From assembly GCA_964419615.1 (NCBI GenBank), contig CAYQPU010000002.1, positions 16,096-80,095 of the forward strand: a DNA stretch of 64,000 nucleotides, read 5' to 3'. The notes under the pieces were generated by a model. That model saw nothing but the letters and a program-made list of their open reading frames with translations, ran no database searches and was not told where the DNA came from. Numbering within the stretch: position 1 is the stretch's first letter; each line of letters opens with the position of its first letter. Of the stretch, positions 1 to 64,000 are shown one piece after another. This DNA is from an uncultured Methanosarcinales archaeon. Its GTDB lineage: Archaea > Nanobdellota > Nanobdellia > Woesearchaeales > JAGVZT01. The position numbers were made by a program, and so were the translations under genes.

Positions 1-258
1 ATAATTGTAGATGGAATTCCTCTTTGCTTGATGCAAGGATATGAGCATCTAAACATTGACACACAATTCATCATAGATTCCATACTTAACCCATTTATTG
101 AAGAAAAAATCAAACCCAAGGTTTGTAATTCCTGTTCACTAAGTAAAATTTGTTCAGGAATGAGAAAAGATTATTATGAAATATTTGGAGCTGATGAACT
201 TAAACCTTCTAGTACAAACCCCAAGCAAATTATAAAAATAATAAAATGCAAAGAATAG
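1..258 (+). CDS. HxsC-like radical SAM protein, C-terminal part (5' end outside window)
   Basis: Frame 1 is open from base 1 (IIVDGIPLCLMQGY...). It has the PLC motif and C-terminal CxxCxxxxxCxG...YxxxFGxxELKP shared by the HxsC-like paralogs downstream. Confidence 0.8.
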   Translation: MIVDGIPLCLMQGYEHLNIDTQFIIDSILNPFIEEKIKPKVCNSCSLSKICSGMRKDYYEIFGADELKPSSTNPKQIIKIIKCKE

Positions 259-1163
259 ACCTTCAATTAAACATGACCTGCAATGAGAATTGTTTATTTT
301 GCGCTTCAGCTGATGGCTCAAATTCATTTACAGACACTAAGAAATCAATTGAAATAATTCAGGATGCAATTGAATCTGGTGTGACAGATATCTGTTTTTC
401 TGGTGGAGAACCCACCTTAAGAGACGATCTTCCAATATTAGTTAATTACATCAAAAAACAAAATCCACTGATTAAAGTTACTGTATTAACAAATGCTATG
501 AGGCTTTGTTATGAATGGTACTCAAAAAAACTAGACAAAGTGGATTATTTTAACATCTCGGTTCATGGTTCAAATAGTAAACCAAATGATGCACTAACCC
601 GAACTCCAGGAAGTTTTGATAAAACAATATCTGGAGCAACAGTGATTCAAGAATTAGGTTATACTTTTGGATTTTATTTTGTTATAACTAAAACTAACTA
701 TAAGGAGATTGTCGAGTTTGCAGAGTTTGTAAAAAAGAATTTTCCAAAATGTAAGGCCATTACATTTTCTTTCCCATATTTATCAGGGAACATGCTCAAA
801 CATTTATTCTTATTGCCAAAACTTTCAAAAATAAGTCCTTTGTTGGATGAATCTAAGAAACTATGTGAAGATGCAGGAATTGGATGGGAATTATCCAGTT
901 GCGGTCTTATGCCATTATGTACTTTAAGTGTGCCAATCAGAGCAAAGGTAATAAAGAATAATGAGTCTTATAATGAAGAATCAATTCAAACAACATCACA
1001 AGAAGGAAATAAAGATTATGTGGTAACAAAACAAAACTATCAGAACCAACATTTTGTTAGGAGCTCTGCTTGTGAGAATTGCACCCACAATTCTTTGTGT
1101 CCAGGTGTGTGGAAACAATATTCAGAAATCTATGGTACAGACGAGCTAAAGACTATTCACTAA
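246..1163 (+). CDS. HxsC-like radical SAM protein
   Basis: CNENCLFC (CxxxCxxC), FSGGEPT, SVHG...LTRTPGSF, C-terminal CENCTHNSLCPG. Confidence 0.85.
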   Translation: MQRIDLQLNMTCNENCLFCASADGSNSFTDTKKSIEIIQDAIESGVTDICFSGGEPTLRDDLPILVNYIKKQNPLIKVTVLTNAMRLCYEWYSKKLDKVDYFNISVHGSNSKPNDALTRTPGSFDKTISGATVIQELGYTFGFYFVITKTNYKEIVEFAEFVKKNFPKCKAITFSFPYLSGNMLKHLFLLPKLSKISPLLDESKKLCEDAGIGWELSSCGLMPLCTLSVPIRAKVIKNNESYNEESIQTTSQEGNKDYVVTKQNYQNQHFVRSSACENCTHNSLCPGVWKQYSEIYGTDELKTIH

Positions 1164-1206
1164 ATGTTTTTTTGAAACCTGAAGCTTTAAACTTGGGTTA
1201 ATTCTC

Positions 1207-2844
1207 TTATGCTTTGATAGAATGTTTATTTATCTCTTTATATGCAATCTCCCTGAATTCTACTGGATCACCTGTTCTTGGTGAAAGTTCTTTAAATGAA
1301 TTAAGTATTTCTTTGTGTATTATATTTTCAGTGTTTTCTTTATTAAGTTGATTTATTTTCAGCATTGCAGATTCACCTGTAAAAACATAATCGATGCGAA
1401 ACAATGCCTCTTCCTTGCCAACTACAACCTTAATCAGATTGTCTGAATAATATTTATTAATTGCTTCAATTATTTTTTCTTTTCCGATAAAAAACAGACC
1501 ATAAAAGAACTTGTCTTTTCCTGTTTTTGGCAGATAATAAATCTGATCACCTTCTTCTCTTACTTGTCCCAGCTGCTTTAGCTTTTCAAGTGGCTCAGAA
1601 AAAACATCATTCAACTCTTTTTTGAAGTTTTGCTTAAAATTACTTTTTGAGATTTGGGATATGTTTACAATAATCTCAAAGACAAACCTTTGCATTTCTT
1701 CAGCTTCTGAGAACTCAATCATGCTAAATTTACTTTTTATTGGATCTAAGGTGGGTGGGTTGCTAAAGTAACGAATTTTATTTTTAATATATGAACTAGC
1801 ATGATGACCAAGTCCCAACACAGATCCTTTACAATCAACATTAAAGTGATACACATCTGGTATTTTCTGGGCAGAAGAAAGCAAAAAGAGCATTGAAGCG
1901 GCATTTCCTGCATCAAGTATTCTCTCATCTGGAGATTCATATCCCTTGCTTACAGCATACTTGATTATTTGGGGCATGCACTCTCTTAGTTCATTAAAAT
2001 GCTTTTGAAATTCACCAAGACTTCCATTAAAATACTTTTTCAGATATGAGACTGTAGGCTGGCATTTGTAAAGCCTAACTGTTGTAGGCTGAAGATCAAG
2101 TAATCTCTTAAAACTTTTTGTAAAGGTCTTTTTTGTATCTTTGTATAGTCCAATTATCATATCTGTGTTATACTGTTCAAAGCCAAGCTCTCTGCAATTT
2201 GTAATGCATTTTGTGATCATATCTTCATTTTGATAATCTCTATTTATTGACTTAAGAACATTCAAATTTAGTGACTGTACTCCAAAACTAACCCTATTAA
2301 ATCCAGCTTGTTTTAATATTTTCAATTTATTGAATGTTGTGCTCTGAGGATTTAATTCAAATGTTTTTTCACTGGTGTCTAAAAAACTTGCATATCTAAA
2401 GAATATTTCAAGTATCTCTGATAAGTCAGTATTATCAAAAAGACTTGGAGTCCCGCCTCCAAAATACAGATTATGGAACTTTCTTTTTTTTAGCACTTCT
2501 TTAAAAAGATGTATTTGATTAATCAGACATTCTGCATATTCCTTTACCTGTCTCTTGTTTTTAACAATTCCTTTATGATATATGCAAAAATAGCACTTTG
2601 AATAACAATAAGGCACACCAATATAAACATTAATCTTATCAGTTTTATTATCAGACAGATAACTTAGCCATTTTTTCCTTATATAATCTCCATTAACTAC
2701 CTTTGATTTTTTAAGCAGCTGCCTTTCAAATAAATCTGTTAAAAAGAAATTGTGGTGATAGCCATGTTTTTTTAATTGATCCATGTAAAAAGAATACACA
2801 AACTTCTCAGCTTTGATCTCTTTGTTTATGTCTTTTAAGTCCAT
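1207..2844 (-). CDS. HemN/coproporphyrinogen III oxidase-like (class C) radical SAM protein
   Basis: YIGVPYCYSKCYFC, LYFGGGTPS, RVSFGVQS, DMIIGL; HemN_C-like C-terminal region. Confidence 0.85.
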   Translation of the reverse strand: MDLKDINKEIKAEKFVYSFYMDQLKKHGYHHNFFLTDLFERQLLKKSKVVNGDYIRKKWLSYLSDNKTDKINVYIGVPYCYSKCYFCIYHKGIVKNKRQVKEYAECLINQIHLFKEVLKKRKFHNLYFGGGTPSLFDNTDLSEILEIFFRYASFLDTSEKTFELNPQSTTFNKLKILKQAGFNRVSFGVQSLNLNVLKSINRDYQNEDMITKCITNCRELGFEQYNTDMIIGLYKDTKKTFTKSFKRLLDLQPTTVRLYKCQPTVSYLKKYFNGSLGEFQKHFNELRECMPQIIKYAVSKGYESPDERILDAGNAASMLFLLSSAQKIPDVYHFNVDCKGSVLGLGHHASSYIKNKIRYFSNPPTLDPIKSKFSMIEFSEAEEMQRFVFEIIVNISQISKSNFKQNFKKELNDVFSEPLEKLKQLGQVREEGDQIYYLPKTGKDKFFYGLFFIGKEKIIEAINKYYSDNLIKVVVGKEEALFRIDYVFTGESAMLKINQLNKENTENIIHKEILNSFKELSPRTGDPVEFREIAYKEINKHSIKA

Positions 2845-2960
2845 ATTACTAAAAAGAAGTTTAATGTATAAATAATTTATTATAACGAGAATTTTTCAAT
2901 TAAGAGAAATATGTATTAAAAAAACTTAACAATACATTTATTAACTATTATGCTATACTT

Positions 2961-3875
2961 TTGTCTTGTGAAACTTTAATGACAAATGTTATGGAAATTA
3001 CCGTAGGATATAAGTGCAATTGTAATTGTAGGTTTTGTTCTGTTGGTCATATGAGAAAAGAATTAACTCTTAGTACAGACCAAATTAAAAATAAAATTTT
3101 GGAAGCAAAAGAAAAAAACATACCAAATATTGGTTTTGGTGGTGGTGAACCAACTATTAGAAAAGATCTTTTTGAGGTCGTATCCTTTGCCAAAAAACAG
3201 GGATTTAAAGTTATCAGAATCCAAACTAATGGAGTAATGCTTGGTTATGATACTTTTGTTGATAAATTACTCAAAGCAGGAGCAACATTCTTTAAAATCT
3301 CAATCCATGGTCATAATGCAAAGATACATGACCATCTAACTCAATTACCAGGTAGTTTTAATATGGCAATTAAAGGAATAAAAAACCTTAAAAAAAGAGG
3401 TATGTCAGTTGAAATCAATATTGTAATTAACAAATTAAATTACAAGTACCTGCCTCAAATAACTGACTTTTTTATAAAAATGCAGATTTACAAGTTCTGC
3501 TTTATTTATCCTGTTTATGAAGGTAATCTGATTGATAATTTTGGTAAGATTGGCGTAAAGCTAGGTGAAATTTCTCCTTACTTGACAGATGCTCTGGATA
3601 GGGTTAAAGAGCTTGATCTTGACAAAGGAATTTGTCTAAATGTGCCTCCATGTATCCTAAGCCAAGATCCAGATATGCACTATGGTTATGTTTACAAGTT
3701 TGATACAGTTGTATCAACACCACAAGGAACCAATGACATAGATAATTCAAATAAAGAGAATCTAGTTAAGCCAAAGCAGTGCAGAAGATGTGTTTTTAAT
3801 AAAAACTGTATGGGTATATATAAGAGTTACACTAGGTTTTTTGGGATTGATGAGTTTAAACCAGTTCTTAAGTGA
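2961..3875 (+). CDS. HxsC-like radical SAM protein
   Basis: CNCNCRFC, FGGGEPT, IQTNG, SIHGHNAKIHDHLTQLPGSF, C-terminal CRRCVFNKNCMG. Confidence 0.85.
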   Translation: MSCETLMTNVMEITVGYKCNCNCRFCSVGHMRKELTLSTDQIKNKILEAKEKNIPNIGFGGGEPTIRKDLFEVVSFAKKQGFKVIRIQTNGVMLGYDTFVDKLLKAGATFFKISIHGHNAKIHDHLTQLPGSFNMAIKGIKNLKKRGMSVEINIVINKLNYKYLPQITDFFIKMQIYKFCFIYPVYEGNLIDNFGKIGVKLGEISPYLTDALDRVKELDLDKGICLNVPPCILSQDPDMHYGYVYKFDTVVSTPQGTNDIDNSNKENLVKPKQCRRCVFNKNCMGIYKSYTRFFGIDEFKPVLK

Positions 3876-3917
3876 TTTGCAAACAAATTAAGTTACTTAA
3901 AATGTCCTTGGGTCTAA

Positions 3918-4510
3918 ACTTACAGCTTAGCTGTAAGTCCGGAACGTAGTGACAGGAGCCCCGCCCAATTTCACTTCGCTTTGCTACGTTCCTGGGTTGC
4001 TCTGGCAACCAATCTCACTCTGTTCGTTGCTTTTAGCATAGCTAAAAACTTCAGGGCGAGGACTTTTAATGCAGTCACTCCGCACATTCGTGCTATGTTC
4101 GGCATCCATAAGCTTTCGCTTCTGGAGTCTGAAAACATTCAGCTAAGCTGAATGTCAGGAACGTTAGTGAGATTATTTACAGCTCTGCTGTAAGTCCGGA
4201 ATGTAGTGAAGCGAAATGAGATTATCTTTAGCTAAGCTAAAGATAACGAACGCTAGTGAATTTATCTGCGTGTTGAAGTGAGGAGCGTAAAAGCCCCCAC
4301 CTCTCAGAAATTGTAAATTTCTGATGATGGTTGCTAGAGCAACCTGGGAACGGTAGTGAGCATGCTCAGAAACTTTTGGTTTCTGACATGTAGGAAAGCT
4401 CTGCTTTCCAGATGATCAGGACGAAAAGTCCTGACATTTAGGTGGGGGATGACTTGGAAAGCTAAGCTTTACAAGCCAGGAATGAAGTGAAGCGAAATGA
4501 GATTGGCTCC
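3918..4510. repeat. Array of modular hairpin repeats (REP/BIME-like): variable stem with GC-NNN-GC cap followed by a conserved GGAAYG(N)TAGTGA tail
   Basis: Six forward modules at 3918, 4135, 4177, 4222, 4329 and 4453, plus inverted copies at ~3965-4047. 4198-4223 and 4479-4504 are identical at 25 of 26 nt. No long ORF; visibly GC-richer than the flanks. Confidence 0.85.
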
Positions 4511-4643
4511 GAACAGCAGATTTTCTTTACATAAGTAAAATGAGTAGAAAAATTTAAATACAGAAAGACTCCCATTAATCTCTAAGCTACAAGATGGATT
4601 ACTAATTAATCAGAAATCAGTAATGTAAAAAATTATAAAAAAA

Positions 4644-5150
4644 GTGTGTGTGAATGTGAAAAACAGATTATGGGTTATATTATCAATCTTCAGTTTATTT
4701 ATGCTTTTGAGTGGATGTAATACAAATGAAGGGGTTAATATGAAGGATTCATTAGACAAACAACAGAAAGTTAGAATTTCGGATGTTAGAGACTTAAACG
4801 CATATTATGAACCACCAGACGGATTTAGGTTCATTTTTGGCTTAGTTGTTGAAGATCAGGAAGTAGCAAGAAATGGTTTGTTGAATGTGACCATATCATC
4901 AAAAAAAGGTAAGTTGCTGTTAGAGAAATCAATTAACGTAAAATCCAAGGAATTCGGGAAATACACTGTTAATTCAAATAGTGTGGATAAGGAAATTTTA
5001 AGTTATTCTGGTAAGATTCCAATTAGTGAATTCAATGAATCTGAAGTTCCTGAGGGATTGTTTTGTTTAGGTTTTAAGGACTCAGAAGGAAATCAATTTA
5101 ATCAAATCTGTTCAAATGTGAAAGGGCTTCCACCTTTCCATAATGATTGA
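4644..5150 (+). CDS. Putative lipoprotein, unknown function
   Basis: Hydrophobic N-terminus ending in a lipobox-like LLSGC. Confidence 0.6.
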   Translation: MCVNVKNRLWVILSIFSLFMLLSGCNTNEGVNMKDSLDKQQKVRISDVRDLNAYYEPPDGFRFIFGLVVEDQEVARNGLLNVTISSKKGKLLLEKSINVKSKEFGKYTVNSNSVDKEILSYSGKIPISEFNESEVPEGLFCLGFKDSEGNQFNQICSNVKGLPPFHND

Positions 5151-5193
5151 CTTATAAGCAAAGCTTAAATACACATTTCTTAACTCATTTTAC

Positions 5194-6306
5194 ATGGAAT
5201 TGATCATTGATATTTTGTCTATAATCTGTGTAATCATTTTAGGGATTATCACAAGCTATGAAGATATTAAAGAGAATAAAATAAGAAACAAATGGGTGGG
5301 ACCTGCAATTCTAATTGCTTTGGTTTTATTCATCGCAAGAATTGCGAGTGTGAAAATCCTTGGACAAGGCCTCGTCTCTGGATATATCTGGGAATATCTG
5401 TCCAATTTTGTATTGTCTTTTGGAGTAGGTTTTGTTATATGGGAATTAAAACTTTGGAATGCGGCTGATTCAAAGTTAATGCTTGCCTATGCTGCATTGA
5501 TCCCTTTCACATTTTATTACTGGGGTTATACAGACAAGTTCCCCAGTTTCACCCTTTTTACCAATACATTTATACCTTACTTGTTGATTGGTACAACCTA
5601 CCTAATTATAAAAACAGATAAGAAAACAATATGGGATGTAATTAAACAAAAAGTAATTAGAACACTGCCAAGTTCACTTTCTATGATTATAGGTTTCTTA
5701 TGGATTACTAATAAGTTTACTAGCTTGCTTAATTTTAGTGGGACAGAGAGATTTAATATTGTTATTGTCATAGCTATGATGATTATATCTGAAAGATATT
5801 TAAAAGTGAAAGTTACCTATCTGGGAATCGGGCTCAGTTTACTAGCAGTAATTCTTGACTTTAACATGTTTGACCTAAAGTTTTTTCTTAAGATGTTAAA
5901 GACCATTTTCTTTTATATTATGTTAAGGTTTTTTATTGTAAGCTTAGGATTCAAATTCTTTACAAAAAGAGTCAGAGTTGCAGATCTTGAGCCAGGGATG
6001 GTTCTTGCAGACAAAATAATAGAGAGTGAAGGCAAGTATAGAGTACAGGAAAGGATTCAGATCAGTATTTCACAAGCTGTTTTAGAAAAAGTTAAAGCAG
6101 ATGATGTAATTAAGCCAAATCCTGAGGGACTAAGCAAAGAAGAAATTGAAAAAATCAAAAATTTGCGCAAATCAAAAAAACTAGACATTTATTCAGTGAA
6201 TATTGCAAAGATTTATCCTTTTGCTCCGTTTTTGTTTTTAGGAGTAATTCTAACCCTTATTTGTAAAGGAAGTGTACTCACAAGAATCTATATGTTGTTA
6301 ACATAA
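5194..6306 (+). CDS. A24 family prepilin/prearchaellin-type peptidase
   Basis: Multi-TM protein; SYEDIKENKIRN and WNAADSKL aspartate motifs; C-terminal L.PGM..A and PFAPFLFLG typical of FlaK-like A24 peptidases. Confidence 0.8.
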   Translation: MELIIDILSIICVIILGIITSYEDIKENKIRNKWVGPAILIALVLFIARIASVKILGQGLVSGYIWEYLSNFVLSFGVGFVIWELKLWNAADSKLMLAYAALIPFTFYYWGYTDKFPSFTLFTNTFIPYLLIGTTYLIIKTDKKTIWDVIKQKVIRTLPSSLSMIIGFLWITNKFTSLLNFSGTERFNIVIVIAMMIISERYLKVKVTYLGIGLSLLAVILDFNMFDLKFFLKMLKTIFFYIMLRFFIVSLGFKFFTKRVRVADLEPGMVLADKIIESEGKYRVQERIQISISQAVLEKVKADDVIKPNPEGLSKEEIEKIKNLRKSKKLDIYSVNIAKIYPFAPFLFLGVILTLICKGSVLTRIYMLLT

Positions 6307-6333
6307 TTAAACATAAGATATAAAAAGTCAACA

Positions 6334-6347
6334 GAAAAGTTTAAATA
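6334..6347 (+). promoter_or_regulatory. Archaeal BRE + TATA promoter upstream of the hxsD-hxsD2-hxsB operon
   Basis: GAAAAG followed by TTTAAATA; SD GGTGA at 6371-6375 before ATG 6380. Confidence 0.55.
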
Positions 6348-6361
6348 ACTACCAACATATC

Positions 6362-6817
6362 TTGAAAATTGGTGAGAGGATGGATGTAATAAAAACTATT
6401 GACAATATCTCAATATATAAAGATAATGTAGTACTTAGTGTGAATGAAAAAATATATCCTCTGGATATAATCTATTCTGCTTCCTATGTGTTTATGGATC
6501 GGGCATATGTTGTGATGGGTGGAGGTGGAGATGATTCAGAGGTTTTGGTGACTCTGAGGCCCAAAAAGAAAGAAAATCTAGAAGAACTTGGTAGGGATTT
6601 TAATAATGAGCTTATTAATTATGCTGTTTACAAAGAACAAAGTGTCAAGAGTAGAGGGATTAAAGAAACAATTGTTCGAAAAGCACTTGAATCTAATGTC
6701 CCAAGTTCAGGCGAATGTTCTGATGATGAATTGGGTGAGGACTCTGATGAGAGCTATAAAGATGATCCTTTAGGCATAGCTGTTCCATGGGAAGAAAAGG
6801 AAGGGAAGAATGAATAA
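6362..6817 (+). CDS. hxsD: His-Xaa-Ser system protein HxsD (probable start ATG 6380)
   Basis: IYPLDIIYSASYVFMDRAYV...LGRDFNNELINY pattern of HxsD; next to hxsB; acidic C-terminal tail. Confidence 0.75.
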   Translation: MKIGERMDVIKTIDNISIYKDNVVLSVNEKIYPLDIIYSASYVFMDRAYVVMGGGGDDSEVLVTLRPKKKENLEELGRDFNNELINYAVYKEQSVKSRGIKETIVRKALESNVPSSGECSDDELGEDSDESYKDDPLGIAVPWEEKEGKNE

Positions 6818-7055
6818 TATCACAGTAAAAAAAGGGGTTGTTCGAATATTGGTTGATACCCGGTACTATGGTTTTGGAGCAGTACTCACAGCTGCAAAGG
6901 CATACCTGGATTCCTGTTGGGTCTTTGTTGATGGGGATCTTGAAGATCAGGTTTTGGTTACATTAAAACCTAAAGACAAGAAAATTGATGTAGATTTGTT
7001 AGGATTCGAGTTTTTTAATTTTATGCTGGGGACAATTCAAAATGCCTACACCTAG
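6810..7055 (+). CDS. Second, shorter HxsD-like protein
   Basis: YGFGAVLTAAKAYLDSCWVFV...VLVTLKPK...GFEFFNFM aligns by eye with the preceding HxsD. Confidence 0.65.
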   Translation: MNNITVKKGVVRILVDTRYYGFGAVLTAAKAYLDSCWVFVDGDLEDQVLVTLKPKDKKIDVDLLGFEFFNFMLGTIQNAYT

Positions 7056-8466
7056 GGCTTTTGATTTTATTGGTAGAACTAAGAAAATTGGTTCCAAGTA
7101 TTTTGTTGCAAATATAGATGGTTCTTTTACTATGTTAACTGAAGAGGAGTATAGGAATCTTCTTTTAAAGAATCTTGACAAAGAGCTTTTTTTGGATTTA
7201 GAATCCAAGGGAGTTATTATCACGAGTAAGAATATTGATGTTATTGCTGGGCATTTTAGAAGAAGAAGGCAGGTTGTTTATCAGGGACCAAATTTACATA
7301 TAGTCATACCAACTTTGAGGTGCAACCAGGTTTGTCTTTATTGTCATGCAGCCTCAAGAAGAATGGATGCCAAAGATTGTGATATGGATAAGGAAACTGC
7401 AAAAAAAACTGTAGAATTTATTTTCCAGACTCCCTCCAGACCAATAACAATAGAATTCCAGGGGGGCGAGCCGCTTGTTAAGTTTGACATTATTAAATAT
7501 ATGCATAAATATGCAAACGAACTAAACAAGAAATATGAAAAAGACATTAGGTTTTCTATTGTTTCAAACCTAACATTGATGGATGATAAAAAATTGGATT
7601 TTATAACAAAGAACATTATTGGGCTTTGTACAAGCCTGGACGGTCCAAAATACGTGCATGATAAGAACAGAAAGATGATTGGCGGATCTGGGAGCTATAA
7701 CCTTGTTACAAATTGGATTCGAACATTTAATCAAGGATACAAGGAAGGCTATGCAAAACTTAATGCACTTGCAACCATCACCAGGCATTCTTTACCTTAC
7801 CCAAAAGAAATCATTGATGAATATAAAGATTTAGGTTTGCGCGGAGTTTGGCTTAGGTGGGTGGACCCATTTGGATTTGCTGGATTTGCGTGGGACAAGA
7901 TCAGCTATAGTGCTGAAGAATTTCTTGAGTTTTGGAAAAAGGGAGTAGATTATGTGTATGATGAATTAAAGGGATTTAAAGAGCTATCTTCTCTAATTTT
8001 GCTTCGAAAGATTTTTGCAAGATATGAACCCGCTTTTTTGGACATACTTAACCCGTGTGGTGCTGGCATTGGCCAGATGGCATATATGCACGATGGCAGT
8101 ATCTACAGCTGTGATGAGGGCAGAATGTATGGGGGAGACTTCTTTAAATTAGGGAATGTTAACCAATCATTTAGTAAAGTTATGAGCTCTCCTAAAATGT
8201 GCAGCCTTATTGCGAGTTCTGTTAGTGAAAGCTATTTTTGTGATCATTGTGTATATCAACCTTATTGCGGGGTGTGTCCAGTCTGGAATTTTGCAGACAC
8301 TGGCACTGTTGTTCCAAAATTGTCAATGGATCTTAGATGTAAAATATTAACCGGTCAGTTTGACTATTTGATTAATAAATACTTCACTAATAAAAAATTC
8401 CAAAAAACAGTGGATAAGTTAATCAAATTGGGTGATTCTCAGATAGAAAAGAATCTGTGTATTTAA
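7042..8466 (+). CDS. hxsB: His-Xaa-Ser system radical SAM/SPASM maturase HxsB
   Basis: LHIVIPTLRCNQVCLYCHA, IEFQGGEPL, SPASM cysteines (PCGAG...YSCDE...CDHCVYQPYCGVCP...C); directly upstream of the His-Xaa-Ser repeat gene. Confidence 0.9.
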   Translation: MPTPRAFDFIGRTKKIGSKYFVANIDGSFTMLTEEEYRNLLLKNLDKELFLDLESKGVIITSKNIDVIAGHFRRRRQVVYQGPNLHIVIPTLRCNQVCLYCHAASRRMDAKDCDMDKETAKKTVEFIFQTPSRPITIEFQGGEPLVKFDIIKYMHKYANELNKKYEKDIRFSIVSNLTLMDDKKLDFITKNIIGLCTSLDGPKYVHDKNRKMIGGSGSYNLVTNWIRTFNQGYKEGYAKLNALATITRHSLPYPKEIIDEYKDLGLRGVWLRWVDPFGFAGFAWDKISYSAEEFLEFWKKGVDYVYDELKGFKELSSLILLRKIFARYEPAFLDILNPCGAGIGQMAYMHDGSIYSCDEGRMYGGDFFKLGNVNQSFSKVMSSPKMCSLIASSVSESYFCDHCVYQPYCGVCPVWNFADTGTVVPKLSMDLRCKILTGQFDYLINKYFTNKKFQKTVDKLIKLGDSQIEKNLCI

Positions 8467-8470
8467 TTTT

Positions 8471-8485
8471 GCAAAAATTTATATA
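8471..8485 (+). promoter_or_regulatory. BRE + TATA promoter for the precursor gene
   Basis: GCAAAAA then TTTATATA (8478-8485); SD AGGTGA at 8515-8520. Confidence 0.5.
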
Positions 8486-8516
8486 TCAATAGAATTCAGA
8501 TATATTAAAAAGGAAG

Positions 8517-8954
8517 GTGAGTATGGGAAATAAAATTTTGCCAAGAGTTAAAAAATCCCTCCGAGGTTATCTTATGGGGGAGGATGGTAAGATTAGTAAG
8601 CAATCCATGCTTGTTATTGGAACTTTTTTAGGCGCTGCAGCGCTCTCCACAATCACTATAAGTAAAAGCGTTAGTGCCCAACATGTGTCTCATGGTTCAC
8701 ATTGTTCTCATAGCAGCCACAGTGCCCATAGCAGCCATAGTTCACATAGCAACCACGGAAGTCACAGCAGTCACGGTTCTCACGGAAGTCACGGTTCTCA
8801 TGGATCCCATGGATCCCATGGTAGTCATGGTTCCCATAGTAATCATGGTAGTCATGGAAGCCATGGTTCCCATGGTTCCCATGGTTCCCATAGTAATCAT
8901 GGTAGTCATGGATCTCATTGGAATGGATGCTGGCCGGGAGCTAACGTCATATAG
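8517..8954 (+). CDS. hxsA: His-Xaa-Ser repeat precursor peptide HxsA (probable start ATG 8523)
   Basis: 27 consecutive His-x-x triplets (22 HxS, 16 HGS) after a basic/hydrophobic leader. Confidence 0.92.
   Translation: MSMGNKILPRVKKSLRGYLMGEDGKISKQSMLVIGTFLGAAALSTITISKSVSAQHVSHGSHCSHSSHSAHSSHSSHSNHGSHSSHGSHGSHGSHGSHGSHGSHGSHSNHGSHGSHGSHGSHGSHSNHGSHGSHWNGCWPGANVI
8682..8924 (+). repeat. 9-bp-period coding tandem repeat (His-x-Ser)n, 27 units
   Basis: cay-nnn-nnn units with varied synonymous codons. Confidence 0.95.
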
Positions 8955-8982
8955 ATTGTAAAACCATTATTTTTGTATTGAA

Positions 8983-10920
8983 ATGCAAATCAGATTATTT
9001 AACATTAAAAAGAAGAAGTTTGAATATATTAATGAAAGAGATATCTCTAATCATCTAAGTGAGTTAGATAAGCTAATTCATATTGTAAGCAACCATAGAA
9101 ATAGATATTATTACTTACCAAAAAAAACCGCAATAATTGAAATCCCAAAAAGTATCTCTTGTTACCAGTCTCATCCTTCAGACACAGAATCAGATCTGTT
9201 CAAAATTGTTGATAAGGATATAAAAAGAGACCGAGAAAAGCCTCTTTTTAAAGATCTAATTATAAATATGCACTCAAAATGTAATTTGGATTGTAAGTAT
9301 TGTTTTGGATTTTCAAAAGATAAAGAGTTAGAGACACCCACTGAAACAATAGTGGCTCTCATTAGCTATCTCTATAAAAAAAGATATTCTCTGAATAGAA
9401 TCTATTTCTTGGGATCTGGTGAAACACTACTTGAGTTTAATAGATTTAAAGATATAGTTTCGATACTTAAACAGTATTATCCAAATGTTCCAATAATAGT
9501 TGTTACAAATGGTATTTTATCAAAGCAAAAAATAGACTGGTTGATTAAAAGAAAGATAAATATAAGGTTGAGTTGTGATGGTCCAGCTTTTATAAATGAT
9601 GTTTCTAGACCCATAAAAAATAGCACAAAAAAACCATCAGAGACAGTTCATGCTAACCTCCAATACATAGTAAAGAATACATCTTTATTTACAATAGCAC
9701 CAACTATTACAAAATTATCTCAGGGATTTGAATCAAACATACTATACTTTTTTTGGAAATTAGGTGTGAAACTTGATAAGATCAGCTGGAACCATGCATC
9801 ATGCAGAGGAAAAGCAAAGGAACAGCCTACTATCTTAATGAATTATGATGAAATTAACAGATCACAAATTGTGTGGGATGAGTTGGAAGATATACTTGGA
9901 GATTACACTAAAACAAATATGTTTGTTAATATGATGGGAACACCTTTTCTTTGTGGAACCATTAATTTTGGCTGGATCACAATTGATGAAAGAGGATGTA
10001 TTAGTAGCTGTTCAAAGCATGTAAATTCTCTGAATAATTCCTTAATTGAAAAACTTTTAATTGGAAGATATGATTTTGAATCCAAAAAAATCCTTATTTC
10101 AAGTAACTCAATTAAGAATACAAATAATTGGATTATATCTGTAATGGAAAAGACAGATTGTTTTAATTGTGAATATCTTTCACTTTGTCGGGGCCCATGC
10201 TTCTATGATTCACTTGTGATTGAAGACAATATTGGTGAAGATAACAAAACAAATATCCAGTGTATTAAAAGGAAAAATTATGTTAATAATATCCTACAAT
10301 ATTTGATTGAGACTCATATGTGGAAGAAATATCCACACCACTTAGTAGAGAATGGAATAGAATACTTTAACTATTCTCATAATAAGTTTGAGATTAGAGA
10401 TCCCAATGACCTCCCAAATAAGTTTCAAAGTGCGATCAAGATTAAGATAGACGTTGAAAATAATTTAGGCAAACAAATAGATCACTTAATTAATTTAAGT
10501 AATTCTGAAAATTATTGTTTTAGATTTTTTTTACTTGAATTTAAAATAAACTTAACCAATCCGGAACAAATAGCTAAGAAAATAAACCACTTTCTTGGAA
10601 AATTACAGCAAAATTTTGTGTGTTTCCTTGTATTAAAGCCTCTCCCTTATTGTGTTAGGAGATATATTAAAAAAACTTTTTCAATACCAAACACTTGTCT
10701 TGAATGCAACAAAATGTTTACCGTAAAAGACAACAAAGTAATATTTTGTGATGGATCAGATGGGAAGAAATTTGATAAATATGTAGACAGGACGCAGATT
10801 TTCAATGACTTTAAGAAAATTAATAAGAACACTAATAATCTCTGCCTAAATTGCATTTACAAGGATAGAAAATTATGTTTTGGTTATGTTGAAAATATTA
10901 ATTGTATTGCGAACAATTAA
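8983..10920 (+). CDS. Radical SAM/SPASM protein with long C-terminal Cys-containing extension
   Basis: CNLDCKYC, FLGSGETL, LSCDG, SPASM LCG...SSC...CFNCEYLSLCRGPC; extra ~200 aa with CLEC and CLNCIYKDRKLC. Confidence 0.8.
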   Translation: MQIRLFNIKKKKFEYINERDISNHLSELDKLIHIVSNHRNRYYYLPKKTAIIEIPKSISCYQSHPSDTESDLFKIVDKDIKRDREKPLFKDLIINMHSKCNLDCKYCFGFSKDKELETPTETIVALISYLYKKRYSLNRIYFLGSGETLLEFNRFKDIVSILKQYYPNVPIIVVTNGILSKQKIDWLIKRKINIRLSCDGPAFINDVSRPIKNSTKKPSETVHANLQYIVKNTSLFTIAPTITKLSQGFESNILYFFWKLGVKLDKISWNHASCRGKAKEQPTILMNYDEINRSQIVWDELEDILGDYTKTNMFVNMMGTPFLCGTINFGWITIDERGCISSCSKHVNSLNNSLIEKLLIGRYDFESKKILISSNSIKNTNNWIISVMEKTDCFNCEYLSLCRGPCFYDSLVIEDNIGEDNKTNIQCIKRKNYVNNILQYLIETHMWKKYPHHLVENGIEYFNYSHNKFEIRDPNDLPNKFQSAIKIKIDVENNLGKQIDHLINLSNSENYCFRFFLLEFKINLTNPEQIAKKINHFLGKLQQNFVCFLVLKPLPYCVRRYIKKTFSIPNTCLECNKMFTVKDNKVIFCDGSDGKKFDKYVDRTQIFNDFKKINKNTNNLCLNCIYKDRKLCFGYVENINCIANN

Positions 10921-11335
10921 CATAAGTTACATATAAACCTAAAACATCATTCTCCTTAGTGTCTATCATATAAGAACCCTTGTCTGTAGTAATTATTGCT
11001 ATTTCCTTCTCGTGTATGATTTTATTCAATTGGAGTGCAATGGGTTCTGAAGTATCATTAATTCCTAAAGTTTTATTGTTAATTGATATAATTGTTTCAC
11101 CAACCGAGATAGAAGTATTACCAAATTTACTATAAGTGCTAATGTTGACTATTGTTAACCCACAAACAGGATTATTTGAATATGCTTCTTTACTTAAGTT
11201 TACCCATAACAAAGTTTCATTCATAGAATCATTAACACTAGAAGAATTGGAAAATACTTGGAAAAATAAGTAAAATACAGCAACCACTATTATAAACCAC
11301 ACAATTTTCTTTTTTGAATATTTATCTTTTATCAA
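10898..11335 (-). CDS. Membrane-anchored protein with a PDZ-like ectodomain
   Basis: Single N-terminal TM; GLTIVNI...VGETIISINN pattern. Confidence 0.5.
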   Translation of the reverse strand: MIKDKYSKKKIVWFIIVVAVFYLFFQVFSNSSSVNDSMNETLLWVNLSKEAYSNNPVCGLTIVNISTYSKFGNTSISVGETIISINNKTLGINDTSEPIALQLNKIIHEKEIAIITTDKGSYMIDTKENDVLGLYVTYVNCSQYN

Positions 11336-11532
11336 GATGAATTAATAACCTCTTTGTTATATTTTTAAAACTTTCTATTTTTATATCCTATTCAAAAGTA
11401 GTTTCCAAATATAAAAAGATTTTTGAAACCAGTTTAGTTAATAACATAAATTAAACAGTTTGTGCATAAGATCTTAATCTTATTTAACTGCTTAGCTTGG
11501 ATTTTCAGAAAAAACTTTATTGATTATCCAAA

Positions 11533-11547
11533 GAAAAGATTTAAATA
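11533..11547 (+). promoter_or_regulatory. BRE + TATA promoter upstream of the second hxsC-like operon
   Basis: GAAAAG-A-TTTAAATA ending 23 nt before ATG 11570, a spacing compatible with a leaderless transcript. Confidence 0.55.
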
Positions 11548-11569
11548 ACATTATTGAGACTTTCTAAAC

Positions 11570-12499
11570 ATGGGCAAAAGAGTAGACATTAAGACTGGTT
11601 TTAAGTGCAACAATAATTGTAAGTTCTGTGTACAGGCTTGGAAAAAGCCAGAAGGCAATCGACCCAAAGAAGATATTTCTAAAGACCTGTATGATGCAAA
11701 AAAAGCAGGATGCGTGGGAGTTGTTTTTACTGGTGGAGAGGTTTCAATAAGGGCAGATTTTTTTGAGCTTTTAGAGTGTGCACATGACATTGGATTTGCT
11801 GAAATCCAAGTACAAACAAATGCAAGAAGGTTTTATTACATGGATTTTTGCATAAAAGCAGTGAGGGCAGGCATGAATGATTTTGGGCCAGCAATTCATG
11901 GACATACAGCAGAGTTGCATGATTCATTGACACAAAGCCAAGGAAGCTTTAATCAAGCCTGCCAAGCTATAAAAAATATAAAATCTCTTGGAGTTAATGT
12001 GATTACAAACACTGTTGTTGTTAGACCCAATTATAAGTTTATTCCAGAGATAGCAAAATTACTGGTCAGCCTTGATGTGAATCAATACCAGTTTGCATTT
12101 ATGCATGCTGTAGGCAACGCTATGGATAATTATAATAAAATGATGCCAAGAGTAAGTCTGGCTGCTCCCTACATTAAAAAAGGACTTCAGATAGGAATTG
12201 ATGCAGGCAAAAAAGTAATGGCTGAAGCAATGCCTTATTGTGTTATGAAAGGATATGAGAGATACACTTCTGAACTTTACATACCTGAAACTGAAATTAG
12301 GGATACAACCAGTTATGATCCTGATTTTGGAAATACCAGGAGAACACAAGGAAAGGTGAAATTTTCAAAATGCAAGCAGTGCAAGTACGACCTTATCTGT
12401 GAAGGTCCATGGAAAGAGTATCCGGAAAGAATGGGCTCAAAGGAGTTTGTACCTGTGAAAGGTGACAAAATAATAAGTGCTAAGGAGATCCTATGCTAG
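11570..12499 (+). CDS. HxsC-like radical SAM protein
   Basis: CNNNCKFC, FTGGE, VQTNAR, AIHGHTAELHDSLTQ, MPYC, CKQCKYDLICEG. Confidence 0.88.
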   Translation: MGKRVDIKTGFKCNNNCKFCVQAWKKPEGNRPKEDISKDLYDAKKAGCVGVVFTGGEVSIRADFFELLECAHDIGFAEIQVQTNARRFYYMDFCIKAVRAGMNDFGPAIHGHTAELHDSLTQSQGSFNQACQAIKNIKSLGVNVITNTVVVRPNYKFIPEIAKLLVSLDVNQYQFAFMHAVGNAMDNYNKMMPRVSLAAPYIKKGLQIGIDAGKKVMAEAMPYCVMKGYERYTSELYIPETEIRDTTSYDPDFGNTRRTQGKVKFSKCKQCKYDLICEGPWKEYPERMGSKEFVPVKGDKIISAKEILC

Positions 12500-13455
12500 A
12501 ACAATATAAACCTGTTAACTATGGTGAAGAGTATGTGGAATTTTGTGGGAGTTCACAATACCCAATGTTTGTTGCAACTGCACTAGGTGTTAAGCCTTGT
12601 TTTGATGATTGGGTTCCTTGCAATAAATATGGAGAATTTGTAGGAATCTGTAAGGAATACGGGTTATTTGTTGAGCCGGATGTGGTTTTTGTAAAAACGA
12701 GTTTAGATAAAAAACAGGTTGTAGGAGGAGACACAATTACAACAACATTTACAGAGGTTGTGCCGTTTAAGGAAAATGCCAAGAATGGGCAGGTGCATGT
12801 TTTTGTATCAAAAGCCAAAGACCAAGCAATTAGAACTAGGAGGTGTGGGTGGTATCCGGGAATTATTAGTGGCAGATCAGTAAATAAACCATTTGTTGAC
12901 CACATGAGATTTGGAAAGAACTTGGGTTTCCCAGAATGCTGTGTGGATTTCTTTAGAAAGTACAATAATTGGGCAAAATACTCACACCCATACGAAAGCT
13001 ATAATAGCACACCAAACAAAAGTAGTCCGTCCTCATATTATTGTAATAATTTCACAATGGATTTTATCTATTTTTATATTCACCATATCCCATGTAATTT
13101 TAAATGCGATGCAACTATCGCTTCTGCAAAAGTTGTAGAGAATAAAATAAAAGATGTTGAACCAAAATTTGTTGAGAAAACTAATAAGATTCTAAAAAGT
13201 CCGTTGTTAGTCTTTGGTGAACGTAATTTCATATTGTTTGAGGAAGGTAATTACTCAAAAGGAGAATTAAAATACAAAAAAACAAAATATATCTCAAATT
13301 ACGCCCGAAAAGAGGATAGAGTTGGATTTATTAATGATGTTCAAAAAGGCAATAGTTTGTTTTTCAAAGATAAGAAATTATGTGTAGAGAAAAATGAAAA
13401 CTTAATCTTTGAGATAGAGAAAGAGCCTGAATGGTTTATAATTGATTTTCAATAA
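12493..13455 (+). CDS. Conserved hypothetical protein with LG(F/Y)PxCC and HxPCxxxC motifs (DUF483-like)
   Basis: GKNLGFPECC and HHIPCNFKCDAT; paralog at 36895-37797. Confidence 0.6.
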   Translation: MLEQYKPVNYGEEYVEFCGSSQYPMFVATALGVKPCFDDWVPCNKYGEFVGICKEYGLFVEPDVVFVKTSLDKKQVVGGDTITTTFTEVVPFKENAKNGQVHVFVSKAKDQAIRTRRCGWYPGIISGRSVNKPFVDHMRFGKNLGFPECCVDFFRKYNNWAKYSHPYESYNSTPNKSSPSSYYCNNFTMDFIYFYIHHIPCNFKCDATIASAKVVENKIKDVEPKFVEKTNKILKSPLLVFGERNFILFEEGNYSKGELKYKKTKYISNYARKEDRVGFINDVQKGNSLFFKDKKLCVEKNENLIFEIEKEPEWFIIDFQ

Positions 13456-13933
13456 AATGATTAAAGAACTTGAAGAATATCTTAGATTCCCAGTCAAAAG
13501 GGTTATTGTTAAATTAGACTATGAGACCCCTCATGATGAGGCTTTCTCATACGCAATTTGTCAGAGATTCTTTAATAAACCAGATCAGTTAAAAACTGCG
13601 ATGCAACTTGGAAATAAGGCTCTCAACCAATTGCTAAAAAAAGAAGATTATATCCAGATTAGTCATCTATTTGCACTTGTTGGGAATATGTACTATCTCC
13701 AGGAGAAATATAAAATCAGTGCGGGATACTTTTTAAAGAGCATAAATTATAATAAAAAAGATCTTACCAGTTGGATTGAGCTGATATTCTCAATAAGAGC
13801 CATGGGAGATTTTGATACATTTGATAAGTGTATATTTAATCTTAAAAAGCTATATACGCTTGGACAAAGAGAAGAAGAGATTACACAACAAACGCTGCTA
13901 AAACTAATTGAGCAGGCATGTAAAAATGGGTAA
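13442..13933 (+). CDS. TPR-containing protein
   Basis: LVGNMYYLQEKYKISAGYFLKSINYNKKDLTSWIEL TPR-like helices. Confidence 0.65.
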   Translation: MIFNKMIKELEEYLRFPVKRVIVKLDYETPHDEAFSYAICQRFFNKPDQLKTAMQLGNKALNQLLKKEDYIQISHLFALVGNMYYLQEKYKISAGYFLKSINYNKKDLTSWIELIFSIRAMGDFDTFDKCIFNLKKLYTLGQREEEITQQTLLKLIEQACKNG

Positions 13934-14831
13934 TAAATCAGAAGTAATCGGGTTGATCCATAAATGCAATTGTTTATGTATTATGTGTCCAAATTCTTTA
14001 AGTTATCGTAAACTTAAAGATATGACTAAACTTGAATTTTTTGAGTGGGTAGACAGACTTACACCAGATGTCAACCACATTACCTTTACAGGAGGTGAAC
14101 CAACTCTCCGACGCGATTTGTTTGAGCTTATTAATTATGTTAATCAGAAGAGGCCAGACATACATATGAGGCTGCTTACAAATGCCAGGATGTTTTATTA
14201 CAAATCTTATTTGGATGATTTTCTTGCTCAAGGCCTAAAAAACCTCGAATTTGGCATCCCTATTTGTGGACCAAATGCAAAAACCCATGATAAGGTTACA
14301 AAGGCTAAAGGTAGCTTTGAGCAAACCATGGGGGGAATGAAGAACCTCATGGCAAATGGATTTTTAGTTGAATTAAGAATTGTGATTAATAAGATCAATC
14401 TTGATGAGTTGAATAATATGTCTGAGCTGATCAAAAAAGAACTAAATGATGTACTCAGGATCACATTTTATTACATGCAAATCACAGGAAATGCTTTAAA
14501 AAATAAGGACGAAGTTTTTATTTCATATAAAAAAATTCGTGATAAAATTGATATTGCGCTTAACAGTCTGAATGGGTTTACAATTGGACTTTGTCATTTC
14601 CCACTTTGCACTGTTAATCCAAAATGGTGGCCAATTGTTTGGAGGAGCGTTGTTGATAGGAAGCTGTTTTTCCCTGAAAAATGTAATTTGTGTTTGTATA
14701 AAAAGTATTGCCTGGGAGTTATGAAAAGTTATAGGGCCAATTTTGGGGTAGGAGAATTTCAGCCAATTAAACAAAAGTACAATATTGTTGAGAGCAATGA
14801 TCTAGCACGGCCAATAAAAGAGGTGCTATAA
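13908..14831 (+). CDS. hxsC: His-Xaa-Ser system radical SAM maturase HxsC (best match among the paralogs)
   Basis: CNCLCIMCPN, FTGGEPTL, LLTNARMF, GIPICG, VELRIVI, FPLC, CNLCLYKKYCLG. Confidence 0.8.
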   Translation: MSRHVKMGNKSEVIGLIHKCNCLCIMCPNSLSYRKLKDMTKLEFFEWVDRLTPDVNHITFTGGEPTLRRDLFELINYVNQKRPDIHMRLLTNARMFYYKSYLDDFLAQGLKNLEFGIPICGPNAKTHDKVTKAKGSFEQTMGGMKNLMANGFLVELRIVINKINLDELNNMSELIKKELNDVLRITFYYMQITGNALKNKDEVFISYKKIRDKIDIALNSLNGFTIGLCHFPLCTVNPKWWPIVWRSVVDRKLFFPEKCNLCLYKKYCLGVMKSYRANFGVGEFQPIKQKYNIVESNDLARPIKEVL

Positions 14832-15771
14832 TGCCAGAACGTATTACAATTATCCAGGATTACAGATGCAATAACAACTGTATGTTTTGCTGTAATGGAG
14901 ACAAAAGAAATGATTTCAAAGGAATGAACACAATAGAAGTAATGGAAACAATGAGGGTTGGAAGAAAAAGAGGGGCAACTTTTATTGACTTTATTGGTGG
15001 TGAGCCAACAATGAGAAGCAATATTATCCCACTTGTGAAATATGCTAAAAAATTGGGCTTTATAACTATAGCAACAACATCTAATGGGAGGATGTATTCT
15101 TATCCAGAATTTACAAAAAAAATGATTGATGCGGCCCAAATGCACAAATTCATGATTATTTAACAAGAGTTCCGGGTTCATTTGACCAGGCATTAAAAGG
15201 CATAGAAAATGCAAAAAAATTTGGTATAGAGCGAATTGAAATCAACACAACAATTGTTAAACCAAATTACAAGCATCTGCCGAAAATGGCCCAGATGTAC
15301 AATGAGCTAGGAGTTGCTGAACCTAATTATATCTTTCCAGATCCTACGCCTATTGGATATGCATATAAATACTTTGATGAAATAGTCCCAACATACACAG
15401 AATCAATGCTTTATGTTAGAAAAGCTATTCAGGTAGGGGTTGATGGTTTAAATGACCAGATACTAACACAATATGTTCCCGCATGTTTTATGAAAGGCTA
15501 TGAAAAACATATAGGTGAGTTCTTTTTTGAACCTGAAACAGAACATCATGCTTCAGATTTTATTAATGAGAATGTTATTGAGGGAAGAAAACAAGCAGGA
15601 AAATTAAAAGGTCCTCAATGCCGCAAATGTAAATTTGATCCAGTCTGTGAGGGAGTATGGAAACAATATGGTAAGAAGATAGGCCTTCATGAACTAGTGC
15701 CTGTTCCAGGAAAACCATTTAGAACAAAGAAAGAACTCTTGATTGAGTTCTACGGTGAAGAGACTTTGTGA
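14831..15771 (+). pseudogene. HxsC-like radical SAM split by a short deletion/frameshift near 15134
   Basis: ORF 14831-15163 (CNNNCMFC...TTSNGRM...KMIDA) continues in another frame as GPNAQIHDYLTRVPGSF... through 15771; the segment that ends in SxH in paralogs is missing. Confidence 0.8.
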
Positions 15772-17261
15772 AAATAGTATGTTGCTGAACCATAAGAATA
15801 ATTCTTATATATAGAAAGATTATGAATTTCTTTTATTTCATTACAAATAGGATAATATTCAGGTGACCAATCTTTAATGCAATAAAAATCTTCAAAAAAC
15901 AGCCAACAGCTATTTGAAGTATTTATTTTGGGATCAATTAATTTTTCCAGGCCAACAGCTGTCAGATTTGTTGTTGATTCAAAAGCAATAGGAAATGCAG
16001 CAGCAATAGTACATCCTTGCAGCTCTTTTTCTACTTTCTCAATAATCTGTGTCTCTAAACTCACATAATCAACTGCCTCACCATACACAATTCCTTTAAT
16101 CTGAAAAGAGGTCAGAATCAAAATCAAAACCAAAGAGCATAATTTAAACAATTGTTTGTATTTTCCTTTAAACAGAGTAGATAATTCTTTAATACCTTTA
16201 GCAGCCAAAACTATTATTACCAAATAAAACATCATAAACATTCTGTCTCTAATCCATAATTCATTATGCCATGTTCCAAAGTGAAATAACCAAAAAAAGA
16301 CAACATATGTGAGAGAAAAAGCTCCAAATCTTGACCACAATCCGAAAATAGCAAATAACGGAATCAAATATACCAAATAATCCCACTTTATTATCTCGTG
16401 ACCATATCTTTTTGTATTCTCGACCAAGTTTTCTAAGCTCCAATTCTTTCTAAGTTTATTATTGTAATCATCTTCTCTTGTTTGATCATAATGCTCAGAA
16501 TACCACCCTGCAATTCTTAGAAAATGTGGCGTAACAATCAAGAAAACAAATAAACAGCCTATCAGCAAATGCTTAAGTTCTTTTTTTGAGATCTTTCTTG
16601 AAAATATAAATCTCCCAATGAAAAATAAAGGAATTAAAACATAATTCTCAGGCCGGATAACACAGGTAAAAGAGATCACTGCCAAACTTAGGTACATAAG
16701 TCTGCTCCTCTTTAATCTGTAATATAAAAACATTAGAGTGATACTAAAAACAATGAAAAACAGACTAGTTACATTAGTCTCTGCACTTCCAGACCATTTC
16801 AAATGAATGGGTAACACACTAAAAATTAATGTGCTATAAAGGCTTATCTTCTCATCCCTAAAAATTGTGTAGGTCATAAAAAAGATAAGAACAATTGTTG
16901 AGGCTCCCAGAATGGCAGAGATATATATAGGCACATAATTGTTAACTCCAAACAGCTTGAAGGAAAAAGATATTAAAAATGGCCAGCCGAGGGATTTTCT
17001 ATAATTACCAATATCATTTTGAATTAACAGATCTTTCCCAGTCTTCATATACATAAATTCATCATTGAGCATAAGGTGTGCTTTTGGGATTACAAATAAT
17101 CTTACTAACAACGAGATTAAGAAGATTATCCAAAGAAAAACTTGATACTTCCTATTTATCCTAAAAAACTTTCTAATATCTTTAAAATTAACCATGAATA
17201 AAACAATTGATAGTGAAAGACTAAACTTTACTAAGAGCACTACTAAACTATTGCTAAACAT
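15750..17261 (-). CDS. GT-C fold glycosyltransferase (PMT/ArnT-like, family 39-like)
   Basis: Many TM helices; NDE acidic motif in the first loop; HLKWSGSAETN; IRPEN. Confidence 0.75.
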   Translation of the reverse strand: MFSNSLVVLLVKFSLSLSIVLFMVNFKDIRKFFRINRKYQVFLWIIFLISLLVRLFVIPKAHLMLNDEFMYMKTGKDLLIQNDIGNYRKSLGWPFLISFSFKLFGVNNYVPIYISAILGASTIVLIFFMTYTIFRDEKISLYSTLIFSVLPIHLKWSGSAETNVTSLFFIVFSITLMFLYYRLKRSRLMYLSLAVISFTCVIRPENYVLIPLFFIGRFIFSRKISKKELKHLLIGCLFVFLIVTPHFLRIAGWYSEHYDQTREDDYNNKLRKNWSLENLVENTKRYGHEIIKWDYLVYLIPLFAIFGLWSRFGAFSLTYVVFFWLFHFGTWHNELWIRDRMFMMFYLVIIVLAAKGIKELSTLFKGKYKQLFKLCSLVLILILTSFQIKGIVYGEAVDYVSLETQIIEKVEKELQGCTIAAAFPIAFESTTNLTAVGLEKLIDPKINTSNSCWLFFEDFYCIKDWSPEYYPICNEIKEIHNLSIYKNYSYGSATYYFHKVSSP

Positions 17262-17348
17262 AGATCCTAAGTTATTCTATTTGTATTTATTCTTTTTGCC
17301 ATATGTATCATTCTGGAAGTTTATGATTGACCTCAAAAAGTTATCTTA

Positions 17349-18848
17349 TCAATTTAGATGTATTCTATAAAATGTATACTCACTTTCACCGTGCTTATAA
17401 GCTTTGTACACAGTATTATCATATTTATTGAGTAATTCATCACACTTTTTCCTAAACTTATCAGTCCACCAATCTTTACAGTAATAATCTTCAAAAAACA
17501 GCAGACACTCATTTGACAAAGAAAATTCTGTTCTATCAGATAACAAGAGTTTGTTAGCATTAATAACTTTCAGATTAGTAGTTGATTCAAACACAATTGG
17601 TTGCATAGTAAGAATTGTACAATTTTTGATCTCTTTTTCAGCAATCTCAGGAATATTTGTTTGAAGAGTCCAAGCATCATTTGGTTTTGAAGATAGGTGA
17701 TTGATAGACTGGAAAAGAATAACCAAAATAATGAAAAAGCTTATCAGATTAAAAATAGTATTTTTCCACTGCTTTTTTAATCCAGCAATCTTTTTAATAG
17801 TCAGGACTGCTAGAGCAATAAAAACAGGGTAAAAAGTCAAGTATATTCTCCTTCTTCCTCCTAGAGTATCTAGCCAGGAAGTAAAATATACAAGCCAGAA
17901 CAAAACTAAGTAAATGCTTGCAAATAAACCAAATTTTGAAACAACCCCTATAACAGCAAATAAAGTAATAAAAACAGGGAATTTTGGATTACTAAACACT
18001 TCTCCACCATAATCAAATGAATTTGAAACCAGATTCTTTAAACTCCAGTTCTCTCCTTTAACTTTACCTTCAGAATCACTTTGCATCTGGTTATAGCTAG
18101 TGTACCAGTCTAATTGTTGGATTAAATTTGGTGCAGCTAAAACAAGAGCAAGAATAGCTGCAATAATAACATGTTTTGAAATCTTTTTGTTATAAATCCA
18201 TATTCCTGCAAAAAACAAAAGAAACAAAACATGATTCTCAGGCCTTATAATACAAGCAAAACTAATCACAGCAAGACTCAAGTAAAGCAAGGATTTTTTT
18301 TGATCATGATAATACACAAACATTGTAAAAACCGCAAGAGTAATAAAAAACACACTCACTATATTTGTTTCTGCACTTCCTGACCACTCAAGATGCAGAG
18401 GTAGGAAAGTCAGAATTGCTGATGAAATCAAACTCACTCTCTCGCTTTTTGAGATTGCATAAGTCATCAAGAACATAGATAAAGTAGTTAAAACACCAAA
18501 AAAAGCTGAAGTATATAGCGCAACATGATTGTTAATACCAAACAATCTAAACGCAAATGATATCAAGACTGGCCAGCCAATAGATTTCTGATATCCTGGT
18601 GTTGAGTTATTCAGCAGTAAATTCTTCCCTGCCTTCATGTAGTAATATTCATCATTATACATATAATGGTAAACATTATTTAGAAAAAGCCTCATAATAA
18701 ACGAAACTAACAAGAGTATAATTAGCAAGATCCAATATTTTTTCTTAACCCTGAAAAATTCTTTTAAATTTTTAAAATTGATTAGAAATAACACAACCAT
18801 AATCCAAAAACTAATTCTAGCAAAAATAATAATTAGCATATCATTCAT
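17349..18848 (-). CDS. GT-C fold glycosyltransferase, tandem paralog of 15750-17261
   Basis: NDEYYYMKAGK, HLEWSGSAETN, IRPEN and ESTTNL shared with its neighbour. Confidence 0.75.
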   Translation of the reverse strand: MNDMLIIIFARISFWIMVVLFLINFKNLKEFFRVKKKYWILLIILLLVSFIMRLFLNNVYHYMYNDEYYYMKAGKNLLLNNSTPGYQKSIGWPVLISFAFRLFGINNHVALYTSAFFGVLTTLSMFLMTYAISKSERVSLISSAILTFLPLHLEWSGSAETNIVSVFFITLAVFTMFVYYHDQKKSLLYLSLAVISFACIIRPENHVLFLLFFAGIWIYNKKISKHVIIAAILALVLAAPNLIQQLDWYTSYNQMQSDSEGKVKGENWSLKNLVSNSFDYGGEVFSNPKFPVFITLFAVIGVVSKFGLFASIYLVLFWLVYFTSWLDTLGGRRRIYLTFYPVFIALAVLTIKKIAGLKKQWKNTIFNLISFFIILVILFQSINHLSSKPNDAWTLQTNIPEIAEKEIKNCTILTMQPIVFESTTNLKVINANKLLLSDRTEFSLSNECLLFFEDYYCKDWWTDKFRKKCDELLNKYDNTVYKAYKHGESEYTFYRIHLN

Positions 18849-18931
18849 AATGTAATAATTCCTATTGTTGTATTTATTTGTTTATATTGCAATTCAATAA
18901 TACTTAAAAAACCTGATTACTTTATTCAAAT

Positions 18932-20530
18932 ATGCCAAAAAGAGTGAAATGGATAGTTATAAGTGGGGGTGTGCTTTCTGGCCTGGGAAAAGGGATTGTC
19001 ACAGCTTCAATTGGCAGAATTCTACAGCAAAACTATAAAGTGATCCCTGTAAAATGTGATGGTTATCTGAATGTGGATCCAGGCACAATGAACCCCTGTG
19101 AGCATGGGGAAGTCTTTGTTCTAGATGATGGTGGAGAAGTTGATATGGATTTTGGGCATTATGAGCGATTCATGAATATCAACTGCAAATTTGGTTGGAA
19201 TCTGACCTCAGGGAAAATATTTCGTTCTGTCATAGAAAAAGAGAGGAGAGGAGAATATCTGGGCCAAACAGTACAAATTGTACCACATGTGATAAATGAG
19301 ATCAAGTTAAAACTAAAAAAAATAGCTGAATCTGAAAAAGCTGATATAATGCTCCTTGAAATAGGAGGAACTGTAGGAGACATTGAGAATATGATATTTT
19401 ATGAGGCAGCGCGTCAATTAAAATTAGAATATGGTCAAAAAAATGTTCTAAACATCCATTTAACCTATGTTCCTGAACTAAATTCTGTTGGAGAGCAAAA
19501 AACAAAGCCCACGCAACAAAGTACTGATCTGTTGCAACAGGCAGGAATCCAACCCGATATAATAATTGGTAGATCTAATGTGCCACTTTCAAAACAATCA
19601 AAAGCAAAAATTGGTATGTTCTGCAATTTAAAACTTGAGGAGGTAATTAGTAATCCTGATGTGAACAGTGTTTATGAATTGCCCTTAATATTTGAAAAAG
19701 AGGATTTAACTAAAATAATTTCACATAAAACAGATTTGGATTTGAAACAGCTCAAAACCTGGAGAACACTTGTTAATAACATGAACACTACAAAAAAACA
19801 AGTTAACATATTAATCTGTGGTAAATACACTCAACTTCATGATTCTTATGTAAGTATTTTGGAAGCTCTAACTCATTCCGGAGCTCAACTTGGGGTTAAG
19901 GTAAACACAGACTGGATAGAAACAACTGATCTTGAAAATAAAGACTTTGATTTAAATCAAATCTCGCAAGCTGATGGAGTTATCATCCCCGGCGGCTTTG
20001 GAACCAGAGGCGCAGAAGGAAAAATAAAAGTAATCCAGGAGTTAAGAGAAAAAAACATTCCTTTCTTAGGACTTTGCTATGGTCTGCAATTAGCTGTTGT
20101 TGAATATGCAAGAAATATATGTGGCCTTGAAAATGCAAATTCAATTGAAGTAGATCCAGACACAGATCATCCTGTTGTTTATATCCTACCTGGCCAAGAA
20201 TTAATTAATCAAAAAGGAGGAACATTAAGATTGGGTGCTTTCCCAGCCAAAACAAAAAAAGGTTCAATGGTAAGTAAATTGTACAAAGCAGGGCTGGTTT
20301 ATGAAAGACACAGACACAGATATGAAGTAAATCCACTATATCATCAATTATTGCAAAGTAATGGAATGATTTTCTCGGGTATGAGTCCAGACAATAAATT
20401 GGTGGAACTAATTGAGCTTCCAGATCACAAATTCTTTATTGGAACTCAAGCACATCCTGAGTTAAAATCCAGGCTTGAAAGGCCTAGTCCTTTGTTCACC
20501 GGCTTCTTAAAGGCTTGTGTTGATAAGTGA
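18932..20530 (+). CDS. pyrG: CTP synthase
   Basis: GGVLSGLGKG, DGGEVDMDFGHYERF, GLCYGLQ, RHRHRYE, QAHPE. Confidence 0.97.
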   Translation: MPKRVKWIVISGGVLSGLGKGIVTASIGRILQQNYKVIPVKCDGYLNVDPGTMNPCEHGEVFVLDDGGEVDMDFGHYERFMNINCKFGWNLTSGKIFRSVIEKERRGEYLGQTVQIVPHVINEIKLKLKKIAESEKADIMLLEIGGTVGDIENMIFYEAARQLKLEYGQKNVLNIHLTYVPELNSVGEQKTKPTQQSTDLLQQAGIQPDIIIGRSNVPLSKQSKAKIGMFCNLKLEEVISNPDVNSVYELPLIFEKEDLTKIISHKTDLDLKQLKTWRTLVNNMNTTKKQVNILICGKYTQLHDSYVSILEALTHSGAQLGVKVNTDWIETTDLENKDFDLNQISQADGVIIPGGFGTRGAEGKIKVIQELREKNIPFLGLCYGLQLAVVEYARNICGLENANSIEVDPDTDHPVVYILPGQELINQKGGTLRLGAFPAKTKKGSMVSKLYKAGLVYERHRHRYEVNPLYHQLLQSNGMIFSGMSPDNKLVELIELPDHKFFIGTQAHPELKSRLERPSPLFTGFLKACVDK

Positions 20531-20539
20531 ATTATGTAA

Positions 20540-21562
20540 TTGTCCGAAACCTTTATATACTTCTCACTACTTTTTAATAGTAAGGGGTTGGAAACAATAG
20601 CAAAACTAAGAGAATTTGAAAGGGCAGTAAAAAAATCATTTTCAAATGTACGGGCAGATATTCTAACTATAAAAGATTACTTAGAAAAGCAGCATGATCT
20701 TATTAATCAAGACATTTCTGAATTACAATCTCAAATCTTTGAAATGCAAAGGCTTGTAAGTAAAACAAACGCAGAACTTGAAAACAAATACTATGAAAAG
20801 TCCGCTGCTAAGAAAGGAACAAAATCAAGATCAAGAATTCACAAACAACTTAGAACTCAAATTGACTCACTAAATAGTCAACTAAGTGATCTAAATAAAA
20901 AGGTTAAAAATATTGAAAACAAAAAGGTTTCTGAGTCAAAACTAAATAAAACGTTATCCAAAGTTAAGAGAAGCATAACAGCCTTAGAATCTGATATCGA
21001 AAGTAATTATGTTGAAATCTCTAAAAATATTAAATCATACAAAAGAAGTCTTTCAAAAAAAACAGTTAAAAAAACCAAATCAAAAAAGCAGAAGGGGCCA
21101 GGTTTGTTTGTCACACTATTTTCAAAAAGAACTCCTAAACCAGTAAAAAAGAGAAAAGCAAAACCCAAAAGAAAATCAAAAAAGAAAAAGAAAAAAAACA
21201 TACAGGTAATACCAATATTAATCATATTCTTTGCAGTAATCTTATTGGGAGTTGGAATCTGGTATATCTATAATAATTCGCCAATAATTCCACCTGCTTT
21301 CGAAAATGAAACTGGAACACAATTACCTACTGATATGACAATTCTAGAAGTGTATGAAACAGACTTTGTTAACATTATGCCAAACATGTCTGACCCAGAT
21401 CAAGACAAACTCACATACATATTTGGCTATCCATTAAATAAGTCTGGGCAATGGCAAACACAAAAAGGAGATGCTGGACAGTATTCGATAGTAATCTCAG
21501 TATCTGATGGACAGAGCACAACTGAGATGGAATTTTTATTAATCGTGCTTCCAAAACAATAA
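20540..21562 (+). CDS. Coiled-coil / Lys-rich / single-TM protein with a C-terminal Ig-like beta domain
   Basis: Heptad-rich N-terminus, basic stretch, TM, DPDQDKLTY...YSIVISVSDG. Confidence 0.6.
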   Translation: MSETFIYFSLLFNSKGLETIAKLREFERAVKKSFSNVRADILTIKDYLEKQHDLINQDISELQSQIFEMQRLVSKTNAELENKYYEKSAAKKGTKSRSRIHKQLRTQIDSLNSQLSDLNKKVKNIENKKVSESKLNKTLSKVKRSITALESDIESNYVEISKNIKSYKRSLSKKTVKKTKSKKQKGPGLFVTLFSKRTPKPVKKRKAKPKRKSKKKKKKNIQVIPILIIFFAVILLGVGIWYIYNNSPIIPPAFENETGTQLPTDMTILEVYETDFVNIMPNMSDPDQDKLTYIFGYPLNKSGQWQTQKGDAGQYSIVISVSDGQSTTEMEFLLIVLPKQ

Positions 21563-21587
21563 TTACTCAAAAATAGAATTTCTAATC

Positions 21588-22799
21588 TCAGAATAAAATA
21601 ATATTTCTTTTAATACACTCTTGCTCAATATTATTTTTAATTTTATCAATATTAGGAACTTTTACCTGTTTTTTACTTTGTAAAGAGTCGATTTTCTCCT
21701 TAATATGCTCTAACCTATATTCAAGCTCCTTTAAAGACAAATTTGCCCCATCAGATTTAATAGACCTATTCAAACCTTCGTATTCCTCATTTTTAACCTT
21801 AAAATCCCTGCTCAAATCACTCAAGTAACCAATGGAGAACTTATCAATAATTTGAATGCTTTTCTGAGCAATGCTTTCCTTAACCTCCACTTTTTTATCA
21901 ACAATCTGCTCTTTCAAATTCTGCAAAACATCAAAAATCTCTAACTGCTTATCCTTTAACAATGTTTCAAAAGGTCCTTGCAGATAAAGTTCTATTAATG
22001 CATGATCAAGACTCATCTTAGAATATTTTTTTAAAGGTCTCTGCAACACAGAAAAATCACTCACAACCTGATTTTTAATATTCTTTAATTTTTCTTCCAT
22101 AGAATTTTTTTCTTCAAGTTTTGATAAATATTCCTTGTAAACGCTGCTGTTTTTATGAGACTTTAATTTTGACTCAATCTTTTTTAATTGTTTATTCAGT
22201 TTTTCATTCTCATCCTTAATTGCTGTGAAAACTTGGGCAGACTTCTTCTTTTGGCTTTTTGCATTCTCAAATTCCAAAACCAAATTTTTCAGCCTCATTA
22301 GCCTCTCTTTTTCAGGAGAACCAACCATAATTCTTTTGTGTAATTCATCAATAGTTCTTACATTATCAGCCACTTTACTCACTTCATTTGCAAAAAACTC
22401 TTTTAGCACATAAAATGCCCTGGCAGTGGACTGACTATATGATTTTAGCTCTTCATCATATGTATCAAAACTAACTTCAATCTTTGAGAGATAATCTCTT
22501 GTCTTCTGAACATATGAATCCCTATTTCCCTGCATAATTTGAATAGTTCTTTGATTGATATCTGGATTATGTAATTTAGCTTTTTCCAGGGTATCAACAT
22601 TCTTGTATGCATTCTTTATAATTACCAAAATTTTTTCACGTAACTTATGTTTCATCCCACCTAATTTGTCATTTATCTTCTCCTCTTCAGAATTAATCCA
22701 AGCTTCTAATTCCGAATACTTGATTTTTTTCTTAAGAAACGATATCATCATAAACCACCACAGTTTTCCTTTTACTCTTAAAGCCCTTAATAATCTCAA
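21588..22799 (-). CDS. Coiled-coil hypothetical protein (true start probably at MMISFLKK)
   Basis: 403-aa ORF rich in K/E/L; its 5' end overlaps the DUF167 gene. Confidence 0.6.
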   Translation of the reverse strand: MRLLRALRVKGKLWWFMMISFLKKKIKYSELEAWINSEEEKINDKLGGMKHKLREKILVIIKNAYKNVDTLEKAKLHNPDINQRTIQIMQGNRDSYVQKTRDYLSKIEVSFDTYDEELKSYSQSTARAFYVLKEFFANEVSKVADNVRTIDELHKRIMVGSPEKERLMRLKNLVLEFENAKSQKKKSAQVFTAIKDENEKLNKQLKKIESKLKSHKNSSVYKEYLSKLEEKNSMEEKLKNIKNQVVSDFSVLQRPLKKYSKMSLDHALIELYLQGPFETLLKDKQLEIFDVLQNLKEQIVDKKVEVKESIAQKSIQIIDKFSIGYLSDLSRDFKVKNEEYEGLNRSIKSDGANLSLKELEYRLEHIKEKIDSLQSKKQVKVPNIDKIKNNIEQECIKRNIILF

Positions 22800-22956
22800 C
22801 TGGCTTTTTAAAATAATCAGTCAATAAAATCACCAATTCCTGATTTGCTTTTCCCTTGATTGGCGCTGCCTTTAATTTCACCACAAGTAATTCCTCTTTG
22901 TAACCCAAAACCTCGCTCTGCCTGGATTTTGGCTTAACAAGTATTTTTACTCTCAC
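22732..22956 (-). CDS. DUF167 (UPF0235/YggU) family protein
   Basis: VKPKSRQSEV...VKLKAAPIKGKANQEL...IIKGFKSKRK. Confidence 0.85.
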   Translation of the reverse strand: MRVKILVKPKSRQSEVLGYKEELLVVKLKAAPIKGKANQELVILLTDYFKKPVEIIKGFKSKRKTVVVYDDIVS

Positions 22957-23009
22957 GATAATATAATATTAACACAAATTTTAAATAATTTGTCTTAAAA
23001 TGAGGGGTT

Positions 23010-23609
23010 ATGGGAGATTACACTCAATCTACAGAGTATAGTGGCGCAGCTGCAGCCCTCTTAATAGTCATTAATCAGTTAAAGCCAAGCCATAAACTAA
23101 CAAAACTAAATGAATTCAAAATATGGCTTTACTCTGTTAATTTACCCACTAGAGCATGTTCAATCTATGGTCTAGCAAGCTACGCACTAACAAAAGGAGT
23201 GAAGTGTAGTATAATGGTAGGTAAGCAAGAGTACGATTTTCCAGATTATAGATTCAAAGGTTATAAAAAAGATGATATTGAAATAGCCAAGTATACTGAA
23301 GACATACATCTACACAAATTCAAGGAATTGGGTGGAATCCTAGAGGAAAAAGCCATCACAATAGCTAAAGTCAAACAGATGCTTAAATCTAATAGGATAC
23401 TAATCCTTAGAACTGATGCTGGTTCATTCAGAGACCTTAGACCCTCCTCAAATTACATTGTTGTTACTGGGTTTAGGAATAAGAGTTTTGAGATTCATGA
23501 TCCATACCAAGGCAAAATAAACTTACGTGAGACTCAGATAGTGCAGTGTTTTGAAGATTTGGTAGTCAAGAGAAAAAGAGACCCTAGAATGATAATATTC
23601 TCAAAATAA
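23010..23609 (+). CDS. Peptidase C39-like family protein
   Basis: YTQSTEYSGAAAALL N-terminal motif; YIVVTG...IHDPY; the usual catalytic Cys is not evident here (SG instead of SC). Confidence 0.55.
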   Translation: MGDYTQSTEYSGAAAALLIVINQLKPSHKLTKLNEFKIWLYSVNLPTRACSIYGLASYALTKGVKCSIMVGKQEYDFPDYRFKGYKKDDIEIAKYTEDIHLHKFKELGGILEEKAITIAKVKQMLKSNRILILRTDAGSFRDLRPSSNYIVVTGFRNKSFEIHDPYQGKINLRETQIVQCFEDLVVKRKRDPRMIIFSK

Positions 23610-23622
23610 TATTCGCTCTATT

Positions 23623-24948
23623 CTAAAGATGCTGAGTTTTTCGTTTGGAATACTGAACCGGATTTTTAATCCTCTTGCATAAATTATCAGGCTTGCAAAT
23701 TCGTATATCTGCATAATAAGACAAATTTTGACAATTAGGGGGGAGTATTGCTTGTTTTCTATGCTTTCTATATTTGATCTGACCTTCCAAAATAGTTGGT
23801 TTTAATGGCTCTTCATTTTTTTTATTCCAAGCCCTGGCTCTTTGTTCAATTTGCTCAAAACTCCAGCCACAACTCTTTAGAAAATTCATCATACAAAACA
23901 AAAACCTTTTTCTCCCATCTTTTAAGCCCTTCATACCCAAACACATACAAGGAGGAAAAAACTTCTCAGGAATAGCGATTTCAGGAATCTCAACAACTTT
24001 TTCTTCCTTTGGTTTAACATAATGCTTAACTTGATAATCAAATGCTTGCACTATCAATTGTCTGGCTTCTCCTTGCATTAAAGTTGAATCATTTAAAAAT
24101 TTGAATTCTCCAACTTTCACATTCTCAGGCTTAGCCATCTCCTTTGAAAAATCTGCCACTTTATTTGGATCAATTGGAATTGATACCAATCTTGATTTTT
24201 CATGTAAAGAATATGGCATTCGATAAAGATGCCTGCTTGAAATAAGTACAGTATCAATCTCTAAAAAAGCATCAACATTAAGTTTTTTTATCCTTAATCC
24301 AGACTTTGTTTTTGACAAAGCTGTAACCTTTCCTGGATCAAGATTAACTCTCTGTGCAATCTTGTCTAAATCATTACATTCAAAGTCCATAATCTTTTTT
24401 TCAAGCTCAGGTTGAATCATATCTCGAAGATAAAGGGCAATTGCCCTTGCTCCATCGGGAAACAAAGTTTTGGTTTTCCTTCCTGTAACCTCCTCAGGGA
24501 ATGCATTAAATGGAACTCCTAAATGAAATCCCTTATTTCCTGAGAACTTACAACTAACAGACTTAATATTATAATATTGTAGTGCTTTAACAAGCAATTC
24601 AGCTGCAAATTTGGAATAGTCAACCGAAGCACAATCAATATCCAAAACAAGGTCCCACCCTGCTCTTTGTTCCTCTAATTGCTTCCTACTAAGTGAAACA
24701 TCCAACTGTAAAGGATTATTCCATATCTCTTCAGATGCATGAAATGAAGTTGCTCCCTGCTTTGCAGCTTCAAAAACATCTAAGGGATACTGCAGAATAT
24801 CCGGTCTTTTTCCAAAACCCCTATCTCCGTATCTTGTGGCTATTTCCTTGCCCTTTGCAGCTTCACAAATAGCATCCTGAATGTCCTTTCTTTTATAATG
24901 TTTAATTGCAGTGCTAATTAAAAGCATGCTCTGGCTAAAGATTCTCAC
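23623..24948 (-). CDS. Fused archaeal DNA primase (PriS catalytic domain + PriL C-terminal Fe-S domain)
   Basis: DLVLDID, FSGNKGFH and RMPYSLH (PriS) followed by PPC...PPNC...ICKPDNLC (PriL). Confidence 0.88.
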   Translation of the reverse strand: MRIFSQSMLLISTAIKHYKRKDIQDAICEAAKGKEIATRYGDRGFGKRPDILQYPLDVFEAAKQGATSFHASEEIWNNPLQLDVSLSRKQLEEQRAGWDLVLDIDCASVDYSKFAAELLVKALQYYNIKSVSCKFSGNKGFHLGVPFNAFPEEVTGRKTKTLFPDGARAIALYLRDMIQPELEKKIMDFECNDLDKIAQRVNLDPGKVTALSKTKSGLRIKKLNVDAFLEIDTVLISSRHLYRMPYSLHEKSRLVSIPIDPNKVADFSKEMAKPENVKVGEFKFLNDSTLMQGEARQLIVQAFDYQVKHYVKPKEEKVVEIPEIAIPEKFFPPCMCLGMKGLKDGRKRFLFCMMNFLKSCGWSFEQIEQRARAWNKKNEEPLKPTILEGQIKYRKHRKQAILPPNCQNLSYYADIRICKPDNLCKRIKNPVQYSKRKTQHL

Positions 24949-25040
24949 ATTTAATAGTTTTTGGGTTAAAAATAAAAATACAATGCAAATTATCCTGATA
25001 AATAAAACACTATTTAAACTTTAAAAACAATTACACAAAA

Positions 25041-25373
25041 ATGGATGATTTCAAAGATTTACAAGATTGGGCAAATAAACTAGCAATGAGCAAATTATTA
25101 GTTATTGTAGAAGGTAAAAATGACATTAAGGCTTTAAACAAATTAGGGGTAACAAACATTAGAGAACTAAAAAAACCACTATATGCTGAAGTAGAATCAA
25201 TAGCAAGCCTTGCAATAAGGGTGGTAATTCTAACTGATTGTGACAAAGAAGGTAAGAAACTGTATGGCAAACTAAAAAAAGACTTGAATAAACTCGGAGT
25301 AAAAATTGATGGCCAATATAGAGAATTTTTGTTAAAGTCTGGTTACAGTCACATTGAAGGACTAAAATCATAA
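25041..25373 (+). CDS. Small Toprim-domain protein
   Basis: IVEGKND and ILTDCDKEG Toprim motifs. Confidence 0.85.
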   Translation: MDDFKDLQDWANKLAMSKLLVIVEGKNDIKALNKLGVTNIRELKKPLYAEVESIASLAIRVVILTDCDKEGKKLYGKLKKDLNKLGVKIDGQYREFLLKSGYSHIEGLKS

Positions 25374-25418
25374 ATTATATAAACTACATATTTATAAATA
25401 GCTTAAAAGAGGGGAAAT

Positions 25419-28400
25419 ATGCGTTTGAATAAATACTTATTAATAGCATTAATTCTACTTATACTAACTTACACAGCCTATGCAGATACAGTATGTTGCC
25501 AATATGATGTACCAGGCGGAGGTACAAGCTGGGTTTCAGCAGATTGTGCGGACAGCAGTTGCTCATATGATTTAACATGCAGTGTGGAAGGGGATTATTC
25601 ATTCCAAGTATATAATGTTGAAGCAGCACAAGCACAGGCAACAACACCTGCCTCATGTAATTGCATATCATCCAACATCGGAGGAGGATATGGCTGCTGC
25701 CAGCCAGGTGGAGGTACTGATTGTGTTGATGCAGGTGGATCATGTCAAAGTGCAGGAGCCTGTAGTGGGACTTACTTATGTGGAGGACAAGGAGGATCAA
25801 CACCTAATGATTGGGAAGATTGCTCAAACACACCTGCAACAGATACAGATGCAGGTGACACTCCAGGAACAGCTGGGACATGCTCAGTTTACTCATCTTG
25901 TTCTGGTGGAGCATGTACAAGTTCAGACTATGCAGATACTTGTGGTTCAACAACTAGCTTAACCGAATATTATAATAGTGCTAATACCTGCTTGTCTAGA
26001 TCATACCTTTGTGTAGATTTTGAACAAGTAGCAACAGGAGGAACATCAAATGATCCATCAACAACTTCAACTTGTATAGGTGGTGTTTCAGCAGAGTGCT
26101 CATCAAACACTTTTTCAACCATTAATCAGGTGAATAACACAGATTTTTGTGTTGATCCTTCTGACTGTTATTTTAATGGAGGTGCAGGTGGGGGAAATTG
26201 TGATTTCAGGGAATATTATTCAGAAGATTCAGCTGATGCCTGCACGGGAATTGATGCTTGCACAGGAACGCAAGATTATGATCCAGACACTAATTCTAAT
26301 ACTTGTAATGAATGTGTTGGTGCAACTAAATGGGCATTAAATGGTGAAGTAGCTCAATTAGATTGCTGTGGTGATGACTCGGGGGAAAACTATCTTTATT
26401 ATGAACAATATTCAGCAGATGGTTGTAATGATATCACAAATGAAGACTGCGTTGGTTTAGATGATGATGGTACTGACAATAGTTGTTGTGATACTTCAAC
26501 AGATTGTGTTTTGGGAAATTCCTGTTATAATGCAGGATTTGGTCCAGTTGACTTGGATGGGGACGGAGTTGATGGTGAATTTTGCAGATCAGGTGGAAAC
26601 ACCTGGCAAGACTGTGATGCAAGTGAAGGATTCTGTACTAGTTCCAGTTGTGGCTCAAAAACCTGGATTACAGGAGGAGAATCGTCTCAATTTGGGGAAT
26701 ATGACTCTGGTTCTGAAACAGAATGTTGTGAAGATGATTCAGGAGAGTATTTTCTTGAAAATTTAAATGTTTCAACACAAGCATGTTGTGGGGAATCAAA
26801 CAATTGTGTTGATAATGCAAGCCAATGTATTAATGATGGTCAACCAGGATTTTTAATATCTGATGGTGGGAGAGATCAAATAGCTGTGTGTAATGGTGGG
26901 ACTCCTCCAACATATGAAGAATGTGATGATTCTGAATCTTTATGTAATGTATGTGCGGGTGTAGGCTCAACCACTTGGTCAACTGCAGGTGAAACTTGTG
27001 GTGAATATGGAAGTTCAGCAGATGGAGGAGATGGCATAACAGAATGTTGTGGTGATGATGCTATTGAATTTTATGTCACAACAGGTGTTGGGTCTGGAAG
27101 TTGCTGTGATGCAGCATCAGATTGTGTAGATTCTAACAATACATGTTTCACTGGAACTGAAATTTGCCAGGCTCCAACAAATCCTGCTCTATATGCAGAT
27201 GAGGACTGTGACGGAGAAACAGATTATGATAGTCAAGACGGATATATTGGTGATGCAAGCTGCCCAGTACAAATAATAAACATAGACCTTAATGAAACAA
27301 TAGCTCGGATTGGATCGCAATTTGAAGTTAATTGCACTGTAACTCCGGCTGGAGTAAACTCTGTGGATGTTCAAGTATCAAATGGTTCATGTAATTGGAG
27401 AAGTTGGGACTTATCAGCAGGAATTGCCACATTTGATTGTGTTCACACTTCATGCAGTGCAAGTACATCTGTGACTTGTACAGTCAACGCATCAAGAAGT
27501 ACTCAAACAGGAATTGATCAAGCTGATGCAATAACTATATGCTCCTTAGATGGAGGAGATTGCCTAGGTTGTCCTTGCTGTGTAGACTTTGCATGTGATG
27601 ATGACTATAACAAATGTGTCAGTTGTAGAGTGGATAGTGTTCAAGATAGACCACCTATTTTTTATGGAGGCGGATTATGTGAAGATGCCTCACCATTAGT
27701 TGATTGCTATGCTAATTCATCTTGTGATGAGCTTGACACATTAGAATGTATTGACATAAGTACAATTTGTAATAATACCTGTCAGCCAGCAAACAGGGAT
27801 CTATCTGAAGAATTTTGCATTGATAACACTGGCTGCGTGCAGTTGAACTGGAATTTAACTGGAGAAAAAGCAGCGCATGGAGAATATGAAGGTTCTCAAC
27901 CAACACCTGAATGCTGTGGGGATGATGCAGGTGAAACATTTAGATACAGAGAAATTGCAAGCTACTCTGGTTCAAATCAAGTGGTAGATTCATATAGTAT
28001 TTCAACTGATATAAAAGATTCGGCATGTTGCAATGATGTAACAGATTGTGTTTTTGAAGGAGTTTGCTATAGAGACTTTGATGAAGTCTATACAATCAAC
28101 ATAGGTTCAGCTGAAAAATCAACCTGTGAAGGATTAAGCAAACATGATTGTAGAAAAATAGAATCCTGCTTTTGGAGAAATGATGCATGCGTTTACAATG
28201 TAAGACTTGATTCCACATATGGTACAATTGTATACAATGATGTAAATAAAGATGGATATGACGAAGTATGTGATCCTGGTGAATGGATGGTTGGAGATCT
28301 TAATTCATCATTTTACGGATTTGTATACAATGTTACACTTGGCGGGATTCAAGGAGCAACAGTGCAGATATCAGGTGTATCTGAATTATCTAATGCAACA

Positions 28401-28880
28401 TATCACTTCAATGGTACCACAGATATAAACGGCTATTATGATATTGAAGTATTTGGAAACGGAACTTATGATATAATTGTAACAAAATCATTATTTGGTA
28501 CTGATACAGAAATCAACAGATATATTGGAATGTTTGACGACATAGAAATAAACTTTACATTAATGGATGCACATGAACAATGCGAACCGGATTGTACATA
28601 TCAAGGAGATAGCATATGTCACACTGATTGCAATTCTAAATTGGGGTGCAGCTTTTTTGATAACAATACATTATCACTATGTGCAGGAAAACAAAGTGGA
28701 TGGACAGTTGATTACAATGGCAGCCATGCAGTAGATTGTTGTGAAAGTCAACCATATGAAAGTAAAGAACTTAAAATAATTGATACAGACACAACACTCA
28801 TCTCAGATCTTGTGAGATTAGTAAGAGTTGTATTCTTTAAAGGTAAGCCAGTAAAGATGGTAATAGATGTGTTTAGGTAG
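25419..28880 (+). CDS. Large secreted Cys/Asp/Gly-rich surface protein with four CC(G/E)DD repeats and a carboxypeptidase-regulatory-like domain
   Basis: Signal peptide; repeats W...CC(G/E)DDxxE...CC...(D/N)CV; IQGATV...TTDINGYYDI beta-sandwich. Confidence 0.8.
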   Translation: MRLNKYLLIALILLILTYTAYADTVCCQYDVPGGGTSWVSADCADSSCSYDLTCSVEGDYSFQVYNVEAAQAQATTPASCNCISSNIGGGYGCCQPGGGTDCVDAGGSCQSAGACSGTYLCGGQGGSTPNDWEDCSNTPATDTDAGDTPGTAGTCSVYSSCSGGACTSSDYADTCGSTTSLTEYYNSANTCLSRSYLCVDFEQVATGGTSNDPSTTSTCIGGVSAECSSNTFSTINQVNNTDFCVDPSDCYFNGGAGGGNCDFREYYSEDSADACTGIDACTGTQDYDPDTNSNTCNECVGATKWALNGEVAQLDCCGDDSGENYLYYEQYSADGCNDITNEDCVGLDDDGTDNSCCDTSTDCVLGNSCYNAGFGPVDLDGDGVDGEFCRSGGNTWQDCDASEGFCTSSSCGSKTWITGGESSQFGEYDSGSETECCEDDSGEYFLENLNVSTQACCGESNNCVDNASQCINDGQPGFLISDGGRDQIAVCNGGTPPTYEECDDSESLCNVCAGVGSTTWSTAGETCGEYGSSADGGDGITECCGDDAIEFYVTTGVGSGSCCDAASDCVDSNNTCFTGTEICQAPTNPALYADEDCDGETDYDSQDGYIGDASCPVQIINIDLNETIARIGSQFEVNCTVTPAGVNSVDVQVSNGSCNWRSWDLSAGIATFDCVHTSCSASTSVTCTVNASRSTQTGIDQADAITICSLDGGDCLGCPCCVDFACDDDYNKCVSCRVDSVQDRPPIFYGGGLCEDASPLVDCYANSSCDELDTLECIDISTICNNTCQPANRDLSEEFCIDNTGCVQLNWNLTGEKAAHGEYEGSQPTPECCGDDAGETFRYREIASYSGSNQVVDSYSISTDIKDSACCNDVTDCVFEGVCYRDFDEVYTINIGSAEKSTCEGLSKHDCRKIESCFWRNDACVYNVRLDSTYGTIVYNDVNKDGYDEVCDPGEWMVGDLNSSFYGFVYNVTLGGIQGATVQISGVSELSNATYHFNGTTDINGYYDIEVFGNGTYDIIVTKSLFGTDTEINRYIGMFDDIEINFTLMDAHEQCEPDCTYQGDSICHTDCNSKLGCSFFDNNTLSLCAGKQSGWTVDYNGSHAVDCCESQPYESKELKIIDTDTTLISDLVRLVRVVFFKGKPVKMVIDVFR

Positions 28881-28899
28881 CTGATTCTTTCTGTGTTAA

Positions 28900-29049
28900 A
28901 TTAGTTACACCTTAGCCATCTGTGTGAGTGAGACCTAAATCATTACCAAAGTCAAAATGGAACAGTTAGTCAATATTCTAGCCAAATCAGGTAACTAACT
29001 CATAAAACAAATAACAAACTGGCTCACGAACTGGCTTGGTGTAACTAAT
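28900..29049 (+). ncRNA. Candidate structured RNA motif, copy 1
   Basis: 12-bp closing stem ATTAGTTACACC/GGTGTAACTAAT; conserved TGTGAGTGAGAC, GGAACAGTT and TAACAAACTGGCTCA blocks shared with 49487-49626. Confidence 0.6.
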
Positions 29050-29235
29050 CAGCTTTTGTAAACAAAACATTTAATAATGCACTCAGCTTACCTGTTCCTA
29101 TGAAGCACACAATTAACTTTAGATGTTGTTGTTAGAACTAGCTTCATTGATATTCTATTTTATTTTAAAAATAATAAATAATACTTTAATCACATACAGG
29201 AGGTAAACAAATGAAATATAAATTAACAACAAAGG

Positions 29236-29643
29236 GTGAGTATCCCTGCAGAAGCATACCAGCTTCTAAAAGTAAAAGAGCTCAAAGAGCATGAGCAAAT
29301 TAATAGAAAACACCATGTAAAAATCATTAAAGAGATACAGAAAAATAGATATGTCATACCAATTATTGTTGATTCAAAACATAAAATAATTCTTGATGGA
29401 CATCATAGATTTAATGCAATAAAAAGATTGGGCTACAAAGACATACCTGCTGTTATTGTTGATTATGAGAGTTCAGATGTGCAAGTTGCTTCTTGGAGAA
29501 ACAATATCATTGTAACAAAATCTGATGTAATTAGGAGAGGCTTGAATAAAGACTTGTATCCCCCAAAAACATCAAGACACACAATAAGGAATCTACCACA
29601 AATTAGGATACCATTAAAATTATTGGAGGTAACAAATGAATAA
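29236..29643 (+). CDS. ParB/Srx-fold protein resembling a compact free-serine kinase (SerK-like)
   Basis: HEQ, ILDGHHR and PPKTSRH motifs; overlaps the cysteine synthase start. Confidence 0.65.
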   Translation: MSIPAEAYQLLKVKELKEHEQINRKHHVKIIKEIQKNRYVIPIIVDSKHKIILDGHHRFNAIKRLGYKDIPAVIVDYESSDVQVASWRNNIIVTKSDVIRRGLNKDLYPPKTSRHTIRNLPQIRIPLKLLEVTNE

Positions 29644-30520
29644 TATAATTGAATTAATAGGAAACACACCTGTTGTAGAGATAAACAAGCTAAATCCAAA
29701 CAAAAAAGTTAGGGTATTTGCAAAACTAGAAGGATACAATCCTGGCGGATCAGTAAAAGACAGAATTGCTTTATCCATGATAGAAGCTGCAGAAAAAAGT
29801 GGAGAATTAACTTTAGATAAAGTGATACTTGAACCAACCTCAGGAAACACAGGTATTGGTTTAGCCATGGTTGCAGCTATAAAGGGATGCAAAACAGTTC
29901 TTGTGATGTCAAATGGAATGAGTGAAGAGCGAAAGCAAATGCTTTATGCATTTGGAGCAGAAATTGTGCAGACAGATCCTGAATTAGGAACAGATGGGGC
30001 AATAAAAAAAGCTCATGAGATGCTAACAGAAAATCCTGAAAAATATTGGATGCCAAATCAGTTTGATAACAAAGCAAATATACTTGCACATTATAACGGT
30101 ACAGCAGTTGAAATTATAGAAGGTGTACCTGAAATAACACATTTTGTTGCAGGAATGGGAACTTCAGGAACCCTAATGGGTACTGGTAAACGACTTAGAG
30201 AGTATAATCCAGAGGTTAAAATCATCGGAATAGAACCAGAACCTCTTCATGCTATTCAAGGGTTAAAGAACATGGGTGAAGCAATAGTTCCAGGTATCTA
30301 TGAAGAAAATAAACTAGATTGGAAGATTGAAGTAAGAACAGAAGATGCTTATGAAACAGCTAGACAATTAGCGTTGCAGGAAGGAATATTTGTTGGAATG
30401 AGTTCAGGTGCAGCAATGTATGGGGCAATGAATGTGGCAAATTCATTAAACAAAGGCACAATTGTGGTAATATTTCCAGATGGTGGAGAAAAATATTTAA
30501 GCACTCCCTTATTCAGGTGA
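29636..30520 (+). CDS. cysM: Cysteine synthase (PLP, CysM/CysK family)
   Basis: NPGGSVKDR, EPTSGNTG, NQFDN, GMGTSGT, GMSSGA; HAIQGLKNM looks more like CysM than CysK. Confidence 0.88.
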   Translation: MNNIIELIGNTPVVEINKLNPNKKVRVFAKLEGYNPGGSVKDRIALSMIEAAEKSGELTLDKVILEPTSGNTGIGLAMVAAIKGCKTVLVMSNGMSEERKQMLYAFGAEIVQTDPELGTDGAIKKAHEMLTENPEKYWMPNQFDNKANILAHYNGTAVEIIEGVPEITHFVAGMGTSGTLMGTGKRLREYNPEVKIIGIEPEPLHAIQGLKNMGEAIVPGIYEENKLDWKIEVRTEDAYETARQLALQEGIFVGMSSGAAMYGAMNVANSLNKGTIVVIFPDGGEKYLSTPLFR

Positions 30521-30526
30521 TATAAA

Positions 30527-31918
30527 ATGACACTAAGGATATTCAACACTCTAACAAGGAAAAAAGAAGAGTTTAAGCCAATTGAAGATGGAAAAATAAG
30601 AATGTACATATGTGGACCAACTGTTCAAGGTCCAGCACATATTGGGCACGCTAGAACATACATTGCATTTGATGTTATAAGACGATATTTGATTTATAGA
30701 GGCTTTCAAGTTAAATATGTGATGAATATAACTGATGTGCATGATGATATCATCAAGGTAGCTAATGCTGAGAATAAAACAATGCAGGAAATATCAGAAA
30801 AATTTACAAATATCTTTTTTAGGGATCTAAAGGCACTTAAAATCATGGATGCTGACCTGTACCCAAAAGTCACAGAAACCATCCCTGAAATAATAGAAAT
30901 GGTAAAAAAGCTTGAAGAGAGTGGAAATGCATATGAACGTGACGGATCAGTTTACTTTGAAATATCTTCATTTGAAGATTACGGAAAGTTTGCTAGAATC
31001 AAATTAGATGAAACTAAAACTGGTACAAGAGTTGATACAGATAAATATGACAAGGATAACCCAATGGACTTTGCATTATGGAAAGCAATGAAACCAAATG
31101 AACCTTTTTGGGAAAGTCCTTGGGGGAAAGGAAGACCAGGATGGCACATAGAATGTTCCGCAATGTCCTGCAAGCACCTGGGTGAGCAAATTGATATTCA
31201 TGGGGGTGCCAGAGACTTAATATTCCCGCATCATCAAAATGAAATTGCGCAATCAGAAGCAAGTACTGGTAAAAAGCCTTTTGTTAAGTATTGGGTCCAC
31301 ACTGGTTTTCTAAATGTGAATGGAGAGAAGATGTCAAAAAGTCTTGGTAACTACATTGAAGTTCCTGATTTGGTTAAAGACTATGATATAAATTCAATTA
31401 GATACTTCATGGTAAGTACTCAATACTCGGGTCCAATTGATTTTTCAGATAAAAGCATTGCTTTTGCAAAGAACAGTTTGGAAAGAATCCAAAATTTAGT
31501 TTTTGCACTACAAGATGTTAAAGATGGTGAAAATGAAAAAGCAATTGAAGAGATAACAAAGAAATGCAAATCGGAATTTATTGAATCTATGGATGATAAT
31601 TTCAACACACCAAGAGCATTTGCAGCCATATTTGAACTAGTAAAAGAGATAAATCCTTTAATCAAAGAAAAGCAACTCAGCAAAAATAATGCTGAACATG
31701 TACTTAGTTTTTTCCAAGAAGTAAATTCTATATTTGATTTCCTTGAATTTGAAAAAGGTGAGATTGGTTCAGATATTGAAGCACTTGTCCAGCAAAGAGA
31801 ACAAGCAAGAAAGGACAAAAACTATGCGAAAGCAGATAAAATAAGAAATCAATTAAATGGAATGGGGATTATCCTTGAAGATTCAACAGACGGAGTTAAG
31901 TGGAAAAAGAAAACATAG
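30527..31918 (+). CDS. cysS: Cysteinyl-tRNA synthetase
   Basis: CGPTV, HIGH, PGWHIEC, DIHGG, FPHHQNE, KMSKS. Confidence 0.97.
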   Translation: MTLRIFNTLTRKKEEFKPIEDGKIRMYICGPTVQGPAHIGHARTYIAFDVIRRYLIYRGFQVKYVMNITDVHDDIIKVANAENKTMQEISEKFTNIFFRDLKALKIMDADLYPKVTETIPEIIEMVKKLEESGNAYERDGSVYFEISSFEDYGKFARIKLDETKTGTRVDTDKYDKDNPMDFALWKAMKPNEPFWESPWGKGRPGWHIECSAMSCKHLGEQIDIHGGARDLIFPHHQNEIAQSEASTGKKPFVKYWVHTGFLNVNGEKMSKSLGNYIEVPDLVKDYDINSIRYFMVSTQYSGPIDFSDKSIAFAKNSLERIQNLVFALQDVKDGENEKAIEEITKKCKSEFIESMDDNFNTPRAFAAIFELVKEINPLIKEKQLSKNNAEHVLSFFQEVNSIFDFLEFEKGEIGSDIEALVQQREQARKDKNYAKADKIRNQLNGMGIILEDSTDGVKWKKKT

Positions 31919-31921
31919 TTA

Positions 31922-32473
31922 TTAAAGAAAATACAAAAAGTACCCCTCAGGTTTAACTAATTTTTTTAATTGATTAGTTATTCTTCTCTTAAAAAACAAA
32001 GAACCCCATCTATATTGAGAAGTGGGTGACGTAAACAAACCAAAAGCATTTGCAATATCAATTTCACCTGCATAGTTTTTCATTAAAAATTCAAGACTTT
32101 TTCTTGGTAGTAAATCAACCTCATAGTGCTCAAACAATTCAGTCTCTAAATCAGCAATATCAATTCCAATAACATGAACTCCTAATTTTTCTAAAGCTCT
32201 TGGACCTAATGGCAAAAACTCATATTTGTCTGGATCACTATCCTTACTTTGTTTTGAACCACATCCAAGATCAAGAATAATCTTGTCCTCCAATTCACCA
32301 TCAGTAAAATGAAGATAGTAACTTAGTTGCTTTCTAATGCTTTTAAACATGGTACCTGTAATTGAAACATCATATTCTTCTTCAAGCAAAGGAACAACTT
32401 GTTTTGTAAGAACTTCGGCTTGATCTTTGTACTGAGTAAGAACATATACCTTTCTGTAATTGTAAATTCTCAT
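31922..32473 (-). CDS. Class I SAM-methyltransferase-like hypothetical protein
   Basis: IILDLGCG, VIGIDI. Confidence 0.5.
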   Translation of the reverse strand: MRIYNYRKVYVLTQYKDQAEVLTKQVVPLLEEEYDVSITGTMFKSIRKQLSYYLHFTDGELEDKIILDLGCGSKQSKDSDPDKYEFLPLGPRALEKLGVHVIGIDIADLETELFEHYEVDLLPRKSLEFLMKNYAGEIDIANAFGLFTSPTSQYRWGSLFFKRRITNQLKKLVKPEGYFLYFL

Positions 32474-32474
32474 T

Positions 32475-33110
32475 CTAACCTACAAATTCTAAAAGCTTTT
32501 CCAATGACTTAATTGTCAAAGAAGCTTGAATACCTGGAAAACTATATTCCTCTCTATCCACTAAGATGTCATAAACATTTGCAGCTTTGCCAGCTTGTAT
32601 GTCTTGTACTGTATTCCCTACAAAAAAAGCCTTATCTGCGGATTCACCTAGCATTTCCAAGCACGCATTAATTCCTTGAGGATCTGGCTTAGGTTTAATT
32701 CCATAGGCTGAGTTTGCATTAACTATAGCATCAAACTCTAAATTAAGCAAAGCCATTTCTGGATCAGATATGCGTTTTGGAGCCATGGTTACAATACCAA
32801 GTTTTAGACCTTTACTTTTCAGCTCATTTAGCACCCAAACATCTTCATAAGCACTTGAATATTTTTCTCTTAATTCAACAGTATTAAGAATTTCAAACAG
32901 CGGCCAAAACTCAGAAGGTTTCAACCCGAAATCATTTGTTATAATTTCATTTCTATTCCGCTCAAACCAAAATTTGTCTATCAGTTCATCACTAGTAGTT
33001 TTACCATAAATATCCAGGACTTGGCCCACAATAATTTGCCTATGCTCTGCATCAGTATAAATCAGTGTCCCATCCAGATCAAATAAAGCAGTAGTATACT
33101 TCATGAACAA
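32475..33110 (-). CDS. HAD-superfamily hydrolase
   Basis: LFDLDGTL, KPKPDP, FVGNTVQD. Confidence 0.85.
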   Translation of the reverse strand: MFMKYTTALFDLDGTLIYTDAEHRQIIVGQVLDIYGKTTSDELIDKFWFERNRNEIITNDFGLKPSEFWPLFEILNTVELREKYSSAYEDVWVLNELKSKGLKLGIVTMAPKRISDPEMALLNLEFDAIVNANSAYGIKPKPDPQGINACLEMLGESADKAFFVGNTVQDIQAGKAANVYDILVDREEYSFPGIQASLTIKSLEKLLEFVG

Positions 33111-33302
33111 TGGGAATCCTCATATATTTAAAATATTAATGATGTAGATTCAGTTTTGAATAATTCCTCATTAAATTTAACATTATTCCAAAAATTTGTA
33201 TTTTCTTTCTTTTTATTTCTTAATTTAAGTAAAAAATCTTCACACATTATTAATAAAATCTTGGTTTCCCATTATTGATATAGCAATCATAACAACATAA
33301 AG

Positions 33303-33779
33303 GTGAAACAAATGATAACAGAACCATTAAGATTTACACAAGAACAAAAAGAGGTTATCAAACAAACTTACGAAGCATTGGAAAAAAAGCTATTGGCATA
33401 TGATGGGAGCCTTGAAATTGAAATAAGCATAACACCCCATGGTAATTTAGATAATTATTATTTTAAAGTCATAGCACACAACATGGCAGACTATTTAGGA
33501 ATGAATGGTCCAGTCGATGGTCAACAAGATAAAACACAATTTGTACATATTGGAATCTTTCCCCCCTCTGAATCAAGTTATTATGTGACTTTTAGGTTTG
33601 ATTTTGGCTCCACTGAAATGAGAACTGAATTTGCAGATATAATAACAGAAAGCGGAGTAGTTAAGGTTAGTGACAAGGGTCCTGTTTTGTACAGCACAAC
33701 CTCAGAAGATTTAACTGATATTGATTTTGAAAAACCAATAATGCTTTACTATAAACTGGCTGAAAATTATCCTGGTTAA
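33303..33779 (+). CDS. Hypothetical protein
   Basis: 158-aa ORF; no motif recognised. Confidence 0.55.
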   Translation: MKQMITEPLRFTQEQKEVIKQTYEALEKKLLAYDGSLEIEISITPHGNLDNYYFKVIAHNMADYLGMNGPVDGQQDKTQFVHIGIFPPSESSYYVTFRFDFGSTEMRTEFADIITESGVVKVSDKGPVLYSTTSEDLTDIDFEKPIMLYYKLAENYPG

Positions 33780-33792
33780 ATGGAGGAACAAT

Positions 33793-34326
33793 ATGACAAA
33801 ACTACCAACACAAGAGGAAATCAATGCCTGGTTAGACACAAAAGAAGGAAAACATGTACTTCACACAATGCATGCAATAGATGCTGCAAGACATGGAATG
33901 TGGTTTGATTTAAACGATTTATTCTTTGACAATAAAATGGCTGAAATGTCAGGTGATGAACAATATCAATATCTAAAAGAACTAATGCCTATTGAAAGCA
34001 TTTATTGGGCAGCATACTTACCAGTTCAAGATTGTCTAGTGTTAGGTGATGAAGATAACTTTTTTGAACATCATGATGATTCTCTCGCAGAAAGACTAGT
34101 AAAATTCGGTGCTGTTCAAATTGACAAAAAATTCATTCAAGGTACAGTAGCAATAGTTAAAAGCAACGAATGGAAAATCTTTGACACAACAATACCTAGT
34201 GAGTATCAAACTGTACAAACATGTGTGACTGGATTACAAAAGGAAGGCCATGTTTTGTTAGAAAGAACAGTCGATGAAGATTCCAAACCTTATTATGAAA
34301 TTCATATGCCAAAATCGAAGTATTAA
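33793..34326 (+). CDS. Hypothetical protein
   Basis: 177-aa ORF with GGAGG SD. Confidence 0.6.
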   Translation: MTKLPTQEEINAWLDTKEGKHVLHTMHAIDAARHGMWFDLNDLFFDNKMAEMSGDEQYQYLKELMPIESIYWAAYLPVQDCLVLGDEDNFFEHHDDSLAERLVKFGAVQIDKKFIQGTVAIVKSNEWKIFDTTIPSEYQTVQTCVTGLQKEGHVLLERTVDEDSKPYYEIHMPKSKY

Positions 34327-34529
34327 GATTTCTGCTTTTGAATAATAAAAAAAGGAAAGACCTACATCTTTCCAATTTTAAACATTTTTGTACCACACTC
34401 AGAACATACTCCCTTAACAGCGTCCCTACCATTGTCCATAATATGTGGTTTAGCGTCTTTCATTTCTCTTTTCTCTTTACACTTCATGCAATATCCTTGT
34501 ACCATTCTTTTTCCTCCTTATCAAAATAA

Positions 34530-34691
34530 TAGCCCCAGGCAGACTTTCAAAATCCTTCTTCCAAAGCGGATTCGACAAAGTCGAAGACGCCATTTTTGGT
34601 CGAACTTTTCAGCGAAGCGGAAAAAGGTCGTTTTCGAACTGCCGCCAATCGGCCCAGAACCGAGTATCCTTGACCACTAGACCATGGGGCT
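34530..34691 (-). tRNA. tRNA-Gln(CTG) with an intron at 59/60
   Basis: Acceptor stem AGCCCCA/TGGGGCT; D arm GTCT/GGAT; anticodon CTG (34655-34657); T stem GGCAG/CTGCC. Exons 34691-34633 (59 nt) and 34543-34530 (14 nt) give 73 nt. Confidence 0.9.
34544..34632 (-). other. 89-nt tRNA intron in the T-loop with relaxed bulge-helix-bulge junctions
   Basis: Central helix TTCG/TGAA, bulges AA|A and AG|T; splicing restores TTCGAAT. Confidence 0.8.
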
Positions 34692-34716
34692 ATATATCAA
34701 GCAAAATATTACATCA

Positions 34717-34724
34717 TTTAAAAA
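34717..34724 (-). promoter_or_regulatory. TATA box of tRNA-Gln
   Basis: TTTTTAAA on the minus strand, 26-33 nt upstream of the tRNA 5' end. Confidence 0.5.
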
Positions 34725-34760
34725 GATTTTTATATTCTAATCTCTAAGGTTCAAATTACC

Positions 34761-35423
34761 ATGACAAAAACAAACATATTCTCAATATTATCATTAGTAT
34801 TTGCATTTTTGTTTTTTCCTTTAGGATTGATATTTGGAATAATTGCGTTAATTCAAATAAAAAAGACAGGTGAACAAGGAAAAGGGTCTGATGCCACAGG
34901 TATTGACAGTTGGCAGAGGAGCAGGCATTATGAGATGAGGATAGGAGAATCAAATATGCCTTACGCCAAAGCAGACATTATAGTTGATACAGATAACAAA
35001 ATGGTATATGGTCATGTCTTGAGAATAAAACCAAGACATGATGTGATTGGTGCAGAGAGTATTTTCAAACGTATGAAGTACAAGCACATACTTGTGCTTG
35101 GAGATAAAGGATATGACAGCGAACCTTTACATAGAGTAGCAGAGCAGGAAGGATTCCTGCTCTATGCTCCTCCTAGAGATAGCTCAAGGAAGTCTCCAAG
35201 AGGCAAGCACAGAAAACGTTGTGCAAGGTATCCTCCTGACGGGAAAGGGATGCGCAGCATTGTTGAATCTGTGATAAGAAGCTTAAAATCAAGATCTGTC
35301 TCTCTGAAATCACGACTGCATTACATGAAAAAAAGAGAATTTGCTTGGAAAATACTCTCATATAACATTGAACTTTTTGCGCAACTGATTAATCAGTTGC
35401 ACTGGCTGATAAATTCAGCTTAA
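34761..35423 (+). pseudogene. Chimeric ORF: DUF4190-like membrane N-terminus fused in frame to a 5'-truncated IS5-family DDE transposase
   Basis: FSILSLVFAFLFFPLGLIFGIIALIQIKKTGEQGKG, then DATG, GDKGYD, RSIVESV. Confidence 0.75.
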
Positions 35424-35444
35424 TAAATCTATTCTGGACAGAGC
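34887..35444 (+). mobile_element. IS5-family remnant (left end missing)
   Basis: DDE motifs; IR-like TTCTGGACAGAGC ending at 35444; no matching left IR seen. Confidence 0.65.
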
Positions 35445-35489
35445 AAATTTTTCTTAACTTTTATATACTCAAACAAATTAATCAACACT

Positions 35490-36092
35490 ATGAAACGAAT
35501 AGGAGACGGAGCAGAAGCCATAATCTATCAAAATAAAAACATAGTTCTAAAAGACAGAATAAAAAAGTCATACAGATTAGAACAAATAGATAATAAGCTA
35601 AGAAAATTCAGAACAAGAAGAGAAGCAAAATTATTAGGAAAACTATCTAAATTAGGCTTCACACCTAAATTAGTTGATTCTGACGACAAAAACATGCAAA
35701 TAAAAATGGAGTTTATTGATGGGCCCAGATTAAGAGATGTATTAAATGCAAATAACTTTCGAAAATACTGCCCTGAAATAGGGAAAAAAATAGCAATTCT
35801 TCACAACAACAACATAATCCATTCAGACCTTACAACCTCAAACATGGTTGTCAAAGACAAAATTTATTTTATTGACTTTGGACTTAGCTATGAATCACAA
35901 AAAATAGAAGACAAAGCAGTTGACCTGCATCTATTAAAACAAGCTCTAGAATCAAAACACCATAAGATATTCAAAAAAGCATTCCAAGAAGTATTAAACT
36001 CGTATCAAAAAGAAATCAAGCAAAGTTCCGAAATCCTAAAGAGATTCAAAAAAGTAGAAGCTAGAGGAAGATACAAAAAAAAAGGATCATAA
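35490..36092 (+). CDS. bud32: KEOPS complex kinase Bud32
   Basis: GAEA, KDRIKKSYR, HSDLTTSN, IDFGL, EDKAVDL, RGRY. Confidence 0.93.
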   Translation: MKRIGDGAEAIIYQNKNIVLKDRIKKSYRLEQIDNKLRKFRTRREAKLLGKLSKLGFTPKLVDSDDKNMQIKMEFIDGPRLRDVLNANNFRKYCPEIGKKIAILHNNNIIHSDLTTSNMVVKDKIYFIDFGLSYESQKIEDKAVDLHLLKQALESKHHKIFKKAFQEVLNSYQKEIKQSSEILKRFKKVEARGRYKKKGS

Positions 36093-36785
36093 ACTATTTA
36101 ATATTTCCAAGTAATCAACACCATAACCTTTTTTTGTAAAAAAATCACAAATAACCTTTAGATCACGTTTTAAGTACTTCTTTGCATTCAAATCCTTCAA
36201 AGGAGTTGTTGAAGACATATCAATAAGCACTGCCTTCTCATCATTATTCAGAATATTAAATTGAGAGAGATCTCCATGCACATAACCATACTTATACAAT
36301 TTTTTAACATTACCAATAATATCATCAAAGAATTCATCTGGTTTTTTAGGGAAAACATCTTTTAATTTTGGAGCTGGGCTTTCCTTTCCAACCATCTCCA
36401 TAATCAGAACATTATTTTTTACAACAAAAGGCGTTGGAGCATTAACACCTGCTTCACGTGCATTTAAAAGGTTCCGATATTCTCGCTGAGCCCAGGCAAA
36501 AACAACCTTTCTTCTCTGCTTTTTGATTTCAGCAAATCTTGGGTCAAACCTAATATAATTATACATCTGGTTAAAATCACAAGTCTGAAGCCGGTAAATC
36601 TTTAAAACAACATCTCCATAATCTCCCTGACCCCAGAAAACATTTGATTCCTTGCCAATACTTATTGGGACAAGGCTTTCCTCTTCAAAATATCTCTTAA
36701 CACTTAACTCAAAAAGAGTCCTCAAAGTAAACTGATCAAAAACATTCTTGTAGACCTTGAATTTTTCAGGTATTGTTTTACCCAT
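36087..36785 (-). CDS. rio1: RIO1 family serine kinase
   Basis: ISIGKESNVF, KIYR, WAQREYRNL, VHGDLSQFNIL, IDMS. Confidence 0.92.
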   Translation of the reverse strand: MGKTIPEKFKVYKNVFDQFTLRTLFELSVKRYFEEESLVPISIGKESNVFWGQGDYGDVVLKIYRLQTCDFNQMYNYIRFDPRFAEIKKQRRKVVFAWAQREYRNLLNAREAGVNAPTPFVVKNNVLIMEMVGKESPAPKLKDVFPKKPDEFFDDIIGNVKKLYKYGYVHGDLSQFNILNNDEKAVLIDMSSTTPLKDLNAKKYLKRDLKVICDFFTKKGYGVDYLEILNSL

Positions 36786-36894
36786 AACAATAACTTAGCA
36801 GTTTAAGGTTTAAAAACCTTTTCAAAAGAGATTCACTGCAGAATTAAGTCATATGTTAGAAAGGAATATAAATAAAGCTTTAAACTGACAACCT

Positions 36895-37797
36895 ATGTTA
36901 GCAGATTCGCCTGAAGAAATCCGACAAAATATCTTGAAGGCTTATTCAAGAGTAAAAGATAGAAAAGTCTCAGATTATCTAAAAACAGAAATAATATATG
37001 TTCTCTCTGGATCAAAGCCAAACATTACTTTTGAAAACCCTAATGAAATGGAAAGCTTTGAAATTGTAAAAATATGTAGAAAACTTGGTTTGATTTGTTT
37101 GAAAATTAGATCATTCAATATAATAAAATATGTGGTTGGTACAAGTCAAGAAGATGTTGATAGAATTATTGAACTTAATAACACAATATTCTCACCCAAT
37201 ATACAGGATCGAACAATAGAAAGTACGATTGAATATGGGTTATTGATGGGCTACCCCAAGTGTTGTTGTAAGACAATCAGATCGACAATCAGATCGGTTT
37301 CCAAAGGACATTATAATGCAGTTGGTCAATATTTCAAATTAAACAGCCCCTGGCCGTATTGCATGAATTGTTGCATCCCATTAATATACCACCTTCCCTG
37401 CTCACCTAAATGTCAGCAAACTCAAAAAATTGGAAAAGATTTCCTGAATACGCGACAAATGGTGTTTAATATGTTCTCTAAAGCAAACCAAGAAAGACTA
37501 AAAAATAAATTCAGATGCAAAACACTCCATTTTGATCAAAATCAATACATTCTGTTCAAACTAAAAAAGGAGGATAAAACTGAAATAAGGGAAATACTCA
37601 AAAAGAGAAACAACCCTACTTTTGAAAATACTCTTGTTGGCTACCCAACTCAAAAGCAATCAGAATTCATAAACCTAATTGAAGTAAATGATAAAGTTGA
37701 AGTGGAAGGAGACAAAATTACTCTAAGCAAACCAGACAGAACAATTACCCATAAAAAGATAGACCCCTCAGTTGGAGTACTATTTGAGTTTGTATAA
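36895..37797 (+). CDS. Conserved hypothetical protein with GYPKCC and HLPCSPKC motifs (DUF483-like)
   Basis: Motifs shared with 12493-13455. Confidence 0.6.
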   Translation: MLADSPEEIRQNILKAYSRVKDRKVSDYLKTEIIYVLSGSKPNITFENPNEMESFEIVKICRKLGLICLKIRSFNIIKYVVGTSQEDVDRIIELNNTIFSPNIQDRTIESTIEYGLLMGYPKCCCKTIRSTIRSVSKGHYNAVGQYFKLNSPWPYCMNCCIPLIYHLPCSPKCQQTQKIGKDFLNTRQMVFNMFSKANQERLKNKFRCKTLHFDQNQYILFKLKKEDKTEIREILKKRNNPTFENTLVGYPTQKQSEFINLIEVNDKVEVEGDKITLSKPDRTITHKKIDPSVGVLFEFV

Positions 37798-38265
37798 CTG
37801 GTAGATCCAGTCTTTATCACAGTTAATCTTTTTTTCAACCTTAAACAACTCTTTAATTATTGAATCAATCAGATCAAATTTACTAGACCTTTTAAGAATA
37901 CTAATCACAACTTTATCTTTGGCAACTCTATTTATCTCCTTTAAACCCTTTTCAATATCATCAAAATTTTGTACAGCAGTAAGACTAATCACATAATCAA
38001 AATAATTATCCTTAAATGGCAAATTTTCAGCTCTACCTTGCATAAAAAAACCATGCTTTGCCTTTTTTAGCAACTCCAAGCTGGGATCTACTCCAACAAC
38101 CTGACAATTAAGCAAATGCAAATAATGACCCGTTCCACAACCAACATCCAGCAGTAATTGATTTTCCTTTGGATTTATTATCTTTGCAATAATCTTTGCT
38201 TTCTCTAACTGCTCTTCCCCATAAAGTTCATTATAGCCTTCAGAAATCTCATCATAATAACTCAT
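37780..38265 (-). CDS. Class I SAM-dependent methyltransferase (type 11-like)
   Basis: LLDVGCGTG, GVDPS, AENLPFKDNYFD. Confidence 0.85.
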   Translation of the reverse strand: MSYYDEISEGYNELYGEEQLEKAKIIAKIINPKENQLLLDVGCGTGHYLHLLNCQVVGVDPSLELLKKAKHGFFMQGRAENLPFKDNYFDYVISLTAVQNFDDIEKGLKEINRVAKDKVVISILKRSSKFDLIDSIIKELFKVEKKINCDKDWIYQLYKLK

Positions 38266-39269
38266 GGTTCAGAAACCACCCTTTTATCCATATAATCAGT
38301 CAGGTTATACTTTGTAATATGGTAAATCTCAAGTTTAAAACCGTAAAAATCATCGGCAACTTGACTAGAACTAACAGAGGTAATATTCCACAAACTCTTA
38401 TTGCCTACAGTTGAATCAATACACCTTTTACTATAATAACAATAATCAACATAAGTCCAAGGATCATCACTAACAAAGCCAAACTCATTTGGATTAATAA
38501 ATGACTCCATACCACAGCAAGCTGAAGCATTTGAGTTGTTCTCAAATCGCATTAAGAAACTTGGAGCATCTGTCTCAAAAGTATAGTTAATATCCAAAAT
38601 ATGGTTATTAATCAGATCAACAGTCCAATCAGTTGAATTTGCAAACCCTATCTCATTTGAGTAGTCTTCATTAATAATGTAATATGGATCATAAAATCTA
38701 TTTAGTTCCAAAACACCAGTGATAATAGAGGTAGTATTCCAAATAGCAATACCTGCATCAAGGTTAATAGTTATGTTTAAATCAATTGCAACCTGACTAA
38801 AACCAGTATCATTATCTTGGTGAATAGTAACATCATTAACAGTAAAATTAAGGTACAGCATCATTTCTTCAGCTGCCAAATCCTGAACCATCACCAGTTT
38901 TTCTGGAAATGTGTTATTAACCATATTATTAATACCATAAGTTTCATTTAGGCTTTGGGAATTCAAAGTACCAAACAAAACAACTTCTGAGAAATTCGCT
39001 TGGACATCTGAAAGAGGTTTACCTGAATCATTAACATAACTAACTAATGCTTTAACAGCACTATAACTCGAACCAGTTAAAGCTCTTTTAAGAAGAGTTG
39101 TATGCAAGCTCTCCATCAAACCATTGGCCTTATTAATTCTTGTTTGCACTGTCATAATTCTGCTTACCTGAGGAAGACTTTCATAATTGGGCATAAAAAA
39201 AGCAATAACCGCAACCACCAATGTAACTGTGATCAAAGTCAGAAACATGGCCCTTTTATTCATTGCCAA
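38262..39269 (-). CDS. Class III signal-peptide (pilin-like) secreted protein
   Basis: MNKRA|MFLTLITVTLVV; many NxT/S sequons. Confidence 0.65.
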   Translation of the reverse strand: MAMNKRAMFLTLITVTLVVAVIAFFMPNYESLPQVSRIMTVQTRINKANGLMESLHTTLLKRALTGSSYSAVKALVSYVNDSGKPLSDVQANFSEVVLFGTLNSQSLNETYGINNMVNNTFPEKLVMVQDLAAEEMMLYLNFTVNDVTIHQDNDTGFSQVAIDLNITINLDAGIAIWNTTSIITGVLELNRFYDPYYIINEDYSNEIGFANSTDWTVDLINNHILDINYTFETDAPSFLMRFENNSNASACCGMESFINPNEFGFVSDDPWTYVDYCYYSKRCIDSTVGNKSLWNITSVSSSQVADDFYGFKLEIYHITKYNLTDYMDKRVVSEP

Positions 39270-39793
39270 ATTCTCACCTCAGCTGTAGCCGGACCCCAGG
39301 TAAACTCCTCTCTCAGTAATCCTAAAATCAATCTTTTTGATGTCACCAATTGCTCTGACTCATTTTGTAAAGCATTACCTGAATTAATTGTTAAGTTAAA
39401 GCTATCTGTAGTATTGTAAATCCAAAGCTCAAAACCAAAATTATCGGGAACAGAATTATCAGCAACAGCCAATAAAAAATTTTCCGCAAGAAAAGTTCGA
39501 TTGGTCATATAAAAAACAGTAGCCTGCTCAATTAAAGTATTATCTGCATTAGTAATATTCGTGCTTCCATTTGTATAAAGTGAATAAACAAAGTCATCAT
39601 TAACCTCATACACTTTTGTCTCTGCAAGTAAATCCATAATATCATCACTAAGAAAAATACCTTGCAATTGGTAAGGTTTTTGACTGTGAAAAGAAAAAAT
39701 CAGGATAACGCTTAAAACTAAAACACTAATTGCAATAAATGCATCTAGCATAAAAAAATACCCCTTTTTCATAAAAAGAAAAACCCTAATCAA
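39260..39793 (-). CDS. Class III signal-peptide (pilin-like) protein
   Basis: MKKG|YFFMLDAFIAI. Confidence 0.65.
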   Translation of the reverse strand: MIRVFLFMKKGYFFMLDAFIAISVLVLSVILIFSFHSQKPYQLQGIFLSDDIMDLLAETKVYEVNDDFVYSLYTNGSTNITNADNTLIEQATVFYMTNRTFLAENFLLAVADNSVPDNFGFELWIYNTTDSFNLTINSGNALQNESEQLVTSKRLILGLLREEFTWGPATAEVRIWQ

Positions 39794-39820
39794 TGTATAT
39801 AAATTTTGTGCAAATATTAA

Positions 39821-40366
39821 TTATTTAGACAATCCAATCTTCTCAAAACTCTTTAGCAAAGAAAATTTTATCTCTGGATGATTATCTTCAAATTGGTTAA
39901 TAAAATCTGTAATATCTTTATTGTAAGGTTTTGATTCTTTGAATTTAAAATCTTTAATGTTGGCAAACATCGTAACCTCTTTTTGACTAACAGTCTTGAG
40001 TAGTTTAACCTCTTTTGTATTATCTTCAGATTTAGTTGATGTGAACATTCTTTCTAATTGCAGTTGGATCTCTTGATCTAAGTTCCAGGGAACGACCACA
40101 ATATCGCATTCACCCTTATCACCAACAATAACTTTTGATCTAATTACCTTAGCAATTTTCTTTGTTAAAAAAATAGACACAGCAGCGTTCTCAGAGCCAT
40201 CATCCACAACTCTAATCACACTGTTAGGCTTAAACCTTTTATTGATTCTAATATCTTTTCTAACTCTTTTCTCAATAAGCTTAACAAAACAAGAATTACA
40301 TAATGGGCCTGGAAATGGATCTATCCTAAATGTACTCTTTTCTTTGCTGCATTTGAAACATTTCAT
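39821..40366 (-). CDS. Degenerate TtuA/Ncs6 (tRNA thiolase)-like protein
   Basis: N-terminal CxxC...LCxxCF..LIEKRVRK; no SGGKDS PP-loop. Confidence 0.5.
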   Translation of the reverse strand: MKCFKCSKEKSTFRIDPFPGPLCNSCFVKLIEKRVRKDIRINKRFKPNSVIRVVDDGSENAAVSIFLTKKIAKVIRSKVIVGDKGECDIVVVPWNLDQEIQLQLERMFTSTKSEDNTKEVKLLKTVSQKEVTMFANIKDFKFKESKPYNKDITDFINQFEDNHPEIKFSLLKSFEKIGLSK

Positions 40367-40415
40367 AATAATAAAAAATAAAAAGAATTAGTATATAAAA
40401 TGAATGAAAATAAAC

Positions 40416-40817
40416 TTACAGATGCTTAAAGTCGTCATATTCCAATATCGGAACAGACTCAACAGGTATTTCAGTTTCTGCATTTTCCATCCATATACCA
40501 AAATTTGAAGCTTCTCTAAAAATCATGTAAGCTGTTTTATCTATCCTTAGCTGTAAAACATTATCAACCTTTGTCTGCCTACAAAATAATCCATTGCTTC
40601 CTGTTGAATCATGCTCATACATAAGTTGCATACCTTCATATGGTCCTACAATAAAAGCTTGATCAACATTTAAATCCTCTATAGCTAAATATTCAGGATT
40701 AATTCCAATTATTCTCAAACCTGCATCACTTAATTCATCAATCGGTACTCTAAATTCAACTCCAGCCTTCGCCAGCGTTTCTAGCCCATTTCTAACTTTA
40801 TCTCTCATTTTTATCAT
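40416..40817 (-). CDS. Hypothetical protein
   Basis: 133-aa ORF. Confidence 0.5.
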   Translation of the reverse strand: MIKMRDKVRNGLETLAKAGVEFRVPIDELSDAGLRIIGINPEYLAIEDLNVDQAFIVGPYEGMQLMYEHDSTGSNGLFCRQTKVDNVLQLRIDKTAYMIFREASNFGIWMENAETEIPVESVPILEYDDFKHL

Positions 40818-40931
40818 ACCTATTAATTAAATTTAGAGAGTGAATTTACTTATTTAAATCTTTCTTAATTTACCACTTGCAAGTGGCCTAGTTTAAAAAA
40901 ATTTATTAACCCTGACCAATTTCGTAATCTT

Positions 40932-41330
40932 ATGAACCTTGAAGAACTCAAATCAATGTCAATGGGTGCAATCAAAGGATTGTATAGTTTTGATCCCGAA
41001 TACCAGGTTACAAAAATTGCATTAGCCTCAACAGGAAGATTTACAAAAATAGCAAAAGTTAGTGATTCTATTACACTGGAAAGATTCATTGAAGCAAGAT
41101 TATCTAATTCTGACACTTGGATGATGCTAAATAATCCTCAGCCTTCTGAAGGATTTAGTTGGATCTTAGCTTATGTTGATAATGGCGAATATGTGCCACC
41201 AGGTAAATTAAATCTTGACCAATTAACACGGATAGTAAGGCAGAGGATTCTGGGTTTTGATCCAAATCAAAAAGCAGTAGATGCTTACAACAATGTTCCT
41301 GAATTAGATCTAGCTAAATTGTCTCAATAA
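40932..41330 (+). CDS. Hypothetical protein
   Basis: 132-aa ORF with an upstream TTTAAAAA box. Confidence 0.55.
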   Translation: MNLEELKSMSMGAIKGLYSFDPEYQVTKIALASTGRFTKIAKVSDSITLERFIEARLSNSDTWMMLNNPQPSEGFSWILAYVDNGEYVPPGKLNLDQLTRIVRQRILGFDPNQKAVDAYNNVPELDLAKLSQ

Positions 41331-41344
41331 GAATAGGATCCTTC

Positions 41345-41677
41345 TTATTTCATCAATCCCAATGCAACCAAATCATCCCTTCTCTTTTGATACATATCTC
41401 CGCTCTCAGGAGTTAACTGAGTTGAAATGCTTTTACTTCCCGACATAAAAGAGATCATATTTCCAGTATTCGCAAGCATATAACGGGGAGTTGTCAATAA
41501 TTGAATAGTGTCTGGCTCAAAATTATAATGAAAGTAAAAAGTCATCATTTCACAAGCCCTTACCTCAAACACTCTCATTGGACTATTTTTTGCATATATA
41601 ATTGAATTTGGCTCCAAACTATCAATATCTTCCCTAGATATTATCTGAACCAGCCTTTCTTCTAATAGTTTATTCAT
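41345..41677 (-). CDS. Hypothetical protein
   Basis: 110-aa ORF. Confidence 0.5.
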   Translation of the reverse strand: MNKLLEERLVQIISREDIDSLEPNSIIYAKNSPMRVFEVRACEMMTFYFHYNFEPDTIQLLTTPRYMLANTGNMISFMSGSKSISTQLTPESGDMYQKRRDDLVALGLMK

Positions 41678-41820
41678 AATAAAGTGGAAAATCAGATTAA
41701 TTCATATATGTTTTCATTAAGCCCTAAAGTGTCACTACTCGAGAAAAGCTATAAACGAAAAGTATTTATATAAGTTATATTTACTATAGAGTAGATAATA
41801 AATCATAATCACCTCTTTTT

Positions 41821-41854
41821 CCCGCGAAGGTTCTCTTCGGAGAGCCTTCAAGGG
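41821..41854. terminator. GC-rich hairpin (C-TTCG-G loop) flanked by T tracts, just after a triple stop
   Basis: CCC..GAAGGTTCTC TTCG GAGAGCCTTC..GGG; the minus-strand gene ends TGA TGA TAA at 41865-41857. Confidence 0.55.
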
Positions 41855-41862
41855 TTTTATCA

Positions 41863-43833
41863 TCATTTAGGCTTTTTCCTTGATTTCCGAGAAACAGTTT
41901 TTCTTTTTTTGAATATAGTTTTAAGCTTTTTAGACTTTCTGGATTTATTTTTAGCCTTTTTTATCTTGGTTTTCCTTTTTGATTTTCTAGGTTGGTTTTT
42001 CCGCTTTTTAACAGATTTTTTCTTCTTTGTAGGTGGTTTTTTCATAAGCTTACTTCGCTTAATCTTAATCTCAATAAACTTACCCTTAGAAGTCTTTCCA
42101 AGCCTTCTTAGGTAAACTGCCACTACCACAATAATAAGCAAAACTGCGAACTGTGAAGCAAAAACAGCAATATCTCCAATAACAATTTTCCTTTGGTGAT
42201 TAAAATACATATCAAAATTACTTAACTCCAAAGCATACTCTGAATAAAGCACTGCTGATTCAGGATCTTCAATTTCTAAACTTCTTGCATACTCATAATA
42301 ACTGTAACCTAAAATTGGAAACACATCTCTTTTTGTTTCTTTAACAATGATCCTTTTTGAAATCTCCAGCTTTCTTGCAAGCATTCTTTTCATATCATCC
42401 CTACTTAAACCAACCACACTCAAGATAAGGTTAGTTCTTGCTTTAACCTTTGATGCTCTAAAAATACAAAGCTCATAATCCTGATTTTGCATATCTTGCT
42501 GTGCTTCATCAAGATCCTTTCTAATTTCAAATAATGGCATTGGAAAAAATGAATTAGCATACTGTACTCTTTCTTCAGCTTCTGCAAGTTTATCAAGACA
42601 AAATTTTTGCAAATCCACCTTTCCAATCTCAAATTCCTTGCCATCTTGACCAAAAAATTCAGCCCAAGATTGCGCAGAATAAACTCTTTCAATACCAAGT
42701 GAGAGTTGCAATAAAGATTGATTCTTATTACCATCAATCAAAGCTTTCTTACTTTCAGCAAGATGCTCATGCGCTTCCTTAAGTCTCTCACTAACAACCA
42801 GATACGTTTGCAAATCTGAAATAGTGCTCAGTGGAATTGCAGAGATTTGGTTCTTAAATCGATTAACATCCCGACTTGCAATACTATTGTATTTCAAGAT
42901 CTCTTCATTTGAAAGATCATAAGTTAATAATTTTAAATATTGATACTGAACATTAGCTCCAAAACAAAATGAAGCTACAGAATAATATGCTTTATTATCA
43001 AGAGCCCTTTGTGCGCTCAGGGTTAGATTATTACCCTTATCAAAAATATCTCTATGTTTTGGGAAACTGGAAAATTGAGAATCAAATAAAATATCAACAT
43101 TTCGTTTACATAAATTTGCAGCTACCTGACTCATAGTCTCAACATACTGTTCATCAATCATAACCTCTTCATCATACTCATAATACCTTTTACCAGTCAT
43201 TTCAAAAACAACATCATTAATCTCAGCCACTTCTCTCACTTCCACACCAAGTTCAGAACCAAATTGAACTAAATCCAAAGTCTTATTTGAACCATCTGTC
43301 ACATTTATAATTTCCTGATATCTTTTACCCTCTGGGATTAAAACAACACCCATCTTGATTTCCCCTGCAGCCTCAATCTTTTCTTTAATACCTGCCACAG
43401 GTCCGATAATACCCCCGGAATTAATAGTTCCAGTAACTGTAATACCATCATCAAATCTAAGATGTTGCAGAACAATAACTGTCAAGGCAGTTGCAGCTCC
43501 TCCTGCTGAAGGACCTCCCACAATAGGAGATCCAGATCTAACCTCATAAAAAAAATCATACTTGTCACAGTCTTTATCCAAAAAATCACAAGCAAACTCT
43601 TTTGCCATTCTAAAAGAAATCTGAGTATCTACTTTTGTTAAGGGATAAGTTGAAATAAACACTCTGCCACTACCGGACCTAATCTCCAAATCAAGATCAG
43701 CAATAGCTCCAGTCAATCCATCTGGAGTCTGAGTCACAGCTAAGACTTTCATATGTCCTTTTTGTGCCATAGCAGATTGTGAGAGCATAGCTATTGATAT
43801 AAATAGAATTAAGATTAGTCTTATTCTTCTCAT
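41863..43833 (-). CDS. Secreted/membrane-anchored Lon-like S16 serine protease without an ATPase domain
   Basis: Signal peptide; GPSAG (Ser) and GIKEKI (Lys) dyad; helical repeats; TM; Lys-rich tail. Confidence 0.82.
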   Translation of the reverse strand: MRRIRLILILFISIAMLSQSAMAQKGHMKVLAVTQTPDGLTGAIADLDLEIRSGSGRVFISTYPLTKVDTQISFRMAKEFACDFLDKDCDKYDFFYEVRSGSPIVGGPSAGGAATALTVIVLQHLRFDDGITVTGTINSGGIIGPVAGIKEKIEAAGEIKMGVVLIPEGKRYQEIINVTDGSNKTLDLVQFGSELGVEVREVAEINDVVFEMTGKRYYEYDEEVMIDEQYVETMSQVAANLCKRNVDILFDSQFSSFPKHRDIFDKGNNLTLSAQRALDNKAYYSVASFCFGANVQYQYLKLLTYDLSNEEILKYNSIASRDVNRFKNQISAIPLSTISDLQTYLVVSERLKEAHEHLAESKKALIDGNKNQSLLQLSLGIERVYSAQSWAEFFGQDGKEFEIGKVDLQKFCLDKLAEAEERVQYANSFFPMPLFEIRKDLDEAQQDMQNQDYELCIFRASKVKARTNLILSVVGLSRDDMKRMLARKLEISKRIIVKETKRDVFPILGYSYYEYARSLEIEDPESAVLYSEYALELSNFDMYFNHQRKIVIGDIAVFASQFAVLLIIVVVAVYLRRLGKTSKGKFIEIKIKRSKLMKKPPTKKKKSVKKRKNQPRKSKRKTKIKKAKNKSRKSKKLKTIFKKRKTVSRKSRKKPK

Positions 43834-43938
43834 AATTTCCCTCTTTTTTATAATCAGATATATTGATAATATATAAGAGTTGTGTTTAAAAACATGTTTT
43901 ATAGAAAAACTTATATTTAGCTATGGAAAAATCAAATT

Positions 43939-44532
43939 ATGGTGTCTGCGTACATTGGGGCAATGTTAATTGGCCTTTTCCATGGATTAGAACCGGGACA
44001 TGGCTGGCCAATAGCTGCATTATATTCATTAAAAAAACAAAATAAATATTTGTTTGGATTAATAAGCGCATTAATCATATCATTTTTTCACTTTTTTTCA
44101 TCAATCATTGTTGTAATTGCATTTATGTTCTTAAAAAACAGATTTAATTTGGGTGAGATGCCAATCCTAAGATACATTGCAGGAGTACTATTGTTGTACA
44201 TGGCATATAAATTTTGGACAGACCACTCACACTCTGAAAAGACCAAAGTTGGAACCTTAAAGGAAATTGCAATCTTTGCATTTGTACTTGGATTTGCACA
44301 TCAAGAAGAATTTGCTTTGCTAGCATTTTGTTTAAATAATGTAAATTGTCTACTGCTGATGATATTGTATGCAAGCGCTGTAACAGTATCTTTAATCACA
44401 TTAACAATGTTATCAATCAAAGCCTATGAACAAATAGAACAAAAAATGCATAATTTGGAACATCTATTACCAAAGATTTCTGCAGTGATATTGTTTGTAT
44501 TAGCAGTATTGTATTTTTTAAATTTGGTTTAA
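43939..44532 (+). CDS. Nickel/cobalt transporter-like membrane protein (RcnA/NiCoT-like)
   Basis: FHGLEPGHGWP motif; multi-TM; GFAHQEE. Confidence 0.7.
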   Translation: MVSAYIGAMLIGLFHGLEPGHGWPIAALYSLKKQNKYLFGLISALIISFFHFFSSIIVVIAFMFLKNRFNLGEMPILRYIAGVLLLYMAYKFWTDHSHSEKTKVGTLKEIAIFAFVLGFAHQEEFALLAFCLNNVNCLLLMILYASAVTVSLITLTMLSIKAYEQIEQKMHNLEHLLPKISAVILFVLAVLYFLNLV

Positions 44533-45944
44533 GTTACTAACACATTCTCTTGCAATAATGGACCATAGGCAATTGCTTGCATTACTTGAACATCTGTTTT
44601 AGTGAAAAAAGCTGATCCTTCATGGCACTGATCATAACCTTGCTCTTCTTGAGACATATATCTTAAAATAAGATTACCTTGACTGTTAAATTCTACTCCA
44701 AGAGGATAATACTGTGATTCCCTCGGGTAGATGTGAAAATAAAAACAAGGACCATTCTGCAGAAAATTAAGAAATTGCATTAATTGTCTATTATCCTTTA
44801 TACCAAGAGTTGTAGATATAAAATCGGGTTCTTCTTTATTCATTATCATAATTCTTAATGCCTCAGCGTCACTATCATTCATATCATATACTTGTTTCAT
44901 ATCATCCAAAAGAGTTGGAGACAATTCTTCTCCATTCTTTATTTCCATCCATGCAAAAAGTGATCTAAGATTTAGCCTCTGCCTATAATCATGATCAGAC
45001 CAATACACATGCCCATGATCATAGGCTAGGTAAGCAATATCATCATGTATTAGTTTGCCTTCGTCAATCCTGATTTCACCTGCACCTTCTAAAGCTAAGT
45101 ATTCAAAATAAGAAGTGGTAGCATCATCTATATCTAAAAATCCTTCAATTAATTCAAATAAATAATTTGCAGATCTTTTTTTACCTTTTTCCCACTCAAA
45201 ACCAGCAAAAGATTTAACCACTGTATCAGAAAACCTACTCTTTGCGGCAGTATAAGCTGAATTCAACCTACTCATAACTTCATTGGCTCTTAATCTCATG
45301 GCAGATTTAATTAATTCATATTCATGCTCAATTACTGCATATTTTTCTTTTCCTAAAAAGTAGGTTTTTTGTTCATCCGGTTTTAATTCTGCAATCTCTG
45401 AGCTCTCCAACGTTATTGGCTTTGGAGAATTTTTAAATCTTTTAAACCAATCACTATAATCTATACCTTTTACAGCGTTATTATAATCTCCAAAAATCAT
45501 ATTATATTGTTTGGCATTTTCAGGATGAATAAAATCCGGAAACCACATTCGCGACAGAGTGATATAAGCACTCCTTACTTGAGCAAAGGTACAATCTTCT
45601 GGCAGATGTAAGAATTTAAATGGATTCTGTTCAATTTCCGCTTCCTCTCCGGTTGGAATACTTGATGAAACTTCAATACCCCTGTAAGCCTTCATCCTCT
45701 GTTCTTCATCTTTGATAATCGCATAATATTCCTTTGAATGCAAAAATGCCTTGCCTTTAGATTCAATTGTATTTTTTTCAAATTCAATATCTTCACCCAG
45801 TTGATCATCTAAGGTTACAGAAGTTCTAGCAGAAAAATTTGTAGGAGTCTCTCTTAGATCATCGTAATCCATGATCTGAAATACAATATTTCTGGTATTA
45901 ATATCACTGTGAATCCCAACTTTATCTGAAAAATCATGTTCCAT
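44529..45944 (-). CDS. Hypothetical protein with a divergent J-domain-like segment
   Basis: NPFKFLHLPEDCTFAQVRSAYITLSRMWFPD...MSRLNSAY. Confidence 0.55.
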   Translation of the reverse strand: MEHDFSDKVGIHSDINTRNIVFQIMDYDDLRETPTNFSARTSVTLDDQLGEDIEFEKNTIESKGKAFLHSKEYYAIIKDEEQRMKAYRGIEVSSSIPTGEEAEIEQNPFKFLHLPEDCTFAQVRSAYITLSRMWFPDFIHPENAKQYNMIFGDYNNAVKGIDYSDWFKRFKNSPKPITLESSEIAELKPDEQKTYFLGKEKYAVIEHEYELIKSAMRLRANEVMSRLNSAYTAAKSRFSDTVVKSFAGFEWEKGKKRSANYLFELIEGFLDIDDATTSYFEYLALEGAGEIRIDEGKLIHDDIAYLAYDHGHVYWSDHDYRQRLNLRSLFAWMEIKNGEELSPTLLDDMKQVYDMNDSDAEALRIMIMNKEEPDFISTTLGIKDNRQLMQFLNFLQNGPCFYFHIYPRESQYYPLGVEFNSQGNLILRYMSQEEQGYDQCHEGSAFFTKTDVQVMQAIAYGPLLQENVLVT

Positions 45945-46052
45945 TTTGTAATCACTAGGGAATCAAGTTATATATAAAAGGCTTTGTGAGAAATAAATAA
46001 AAAAGCAACATTTTTATATATAAATCCACTGTACGTTGAATGGTGATATGAA

Positions 46053-46598
46053 ATGTGGATAATATTAGGTGGAGGATTATTTTTTACTGCTTTAGTATTT
46101 GCAGTAACATACAATACTTTTGTGGTTTTACAAAACAGAATAGATAACGCAGAAAGTCAAATTGATGTTCAACTAAAGAAAAGACATGATCTAGTACCAA
46201 ATCTTGTGGAAACAGTAAAAGGCTATGCTAAACATGAAAAAACAGTATTTAGCGAAGTAACAAAAGCTAGAACTGCTTGGTCAAAAGCAAAATCAGTAGA
46301 GCAGAAAGGAAAAGCAGCAAACATGCTTTCAGGCGCTCTAAAAAGTCTTTTTGCAGTAGCAGAAGCTTATCCTGACTTAAAGGCAAACGAGAACTTTTTA
46401 TTGCTTCAAGAAGAATTAAGTGGAATTGAAAACAAAATTGCCTATGCAAGACAATTCTTTAATGACACAGTTCTTAAATTCAACAACAAAGTAGAACAGT
46501 TTCCTTCAAACTTAATTGCTAATATCTTTAAATTTGAAGAGCAAAAATTCTTTGAAATAGAAAAGGCAGAGAAAAAACCGGTAAAGGTTTCTTTTTAA
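46053..46598 (+). CDS. lemA: LemA family protein
   Basis: [43 protein letters not shown]. Confidence 0.95.
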
Positions 46599-46641
46599 GC
46601 CTTTCCAATTCTTTTTATATTTCTTATATATCTCTTTTTGA

Positions 46642-47634
46642 ATGGCAGCAAATAAAAAATCAGACACAAATCAAGGTCCTCTGTTTGGAATAATCAGACC
46701 TAGAAATGATAGATTTCCTAATGGAGACCCTGCAACAGATAGTAGATTTAAAGTAAAACCAGGTAATGAACATAAAGTAACCCAACCTCAATGGAAAACC
46801 ATTGATGGTCACGACCAAAGACATATTTCTGCTCCACAAAGAGATTACATTGTACAGTTGGAGAATTCCTTTAGACAAGATATGGGAATTTTAATAGCAG
46901 ATACTAATCTTTTATTCTCGGATCCTGTAGATTACCAAAGCAAATGGGCTTTGCGTACAGAAAGAACTTGGGAGATAGCAAATGAATTGGCAACACTTTA
47001 TGGCCCAGATGAGCTTGCTGTTGAAGGTTTAAGAGGTTTAGATGTTGTTGAAAGAAAAAATCTTGATCCTTTTTATCAAGCTGAGGGAAACACAATTCTT
47101 ACAGTATTAATGAAAGAGCCAATGTATACAGAATTGGGCATTCATCCAAAAAGTCAAGAGCATGAGATTTCTTCCCACAATAATTTCTTTGGTGAAGTTG
47201 ATAAAGGAGCATTGGAATTAATCCTGTGTGGAGTTGCAGAAAAAGTATGCGAAGAGTGGCACTGTAATTATGATATGTCTGGCCAAGATGACAAAGAGTT
47301 AGTATTTGAGATGTACTGGGATGCCATTCCAGGTGAAGATTTTGAGCGTATGATTGCTAGATTAGAGCTTCAAGAAAGTGATGGTGAAGATGGAAAAGAA
47401 TACTCAATTTTGGCAGTAGGCCTACCATTAAAGCAATACTTAAATGAAGTAATGGCTGAGGATCAAATCCACTTTTTGATGCCAGAAACAAAAAGGCATT
47501 CTAAGGACAAACCAGATTATCACAATCATGTTTTAACCCAGACTGGTGTTCAGGCAGCTTATGAGAGTAGAGGTTGCTCCCCTAACTGTGGTCCTGAAAC
47601 GCACATACCACGTCCAAGACCTCATCGTGGTTAA
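46642..47634 (+). CDS. Hypothetical protein
   Basis: 330-aa ORF; no motif recognised. Confidence 0.6.
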   Translation: MAANKKSDTNQGPLFGIIRPRNDRFPNGDPATDSRFKVKPGNEHKVTQPQWKTIDGHDQRHISAPQRDYIVQLENSFRQDMGILIADTNLLFSDPVDYQSKWALRTERTWEIANELATLYGPDELAVEGLRGLDVVERKNLDPFYQAEGNTILTVLMKEPMYTELGIHPKSQEHEISSHNNFFGEVDKGALELILCGVAEKVCEEWHCNYDMSGQDDKELVFEMYWDAIPGEDFERMIARLELQESDGEDGKEYSILAVGLPLKQYLNEVMAEDQIHFLMPETKRHSKDKPDYHNHVLTQTGVQAAYESRGCSPNCGPETHIPRPRPHRG

Positions 47635-48220
47635 TTGTTTGGCCAAACATAACTGGCCAAGTATATTTTTTTAATTTTTCTTGTAATTCTTGTCTAATCT
47701 TAACATCAGTTGTTTCAATCAAATCTTTGACAATAATAAAATTATATCCTTTTGAAAAACCACCTTGAATAGTAGCGTGAACACAACCCTCTCCAAAAAT
47801 ACCTGTGATAATCAAATGTGTGATTTTATTTTCTTTTAAGAACTTGTCAAACTTTGGATTAGTAAATGCGTCATAAGTGTTTTTTGTTATAACAAGATCT
47901 TCTTTATCAGGTTTTAATTTAAAAAACTCTTCACTAAAGCCAGACTCATCACTTGAATAATACCTGCACTCAGGATCTTTATACAACTCAACAATATTCT
48001 TTGCCAAAAACTCCTCTCTCCATGGAACACAATTAACATAAACAACCTTGCCTCCATGTCTTTTGTACTTTTGAATAAACTGCTTAAGTTTTGGGATCAT
48101 TTCTCTGATTTTGTTAAAGGAAATATTTGTACCTTTGCTTTCACATTTCTCATGGCAGCAGTCGTTTATAATATCAATAACAATCAAAGCAGTGTTTTGG
48201 ATAGTGATTTTGGGTTTCAT
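47582..48220 (-). CDS. Isochorismatase/cysteine hydrolase family protein
   Basis: ALIVIDIIND, KNTYDAF, GIFGEGCVHAT. Confidence 0.85.
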   Translation of the reverse strand: MKPKITIQNTALIVIDIINDCCHEKCESKGTNISFNKIREMIPKLKQFIQKYKRHGGKVVYVNCVPWREEFLAKNIVELYKDPECRYYSSDESGFSEEFFKLKPDKEDLVITKNTYDAFTNPKFDKFLKENKITHLIITGIFGEGCVHATIQGGFSKGYNFIIVKDLIETTDVKIRQELQEKLKKYTWPVMFGQTINHDEVLDVVCAFQDHS

Positions 48221-48265
48221 TTAAGTACAAATAGAATCAGATTATAAAAATATTGGTAAAAATAA

Positions 48266-48865
48266 TTATTTGGGATAATACAAAACAGCAAAATATCCTA
48301 ATTTAACAACTTCAAATCCAATTTCATTAAAATCATGAGGATGTCCATCTAAAGCGTGAGCAACATACACTCCTTCATCCTTAATAACTCTTCTTACTTC
48401 AACATACTTCTCATAATCCAGCTGATGATCATGTGTAGTTGTATCATTACTAAAAACAACATCTATTGATCCATTTGGAAAAGGTATGTTAGTAAATGAT
48501 GCATGTTTAATTTCTCTTCCATCTTGATGATAAGGATGCATTAGTGTATTTTCATCAAGATCCAATGCAATTCTCCTAGCCGGATGCAAATCTTTAACTC
48601 TTAAATAAGCAAATAATTTAGATCCAAATCCTACTCCAATATCAAGATAAATTTTTTCAACAACATTATGGAAAATTTGATCAAACTCAGGATATTGCTG
48701 ACGGGCTTCATCCCATTCTTCTGGTCTAATTGTTGCTTCTTCAAAACCCATGCCTTTTATAGTATTTGCAGCATGCAATTTTTCTAAAGACATTTTTTGA
48801 TTAGGAGTAGTTGTCGTTCTAATATTAATTCCAGCATCTCTAAACATAGCATTAACATCAACCAT
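48266..48865 (-). CDS. Class I SAM-methyltransferase-like protein
   Basis: YLDIGVGFG, IALDLD, IPFPNGSIDVV. Confidence 0.65.
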   Translation of the reverse strand: MVDVNAMFRDAGINIRTTTTPNQKMSLEKLHAANTIKGMGFEEATIRPEEWDEARQQYPEFDQIFHNVVEKIYLDIGVGFGSKLFAYLRVKDLHPARRIALDLDENTLMHPYHQDGREIKHASFTNIPFPNGSIDVVFSNDTTTHDHQLDYEKYVEVRRVIKDEGVYVAHALDGHPHDFNEIGFEVVKLGYFAVLYYPK

Positions 48866-48939
48866 AATTTAAAGAATGAAAAATTTATTTATAAATATTT
48901 TTTTTTAACCACTCTTAGATAGTATAAACATACTAATCT

Positions 48940-49443
48940 TTATTCAAACAAAGCTTCATACATATTATTATGATGCTCATCAAAGATAACCATATCTTGC
49001 TTATATTCATGCAGACCCTTCATTAACTCCAATAATGCTGCATGACTTGAACCACCATTTGCATACACTCTCATCCATGTTTTTGGTTGAAAACCATGAA
49101 CATCCATTGATTTTCCCCTATCAACAATTTCATCAAGATTTAATTCAAAAAAATCAACAGTAATTCCATTTTTCACGTATCTGTCAACAGCTCCATGTGG
49201 TCCACTAACAAATCCTTCCATTCTGGTTAAGTAGATTGTTGGATCTGGTTTTGAATTTTCATCCACATCAGTTAATCTATATCCTAGCTCATCGGCCAGA
49301 ATAAAATCAACAGGCTTGTCATTTGGTCCTCTGTGATCCTTATCAAGAGGTTCAAACCAACCACAATATGTTGTAAATATATCAAAATAAGTACTTGTAA
49401 AATCTAAATCCCGTATGTTATTAACTTTGTTTGCCATAAACAA
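48940..49443 (-). CDS. Hypothetical protein
   Basis: 167-aa ORF. Confidence 0.55.
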   Translation of the reverse strand: MFMANKVNNIRDLDFTSTYFDIFTTYCGWFEPLDKDHRGPNDKPVDFILADELGYRLTDVDENSKPDPTIYLTRMEGFVSGPHGAVDRYVKNGITVDFFELNLDEIVDRGKSMDVHGFQPKTWMRVYANGGSSHAALLELMKGLHEYKQDMVIFDEHHNNMYEALFE

Positions 49444-49486
49444 GCTAATTTAATTTACTTTATAAAACTTGCTTTTAGACAAGTTA

Positions 49487-49626
49487 GCTCCACCAGGCCG
49501 GTTCTTGAGCCAGTTTGTTAACACAAATGCAAATATAATTCAAACTTTCCCAAGTTATTAACAAACTGTTCCTTATTACTTTTCCCATGAACCTTAGTCT
49601 CACTCACATCTTGGCCTAGGTGGAGC
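49487..49626 (-). ncRNA. Candidate structured RNA motif, copy 2
   Basis: Closing stems GCTCCACC/GGTGGAGC and AGGCC/GGCCT; perfect CAGTTTGTTAA/TTAACAAACTG; same conserved blocks as 28900-29049. Confidence 0.6.
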
Positions 49627-49684
49627 AATCCCCACTAGATAATTCTACACAATCCTTTTATACAATCAAATATTAGCATCTTGC

Positions 49685-52267
49685 ATGAACATACAGTACA
49701 AAGAAGAACCAGACAATGAAGAGCAAATCCTAACTATTTTGCACCCCATTGTCAAAGAATGGTTCTATTCAAAATTCAAAGAATTCTCCTTACCACAAAG
49801 ATATGGTGTATCTGAAATTCATGCAAGGCAAAATATACTTGTCTCAGCTCCAACAGGAGCCACAAAAACCTTAACAGCTTTCCTGTCAATACTAAACGAA
49901 TTAGTAGACTGCGCAGAAAAAGAAATATTGGAAGATAAAATTTATGCTGTCTACATCTCTCCATTAAAAGCATTAAACCATGACATAGAAGTAAATCTAG
50001 CTACCCCATTAAAGGAAATTGAAGCAATAGCAGGCAAACCACTTGGAATAAGAGTGGCAGTCAGAACAGGTGACACAACAGCCTACCAAAAATCAAAAAT
50101 GCTCAAGAATCCACCACATATTCTAATCACAACACCTGAATCACTGGGGATTGTTCTTTCCACAGTTAAATTCAGAGAATTACTAACAAACGTTGACTGG
50201 TGCATTGTGGATGAAATACATGCTCTTGCTGAAAACAAAAGAGGAGTACATCTATCTTTGAGCTTAGAAAGACTTCAAAGATTAAGCACACACATATGCC
50301 GAGTTGGATTATCAGCAACAGTAGCTCCATTAATTGAAGTATCAAAATTTCTTGTTGGTTATGATAATGGTGAACTCAGACCATGCAAAATAGTCGATGT
50401 ACAATTTATAAAAGACATGGATCTAAAAGTTTTAAGTCCAGTACCTGATCTAATAGAAACATCACATCATGACCTACACCAAAAAATGTATGAACTAATG
50501 GATAAACTAATACAAGATCACAAAACAACATTAGTCTTTACAAACACAAGGGCGGCAACAGAAAGAGTTGTTGATAACCTAAAAGACAAATACCCACAAA
50601 AGTACAAAGATAATATTGGAGCACACCATGGTTCTTTAAGCAAAACACTTAGACTAAGTATTGAAAACAAACTTAGAAATGGAGAACTAAAAGCAGTTGT
50701 ATGCTCAACAAGTTTAGAACTTGGAATTGATATAGGTTACATTGACTTAGTAATTCTTTTAGGATCTCCAAAATCAGTTGCAAGAGCGTTGCAAAGAATA
50801 GGAAGATCAGGTCATAAACTACATGACACAACAAAGGGTAGAATAATTGTTCTAGATAGGGATGACTTAGTTGAATGCTCAGTTCTATTAAAAAGTGCTG
50901 TGGAAAAGAAAATGGACAAACTGCACATCCCAACAAACTGCTTAGATGTAATGTCACAACACATTTATGGGATAGCAATAGCAGGCCAGATTCATATTGA
51001 TACATTATTCAAATTAATAAAAAAAAGCTACTGCTATCACAAACTCCCAAGAAAAGACTTTATGCAAATAATAGACTATCTTGCAGGAGAGTATGTCTCA
51101 CTAGAAGAAAGACATGTATATGCAAAAATATGGTACGACAAAGACACTGGAATGATAGGTAGGAAAGGAAGAATGGCCAGAGTCATCTACATGACAAACA
51201 TTGGCACAATACCTGACGAAACAAGAGTGCTAGTTAAAGTTGGAAACAACTTAATTGGCACAATTGAGGAAGCTTACCTTGAAAAACTAAAAAGAGGGGA
51301 TGTGTTTGTTCTCGGAGGACAAACCTATGAATTCCTATTTGCCAGAGGTATGGTTGCGCAGGTCTCAGCAAGCACTTATCGGCCTCCAAATGTGCCAAGA
51401 TGGTTTAGCGAAACCCTACCCTTAAGTTTTGATCTGGCCTTAGAAATTGGCAGGTTCAGAAGATTAATGGAAGACAAATTTGCAAACAAAATGTCAGAAC
51501 AAGAAATAATCAAATTTATTTTAGATTTTCTATATGTTGATCAAAACGGTGCAATAGCAATCTATAACTACTTCAAATACCAATATGAATACGCAGAAAT
51601 ACCACACGATAAAAAGATTGTAATAGAACATTATAAATCAGAAAGAGGTTCGTTTTACATCTTCCATTCTCTATTAGGCAGAAGAGTAAATGACTGCTTA
51701 AGTAGAGCGATTGGATTAGCAGTCTCAAGACAAGTCCTTAAAGGAGTTGAAATTGGAATCAATGATAATGGGTTTTACTTATTTACTAACAAAAAACCTA
51801 ACATAATGTCAGCTGTTAAAATCCTAAGGTCTGACAAGCTTAATCTTGTAATGAAAGTTGCAATAGAAAAAACTGAGATCTTAAAAAGAAGATTCAGGCA
51901 CTGTGCAACACGAGCATTAATGATACTTAGAAACTACAAAGGCAGGAGAAAAAGAGTGGGAAAGCAGCAAGTAAGCTCTATGATCCTTATGGCAACAGTA
52001 AAAAGAATAGACCCAAACTTTACAATCCTTAGGGAAGCGCGAAGAGAAGTATTAGAGGATTTAATGGATATAAAAAACACAGGGAAAATTTTAAAACAAA
52101 TAGAAGATGAAAAAATTAAAATCAAACAGATCAACACACAAATCCCATCTCCATTTGCATTTAACCTTGTAACCCAAGGCCATGCAGACATAATGAAAAT
52201 GGAAGACAGATTGGAATTTCTAAAAAGAATGCACAATATGGTCAAGGCTAAGATTAGCTTGGGATAA
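49685..52267 (+). CDS. lhr: Lhr family ATP-dependent helicase (archaeal core form)
   Basis: APTGATKT, DEIH, LSAT, HHGS, SLELGIDIG, QRIGRSGH, IGTIPD. Confidence 0.93.
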   Translation: MNIQYKEEPDNEEQILTILHPIVKEWFYSKFKEFSLPQRYGVSEIHARQNILVSAPTGATKTLTAFLSILNELVDCAEKEILEDKIYAVYISPLKALNHDIEVNLATPLKEIEAIAGKPLGIRVAVRTGDTTAYQKSKMLKNPPHILITTPESLGIVLSTVKFRELLTNVDWCIVDEIHALAENKRGVHLSLSLERLQRLSTHICRVGLSATVAPLIEVSKFLVGYDNGELRPCKIVDVQFIKDMDLKVLSPVPDLIETSHHDLHQKMYELMDKLIQDHKTTLVFTNTRAATERVVDNLKDKYPQKYKDNIGAHHGSLSKTLRLSIENKLRNGELKAVVCSTSLELGIDIGYIDLVILLGSPKSVARALQRIGRSGHKLHDTTKGRIIVLDRDDLVECSVLLKSAVEKKMDKLHIPTNCLDVMSQHIYGIAIAGQIHIDTLFKLIKKSYCYHKLPRKDFMQIIDYLAGEYVSLEERHVYAKIWYDKDTGMIGRKGRMARVIYMTNIGTIPDETRVLVKVGNNLIGTIEEAYLEKLKRGDVFVLGGQTYEFLFARGMVAQVSASTYRPPNVPRWFSETLPLSFDLALEIGRFRRLMEDKFANKMSEQEIIKFILDFLYVDQNGAIAIYNYFKYQYEYAEIPHDKKIVIEHYKSERGSFYIFHSLLGRRVNDCLSRAIGLAVSRQVLKGVEIGINDNGFYLFTNKKPNIMSAVKILRSDKLNLVMKVAIEKTEILKRRFRHCATRALMILRNYKGRRKRVGKQQVSSMILMATVKRIDPNFTILREARREVLEDLMDIKNTGKILKQIEDEKIKIKQINTQIPSPFAFNLVTQGHADIMKMEDRLEFLKRMHNMVKAKISLG

Positions 52268-52763
52268 CCGCATTATACACATGAGGAAATAATTTGTATG
52301 GAATTTTACTTTGAAGCTTTGCTTCATATTCCTGATTGTCCTCAGCAGCCTCTGGAAGTCTCACTCTAAACCAAAATTCAGGTAAAGTAACTTCTTCCTT
52401 ATTGGATTGATTTATTAGTGTAATTTTTCTCATAAGCCTCTCCCTTACTCCAGATGGCTCAAAATAAGATTGGCTAACATCAAATGTAAACAAATCTGTC
52501 TGAGTTGAATCCAAAGGTAGCACAGATACCATTGCACTATAATCAACAACAGCATAATTAGCTGAATATATCTCACCAGTATTATGATCAGTAAAAACAT
52601 CCAATCCATCATCCACACAATTAAAGCATAAATTAGAAACTGTTAATTCAAATTTATTAAAACCTAACAAATATCTAATTTTATCGAATAGTCCTATAGA
52701 ATCTTGTTTTGCCATACTATGAGAAAATACAGCATTTATATAAATATTTTGGAAAATGTCCAC
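52254..52763 (-). CDS. Hypothetical protein
   Basis: 169-aa ORF. Confidence 0.45.
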   Translation of the reverse strand: MDIFQNIYINAVFSHSMAKQDSIGLFDKIRYLLGFNKFELTVSNLCFNCVDDGLDVFTDHNTGEIYSANYAVVDYSAMVSVLPLDSTQTDLFTFDVSQSYFEPSGVRERLMRKITLINQSNKEEVTLPEFWFRVRLPEAAEDNQEYEAKLQSKIPYKLFPHVYNAVIPS

Positions 52764-52823
52764 TTGTTAATGATTACACCTAATTGGAAAACTATAAAAA
52801 GACAGCCATAGTATTCTAAAGTA

Positions 52824-54167
52824 ATGTCTAGTATAATTGAACTTGGAAAAGTAAGAAAAGGAGATGACAAAGAGGTTGGTGAAAAAGCTTCTTTGCTTGG
52901 AGAAGCATTTAATATTGTACCAGTTCCTGCAAGTTTTGTTTTAAAAACCAAATCCTTCCAGCGATTTGTTGCCAATCACAGGCAGAAAATAAACAATATT
53001 TTGGTTGATCCACAACTTGAGTATGAAGAAAAAGCAAATCAAATTCAATCTTTATTAAAATCCTTCCAAATACCAACTGAATTACAAACGGAAATTTCTC
53101 AAGCTTATGAAAAATTAAGCATTGACTATACAAACATTGAAAGTGCTTTTGATCTTGTAAAACCAAAAAATTATACCTCAGTTGTACTTAGAGCTAATGC
53201 TTATGTAAAAGAAACAGGAAGTCCGCTTGCAAGCTCATATAAATTGGGAATAAACAAAAAATTAAATGAAAACATTCAAGAAACATGGATTGATCTGTTT
53301 TGTGAAGACACAATTGAATTCATGGATGCAGAAGGATTAGACTTTGATGATGTTGGAGTTAGTCTGATTGTAAGCAAGATGGTACTAGCACACAAATCAG
53401 GAGTAATGTACTCAACAAACCCAGAAAGGGAGGAAGATCAAATTCTAGTTGAGGCTTGCTGGGGAACAGATGATTATTTCTTAATTGATGACAATGAACC
53501 TGACAGATATGATTTAGATAAAGAAGATTTGGAAATTGAAAATGTTGTGGTTGAAGAACAGCAATATGCATATGTGTTTGACAAAGAAACACGAGAAAAG
53601 GGTAAAAGAACAATTCCTGACAGAGAGCGAACAATCAAGGTATTAAAAGATAATGAGATTGTGAAACTTGGAGCAATTGCACGAAAGCTTGAAAACCACT
53701 TTGGAAAACCAGTTGAAGCAGAATTTATAATTGATAAGTCAAAAGCATATGTAACTCAAATAATGTTCTTAGAAGAAGATGAAGAAATCCTTGATGTAGA
53801 TGGCAGTGACGAAGTTGTAGAAGGCATGAATGAAAACAAAGTTGATGATAGATACCCAGGCTTAGATGCAGCAGAGGACGAACTGATTAGAATAAATGGA
53901 GAACAAGAAATAAGCAAGGAAGAAACTGAATCAGAAGAAAAGGCGCAAGAATCAGAGCAAATAACAGATGGACCCTCACAAGAAGTAGATGGATTTGAAC
54001 TGGAAATAAAAAAAGTCATAGACAAATACTGCACAATAAACCCTGAACTAAAAAAAGTGTTTTATTTACTTCAAAAAGATATATTGGATCTATTTGATGA
54101 AGATGAAGAAATAGATGTTGCAGAAAAAGAAGATTCTGATGAATTTGAAGTAGATGAAGAGTTATAA
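52824..54167 (+). CDS. Stand-alone PEP/pyruvate-binding (PPDK_N) domain protein with an acidic tail
   Basis: VGEKASLLGE, SGVMYSTNP, LVEACWG, PDRY; no phospho-His domain. Confidence 0.75.
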   Translation: MSSIIELGKVRKGDDKEVGEKASLLGEAFNIVPVPASFVLKTKSFQRFVANHRQKINNILVDPQLEYEEKANQIQSLLKSFQIPTELQTEISQAYEKLSIDYTNIESAFDLVKPKNYTSVVLRANAYVKETGSPLASSYKLGINKKLNENIQETWIDLFCEDTIEFMDAEGLDFDDVGVSLIVSKMVLAHKSGVMYSTNPEREEDQILVEACWGTDDYFLIDDNEPDRYDLDKEDLEIENVVVEEQQYAYVFDKETREKGKRTIPDRERTIKVLKDNEIVKLGAIARKLENHFGKPVEAEFIIDKSKAYVTQIMFLEEDEEILDVDGSDEVVEGMNENKVDDRYPGLDAAEDELIRINGEQEISKEETESEEKAQESEQITDGPSQEVDGFELEIKKVIDKYCTINPELKKVFYLLQKDILDLFDEDEEIDVAEKEDSDEFEVDEEL

Positions 54168-54235
54168 GTTCTTTTCCCCTCAAAAGTGATAATTTTGCCA
54201 ATCTTTATATATTCATTTTAATTTCTAAATATAAA

Positions 54236-54997
54236 ATGGTATATAAAAACTCACAAAATGAACTGGATGCTGAAGTACTAGAATTAATACAAAATAATCG
54301 TCCTTTAAGAAAATCTTTAATTGAGATATTTGAAAGAGATTGGTTAGGGAAGAAAGCAGAATATAATCCTGGCGTTGGGACTGGAGATGCTCCTATGATT
54401 ATAAATACCTCACTTGAGTCGATTGATTTAGTACGACTCTTAGTACAAAGCGACTTTAAGATGGACAAACTACCTGAAGATGTTCAAGAAGTCACCCATA
54501 TGGTCGAAATAAGTACACGTAATCTAAGCATAGAAAAAATACTTGATCCTTTGGTTAAATATGGTATACTGGATGTAGAATCAGAAAAAATCTCTAAATG
54601 TGCAACTGTCTTAACATATTCATTAACTGAGAAATCTAAAAATCAAAGAAAAGCTTTAGAAGATGCATGTGCATTTGCAATTGTTCCGGATAACAGTGTG
54701 AGAATGTTTGAAATCTACATTGATACTATAACAACTTATGGTGGTATGGATGGGATTCTCTTAGTTGATAATGGAGAGATTAAAATGCTTGCTTATGATC
54801 ATAATCCTGAGGGCAAAGACAGGATAGTGGGATTTGGTTTTCCAGAGGAATGTATTGACTTAGTTGACATTACATCAGAAGGGATAGTTTCAGATAGATG
54901 TACTATTAATTATATGTATGAAGGAAAAAAAAGATTTAGATTACATGCACAAATCCTAGAAAAACATGGTTTAATGCCTGAACCAAGGGAGAACTAA
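54236..54997 (+). CDS. Hypothetical protein, paralog 1 of a tandem triplet
   Basis: MVYKNSQNELD...KALEDACAFAIVP. Confidence 0.65.
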   Translation: MVYKNSQNELDAEVLELIQNNRPLRKSLIEIFERDWLGKKAEYNPGVGTGDAPMIINTSLESIDLVRLLVQSDFKMDKLPEDVQEVTHMVEISTRNLSIEKILDPLVKYGILDVESEKISKCATVLTYSLTEKSKNQRKALEDACAFAIVPDNSVRMFEIYIDTITTYGGMDGILLVDNGEIKMLAYDHNPEGKDRIVGFGFPEECIDLVDITSEGIVSDRCTINYMYEGKKRFRLHAQILEKHGLMPEPREN

Positions 54998-54998
54998 A

Positions 54999-55589
54999 AT
55001 GACATATCAAAACAAAGGAGATCAACTTGACTCAAAACTTTTAGAAGAGATAACAATTAATGGATTAGTAAGACATGTAATGAAGAGTGTTCTATATAGT
55101 GATTCATTAGGTAGGGGGTCATTTATTCCATTTACAAATGGATCTGAAGATAATACAATTATTAGACTTATTATGAAAGAAGTTTTAGTTTCCAGAGGAA
55201 CAAATGCATATTGGCTGTTTATTGCGGATAAGTATGAGGATTCAAAAGAAGCTTTCTCAGATGCTATTGCGTATGCTGAAATCCCTGACACAAAGCACCA
55301 TTTTCTCGATGATCATTTGGGAAACATAGTCAAATATAAAGGTCAAACTGGTTTATTCACCTTACATGCTGGAGAACCCAAATTTATCTTCAGTGGCGCA
55401 ACAAATGATAAATTACCTTTCATTTATGTTGTACATATTGAACCAAGAGAACTAAGTGGATTTAATCAAGGTAATCTTTTATTAGATCACGCAAAATCAG
55501 GACTTGGTGCAAGTGTTTTCTACGAAGGAGACTTAGAATACGATGCATATTCTCCAAAATTAATTGAAAAAGGATTGTTGAAACTGTAA
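54999..55589 (+). CDS. Hypothetical protein, paralog 2
   Basis: MTYQNKGDQLD...EAFSDAIAYAEIP. Confidence 0.65.
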   Translation: MTYQNKGDQLDSKLLEEITINGLVRHVMKSVLYSDSLGRGSFIPFTNGSEDNTIIRLIMKEVLVSRGTNAYWLFIADKYEDSKEAFSDAIAYAEIPDTKHHFLDDHLGNIVKYKGQTGLFTLHAGEPKFIFSGATNDKLPFIYVVHIEPRELSGFNQGNLLLDHAKSGLGASVFYEGDLEYDAYSPKLIEKGLLKL

Positions 55590-55647
55590 AAGAGTAGGCT
55601 TAGGGCATGACACCAAGCAACTTTAAATATTTAAATTCCTATACAAA

Positions 55648-56232
55648 ATGACATATGAAAATTCAAGTGAGCAATTAGAACCCAGGATTAAGTCTTTAAT
55701 TGAAGACAATCATTATGTAAGAGCTGTTCTCCAAGACGTTTTATGGAGTTTTGCAAAGTATAGAAAATTTGGCATTCCTCTTTCTAAAGATGAACGAGAC
55801 CTGGCAATAGATGAACTTATTTTTAAAGGAGTGATCAAAAGTGCTTTTACTGATACATATTTCTTATCTGTTACTGAAGATTATAAAGAAAAGACAAAAG
55901 CATTATCAGATGCTGTTGCATTTGCTGAGATTCCACCTGAAAAAGAACAATTGTTTCTTGATAATTTAGGTGAAACAATTAAATACTGTGATCATGAAGG
56001 GTTACTAACAATACATGCTGGCAAAGCTATTTGGTTATTCCATTATACAGATCAGTGGGGAGTGAGATCTGTTTACAGATTTGATGTTACTGCAGAAAGA
56101 TTAATTGATGTTAAAGAAGGTGTTCTCAATCTTGACCAAAACCATCCTGGAGGAACCACAAGTATTGTTTATGATGCATCAACAGATTATCCTCCTTTGT
56201 TTGATATACTAAATAAAAAAGGTTTAGTTTGA
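55648..56232 (+). CDS. Hypothetical protein, paralog 3
   Basis: MTYENSSEQLE...KALSDAVAFAEIP. Confidence 0.65.
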   Translation: MTYENSSEQLEPRIKSLIEDNHYVRAVLQDVLWSFAKYRKFGIPLSKDERDLAIDELIFKGVIKSAFTDTYFLSVTEDYKEKTKALSDAVAFAEIPPEKEQLFLDNLGETIKYCDHEGLLTIHAGKAIWLFHYTDQWGVRSVYRFDVTAERLIDVKEGVLNLDQNHPGGTTSIVYDASTDYPPLFDILNKKGLV

Positions 56233-56500
56233 GAAACAGATTCTATGTGAACTAAAGAGATTTTTAGGCTGTGTTACAATCTGACTGATAATTTAGAGTC
56301 AGTCTGATCAATATCAGTCAATACAGTGTATTGAAGGCATGGCGAGGCGAATGCTGAGTAAGATTCTAAATCATCAGTTGTATGATCTCAATGTCAACAG
56401 ATTTCTGGTCACATTTAATTGTTACTGACAAGTAAGTACAAAAACAAAAGATTTAAATACTAGTTATACCTATATAGTAGTAATTAGGGGGTGGATAAAT

Positions 56501-56713
56501 ATGAGTTATATGCCGAATATAGCAGACTTAGCTGAATTATACCAAAATACACTTGCTCCATTAGTAGAGGGTGGAGTCCCAGAGATGCCAAATGAGTTGC
56601 TGCGATTTGCAGATATGTTTGGCAGTGCACTAGATATTCAATTATCTGGTGGAACTGTGATTGGTGGAATAGTTTTAGCTATTGCAATAGGTTATTCTGT
56701 AATCAGAAGCTAA
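56501..56713 (+). CDS. Small membrane protein
   Basis: GGGGGTGG SD; C-terminal TM. Confidence 0.6.
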   Translation: MSYMPNIADLAELYQNTLAPLVEGGVPEMPNELLRFADMFGSALDIQLSGGTVIGGIVLAIAIGYSVIRS

Positions 56714-56718
56714 TAAAA

Positions 56719-57726
56719 ATGCTAAAAACAATAAGAAAAACAGTTTCAAGAAACAAACTGAAAAACCTTCAGTACAAAACAGGACTATTCTCAGCTGCAA
56801 AAAAAGATGTCAAAACTGGCTATAATGCAGCTTGGATAAGAGATAATATATATGAAGCTCTGGGCTTAGAACCAAGCAAAGATGTCAAATCAATAAAAAA
56901 GACATATCATGCTTTATTTGACGTATTCTTAATGCATGAATGGAAAATAGATCAAGCTATCAAAAGTAAGCCAAAGTATGACTTTGAATATATTCATGCT
57001 AGATATAATCCTGAAACATTCACAGAATTTCATGAACCATGGGGAAACAAGCAAAATGATGCAATAGGTGCATTCCTATTCAAAGTAGGAGATTTATACA
57101 AAAAAGGATTAGTTGTTTTTAGAAACCATGATGATCTTAGATTACTTCAAAAGCTTGTTTACTATTTAGCCAGTATTGAATATTGGCAAGATAAAGACAA
57201 TGGAATCTGGGAAGAAAATGAAGAAGTTCATGCAAGCTCAGCTGGAGCATGCTTAGCTGGATTAAATTCAATCTCACCAATTGTATTTGTGCCTAAACCA
57301 CTAATGCAAAAAGGAAGAGAAGCTCTAAACCAGTTACTTCCAAGAGAGTCAAAAACAAAGGAAGTTGATTTAGCACTTTTAACTTTAATTTACCCATACA
57401 ACATAGTTAATGATACTCAAAAATCACAAATCCTTTGGAATGTTGAAAAAAAACTAGTTAGAAAAAATGGAATAATCAGATACAAAAATGATAGGTACTA
57501 CAGTAATGGAAAAGAAGCAGAATGGTGCTTTGGATTTCCATGGTTAGCCAAGATCTACAAGGATATGGGAAATTATGAAAAATATGAACTTTACATAAAG
57601 AAAACTCACAGCATAATGAACTCTAAATTAGAGATTCCAGAATTATACTATGCAGAAACAGATCGTCATAATGAAAACACACCTCTTGGATGGGCCACTG
57701 CAATGTATTTAGTGGCTATATCCTAA
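56719..57726 (+). CDS. Glycoside hydrolase family 15-like (glucoamylase / phosphorylase kinase alpha-beta-like) protein
   Basis: AWIRDN, QNDAIG, GIWEE, VDLALL, IRYKNDRY, PLGWA. Confidence 0.78.
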   Translation: MLKTIRKTVSRNKLKNLQYKTGLFSAAKKDVKTGYNAAWIRDNIYEALGLEPSKDVKSIKKTYHALFDVFLMHEWKIDQAIKSKPKYDFEYIHARYNPETFTEFHEPWGNKQNDAIGAFLFKVGDLYKKGLVVFRNHDDLRLLQKLVYYLASIEYWQDKDNGIWEENEEVHASSAGACLAGLNSISPIVFVPKPLMQKGREALNQLLPRESKTKEVDLALLTLIYPYNIVNDTQKSQILWNVEKKLVRKNGIIRYKNDRYYSNGKEAEWCFGFPWLAKIYKDMGNYEKYELYIKKTHSIMNSKLEIPELYYAETDRHNENTPLGWATAMYLVAIS

Positions 57727-57754
57727 ATCCAGTAGCTAATGCTATTGGATTTTT
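57725..57754 (+). terminator. Hairpin plus T tract at the end of the GH15 gene
   Basis: AAATCCAGTAGC TAAT GCTATTGGATTT followed by T residues. Confidence 0.55.
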
Positions 57755-57854
57755 ATAATTACAATCGTGGAGAGAGTGCTTTGAATTCTCGCGAATTCAT
57801 CCCCTCACAACACTAACATTCTCTCCATGATTGTTCTTTTATTAAAGGATAAAA

Positions 57855-58214
57855 ATGGAAGAATTTGAAGCATTTGTGCTATACGGTAATCTTAAACCAA
57901 ACACAAAGGAATCACTAGCAAGATCCTTGGATATTCTTTTTAAAGATATTGGATATAATTCAATTGTTGCTATGGAACTTCCTAGGACCTTTTATTCTCC
58001 ATGGCACAGACAACAAATTTTTTCTGGAAAAGGTTTAGGAACGATAGTTGTGCAACATAGTCCTTATCATAAAGTACCCATTCCATTAAACTCAGATGCA
58101 CCTGAAGATTACGCAGATGTAGCTTTTTTATTTTTGGATGGTGCTGAAGGAACATATGGTCTCTTTGAAACAGAAATAAACATGAATCCAGATATTTCTA
58201 TTGAATTATTATGA
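57855..58214 (+). CDS. Hypothetical protein
   Basis: 119-aa ORF. Confidence 0.5.
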   Translation: MEEFEAFVLYGNLKPNTKESLARSLDILFKDIGYNSIVAMELPRTFYSPWHRQQIFSGKGLGTIVVQHSPYHKVPIPLNSDAPEDYADVAFLFLDGAEGTYGLFETEINMNPDISIELL

Positions 58215-58273
58215 AATCTATGTCTACCATTTAACCAATAAATTTATAAACCACTTATATATAAATCCAGTCG

Positions 58274-59005
58274 ATGCAGCAAAAAATATTCTCTTTGCTT
58301 TTAGAGAATGATGAAATAACTTGGCAAACAATCATTGCCAAACTTGTAAAAGAGGAACAAATGGATCCATGGGATGTAGATGTATCCTTGCTTTCTAAAA
58401 AATATATTCAAATGTTAAAAAAACTAAAGGAACTAGACTTTAGAATAAGTGGAAAAGTATTACTTGCTGCAGCTGTTTTATTAAAAATGAAATCTTCTCG
58501 TCTAGTGGGAGCAGATATGACTGAACTTGACAGATTAATTGCAAGTGCAGAACAATATGGAGATGATTTTGGAGACGAATTTTATGATGAACTTGAAAGA
58601 GAGTTCATGGACCTACATCCACAAGAAAAACCAAAGATTCCAAAACTTGTACCAAGAACACCGCAACCAAGAACAAGAAAAGTAAGCGTGTATGACTTAA
58701 TGGAAGCACTGGAAAAAGCACTGGAAGTCAAAAGGAGAAGAGTCATAAGAAATATCCCAGCAAGAAAAATTGTAGTTCCTGACAAAGAAAGAGACATAAC
58801 TGAGATAATCAAAGAAGTTTATGGCAAAGTAAAAGAAGTCTTTGAAGCTGGAACAAAAAAACTATTCTTTAAAGAGCTTATAACATCAGATGCAAAAGAA
58901 GATGTAATTTTAACATTCATACCATTACTTCATCTTGTAAAAGAACGAAAAGTTGATTTAGAACAAAAAAAACACTTTGGACCAATTGAGATTCAGTTGA
59001 AATAA
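58274..59005 (+). CDS. scpA: Segregation and condensation protein A (kleisin)
   Basis: MDPWDVDVSLL, SGKVLLAAAVLLKMKS, VSVYDLMEAL, FIPLLHL...LEQKKHFGPI. Confidence 0.92.
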   Translation: MQQKIFSLLLENDEITWQTIIAKLVKEEQMDPWDVDVSLLSKKYIQMLKKLKELDFRISGKVLLAAAVLLKMKSSRLVGADMTELDRLIASAEQYGDDFGDEFYDELEREFMDLHPQEKPKIPKLVPRTPQPRTRKVSVYDLMEALEKALEVKRRRVIRNIPARKIVVPDKERDITEIIKEVYGKVKEVFEAGTKKLFFKELITSDAKEDVILTFIPLLHLVKERKVDLEQKKHFGPIEIQLK

Positions 59006-59120
59006 ATGATTATTTATTAAAATGGTCTGCTAGTTCTAAATATTCAAGAAAATTTAACTTTATGATAATCTTTGGCATGATCTAATCTTGTGAAATATAT
59101 AAAGCTTATTGAAAGCCTTA

Positions 59121-60077
59121 TTATTTTGGATCATAAACAGCCAAAGGTACATCTGCATGATTATTTTTATATACTGAAAAACCAATTCCTTTTTCCACAA
59201 GTTTATCAGTTATCTCTAGAAATGTATCTCTCATTGAATATGTTGATTCAGCTGTAAAAACACCTCTAGGATGAAATAACAGAGATGACCTGTCTGGCTT
59301 AAAATTAACTGTGTTTTTTTCTCCACTTTGGCAAGTAACTTCATATCTTTTATTACCATATTCCTGGAAAGTCATATCAAAATCATCTGTATATCTTGCA
59401 CCAACAACATGATTCAAAGGTTCTTTTCCTTTCACCATACCTTTGAGAACTCCTCCAAATTCTTCAATTTGAGAAGAATCTGCATCTAAAGCAAGATACA
59501 AATTATCTTTCATAGAGTATTCATCCAATAAAATTTCTCCTTTAGGAACAGCAGCTAATTCTTCTCTCCATTCACAAAAATTTTTCTTTGTATAACTTGC
59601 CAAATGTCTTGAATTATCATGTCCAAAAACATGAAAATCCATTCCACTTCTAGTTAATAGCATTGAGATTTCCATAAATGCATCACGTAAATATAGTGGT
59701 GCCTCTTCATGCCTAACAAATTCATCATCAAGTTCGCATCTAATAGCATTCTCAGCCGGTGAGAAATAAACAACAACCTCTCCTCCGCTGAGAGGATCCA
59801 TTAAAAACCTTTTTTCTCCAATTGCTCTGGAGATTTGATCACTAAAATCCTCACGGTGAACCTCATCAACGTAAGGACCAGAACCAATAGATACTAAGTG
59901 ATCAAAATTTCTAGCTAGTTTTTCTAGCTGTTCATCACTTGCTGACAAATCTATAATCAGTTCGTCCTCCATACCATAAATTCCCCTTAAAACGGCAAAA
60001 CTATCATCTGGTACACTATCCAAAGCTTTTAACCATTCTGAGTAAGTTTGTCCATCTAGCATCTGCATTGTAATCAT
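59121..60077 (-). CDS. Hypothetical protein with an internal two-fold repeat
   Basis: EW...L..VP...LxLxLxA and RD(A/T)F(M/L)EI...L...G..F.V(F/Y) each occur twice. Confidence 0.6.
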   Translation of the reverse strand: MITMQMLDGQTYSEWLKALDSVPDDSFAVLRGIYGMEDELIIDLSASDEQLEKLARNFDHLVSIGSGPYVDEVHREDFSDQISRAIGEKRFLMDPLSGGEVVVYFSPAENAIRCELDDEFVRHEEAPLYLRDAFMEISMLLTRSGMDFHVFGHDNSRHLASYTKKNFCEWREELAAVPKGEILLDEYSMKDNLYLALDADSSQIEEFGGVLKGMVKGKEPLNHVVGARYTDDFDMTFQEYGNKRYEVTCQSGEKNTVNFKPDRSSLLFHPRGVFTAESTYSMRDTFLEITDKLVEKGIGFSVYKNNHADVPLAVYDPK

Positions 60078-60195
60078 TGATTTATTTAATTAAATTGTGC
60101 TAAAAAATTCCAAATTTTATGTAAGAAAACAGATTATCTTCCTAAATATTTGATTTTTATATATTAAATAATTAAAAAAAAGAAAAAATAAAAAA

Positions 60196-60546
60196 TTAAT
60201 CTCTTGTTACGTAATATAGTGTTGTTATTGCAACAACTGCTGCTGCTGGTCCAACAAATGTGACTACATTGTTCAGGAATGCAGATAAATAGCCTCCTGC
60301 TAAAGGTAAGTCAGCCAAGACATCTGCCATGAAACCACCTGCTACCATCCATGCTAAGGTACTTAGCAAGAAAGGAGTAGCCTCTTTCTCAGACACGTTT
60401 AAGACTCCTACTACTAGCCCTAAAACTGCCAGCAACCACACTGCCCAAGGAACTTCAACAAAAGCTAGCACAACTGCTAATACAAGTGCTAAGTAGAATG
60501 CCCATGGACCATATTTGGTTAAATCCATTTTCTTTGCGATAATCAT
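60196..60546 (-). CDS. Small multi-TM membrane protein (start probably at MDLTK)
   Basis: Four hydrophobic segments; GAGGTGA SD. Confidence 0.7.
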   Translation of the reverse strand: MIIAKKMDLTKYGPWAFYLALVLAVVLAFVEVPWAVWLLAVLGLVVGVLNVSEKEATPFLLSTLAWMVAGGFMADVLADLPLAGGYLSAFLNNVVTFVGPAAAVVAITTLYYVTRD

Positions 60547-60645
60547 TCACCTCTCTTTTTATTAATAAATTATTTTTTAGATTCTCAGTATATAAACCTG
60601 TCGATTTAGTTTTTAAATAATACGAGTTTTTTACTCTAGAGTGAA

Positions 60646-61194
60646 TTATCGAGCTTTCACATAAAGCTTCTGAGGAGTACCATATGATGTAGGCGTTCCA
60701 CCGACACTAGAGAAAACAACAGTATCAAAAACATAGGTACAAGGTGGGACATTAGAAGGAACTTTCACCCCCACCACAAAAATATCTTCAGCTTGGTTAT
60801 CAATATTTCTAGTTGATTCCATTGCACTTCCAGAAATGATTCCTTCTCTCACAGCAACCCAACCTAACTGAGAAGCACAACCTCCAACATTAGCTGCACT
60901 TATCTGCATTGTAAAAGCCGTCTCTACACCTAGAATATTACGAACACCAACTGGAAAAACTGCAAAAGTTTTACCACGGGTAACTTCTTTAACATTAACT
61001 GGAGAAACAACAATTCCTCCATCATCCAAAAGTGCCCAGATTTGTCTTTCAGTTTGCTCATCCAAATCAAGCTGCATCTCATATCCCTTTGCAACCATCT
61101 GTCTTGTAAGATAAATTCCCATGGATAAGACTGCCATACTAACTATTATAATTACTAAAAAATTAACAGAAAGACTAACTGCGCCTTTCTTCAT
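60646..61194 (-). CDS. Class III signal-peptide pilin-like protein
   Basis: MKKG|AVSLSVNFLVIIIVS; C-terminal Ig-like strands. Confidence 0.7.
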   Translation of the reverse strand: MKKGAVSLSVNFLVIIIVSMAVLSMGIYLTRQMVAKGYEMQLDLDEQTERQIWALLDDGGIVVSPVNVKEVTRGKTFAVFPVGVRNILGVETAFTMQISAANVGGCASQLGWVAVREGIISGSAMESTRNIDNQAEDIFVVGVKVPSNVPPCTYVFDTVVFSSVGGTPTSYGTPQKLYVKAR

Positions 61195-61421
61195 TTCAAA
61201 AACTCATACTCCTTCACAATCAGCCACATGAACAACATCAGCAAAACACTACCAACAATTATCCATGAAAAACCTTGGAAAAAGTCACTATCCACTATGA
61301 TTCTGTACAAACCAAAAACCATAACTCCTGTTCCAAGCCACAGATATTTGTCTAGTACTAATTTAAGAATCTCAAATTCCTCTGATTTTGAAAGTTTTTT
61401 CTTTTTACCCATAAATATCAC
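61191..61421 (-). CDS. Small two-TM membrane protein
   Basis: EEFEILKLVLDKYLWLG plus two TMs. Confidence 0.7.
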   Translation of the reverse strand: MIFMGKKKKLSKSEEFEILKLVLDKYLWLGTGVMVFGLYRIIVDSDFFQGFSWIIVGSVLLMLFMWLIVKEYEFLK

Positions 61422-61422
61422 C

Positions 61423-61950
61423 TCATTTAATATTAATCAAAATATCTTGATAAACCACCTGGTCAGGTGCGCTTCCAACATTATCCTTTGCTTCAACTTT
61501 TAGAGTACATGAATGAATACCCGATGGAGCAGTTGTCAAAGCAGAGATACTTGTTGAAAAACTTACGTCCTGATTAATTGCTACAATTTTAGGACCTGGC
61601 TCTGTAAACTCAAAATGAGCTGTTGTCTCCACACCTTTCATATAACAACTATGAATATAGGTCCTAGATAGTCTTTCTTCACCAAATTTATTAAAAAATC
61701 CGGCCCCAAGTGAAACTTCCATTCCTCTTCTCAAATCAAATTCTGCTTTAGACAGAGTAAACGGTTTTTCAAATGACGGAGGATTATCAACCAAAGTCTG
61801 TTTACCAATATCTTCTATCTGTTTTCCTAAGTTTCCAAAAATATTTCTTGTAAATGCTAGTGCTAAACCTAAAATCGTAATCGCAATAATAAGCACCACG
61901 ATTGCATTTGTAGAAAGCGCTAAACTACCTTTCTTCTTCATAATATGCAC
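61423..61950 (-). CDS. Class III signal-peptide pilin-like protein
   Basis: MKKKG|SLALSTNAIVVLIIAI. Confidence 0.7.
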   Translation of the reverse strand: MHIMKKKGSLALSTNAIVVLIIAITILGLALAFTRNIFGNLGKQIEDIGKQTLVDNPPSFEKPFTLSKAEFDLRRGMEVSLGAGFFNKFGEERLSRTYIHSCYMKGVETTAHFEFTEPGPKIVAINQDVSFSTSISALTTAPSGIHSCTLKVEAKDNVGSAPDQVVYQDILINIK

Positions 61951-62019
61951 CTCTTTTTTAATATAATAGTATATTCTTCATATAAAACATTTATATATTT
62001 TTCTATTAATTCATAATAT

Positions 62020-63648
62020 ATGCAAAAAAGTCTATTGAAAAAATTCAGCTTTTTGCTATTCCCTTTAATTTGGCTTATTATATCTGCTGTTTATCAAAAC
62101 AGATTTTATCATAGATTCTCTGGAATAATTAATACTTGTTGGCAAATCATATTTTTCCTATTTTTGATAACTGGAACGCTCTTTGCCATACTCCAGATTA
62201 AAAAAATAAAATACAAACGAATATTGATACCTATTGCAGTAATCCTTATTGGATTCTTAATCAGAATTCACATTGTTAAACTTGGTTTTATAAGACCCAT
62301 AAGAGCAACAGAATTCATACTCTATTCTAATCCTGCTAACTATCACCCAATGTTTGCTGGGTGGGGTATGTTTTTGTCCATAGCTTTCAAATTTCTGCCA
62401 AGTAAGATACACAGCATATTTATAGTGAATGCAGTTCTTGGATCCATATCTCCAATAATTGTTTTTTATTTGGTAAAAGAACTATCCAAAAACAAAAAAA
62501 TAGCCAAAATATGTGCTGGCCTATGGCTAATATGTCCATTATATCTCATCATAACAACAACAGAGAGTTACACTGCACCAGCAATATTTTTTTCTTTATT
62601 AACATTCCTTTTTCTTTTTAAATTTCTCAATAAAAAAAAGATTCCTTTCTTTATTATTTCATTAGCTTTCTTAGGTGTAGCAATAATGATGAGACCAGAA
62701 TACATCTACTTAATACCTATCTATTTCATCACTCTGATATCATTCAACACAAATATAGATGTCAAAAAGATTAAACTTTTTATCTTAATATTTTTCCTGT
62801 TAATCACTCCATATTTTATTGCTTTAGTGAATGGCTATTCTAGTTTGGACTGGGACAAAGATCTTCATGGAAAAGAGATAGACAACACAAAATGGTACTA
62901 TAACTATCCTCTCCAATATTTTAATCTATTCAAGGAAAACATTGTTCCAAACCTTATTCTGGTTTTATTCTCTGATCAAGATATCTTGCTGACTACCAGA
63001 CTATTATTCCTAATTGGCTCTTTTATTATGATATATCGTAAGGATAAGAAATCTGTTTTTATTATGACGTATTTTTTAATCGTGTTCCTGACTTATGTCT
63101 CAATGCATCAAGAATCATTTACAAATGGTGAGCATAAATATCTGCCCAGCTTGCTAATACCTGTGATTATTAGTGCAGGGTATGCAATCAACAGATTAAC
63201 TAAATCACTACCAAGAAAAAAAGCAATCACTTTGATAGCTCTAATCTTTATCTTAAACATCTCTTTAAGCAGCATAAAAATCTCAAACTTTTCTAAAGAA
63301 AGACAGCAATCTCCTTTTTTTGAGGAGTATGATAAATTAAAAAAAATCCCTAACATCAAAAAGTCATGTCTTGCAATAGGTAATGGATATGGTTCATTAC
63401 TTCCTTTTGTATTTGAATTTAAAAATAGGGCAATGGTTGAATCAACCAATGAGTTAAAATCAATTTTAAGTTCCAATCCCCCTTGCGCATATTATTATTA
63501 TTATGGTTATTATACCATGGAAAAAGACAAATCTGAAGGAAAGCTCAGAATCTATAACACATCAAAGATTAAACAATTCTTGGCTGAAAAAGGTTTTATA
63601 AAACTCTATTCGTCAGAAATGACATTCTCCCAAAATAAATCCGACTAA
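62020..63648 (+). CDS. GT-C fold glycosyltransferase; 3' end probably supplied by the adjacent IS end
   Basis: Multi-TM; TTTESY, MRPEY, HKYLP; the stop codon lies inside the IS hairpin. Confidence 0.7.
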   Translation: MQKSLLKKFSFLLFPLIWLIISAVYQNRFYHRFSGIINTCWQIIFFLFLITGTLFAILQIKKIKYKRILIPIAVILIGFLIRIHIVKLGFIRPIRATEFILYSNPANYHPMFAGWGMFLSIAFKFLPSKIHSIFIVNAVLGSISPIIVFYLVKELSKNKKIAKICAGLWLICPLYLIITTTESYTAPAIFFSLLTFLFLFKFLNKKKIPFFIISLAFLGVAIMMRPEYIYLIPIYFITLISFNTNIDVKKIKLFILIFFLLITPYFIALVNGYSSLDWDKDLHGKEIDNTKWYYNYPLQYFNLFKENIVPNLILVLFSDQDILLTTRLLFLIGSFIMIYRKDKKSVFIMTYFLIVFLTYVSMHQESFTNGEHKYLPSLLIPVIISAGYAINRLTKSLPRKKAITLIALIFILNISLSSIKISNFSKERQQSPFFEEYDKLKKIPNIKKSCLAIGNGYGSLLPFVFEFKNRAMVESTNELKSILSSNPPCAYYYYYGYYTMEKDKSEGKLRIYNTSKIKQFLAEKGFIKLYSSEMTFSQNKSD

Positions 63649-64000
63649 AGTCGGGGGTTTCTCACGCAGAACTAACAACTTAAACTTTTCCCTCTTTCAG
63701 AGGTCATTCACATTAAAAGTTTAAGAGAAGTTCTGCTTAAGCGAGAAACGCCCTGATACAAATAATCACCTTTAATTATGAGGTGATTACTATGTTAAAA
63801 CACAAATATCCGCACTTTAATCCAGAAGTGCACAAAATTGAGAGTAAAATAGCAACAGTCCGAAAAGGACATCATTGCAAATTTAACATCAATTATCACA
63901 TTATCTGGATACCAAAGTACAGAAAGCCTATCCTAAAAGGAAAGGTCAAAGATGTTTTAAGGACTATTATTAACGGAATCTGCTATGATATCAGATTGAA
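63621..64000 (+). mobile_element. IS200/IS605-family element, left end and start of tnpA (runs off window; exact left boundary uncertain)
   Basis: Subterminal hairpin CCGACT-AA-AGTCGG (63641-63654); structured leader; Y1 transposase start. Confidence 0.8.
63792..64000 (+). CDS. tnpA: IS200/IS605 Y1 HUH transposase, N-terminal part (missed by the ORF track)
   Basis: MLKHKYPH...RKGHHCKFNINYHIIWIPKYRKPILKG; SD GAGGTGA at 63780-63786. Confidence 0.88.
   Translation, partial: MLKHKYPHFNPEVHKIESKIATVRKGHHCKFNINYHIIWIPKYRKPILKGKVKDVLRTIINGICYDIRL

What the first reader, a model, noticed from the sequence alone, without database searches (positions are those of the whole stretch)
1..15771. Greatly expanded His-Xaa-Ser radical SAM peptide-modification locus in a DPANN-like archaeon
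Seen: nine radical SAM genes within 16 kb (six HxsC-like, HxsB, a HemN-like, a long SPASM protein) around one His-x-Ser repeat gene, with two HxsD-like genes, a prepilin-type peptidase, a TPR protein, a Cys/His-motif protein and three separate BRE/TATA promoters. The locus continues past the left edge. Established: the TIGRFAM His-Xaa-Ser system (HxsA/B/C/D, TIGR03976-03979) was defined mainly from bacteria with one HxsB and one HxsC, and other radical SAM/SPASM maturases crosslink three-residue aromatic-x-x motifs (triceptides). Inference: this reduced archaeon runs a multi-enzyme line that heavily modifies a His-rich peptide, possibly a metal-binding or surface/host-interaction product rather than a small antibiotic.
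Basis: partly seen in the sequence, partly recalled or inferred. Interest (0 to 1): 0.85.

Follow-up and report, generated by a model that had tools for sequence, protein, structure and literature searches.

The report
Expanded archaeal His-Xaa-Ser maturation island
A tiny marine Woesearchaeota archaeon packs 15 radical-SAM enzymes, a private membrane protease and two exported histidine-repeat proteins into one 32-kb island, an enlarged, uncharacterised relative of the four-gene bacterial HXS system that blocks phage DNA entry.

Summary
Window 1-15771 carries eight radical SAM genes plus the tail of a ninth, around an HxsA4-type gene with 27 His-x-x triplets. HxsB, HxsD and HxsA4 pass NCBIfam cut-offs.

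- **Extent:** the locus is the right half of a ~32-kb island (contig C2:1-31,900). The island holds a second HxsA4 and HxsB and 15 of the genome's 34 radical SAM matches.
- **HxsC-like genes:** one is a true HxsC orthologue lacking the bacterial N-domain. The others are old paralogues (40% identity or less) in subfamilies kept in synteny in other families of the order.
- **Core cassette:** 12 of 20 fetched related loci have a divergent A24 prepilin-type peptidase, then HxsD, HxsB and a precursor. The precursor carries an almost invariant 28-residue N-terminal tag. Some genomes have no HxsC-like gene.
- **Breaks:** the p5 "frameshift" is a 31-nt assembly deletion, and public contigs give an intact gene. 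The in-frame TAA in p0 is confirmed.
- **Not confirmed:** the TPR protein.
- **Function:** untested. An envelope antiviral role is inferred from E. coli HXS (Nat Commun 2026).
- **Earlier notes:** this scan noted similar expanded Hxs-plus-peptidase loci on other DNA (54 notes, at least 43 genomes). I found no paper describing them.

New variant of a known kind.

The parts
1..258 (+). C-terminal end of p0, an HxsC-like radical SAM paralogue. The gene starts at C2:15451, 645 nt left of the window, and carries one in-frame TAA at C2:15580-15582.
   Evidence: Contigs of two runs cover the TAA with no differences.
246..1163 (+). p1, an HxsC-like radical SAM paralogue (305 aa). It has an N-terminal CxxxCxxC and a C-terminal CxxCx5C.
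   Evidence: NF038332 E = 2.5e-35, below cut-off. Cys motifs. Tree.
1207..2844 (-). HemN-like radical SAM protein (545 aa).
   Evidence: HemN, HemZ and STM4012 models at E = 1e-41 to 1e-44, all below cut-off. HemN-like genes recur in related clusters L021 and L031.
2961..3875 (+). p2, an HxsC-like radical SAM paralogue (304 aa).
   Evidence: NF038332 E = 1.7e-42. Motifs.
3918..4510 (.). Pile-up of short hairpin (MITE-like) repeat units between p2 and the core cassette. It is not a part of the system.
   Evidence: Dozens of 80-97% identical copies in the sister species G060. Contigs skip 130, 194 and 176 nt inside it. No credible Rfam family (one sub-threshold Histone3 stem-loop match).
4549..4560 (+). 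BRE/TATA-like box upstream of the 168-aa gene and the peptidase gene.
   Evidence: Pattern enriched 21 against 6.7 expected.
4644..5150 (+). 168-aa protein with a lipoprotein-like signal (…LLSGC…). No family match.
   Evidence: Not found in related loci.
5194..6306 (+). Dedicated, divergent A24 (prepilin-type) aspartyl membrane peptidase (370 aa).
   Evidence: Arc_PepC 40.8 bits and Peptidase_A24 22.8 bits. Both Asp motifs are kept, and it is a second copy beside a housekeeping A24 on C15. It lies within 10 kb of HxsB (usually next to HxsD) in 12 of 20 fetched loci, plus L035, L037 and L038.
6336..6347 (+). BRE/TATA-like box upstream of HxsD.
6362..6817 (+). HxsD (151 aa).
   Evidence: TIGR03976 51.9 bits against a cut-off of 50.
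6810..7055 (+). Second, short HxsD-like protein (81 aa).
   Evidence: NF038315 E = 1e-4. Orthologues sit between HxsD and HxsB in L014, L015, L035 and L037.
7042..8466 (+). HxsB radical SAM/SPASM maturase (474 aa).
   Evidence: TIGR03978 421.3 bits against a cut-off of 370. It is 30-38% identical to hxsB genes annotated on bacterial plasmids.
8474..8485 (+). BRE/TATA-like box directly upstream of the precursor gene.
8517..8954 (+). HxsA4-type precursor (likely start ATG at 8523). In order it has a conserved 28-residue tag, a hydrophobic segment, an AxA site, 27 H-x-x triplets and the tail GCWPGANVI.
   Evidence: NF038313 88.3 bits against a cut-off of 55. Sequence. Triplet count. Tag profile.
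8983..10920 (+). 645-aa radical SAM/SPASM protein with an unmatched C-terminal Cys-rich part of about 200 aa.
   Evidence: HxsB, PapB and YhhB models at E = 1e-15 and SPASM domain 29 bits. PF04055. No orthologue in the related loci fetched.
10898..11335 (-). 145-aa membrane-anchored protein. No family match.
11536..11547 (+). BRE/TATA-like box 22 nt upstream of the p3 start.
11570..12499 (+). p3, an HxsC-like paralogue of a subfamily conserved across families of the order.
   Evidence: NF038332 E = 4.8e-45. Orthologues at 52-70% identity in L014, L031 and L033. Clade support 98-99.
12493..13455 (+). DUF483-family protein (320 aa, Cys-rich). Role unknown.
   Evidence: PF04467 E = 6.8e-4. Atlas feature score 0.93 to DUF483 clusters. 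64% DNA match in G201 a few kb from HxS repeats.
13442..13933 (+).
   Evidence: No Pfam or NCBIfam family at E <= 0.01 apart from one chance-level hit.
13908..14831 (+). HxsC orthologue (307 aa) that lacks the ~118-aa N-terminal domain of bacterial HxsC.
   Evidence: TIGR03977 208.5 bits, below the 267.9 cut-off. 29% identity over 262 aa to an annotated Methylobacter HxsC. Groups with it at SH-aLRT 96.
14831..15771 (+). p5, an HxsC-like paralogue. In the window it is broken by a 31-nt deletion at 15132. It is intact (323 aa) in public contigs.
   Evidence: Orthologues in L021 and L031.

Best explanation
**What it is.** This is the right half of a ~32-kb island that holds two HxsA4-type His-Xaa-Ser (Hxs) protein-maturation systems in a marine Woesearchaeota (DPANN) archaeon.

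**Shown by sequence and comparison:**
- The conserved core is a dedicated divergent A24 aspartyl membrane peptidase, HxsD, HxsB and an exported precursor.
- The precursor's N-terminus carries a nearly invariant 28-residue tag (…P-K-I-K-K-K-I-x-x-F-L-x-G-E-E-G-K-I-S-K-x-S-L-L-K-x-G). A ~16-residue hydrophobic segment follows, usually an AxA site, a variable linker, and a C-terminal HxS array.
- Around this core sits an accessory set. It comprises one HxsC orthologue, six old HxsC-like paralogues of distinct subfamilies, HemN-like, B12-dependent and extra SPASM radical SAM enzymes, a SAM methyltransferase and a SufS cysteine desulfurase.

**Inferred mechanism:**
- In the cytoplasm, HxsB and the HxsC-type enzymes, with HxsD as partner, install covalent changes on the HxS array. 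Meanwhile the N-terminal tag is held by the maturases.
- The different paralogues act on different repeat variants or add successive changes.
- SufS supplies sulfur for the many Fe-S clusters.
- The protein then enters the membrane, and the private A24 peptidase removes the tag at one of two invariant glycines. The more likely site is the K-x-G just before the hydrophobic segment.
- This leaves a His-rich modified array anchored on, or released at, the cell surface.

**Inferred role, by homology only.** The product would be an envelope-level barrier to viral DNA entry, as shown for the four-gene E. coli HXS system.
For: **Family assignments:**
- HxsB 421 and 403 bits (cut-off 370), HxsD 51.9 (cut-off 50), HxsA4 88 and 55 bits (cut-off 55).

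**Island extent and radical SAM content:**
- 15 of the genome's 34 over-cut-off PF04055 matches lie in C2:1-31,900.

**HxsC-like paralogues:**
- All of them share an N-terminal CxxxCxxC and a C-terminal CxxCx5C.
- The tree puts the 13908-14831 protein with a bacterial HxsC (SH-aLRT 96).
- The tree resolves p3, p5 and HxsC subfamilies shared with genomes of other families. The gene order p3, HxsC, p5 is kept in L021 and L031.

**Peptidase:**
- A24 is present within 10 kb of HxsB (usually next to HxsD) in 12 of 20 fetched loci and in L035, L037 and L038.
- It co-occurs with the tagged precursor: 12 loci have both, 7 have neither.
- It is a second, divergent A24 copy (about 22-27% identity to the housekeeping one) with both catalytic Asp kept.

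**Tag conservation:**
- The tag profile finds 758 protein clusters (114 at E <= 1e-10).
- E(-2), G(0) and K(+4) are invariant, and G(+11) is kept in 96%.

**Persistence and regulation:**
- The island is kept in the sister species at 68-71% DNA identity, like the housekeeping flank at 67-74%.
- The precursor gene has its own promoter-like box.

**Function of the canonical system:**
- HxsB, HxsC and HxsD mature HxsA (a +8 Da change plus N-terminal cleavage by an unidentified protease).
- The exported HxsA blocks phage DNA entry (PMC13128918).
Against: - No experiment exists on any HxsA4-type system. Role, chemistry and cleavage site are all inferred.
- Four genomes with the core cassette have no HxsC-like gene. 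The paralogues are therefore accessory, and some may serve other substrates.
- The tag matches no pilin or Flp model in Pfam or NCBIfam. The K-x-G site differs from the usual K/R-G class III site. About half the family has an AxA site that ordinary signal peptidase could cut. The job of the peptidase is therefore uncertain.
- The archaeal precursor has no peptidoglycan-binding domain and far more repeats than E. coli HxsA, so its action may differ.
- The island evolves no faster than its flanks, which is not the usual pattern for defence islands.
- PADLOC (2023) holds no model that matches.
Confidence: 0.6

Rival explanations
1. Metal handling. The exported poly-His array (19% His) binds Ni, Zn, Cu or Co at the cell surface. 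It would serve as a metal scavenger, buffer or store, and the radical SAM changes tune or rigidify the binding sites.
For: There are 27 regularly spaced His residues, and the second precursor has a Cys-rich tail. The organism comes from marine or brine-type metagenomes. The island is vertically kept at the same rate as housekeeping genes.
Against: No metal transporter, chaperone or regulator was found among the island's ORFs. Most family members have only 3-8 repeats. The only tested relative works in antiviral defence and binds DNA (PMC13128918).
Confidence: 0.15
2. Host or prey interaction. The surface array, together with the island's secreted M23 peptidase and a peptidoglycan-binding-domain protein, attaches the small archaeon to a bacterial partner or attacks it.
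For: The left half of the island encodes a PG_binding_1 membrane protein and a 528-aa M23 peptidase with a signal peptide, in an archaeon. Two PMT_2 glycosyltransferases flank the locus, and one sits inside the L037 cluster.
Against: These genes were not detected in the related Hxs loci fetched (only window proteins were used as BLAST queries). E. coli HxsA itself carries a peptidoglycan-binding domain for anchoring, so the domain may simply have travelled with a system acquired from bacteria.
Confidence: 0.12
3. Secreted antimicrobial or signalling RiPP. The tag is an ordinary RiPP leader. After modification the small His-rich C-terminal peptide is released by the peptidase or signal peptidase and acts on other cells.
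For: Many family members are only 70-130 aa, with a short core ending in a conserved aromatic residue (…H-x-S-W/Y). The radical SAM/SPASM enzymes involved are related to RiPP maturases such as PapB and SCIFF maturases.
Against: No ABC exporter, immunity gene or C39 peptidase lies in the island. A hydrophobic segment lies between the tag and the core, unlike usual RiPP leaders. The tested bacterial relative acts as a cell-bound protein effector.
Confidence: 0.08
4. Not one pathway. The core cassette is a system of its own. The surrounding HxsC-like, HemN-like and SPASM genes are a separate radical SAM cluster that merely lies beside it.
For: Core cassettes exist without any HxsC-like gene. In G376 the HxsC-like trio is on another contig. 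In sister species G060, p2 and p3 are 1.2 kb apart and the core cassette is on another contig.
Against: HxsC-like clusters lie within 10 kb of HxsB and the precursor in L020, L021, L029, L031, L033, L037 and L038. No other candidate substrate gene was seen. One of the paralogues is the orthologue of HxsC, which is required in the canonical system.
Confidence: 0.1

Closest known systems
Canonical HXS antiphage system, HxsD-HxsB-HxsC-HxsA (TIGR03976-03979; Li et al., Nat Commun 2026, PMC13128918)
   Same: HxsB and HxsD pass the family cut-offs. An HxsC orthologue is present. The substrate is an exported protein with tandem His-x-Ser repeats that needs N-terminal processing.
   Different: - Classical HxsA (TIGR03979) is not matched. 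The precursor is HxsA4-type, has a long conserved tag, has no peptidoglycan-binding domain, and has 27 and 17 triplets instead of 5.
- HxsC lacks the ~118-aa N-domain and scores below cut-off.
- Gene order differs: A24, D, D', B, A, with C 5 kb further on.
- A dedicated A24 peptidase is part of the core.
- Six further HxsC-like paralogues are added, along with HemN-like, B12 and SPASM enzymes.
- The host is an archaeon without peptidoglycan.
- The paper reports 99.7% of systems in Pseudomonadota and 99.8% with four genes.
NCBIfam 'rare' Hxs variants: HxsA4 (NF038313), HxsA3 (NF038309), HxsC4 (NF038332), HxsD_rel (NF038315)
   Same: The precursor passes the HxsA4 cut-off, and the model covers the tag, the hydrophobic segment and the first repeats. 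The paralogues' best NCBIfam hit is HxsC4.
   Different: The paralogues score 42-154 bits against an HxsC4 cut-off of 500, so none is an HxsC4 member. No paper in the searched library describes these variants, their peptidase or their expansion.
Class III (type IV pilin-like) signal peptides and their A24 peptidases (PibD, FlaK, EppA, TadV/CpaA); established knowledge
   Same: An A24 aspartyl membrane peptidase with both Asp motifs is genetically tied to exported substrates. The substrates have a basic N-terminal segment, an invariant Gly and then a hydrophobic helix. Residue +5 after the first invariant Gly is Q or E in most members.
   Different: - No pilin or Flp model matches.
- About ten polar residues separate the first Gly from the hydrophobic segment.
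- The second site is K-x-G rather than K/R-G.
- An AxA site often follows the hydrophobic segment.
- No pilus assembly ATPase or platform gene lies in the island.
Radical SAM/SPASM RiPP maturases acting on short repeated motifs (triceptide cyclophane formers XyeB, GrrM, FxsB, YhhB; PapB ranthipeptide maturases)
   Same: SPASM enzymes act on three-residue repeats in a ribosomal substrate. Three extra PapB- or YhhB-like SPASM proteins lie in the island.
   Different: All these models score far below their cut-offs (for example GrrM 66 bits against 310, and PapB 148-205 against 340). The motif is His-x-Ser rather than aromatic-x-x. The known product mass shift in E. coli is +8 Da, not -2 Da.

Membership tests
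His-Xaa-Ser (HXS) system | HxsB radical SAM/SPASM maturase (TIGR03978, cut-off 370 bits) | tested here: met
   421.3 bits (window 7042-8466) and 403.1 bits (C2:6870-8312).
His-Xaa-Ser (HXS) system | HxsC radical SAM maturase (TIGR03977, cut-off 267.9 bits) | tested here: inconclusive
   208.5 bits, below cut-off. Even so, it groups with an annotated bacterial HxsC at SH-aLRT 96. It is 29% identical over the whole core and lacks the ~118-aa N-domain.
His-Xaa-Ser (HXS) system | HxsD small protein (TIGR03976, cut-off 50 bits) | tested here: met
   51.9 bits for 6362-6817.
His-Xaa-Ser (HXS) system | Exported HxsA with tandem His-x-Ser repeats | tested here: met
   22 strict HxS within 27 H-x-x triplets, an N-terminal hydrophobic segment and an AxA site. 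The match is to HxsA4 (88.3 bits against 55). The scan reported no hit to classical HxsA.
His-Xaa-Ser (HXS) system | [quoted passage not shown] | tested here: not met
   The order is A24, D, D', B, A, then SPASM…p3…C. No PG-binding domain is in the precursor. A separate PG_binding_1 protein lies 18 kb to the left.
His-Xaa-Ser (HXS) system | Blocks viral DNA entry; +8 Da change on an HxS motif | not testable with these tools
   Known only for E. coli (PMC13128918).
HxsC4 (NF038332) | Score of at least 500 bits | tested here: not met
   42-154 bits for p0, p1, p2, p3, p5 and HxsC.
Type IV pilin-like / class III signal peptide substrates | A24 peptidase with two catalytic Asp | tested here: met
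   The Asp in …S-Y-E-D-I-K… and the Asp in W-N-A-A-D align with those of the housekeeping enzyme (…S-D-L-K… and G-G-G-D).
Type IV pilin-like / class III signal peptide substrates | Recognisable prepilin N-terminus (K/R-G then a hydrophobic helix; pilin, Flp or archaellin N-terminal models) | tested here: not met
   No Pfam or NCBIfam pilin model matches. The invariant Gly residues are in G-E-E-G-K and K-x-G contexts. This is a resemblance only.
Type IV pilin-like / class III signal peptide substrates | Assembly ATPase and membrane platform genes nearby | tested here: not met
   None found among the ORFs of C2:1-36,600 that were scanned.
Triceptide-type cyclophane maturases | XyeB, GrrM, FxsB or YhhB model over cut-off | tested here: not met
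   All are far below cut-off.

The most novel reading that the evidence does not exclude
The HxsA4-type cassette is a widespread envelope immune system of ultra-small archaea (and of some bacteria). A radical-SAM-tailored poly-His array is displayed on the cell surface after tag removal by a private prepilin-type peptidase, and it stops viral genome entry. The variable sets of HxsC-like paralogues diversify the array's chemistry. The A24 enzyme also identifies the class of protease missing from the E. coli HXS model.
Probability: 0.25. Interest if true: 0.85.

Novelty: new variant of a known kind. Interest (0 to 1): 0.6.

Why it matters
- **Distribution.** The only functional study of HXS reports a four-gene system almost confined to Pseudomonadota. 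Here HxsB is over cut-off in about 10% of 401 sampled genomes of a DPANN phylum.
- **A different core.** This form has its own prepilin-type peptidase and a tagged precursor, and HxsC is optional.
- **Scale.** The expansions reach 15 radical SAM genes in 32 kb of a 1.48-Mb genome.
- **Testable leads.** It offers a candidate protease class for the unexplained N-terminal cleavage of HxsA. It also offers a natural series of HxsC-like enzymes for working out the unknown radical chemistry.
- **If the inferred role holds,** it would be an archaeal defence that acts at viral genome entry.

Tried and rejected
- **Word-index protein search with the precursor's first 56 residues:** no hit. The full HMMER profile search was needed.
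- **Pfam on nine tag sequences at E <= 10:** only chance hits, with no Flp or pilin family.
- **PADLOC on ten locus proteins:** only weak viperin cross-hits to the radical SAM cores.
- **Cluster look-up of nine family members:** all are unnamed metagenomic singletons.
- **AlphaFold2 of the DUF483 protein without an alignment:** mean pLDDT 31, unusable. No fold search was run.
- **Rfam on 1-16000:** two sub-threshold chance matches.
- **Sequencing runs:** no RNA holder is listed, so nothing can be said on expression.
- **Contigs at low depth (2-5x):** parts without cover are not interpreted. Two long 'skips' (7778 to 13503 and 7892 to 9874 of L040) have sides of only 21-28 letters. I take them as cross-matches between paralogues or other organisms.
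- **Collagen reading of (HGS)n (Pfam Collagen 28.7 bits):** rejected. Gly periodicity is not kept in the first ten triplets or in relatives, where HSS is as common.
- **TPR call for 13442-13933:** not supported.
- **Literature:** no paper joins a prepilin peptidase with a radical SAM precursor peptide, or treats DPANN Hxs systems.

Full report
**What is in the window**

ORF listing and NCBIfam/Pfam scans give the following on window 1-15771:
- the tail of an HxsC-like gene, p0 (1-258)
- p1 (246-1163)
- a HemN-like radical SAM gene on the minus strand (1207-2844)
- p2 (2961-3875)
- a 0.6-kb non-coding hairpin block
- a 168-aa lipoprotein-like gene (4644-5150)
- an A24 peptidase with the archaeal C-terminal domain (5194-6306)
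- HxsD (6362-6817; 51.9 bits, cut-off 50)
- a short HxsD-like gene (6810-7055)
- HxsB (7042-8466; 421 bits, cut-off 370)
- the precursor (8517-8954; HxsA4, 88 bits, cut-off 55)
- a 645-aa SPASM protein (8983-10920)
- a 145-aa membrane protein on the minus strand (10898-11335)
- p3 (11570-12499)
- a DUF483-family protein (12493-13455)
- a 163-aa protein without a family (13442-13933)
- HxsC (13908-14831; 208.5 bits, below the 267.9 cut-off)
- p5 (14831-15771)

The TPR label is not supported.

The consensus RRNNTTTAWATA is enriched in the window, 21 matches against 6.7 expected. It sits upstream of the 168-aa gene, HxsD, the precursor and p3. Several promoters, including one for the precursor, are therefore plausible.

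**The precursor**

The precursor has 27 consecutive H-x-x triplets: 16 HGS, 4 HSS, 3 HSN, and single HVS, HCS, HSA and HWN. The tail GCWPGANVI follows. The DNA repeat is imperfect. The 9-nt period matches at 74-77%, and a 54-nt higher-order unit is present in 2.2 copies.

**Organism and true extent**

The window is C2:16096-80095 of a 1.48-Mb genome that is 99.4% complete. The same-genus genome is recorded as Candidatus Woesearchaeota from a Suakin Deep MAG.

The 16 kb left of the window belongs to the same island. It holds:
- a second HxsA4 precursor (17 triplets)
- a second HxsB (403 bits, 43% identical to the first)
- two PapB-like SPASM proteins
- a second HemN-like gene
- a B12-binding radical SAM gene
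- a SAM methyltransferase
- a 476-aa HxsC-like protein
- SufS
- p0
- an M23 peptidase, a PG_binding_1 membrane protein and a short M50 peptidase

Fifteen of the genome's 34 over-cut-off PF04055 matches lie in C2:1-31,900. The genome has only two tag-bearing precursors and two A24 peptidases. The other A24 is a conventional 283-aa enzyme on C15.

**The HxsC-like genes**

All of them start directly at CxxxCxxC and end with CxxCx5C. They are at most 40% identical to each other.

In a maximum-likelihood tree, the 13908-14831 protein groups with an annotated Methylobacter HxsC (SH-aLRT 96). Two relatives' proteins join that group. p3 and p5 each form well-supported subfamilies with proteins from genomes of other families.

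The order p3, HxsC, p5 recurs in L021 and L031, where a HemN-like gene follows. Bacterial HxsC has about 118 extra N-terminal residues. Two more HxsC-like genes lie elsewhere in the genome. The expansion is therefore old and structured, not a recent burst.

**Broken genes**

p0 has one in-frame TAA. Contigs of two runs from one study cover the site with no differences.

The p5 break is different. Contigs from two studies carry 30 extra letters plus one repeated base at window 15132. The resulting 972-nt frame is open and aligns without gaps to the p5 orthologues. The break is therefore an assembly error or a minority allele. The sister species' match over this stretch is also 40 nt longer.

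**Distribution and core**

HxsB is over cut-off in 41 of 401 sampled genomes of the phylum, nearly all in the same order. In the 20 loci fetched around it, 12 have the A24 peptidase, usually directly before HxsD, HxsB and the precursor. L035, L037 and L038 do as well.

A profile of the precursor's N-terminus finds the tag in 12 loci that have the peptidase, counting a diverged form in L019. It finds no clear match (one marginal hit, L022, E = 0.0025) in the 7 loci that lack it. Related genomes are not independent, so this is a pattern and not a statistic.

Four genomes with the core have no HxsC-like gene anywhere, and one keeps an HxsC-like trio on another contig. The core is therefore peptidase, HxsD, HxsB and precursor. 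The HxsC-type sets are accessory.

**The tag**

Against 1.84 billion representative proteins, the 53-column profile finds 758 clusters at E <= 0.001 and 114 at E <= 1e-10. Most are 70-130 aa.

In 136 anchored members, these positions are 93-100% conserved: P(-15), K(-12), K(-11), E(-2), G(0), I(+2), K(+4) and G(+11). F(-6), L(-5), K(+1) and S(+3) are kept in 83-89%. A ~16-residue hydrophobic segment follows, and Ala stands at +30 in 54%.

Of the best 150 hits, 71 have three or more HxS/T, and the maximum is 13. The 22 and 15 strict HxS of this genome are therefore the longest arrays seen here. Many relatives end in H-x-S-W or H-x-S-Y.

No pilin or Flp model matches the tag. The likeness to prepilins is limited to three things: a basic start, an invariant Gly with Q or E five residues later, and a second Gly right before the hydrophobic segment.

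**What is known**

Li et al. (PMC13128918) showed the following in E. coli:
- HxsB, HxsC and HxsD are all needed for N-terminal cleavage of HxsA by an unidentified protease.
- They are also needed for a +8 Da change on an S-H-R-S-S motif.
- HxsC binds HxsD.
- Periplasmic HxsA binds DNA, and the system blocks phage DNA entry.
- 99.7% of systems are in Pseudomonadota, and 99.8% have four genes.

NCBIfam already catalogues HxsA4 and HxsC4 as rare variants. I found no paper on them, on a linked prepilin peptidase, or on DPANN Hxs loci.

Earlier notes of this scan describe similar expanded Hxs-plus-peptidase clusters in other genomes, including Omnitrophota bacteria. That agrees with L037, which is labelled as a bacterial MAG. 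The variant is therefore not strictly archaeal.

**Reading**

Most likely the precursor is modified in the cytoplasm by HxsB and the HxsC-type enzymes with HxsD. It is then exported through its hydrophobic segment and trimmed by the private A24 peptidase. The result is a modified His-rich array at the cell surface.

The antiviral role is carried over from E. coli and is unproven. The island is retained in the sister species at the same DNA identity as its housekeeping flank, 68-71% against 67-74%. That shows long-term selection, but it is not the turnover typical of defence islands.

Metal binding, partner interaction and a released peptide remain open.

**Verdict**

This is a new variant of a known kind, and the scan has already met it repeatedly on other DNA.

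Noticed in passing
window 3918-4510: The hairpin block between p2 and the core cassette is a pile-up of short repeat units. These units have dozens of 80-97% identical copies scattered over the sister species G060 but almost none in this genome. Public contigs skip 130, 194 and 176 nt inside it, so it is structurally polymorphic.
   Followed up: partly
L001 5285-6103, 9493-11079 (minus strand), 11281-11829: An archaeal island encodes a membrane protein with a PG_binding_1 domain, a secreted 528-aa M23 peptidase and a short M50 peptidase. E. coli HxsA carries a peptidoglycan-binding domain, so these genes may have come along with a system acquired from bacteria. Alternatively they may point to a bacterial partner.
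   Followed up: no
G060:C11:58-4135 against window 2229-12683: In the sister species, p2 and p3 are about 1.2 kb apart and the peptidase-HxsD-HxsB block is on another, short contig. In this genome the core cassette plus the repeat block (about 8 kb) lies between them. This could be a rearrangement, an insertion or an assembly difference.
   Followed up: no
proteins P0018 and P0031 (tag-family members from the profile search): Two members of 249-258 aa carry the tag and a few His motifs. They then have a ~130-residue insert bounded by C-C-F…H-N that looks like a Hint/intein-type domain, before a G-G-P-C-x-W end.
   Followed up: no
L001 3612-3962 and 4023-5201: The B12-binding radical SAM gene appears as two ORFs (116 and 392 aa) separated by 60 nt. 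It may be a broken gene or an assembly error like the one in p5.
   Followed up: no
window 15750-17261 and 17349-18848 (minus strand); L037 13891-15423: Two PMT_2-type glycosyltransferases flank the island, and a 26%-identical one sits inside the L037 Hxs cluster. O-glycosylation of the Ser-rich array is conceivable but rests on one shared locus.
   Followed up: no
L036, L037: Record titles disagree with placement. The contig of G372 (same order as this genome in the survey) is titled 'uncultured Methanosarcinales archaeon'. A closely similar Hxs cluster is titled 'Candidatus Aminicenantes bacterium'.
   Followed up: no
C2:15580-15582 (L040 581-583): The single in-frame TAA in otherwise intact p0 is present in contigs of two runs. 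It could be real decay of one paralogue, or less likely a read-through site.
   Followed up: partly

Follow-up and report, generated by a model that had tools for sequence, protein, structure and literature searches.

The locus and the two window copies

The window, that is, the whole 64,000-nt stretch of DNA analysed here, carries on its forward strand an ORF of 1153 aa that ends with a stop at 28880, and about 20 nt past this stop begins a structured non-coding segment, here called copy 1. The ORF (25419-28880, +) is Cys-rich and gives only a weak CarboxypepD_reg-like match. On the 3' side of copy 1 lie ParB_N-like, PALP (cysteine-synthase-like) and CysS genes, starting at about 29211-29236; this context agrees with the one given in the preliminary description of this DNA. 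About 160 nt separate the end of copy 1 from an ATG at 29211 with a Shine-Dalgarno (SD) signal, and the TATA-like box found between them (Table 1) may be the operon's own promoter. Within 29200-29240 the SD is a strong GGAGG, and the frame of the ATG at 29211 is shifted by one base relative to the ParB_N-like ORF and stops after 27 codons; that ORF is otherwise read from a GTG at 29236. The mismatch may reflect a frameshift, an assembly indel or a plain GTG start. No ORF of 30 aa or more is present in copy 1, the overlapping ones being only 21-27 aa long and antisense.

A second segment, copy 2, is on the minus strand. It is flanked by a divergent gene for an Lhr-type helicase and by a 167-aa gene whose family is unknown, and a gene on its own strand begins 39 nt downstream. 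Both segments stand where they had been placed before, and they are homologous, with 77% column identity in a pairwise alignment. Both were scored with a covariance model, R1, built from 24 genomic copies (Table 1). They also fold far better than shuffled sequences: the folding energy is -41.8 kcal/mol for copy 1 (z = -4.7) and -49.0 kcal/mol for copy 2 (z = -3.9), and in neither case was any of 200 shuffles equally stable.

Table 1. Positions of the features discussed in the text. Coordinates are those of the window unless a contig is named; counts out of 24 refer to the structure alignment, and counts out of 44 to copies of both species.
Feature	Position	Strand	Details
Copy 1, conserved core of the probable MITE family	28898..29052	+	CM R1 123 bits, E 2e-33; nhmmer 2e-28
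Copy 1, P1 5' strand	28899..28910	+	pairs with 29039-29050; 12/12 pairs changed on both sides across copies
Copy 1, P2 5' strand (AGCC)	28914..28917	+	pairs with 29033-29036 (GGCU); A-U here vs G-C in 22/24
Copy 1, P3 5' strand GU-GA-GUGAGA	28924..28933	+	pairs with 29022-29031 (GCUCAC-GA-AC)
Copy 1, tandem G·A in P3	28926-28927 / 29028-29029	+	GA/GA kept in 40/44 copies
Copy 1, unpaired 5' segment, P3 to P4	28935..28962	+	UC-GNRA-GA mini-hairpin in 19/44 copies; degenerate in copy 1
Copy 1, P4 5' strand	28963..28970	+	pairs with 29014-29021; 97.9% of cells paired; 3 pairs compensatory
Copy 1, apical region, variable among old copies	28971..29013	+	median identity 35% vs core 66%
TATA-like box TTTTAAAAATAA	29163..29174	+	~113 nt past copy 1, 37 nt before SD+ATG 29211; read from sequence
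IS5-family DDE relic	34761-35423; right end TTCTGGACAGAGC at ~35432-35446	+	PF01609, 30 bits
Copy 2, same family as copy 1	49480..49632	-	CM R1 119 bits
Copy 2, P1	49631-49620/49493-49482	-	
Copy 2, P2	49616-49613/49499-49496	-	
Copy 2, P3	49607-49598/49510-49501	-	
Copy 2, P4	49568-49561/49518-49511	-	
Sister IS5-family relic	L100:1415-2369, ~955 bp		TIR GGCTCTGTCC, internal TGA stop

Core fold and covariation

The structure alignment (A2) of 24 copies gives four helices, P1-P4. In the family consensus P1 has 12 bp, P2 is GGCC/GGCC, P3 is GU-GA-GNGAGA / GNCNNC-GA-AC, and P4, CAGUUUGY/RCAAACUG, closes the apical region. The outer stems were said to differ in sequence and still to pair in both window copies, and this is confirmed, as is the difference of the inner stem, AGCC/GGCU in copy 1 against GGCC/GGCC in copy 2. 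The pairing of CAGUU.GU with ACAAACUG is likewise present in both. For the GCUCA strand, the proposal is right in part: this 3' strand is paired, and family-wide covariation shows that the partner of GGCUCAC is the second GUGAGAC and not the first GUGAGU. With this register the conserved tandem G·A (GUGA/GAAC) is left below. P3 covaries at columns 34/137, 35/136 and 39/132, and its middle contains Watson-Crick GA/UC in some copies and a second tandem G·A in others.

Is the fold maintained? Standard pairs occupy 88.9% of cells, compared with 27-40% in controls whose partner columns were shifted by 1-3 positions; compensatory changes on both sides are seen in 21 of the 32 pairs, and none of 500 shuffles reached any of the observed pairing measures. 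Thus the earlier claim of a conserved structure holds. The GGCC, GUGA/GAAC and CAGUUUG motifs are invariant in all 24 copies. A conserved core together with a saturated apical region suggests selection on the fold. As to the strand, G·U outnumbers A·C by 44 to 20 overall and by 19 to 2 in P2 and P3, while in P1 alone the G·U and A·C mismatches are almost balanced. Folded as RNA, the given strand is more stable than its complement in 32 of 44 copies (Wilcoxon p = 9e-4). Because the young subfamily described below adds non-independent counts, the evidence for strand bias as a whole is moderate.

Copies in the genome of the window

The preliminary description knew a family of two copies. BLAST followed by iterated nhmmer to convergence on the genome that contains the window (1.48 Mb in 64 contigs, 99% complete) raises the number to 25, each of about 148 nt, on 20 contigs, and all 25 are intergenic. 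Their pairwise identity has a median of 55% with flanks and a maximum of 68%. The core keeps the identity given in Table 1, and the apical ~40 nt is near random for the AT-rich DNA of this genome. Divergent genes flank about 10 copies and convergent genes 2; between co-directional genes 7 are sense and 5 antisense, some of the antisense copies only 10-14 nt from both neighbouring genes. The 12 same-strand downstream genes examined have no shared theme, including acylphosphatase, tRNA splicing endonuclease, diphthamide synthase, PAC2, AglB/STT3, HAD, ABC1 kinase and HTH genes. TATA-like boxes are found upstream of many copies at variable distance, and also in the stretch from the element to the start codon that follows it.

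Few traces of element ends are left in this genome. The TIR word known from the sister species (see below) occurs in the flanks of 1/25 and 2/25 copies, against a background of 7.7%, and a k-mer search of the flanks for a genome-specific TIR returned only AT-rich, TATA-like words. Direct repeats show a weak excess, with 8-9/9 matches at 14 of 24 copies compared with 30% in the null. One copy on contig 9 has a 3' TIR, AAGTTGACTTTTCC, at the expected distance and a decayed TSD, which links the TIR-less copies to the TIR-bearing form. Neither window copy has a recognisable TIR, only the inner P1 repeat being kept; copy 1 has no TSD, and the flanks of copy 2 contain a possible decayed direct repeat, TTGTATAAA/TTGTCTAAA, a doubtful TSD. 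The MITE origin of the two window copies therefore rests on core homology. In a tree of the core, built on a short alignment with support values not assessed, copies of both species are intermixed and the window copies fall in separate branches. All 25 copies of this genome are ancient, with decayed TIRs and TSDs and a saturated apical region.

Distribution of the family

How far does the family extend? Apart from this genome, copies were found in Ca. Woesearchaeota SuakinDeep_MAG79_5, the one further species of the genus that was searched, here called the sister genome, which has about 20 full-length copies in addition to shorter and longer variants. A search with model R1 of 39 other genomes (6 from other genera of the family, 33 from other families of the order) yielded none under stricter filters. 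A strict core pattern run against 185,579 species representatives hit the sister genome only, apart from four single chance matches, and pattern scans of JGI metagenomes and IMG/VR gave hairpin-level chance matches only. As far as these searches reach, the family appears confined to one Woesearchaeota genus. We found no published account of MITEs from Woesearchaeota.

Mobility in the sister genome

A young subfamily of the sister genome, with 10 copies that are 81% identical over the full unit including the apical region, itself near-identical among them, shows the complete element. Its order is a TIR, GGGCAAAGTCAAC, a 9-nt linker, the core, a 5-nt linker and the inverted TIR, GTTGACTTTGCC; the complete unit is about 200 bp, with a 13-nt TIR and a core of about 150 nt. 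Direct repeats of 8-9 bp of flanking DNA surround at least 7 of the 10 young copies, such as AAGTTATAG, TTATTGAGA, GAGAACTTT and TGTAAAATA, and further GCGAAATAG, CTACAAAG and TTTAGAAT. A second subfamily of the same genome has a related TIR containing AAGTCAAG. Filled and empty sites can also be compared: three of the sister insertions occupy spacers of 272, 226 and 197 nt, and the orthologous gene pairs here are separated by 25, 12 and 48 nt. At the window copies the orthologous sister genes are cut off by contig ends, so this contrast covers other loci, and the same check of two other copies of this genome met a paralogue or no match.

Six of the 20 sister copies lie in the same intergenic region as a copy here. 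Two of these six have the opposite orientation, three are members of the young subfamily with TSDs, and in the core tree none groups as sister to its counterpart; same-site copies of the two species show no conservation of the apical region either. The differences in orientation, subfamily and place in the tree suggest repeated use of a few insertion-tolerant spacers.

Longer variants of 346 bp are extended by about 170 nt at the apical position (L066:1849-2195, L074:1663-2008 and L076:1920-2270) and could be either a longer precursor or the result of nested insertion. In a 474-bp sister copy (L063:1970-2443, in the sister genome C48:17969-18442) another repeat of about 100 nt is nested inside. 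This ~100-nt repeat family also stands alone at many sites in both genomes (among them G000 C5:28992-29093 and C53:2394-2477), and three sister contigs end within composites of the MITE and ~100-nt repeats.

Search for a transposase

If the unit is a DNA transposon, which enzyme moves it? Neither a TIR pattern scan nor contig-end extension found an autonomous element with TIR GGGCAAAGTCAAC in the two draft MAGs; the unpaired TIR matches all traced back to non-coding variants that were longer, nested or truncated. The IS256-type transposase (PF00872) had no match in either draft MAG. DDE genes (PF01609) are represented by one IS5-family relic per genome (Table 1), with a TIR, GGCTCTGTCC, that is unlike GGGCAAAGTCAAC. 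The two relics share their TIR type and appear defective. The window relic lacks its N-terminal part and is fused to a DUF4190-like membrane segment. Duplications of 9 bp are compatible with several DDE families, among them the IS903 group of IS5.

Comparison with known RNA classes

No known RNA class had been recognised by eye in the two segments, and Rfam 15 agrees. At gathering thresholds the whole window has no match; relaxing the cut-off to E<=10 still gives nothing for copy 1, and for copy 2 chance matches alone, of 11-20 bits against thresholds of 40-160. The classes covered include hammerhead, twister, pistol, hatchet, HEARO and T-box.

Several other candidates were considered and rejected. 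A hammerhead-like reading of GUGA...GAAC fails because only two helices meet there. Judged from sequence and alignment, the element is neither a tRNA or split tRNA, since its 3' part is without a T-arm and its P1/P2 junction is not bulge-helix-bulge, nor a K-turn (L7Ae-binding) motif: that motif has a tandem sheared G·A directly beside a 3-nt bulge and a canonical stem, while here two Watson-Crick pairs lie between the tandem GA/GA and a 5' bulge of 7-10 nt. The idea of a guide RNA is not favoured either, as apical regions match the genome elsewhere at chance level (12-15 nt), with the exception of one match. This is an exact 19-nt match (E = 1e-4) between the apical region of G000 C2:12436-12584 and an unrelated locus, C19:23578-23596, the sole one above chance among 24 apical regions.

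The elements and the few tRNA genes of the genome do not overlap. About 10 tRNA genes are detectable in the 99%-complete genome (ARAGORN, Rfam RF00005), none of them in the window. Several have long introns (49-84 nt) or non-canonical intron positions; examples are C26:14351-14505, C22:20306-20469 and C12:16611-16748.

Discussion

What is copy 1? We consider it probable that it is an old, immobile relic of a MITE family of one Woesearchaeota genus. The assignment follows from the sister subfamily, with its TIRs, ~9-bp TSDs, shared apical region and insertions at otherwise short spacers. MITEs are defined by TIRs, direct repeats, small size, the absence of a transposase and long stem-loops (PMC3184786). 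The family here is small and non-coding, multi-copy and dispersed, and it shows insertion polymorphism; a cognate autonomous IS with the same TIRs is not among the features seen in either draft MAG. The preliminary description had argued for a functional RNA rather than a MITE and had named an IS-end match as evidence to the contrary. It is such evidence, TIRs and TSDs, that the sister species provides, together with presence/absence insertions, and the exclusion of a MITE is not supported.

The following scenario would accommodate these observations. The full unit would consist of the 13-nt TIR, a short linker, the core of about 150 nt and the inverted TIR, with a target duplication of about 9 bp around it, and it would be moved in trans by a putative DDE-type transposase making staggered 9-bp cuts. 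After insertion the TIRs and TSDs would decay and the apical ~40 nt would saturate, the core persisting. The core of the given strand would fold, as RNA or as single-stranded DNA, into P1-P2-P3-P4 with the tandem G·A and a side hairpin, often with a GNRA loop. Selection would have acted on this fold, either because active master elements required it or because inserted copies were co-opted.

Then why is the core so well kept? In this genome TIRs, TSDs and the apical region are unrecognisable, while the core motifs are invariant and the stems covary, and this is not the picture of uniform neutral decay. A covarying internal fold is not needed by a DDE transposon, and its conservation is a point against the MITE reading. 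Either the fold differences arose in active master lineages that required the fold, or the inserted copies were themselves selected. It is in keeping with the second case that we raise, tentatively and as the less likely side, the possibility that about 110 nt of the core, made up of P2-P3 with its tandem G·A, the GNRA side hairpin and P4, form an undescribed module of RNA or single-stranded DNA, spread by a DNA transposon and now under purifying selection in all 25 immobile copies of this reduced DPANN genome. If true, this would be a domesticated multi-copy class of structured RNA, for example a protein-binding scaffold or a repressor of a lost transposase.

Another functional reading makes the family one of host-functional structured small RNAs, in which MITE copies were co-opted or an older RNA gene was captured between TIRs, each copy being transcribed alone and the P2-P3 core with tandem G·A and GNRA loop serving, for example, as a protein-binding scaffold. 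The contrast between core and apical region after loss of the TIR, the invariant motifs, and the strand-specific signs (G·U excess, stabler forward fold, GNRA loops and tandem G·A) would all suit it. So would the TATA-like boxes lying 30-50 nt upstream of many copies and the T-rich tracts after some of them, but the distance of these boxes varies, they are often those of divergent neighbour genes, and there is no clear enrichment of T-runs. The apical region is unconserved even between same-site copies, the range is a single genus, and the target of selection may have been the active master elements and not the inserted copies. We regard this reading as unlikely.

Far less probable is an RNA-mobilised or self-processing element, either ribozyme-bearing or a SINE-like retroelement, whose fold would be required when it is copied by way of RNA. 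Repeats often carry small ribozymes, and pairing selected in a core outside the TIRs, with strand asymmetry, is what such an element might show. But no Rfam ribozyme family matches, there is no poly-A or other 3' tail, the two-helix P2/P3 junction is unlike a hammerhead core, and TIRs with a fixed TSD of about 9 bp indicate DNA transposition of the cut-and-paste or copy-in type.

The least credible reading is a cis-regulatory leader or riboswitch (for Cys, Ser, SAM or a metal) of the ParB-like/cysteine synthase/CysS operon, which the position of copy 1 upstream of the operon on the same strand, and that of copy 2 before its own same-strand gene, had made attractive: a family that is mobile, that stands in both orientations, antisense or between convergent genes included, before unrelated genes within one genus, with TATA-like boxes between element and gene (at copy 1 an SD as well) and with no visible expression platform, leaves it without support.

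The MITE reading has some further bearing. It removes a false lead, a cysteine-sensing riboswitch at this DPANN locus, and documents a probable MITE family in Woesearchaeota. The pair of genomes is a natural test case, in which one species has a decaying and still recognisable burst and its sister has end-less fossils that keep a covarying fold. If the fold was selected after insertion, it would be a tractable case in which a very small genome acquired a structured RNA module from a mobile element.

How does the family compare with known systems? Like riboswitches and T-box-like leaders, it has a conserved structured core with internal loops and stands at times upstream of genes; unlike them, it has no fixed orientation, no coherence of gene function, no expression platform and no range past one genus. 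With the IS5 family it has in common a TSD of 9 bp and a TIR beginning with GGC, and IS5 relics exist in both genomes; the relics and the MITE differ in their TIRs, and any mobilisation by the relics would be hypothetical. The closest likeness is to prokaryotic MITEs. Those with hairpin-forming bodies, as here, include Correia/NEMIS of Neisseria, ERIC, RUP and Chunjie of Geobacter, the last with 9-bp direct repeats, and archaeal examples are found in Haloquadratum walsbyi (PMC3184786). Shared with them are the length of 150-200 bp, the non-coding, multi-copy and intergenic nature, presence or absence among related genomes and, as seen in the young sister subfamily, the TIRs and direct-repeat duplications. 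The family differs from them in that no cognate IS is found here, that its host is a DPANN archaeon, and that a plain palindrome does not describe its body: the 5' segment is asymmetric and bears a side hairpin, the inner helices covary, a tandem G·A is conserved, and old copies keep the core after the TIRs are lost.
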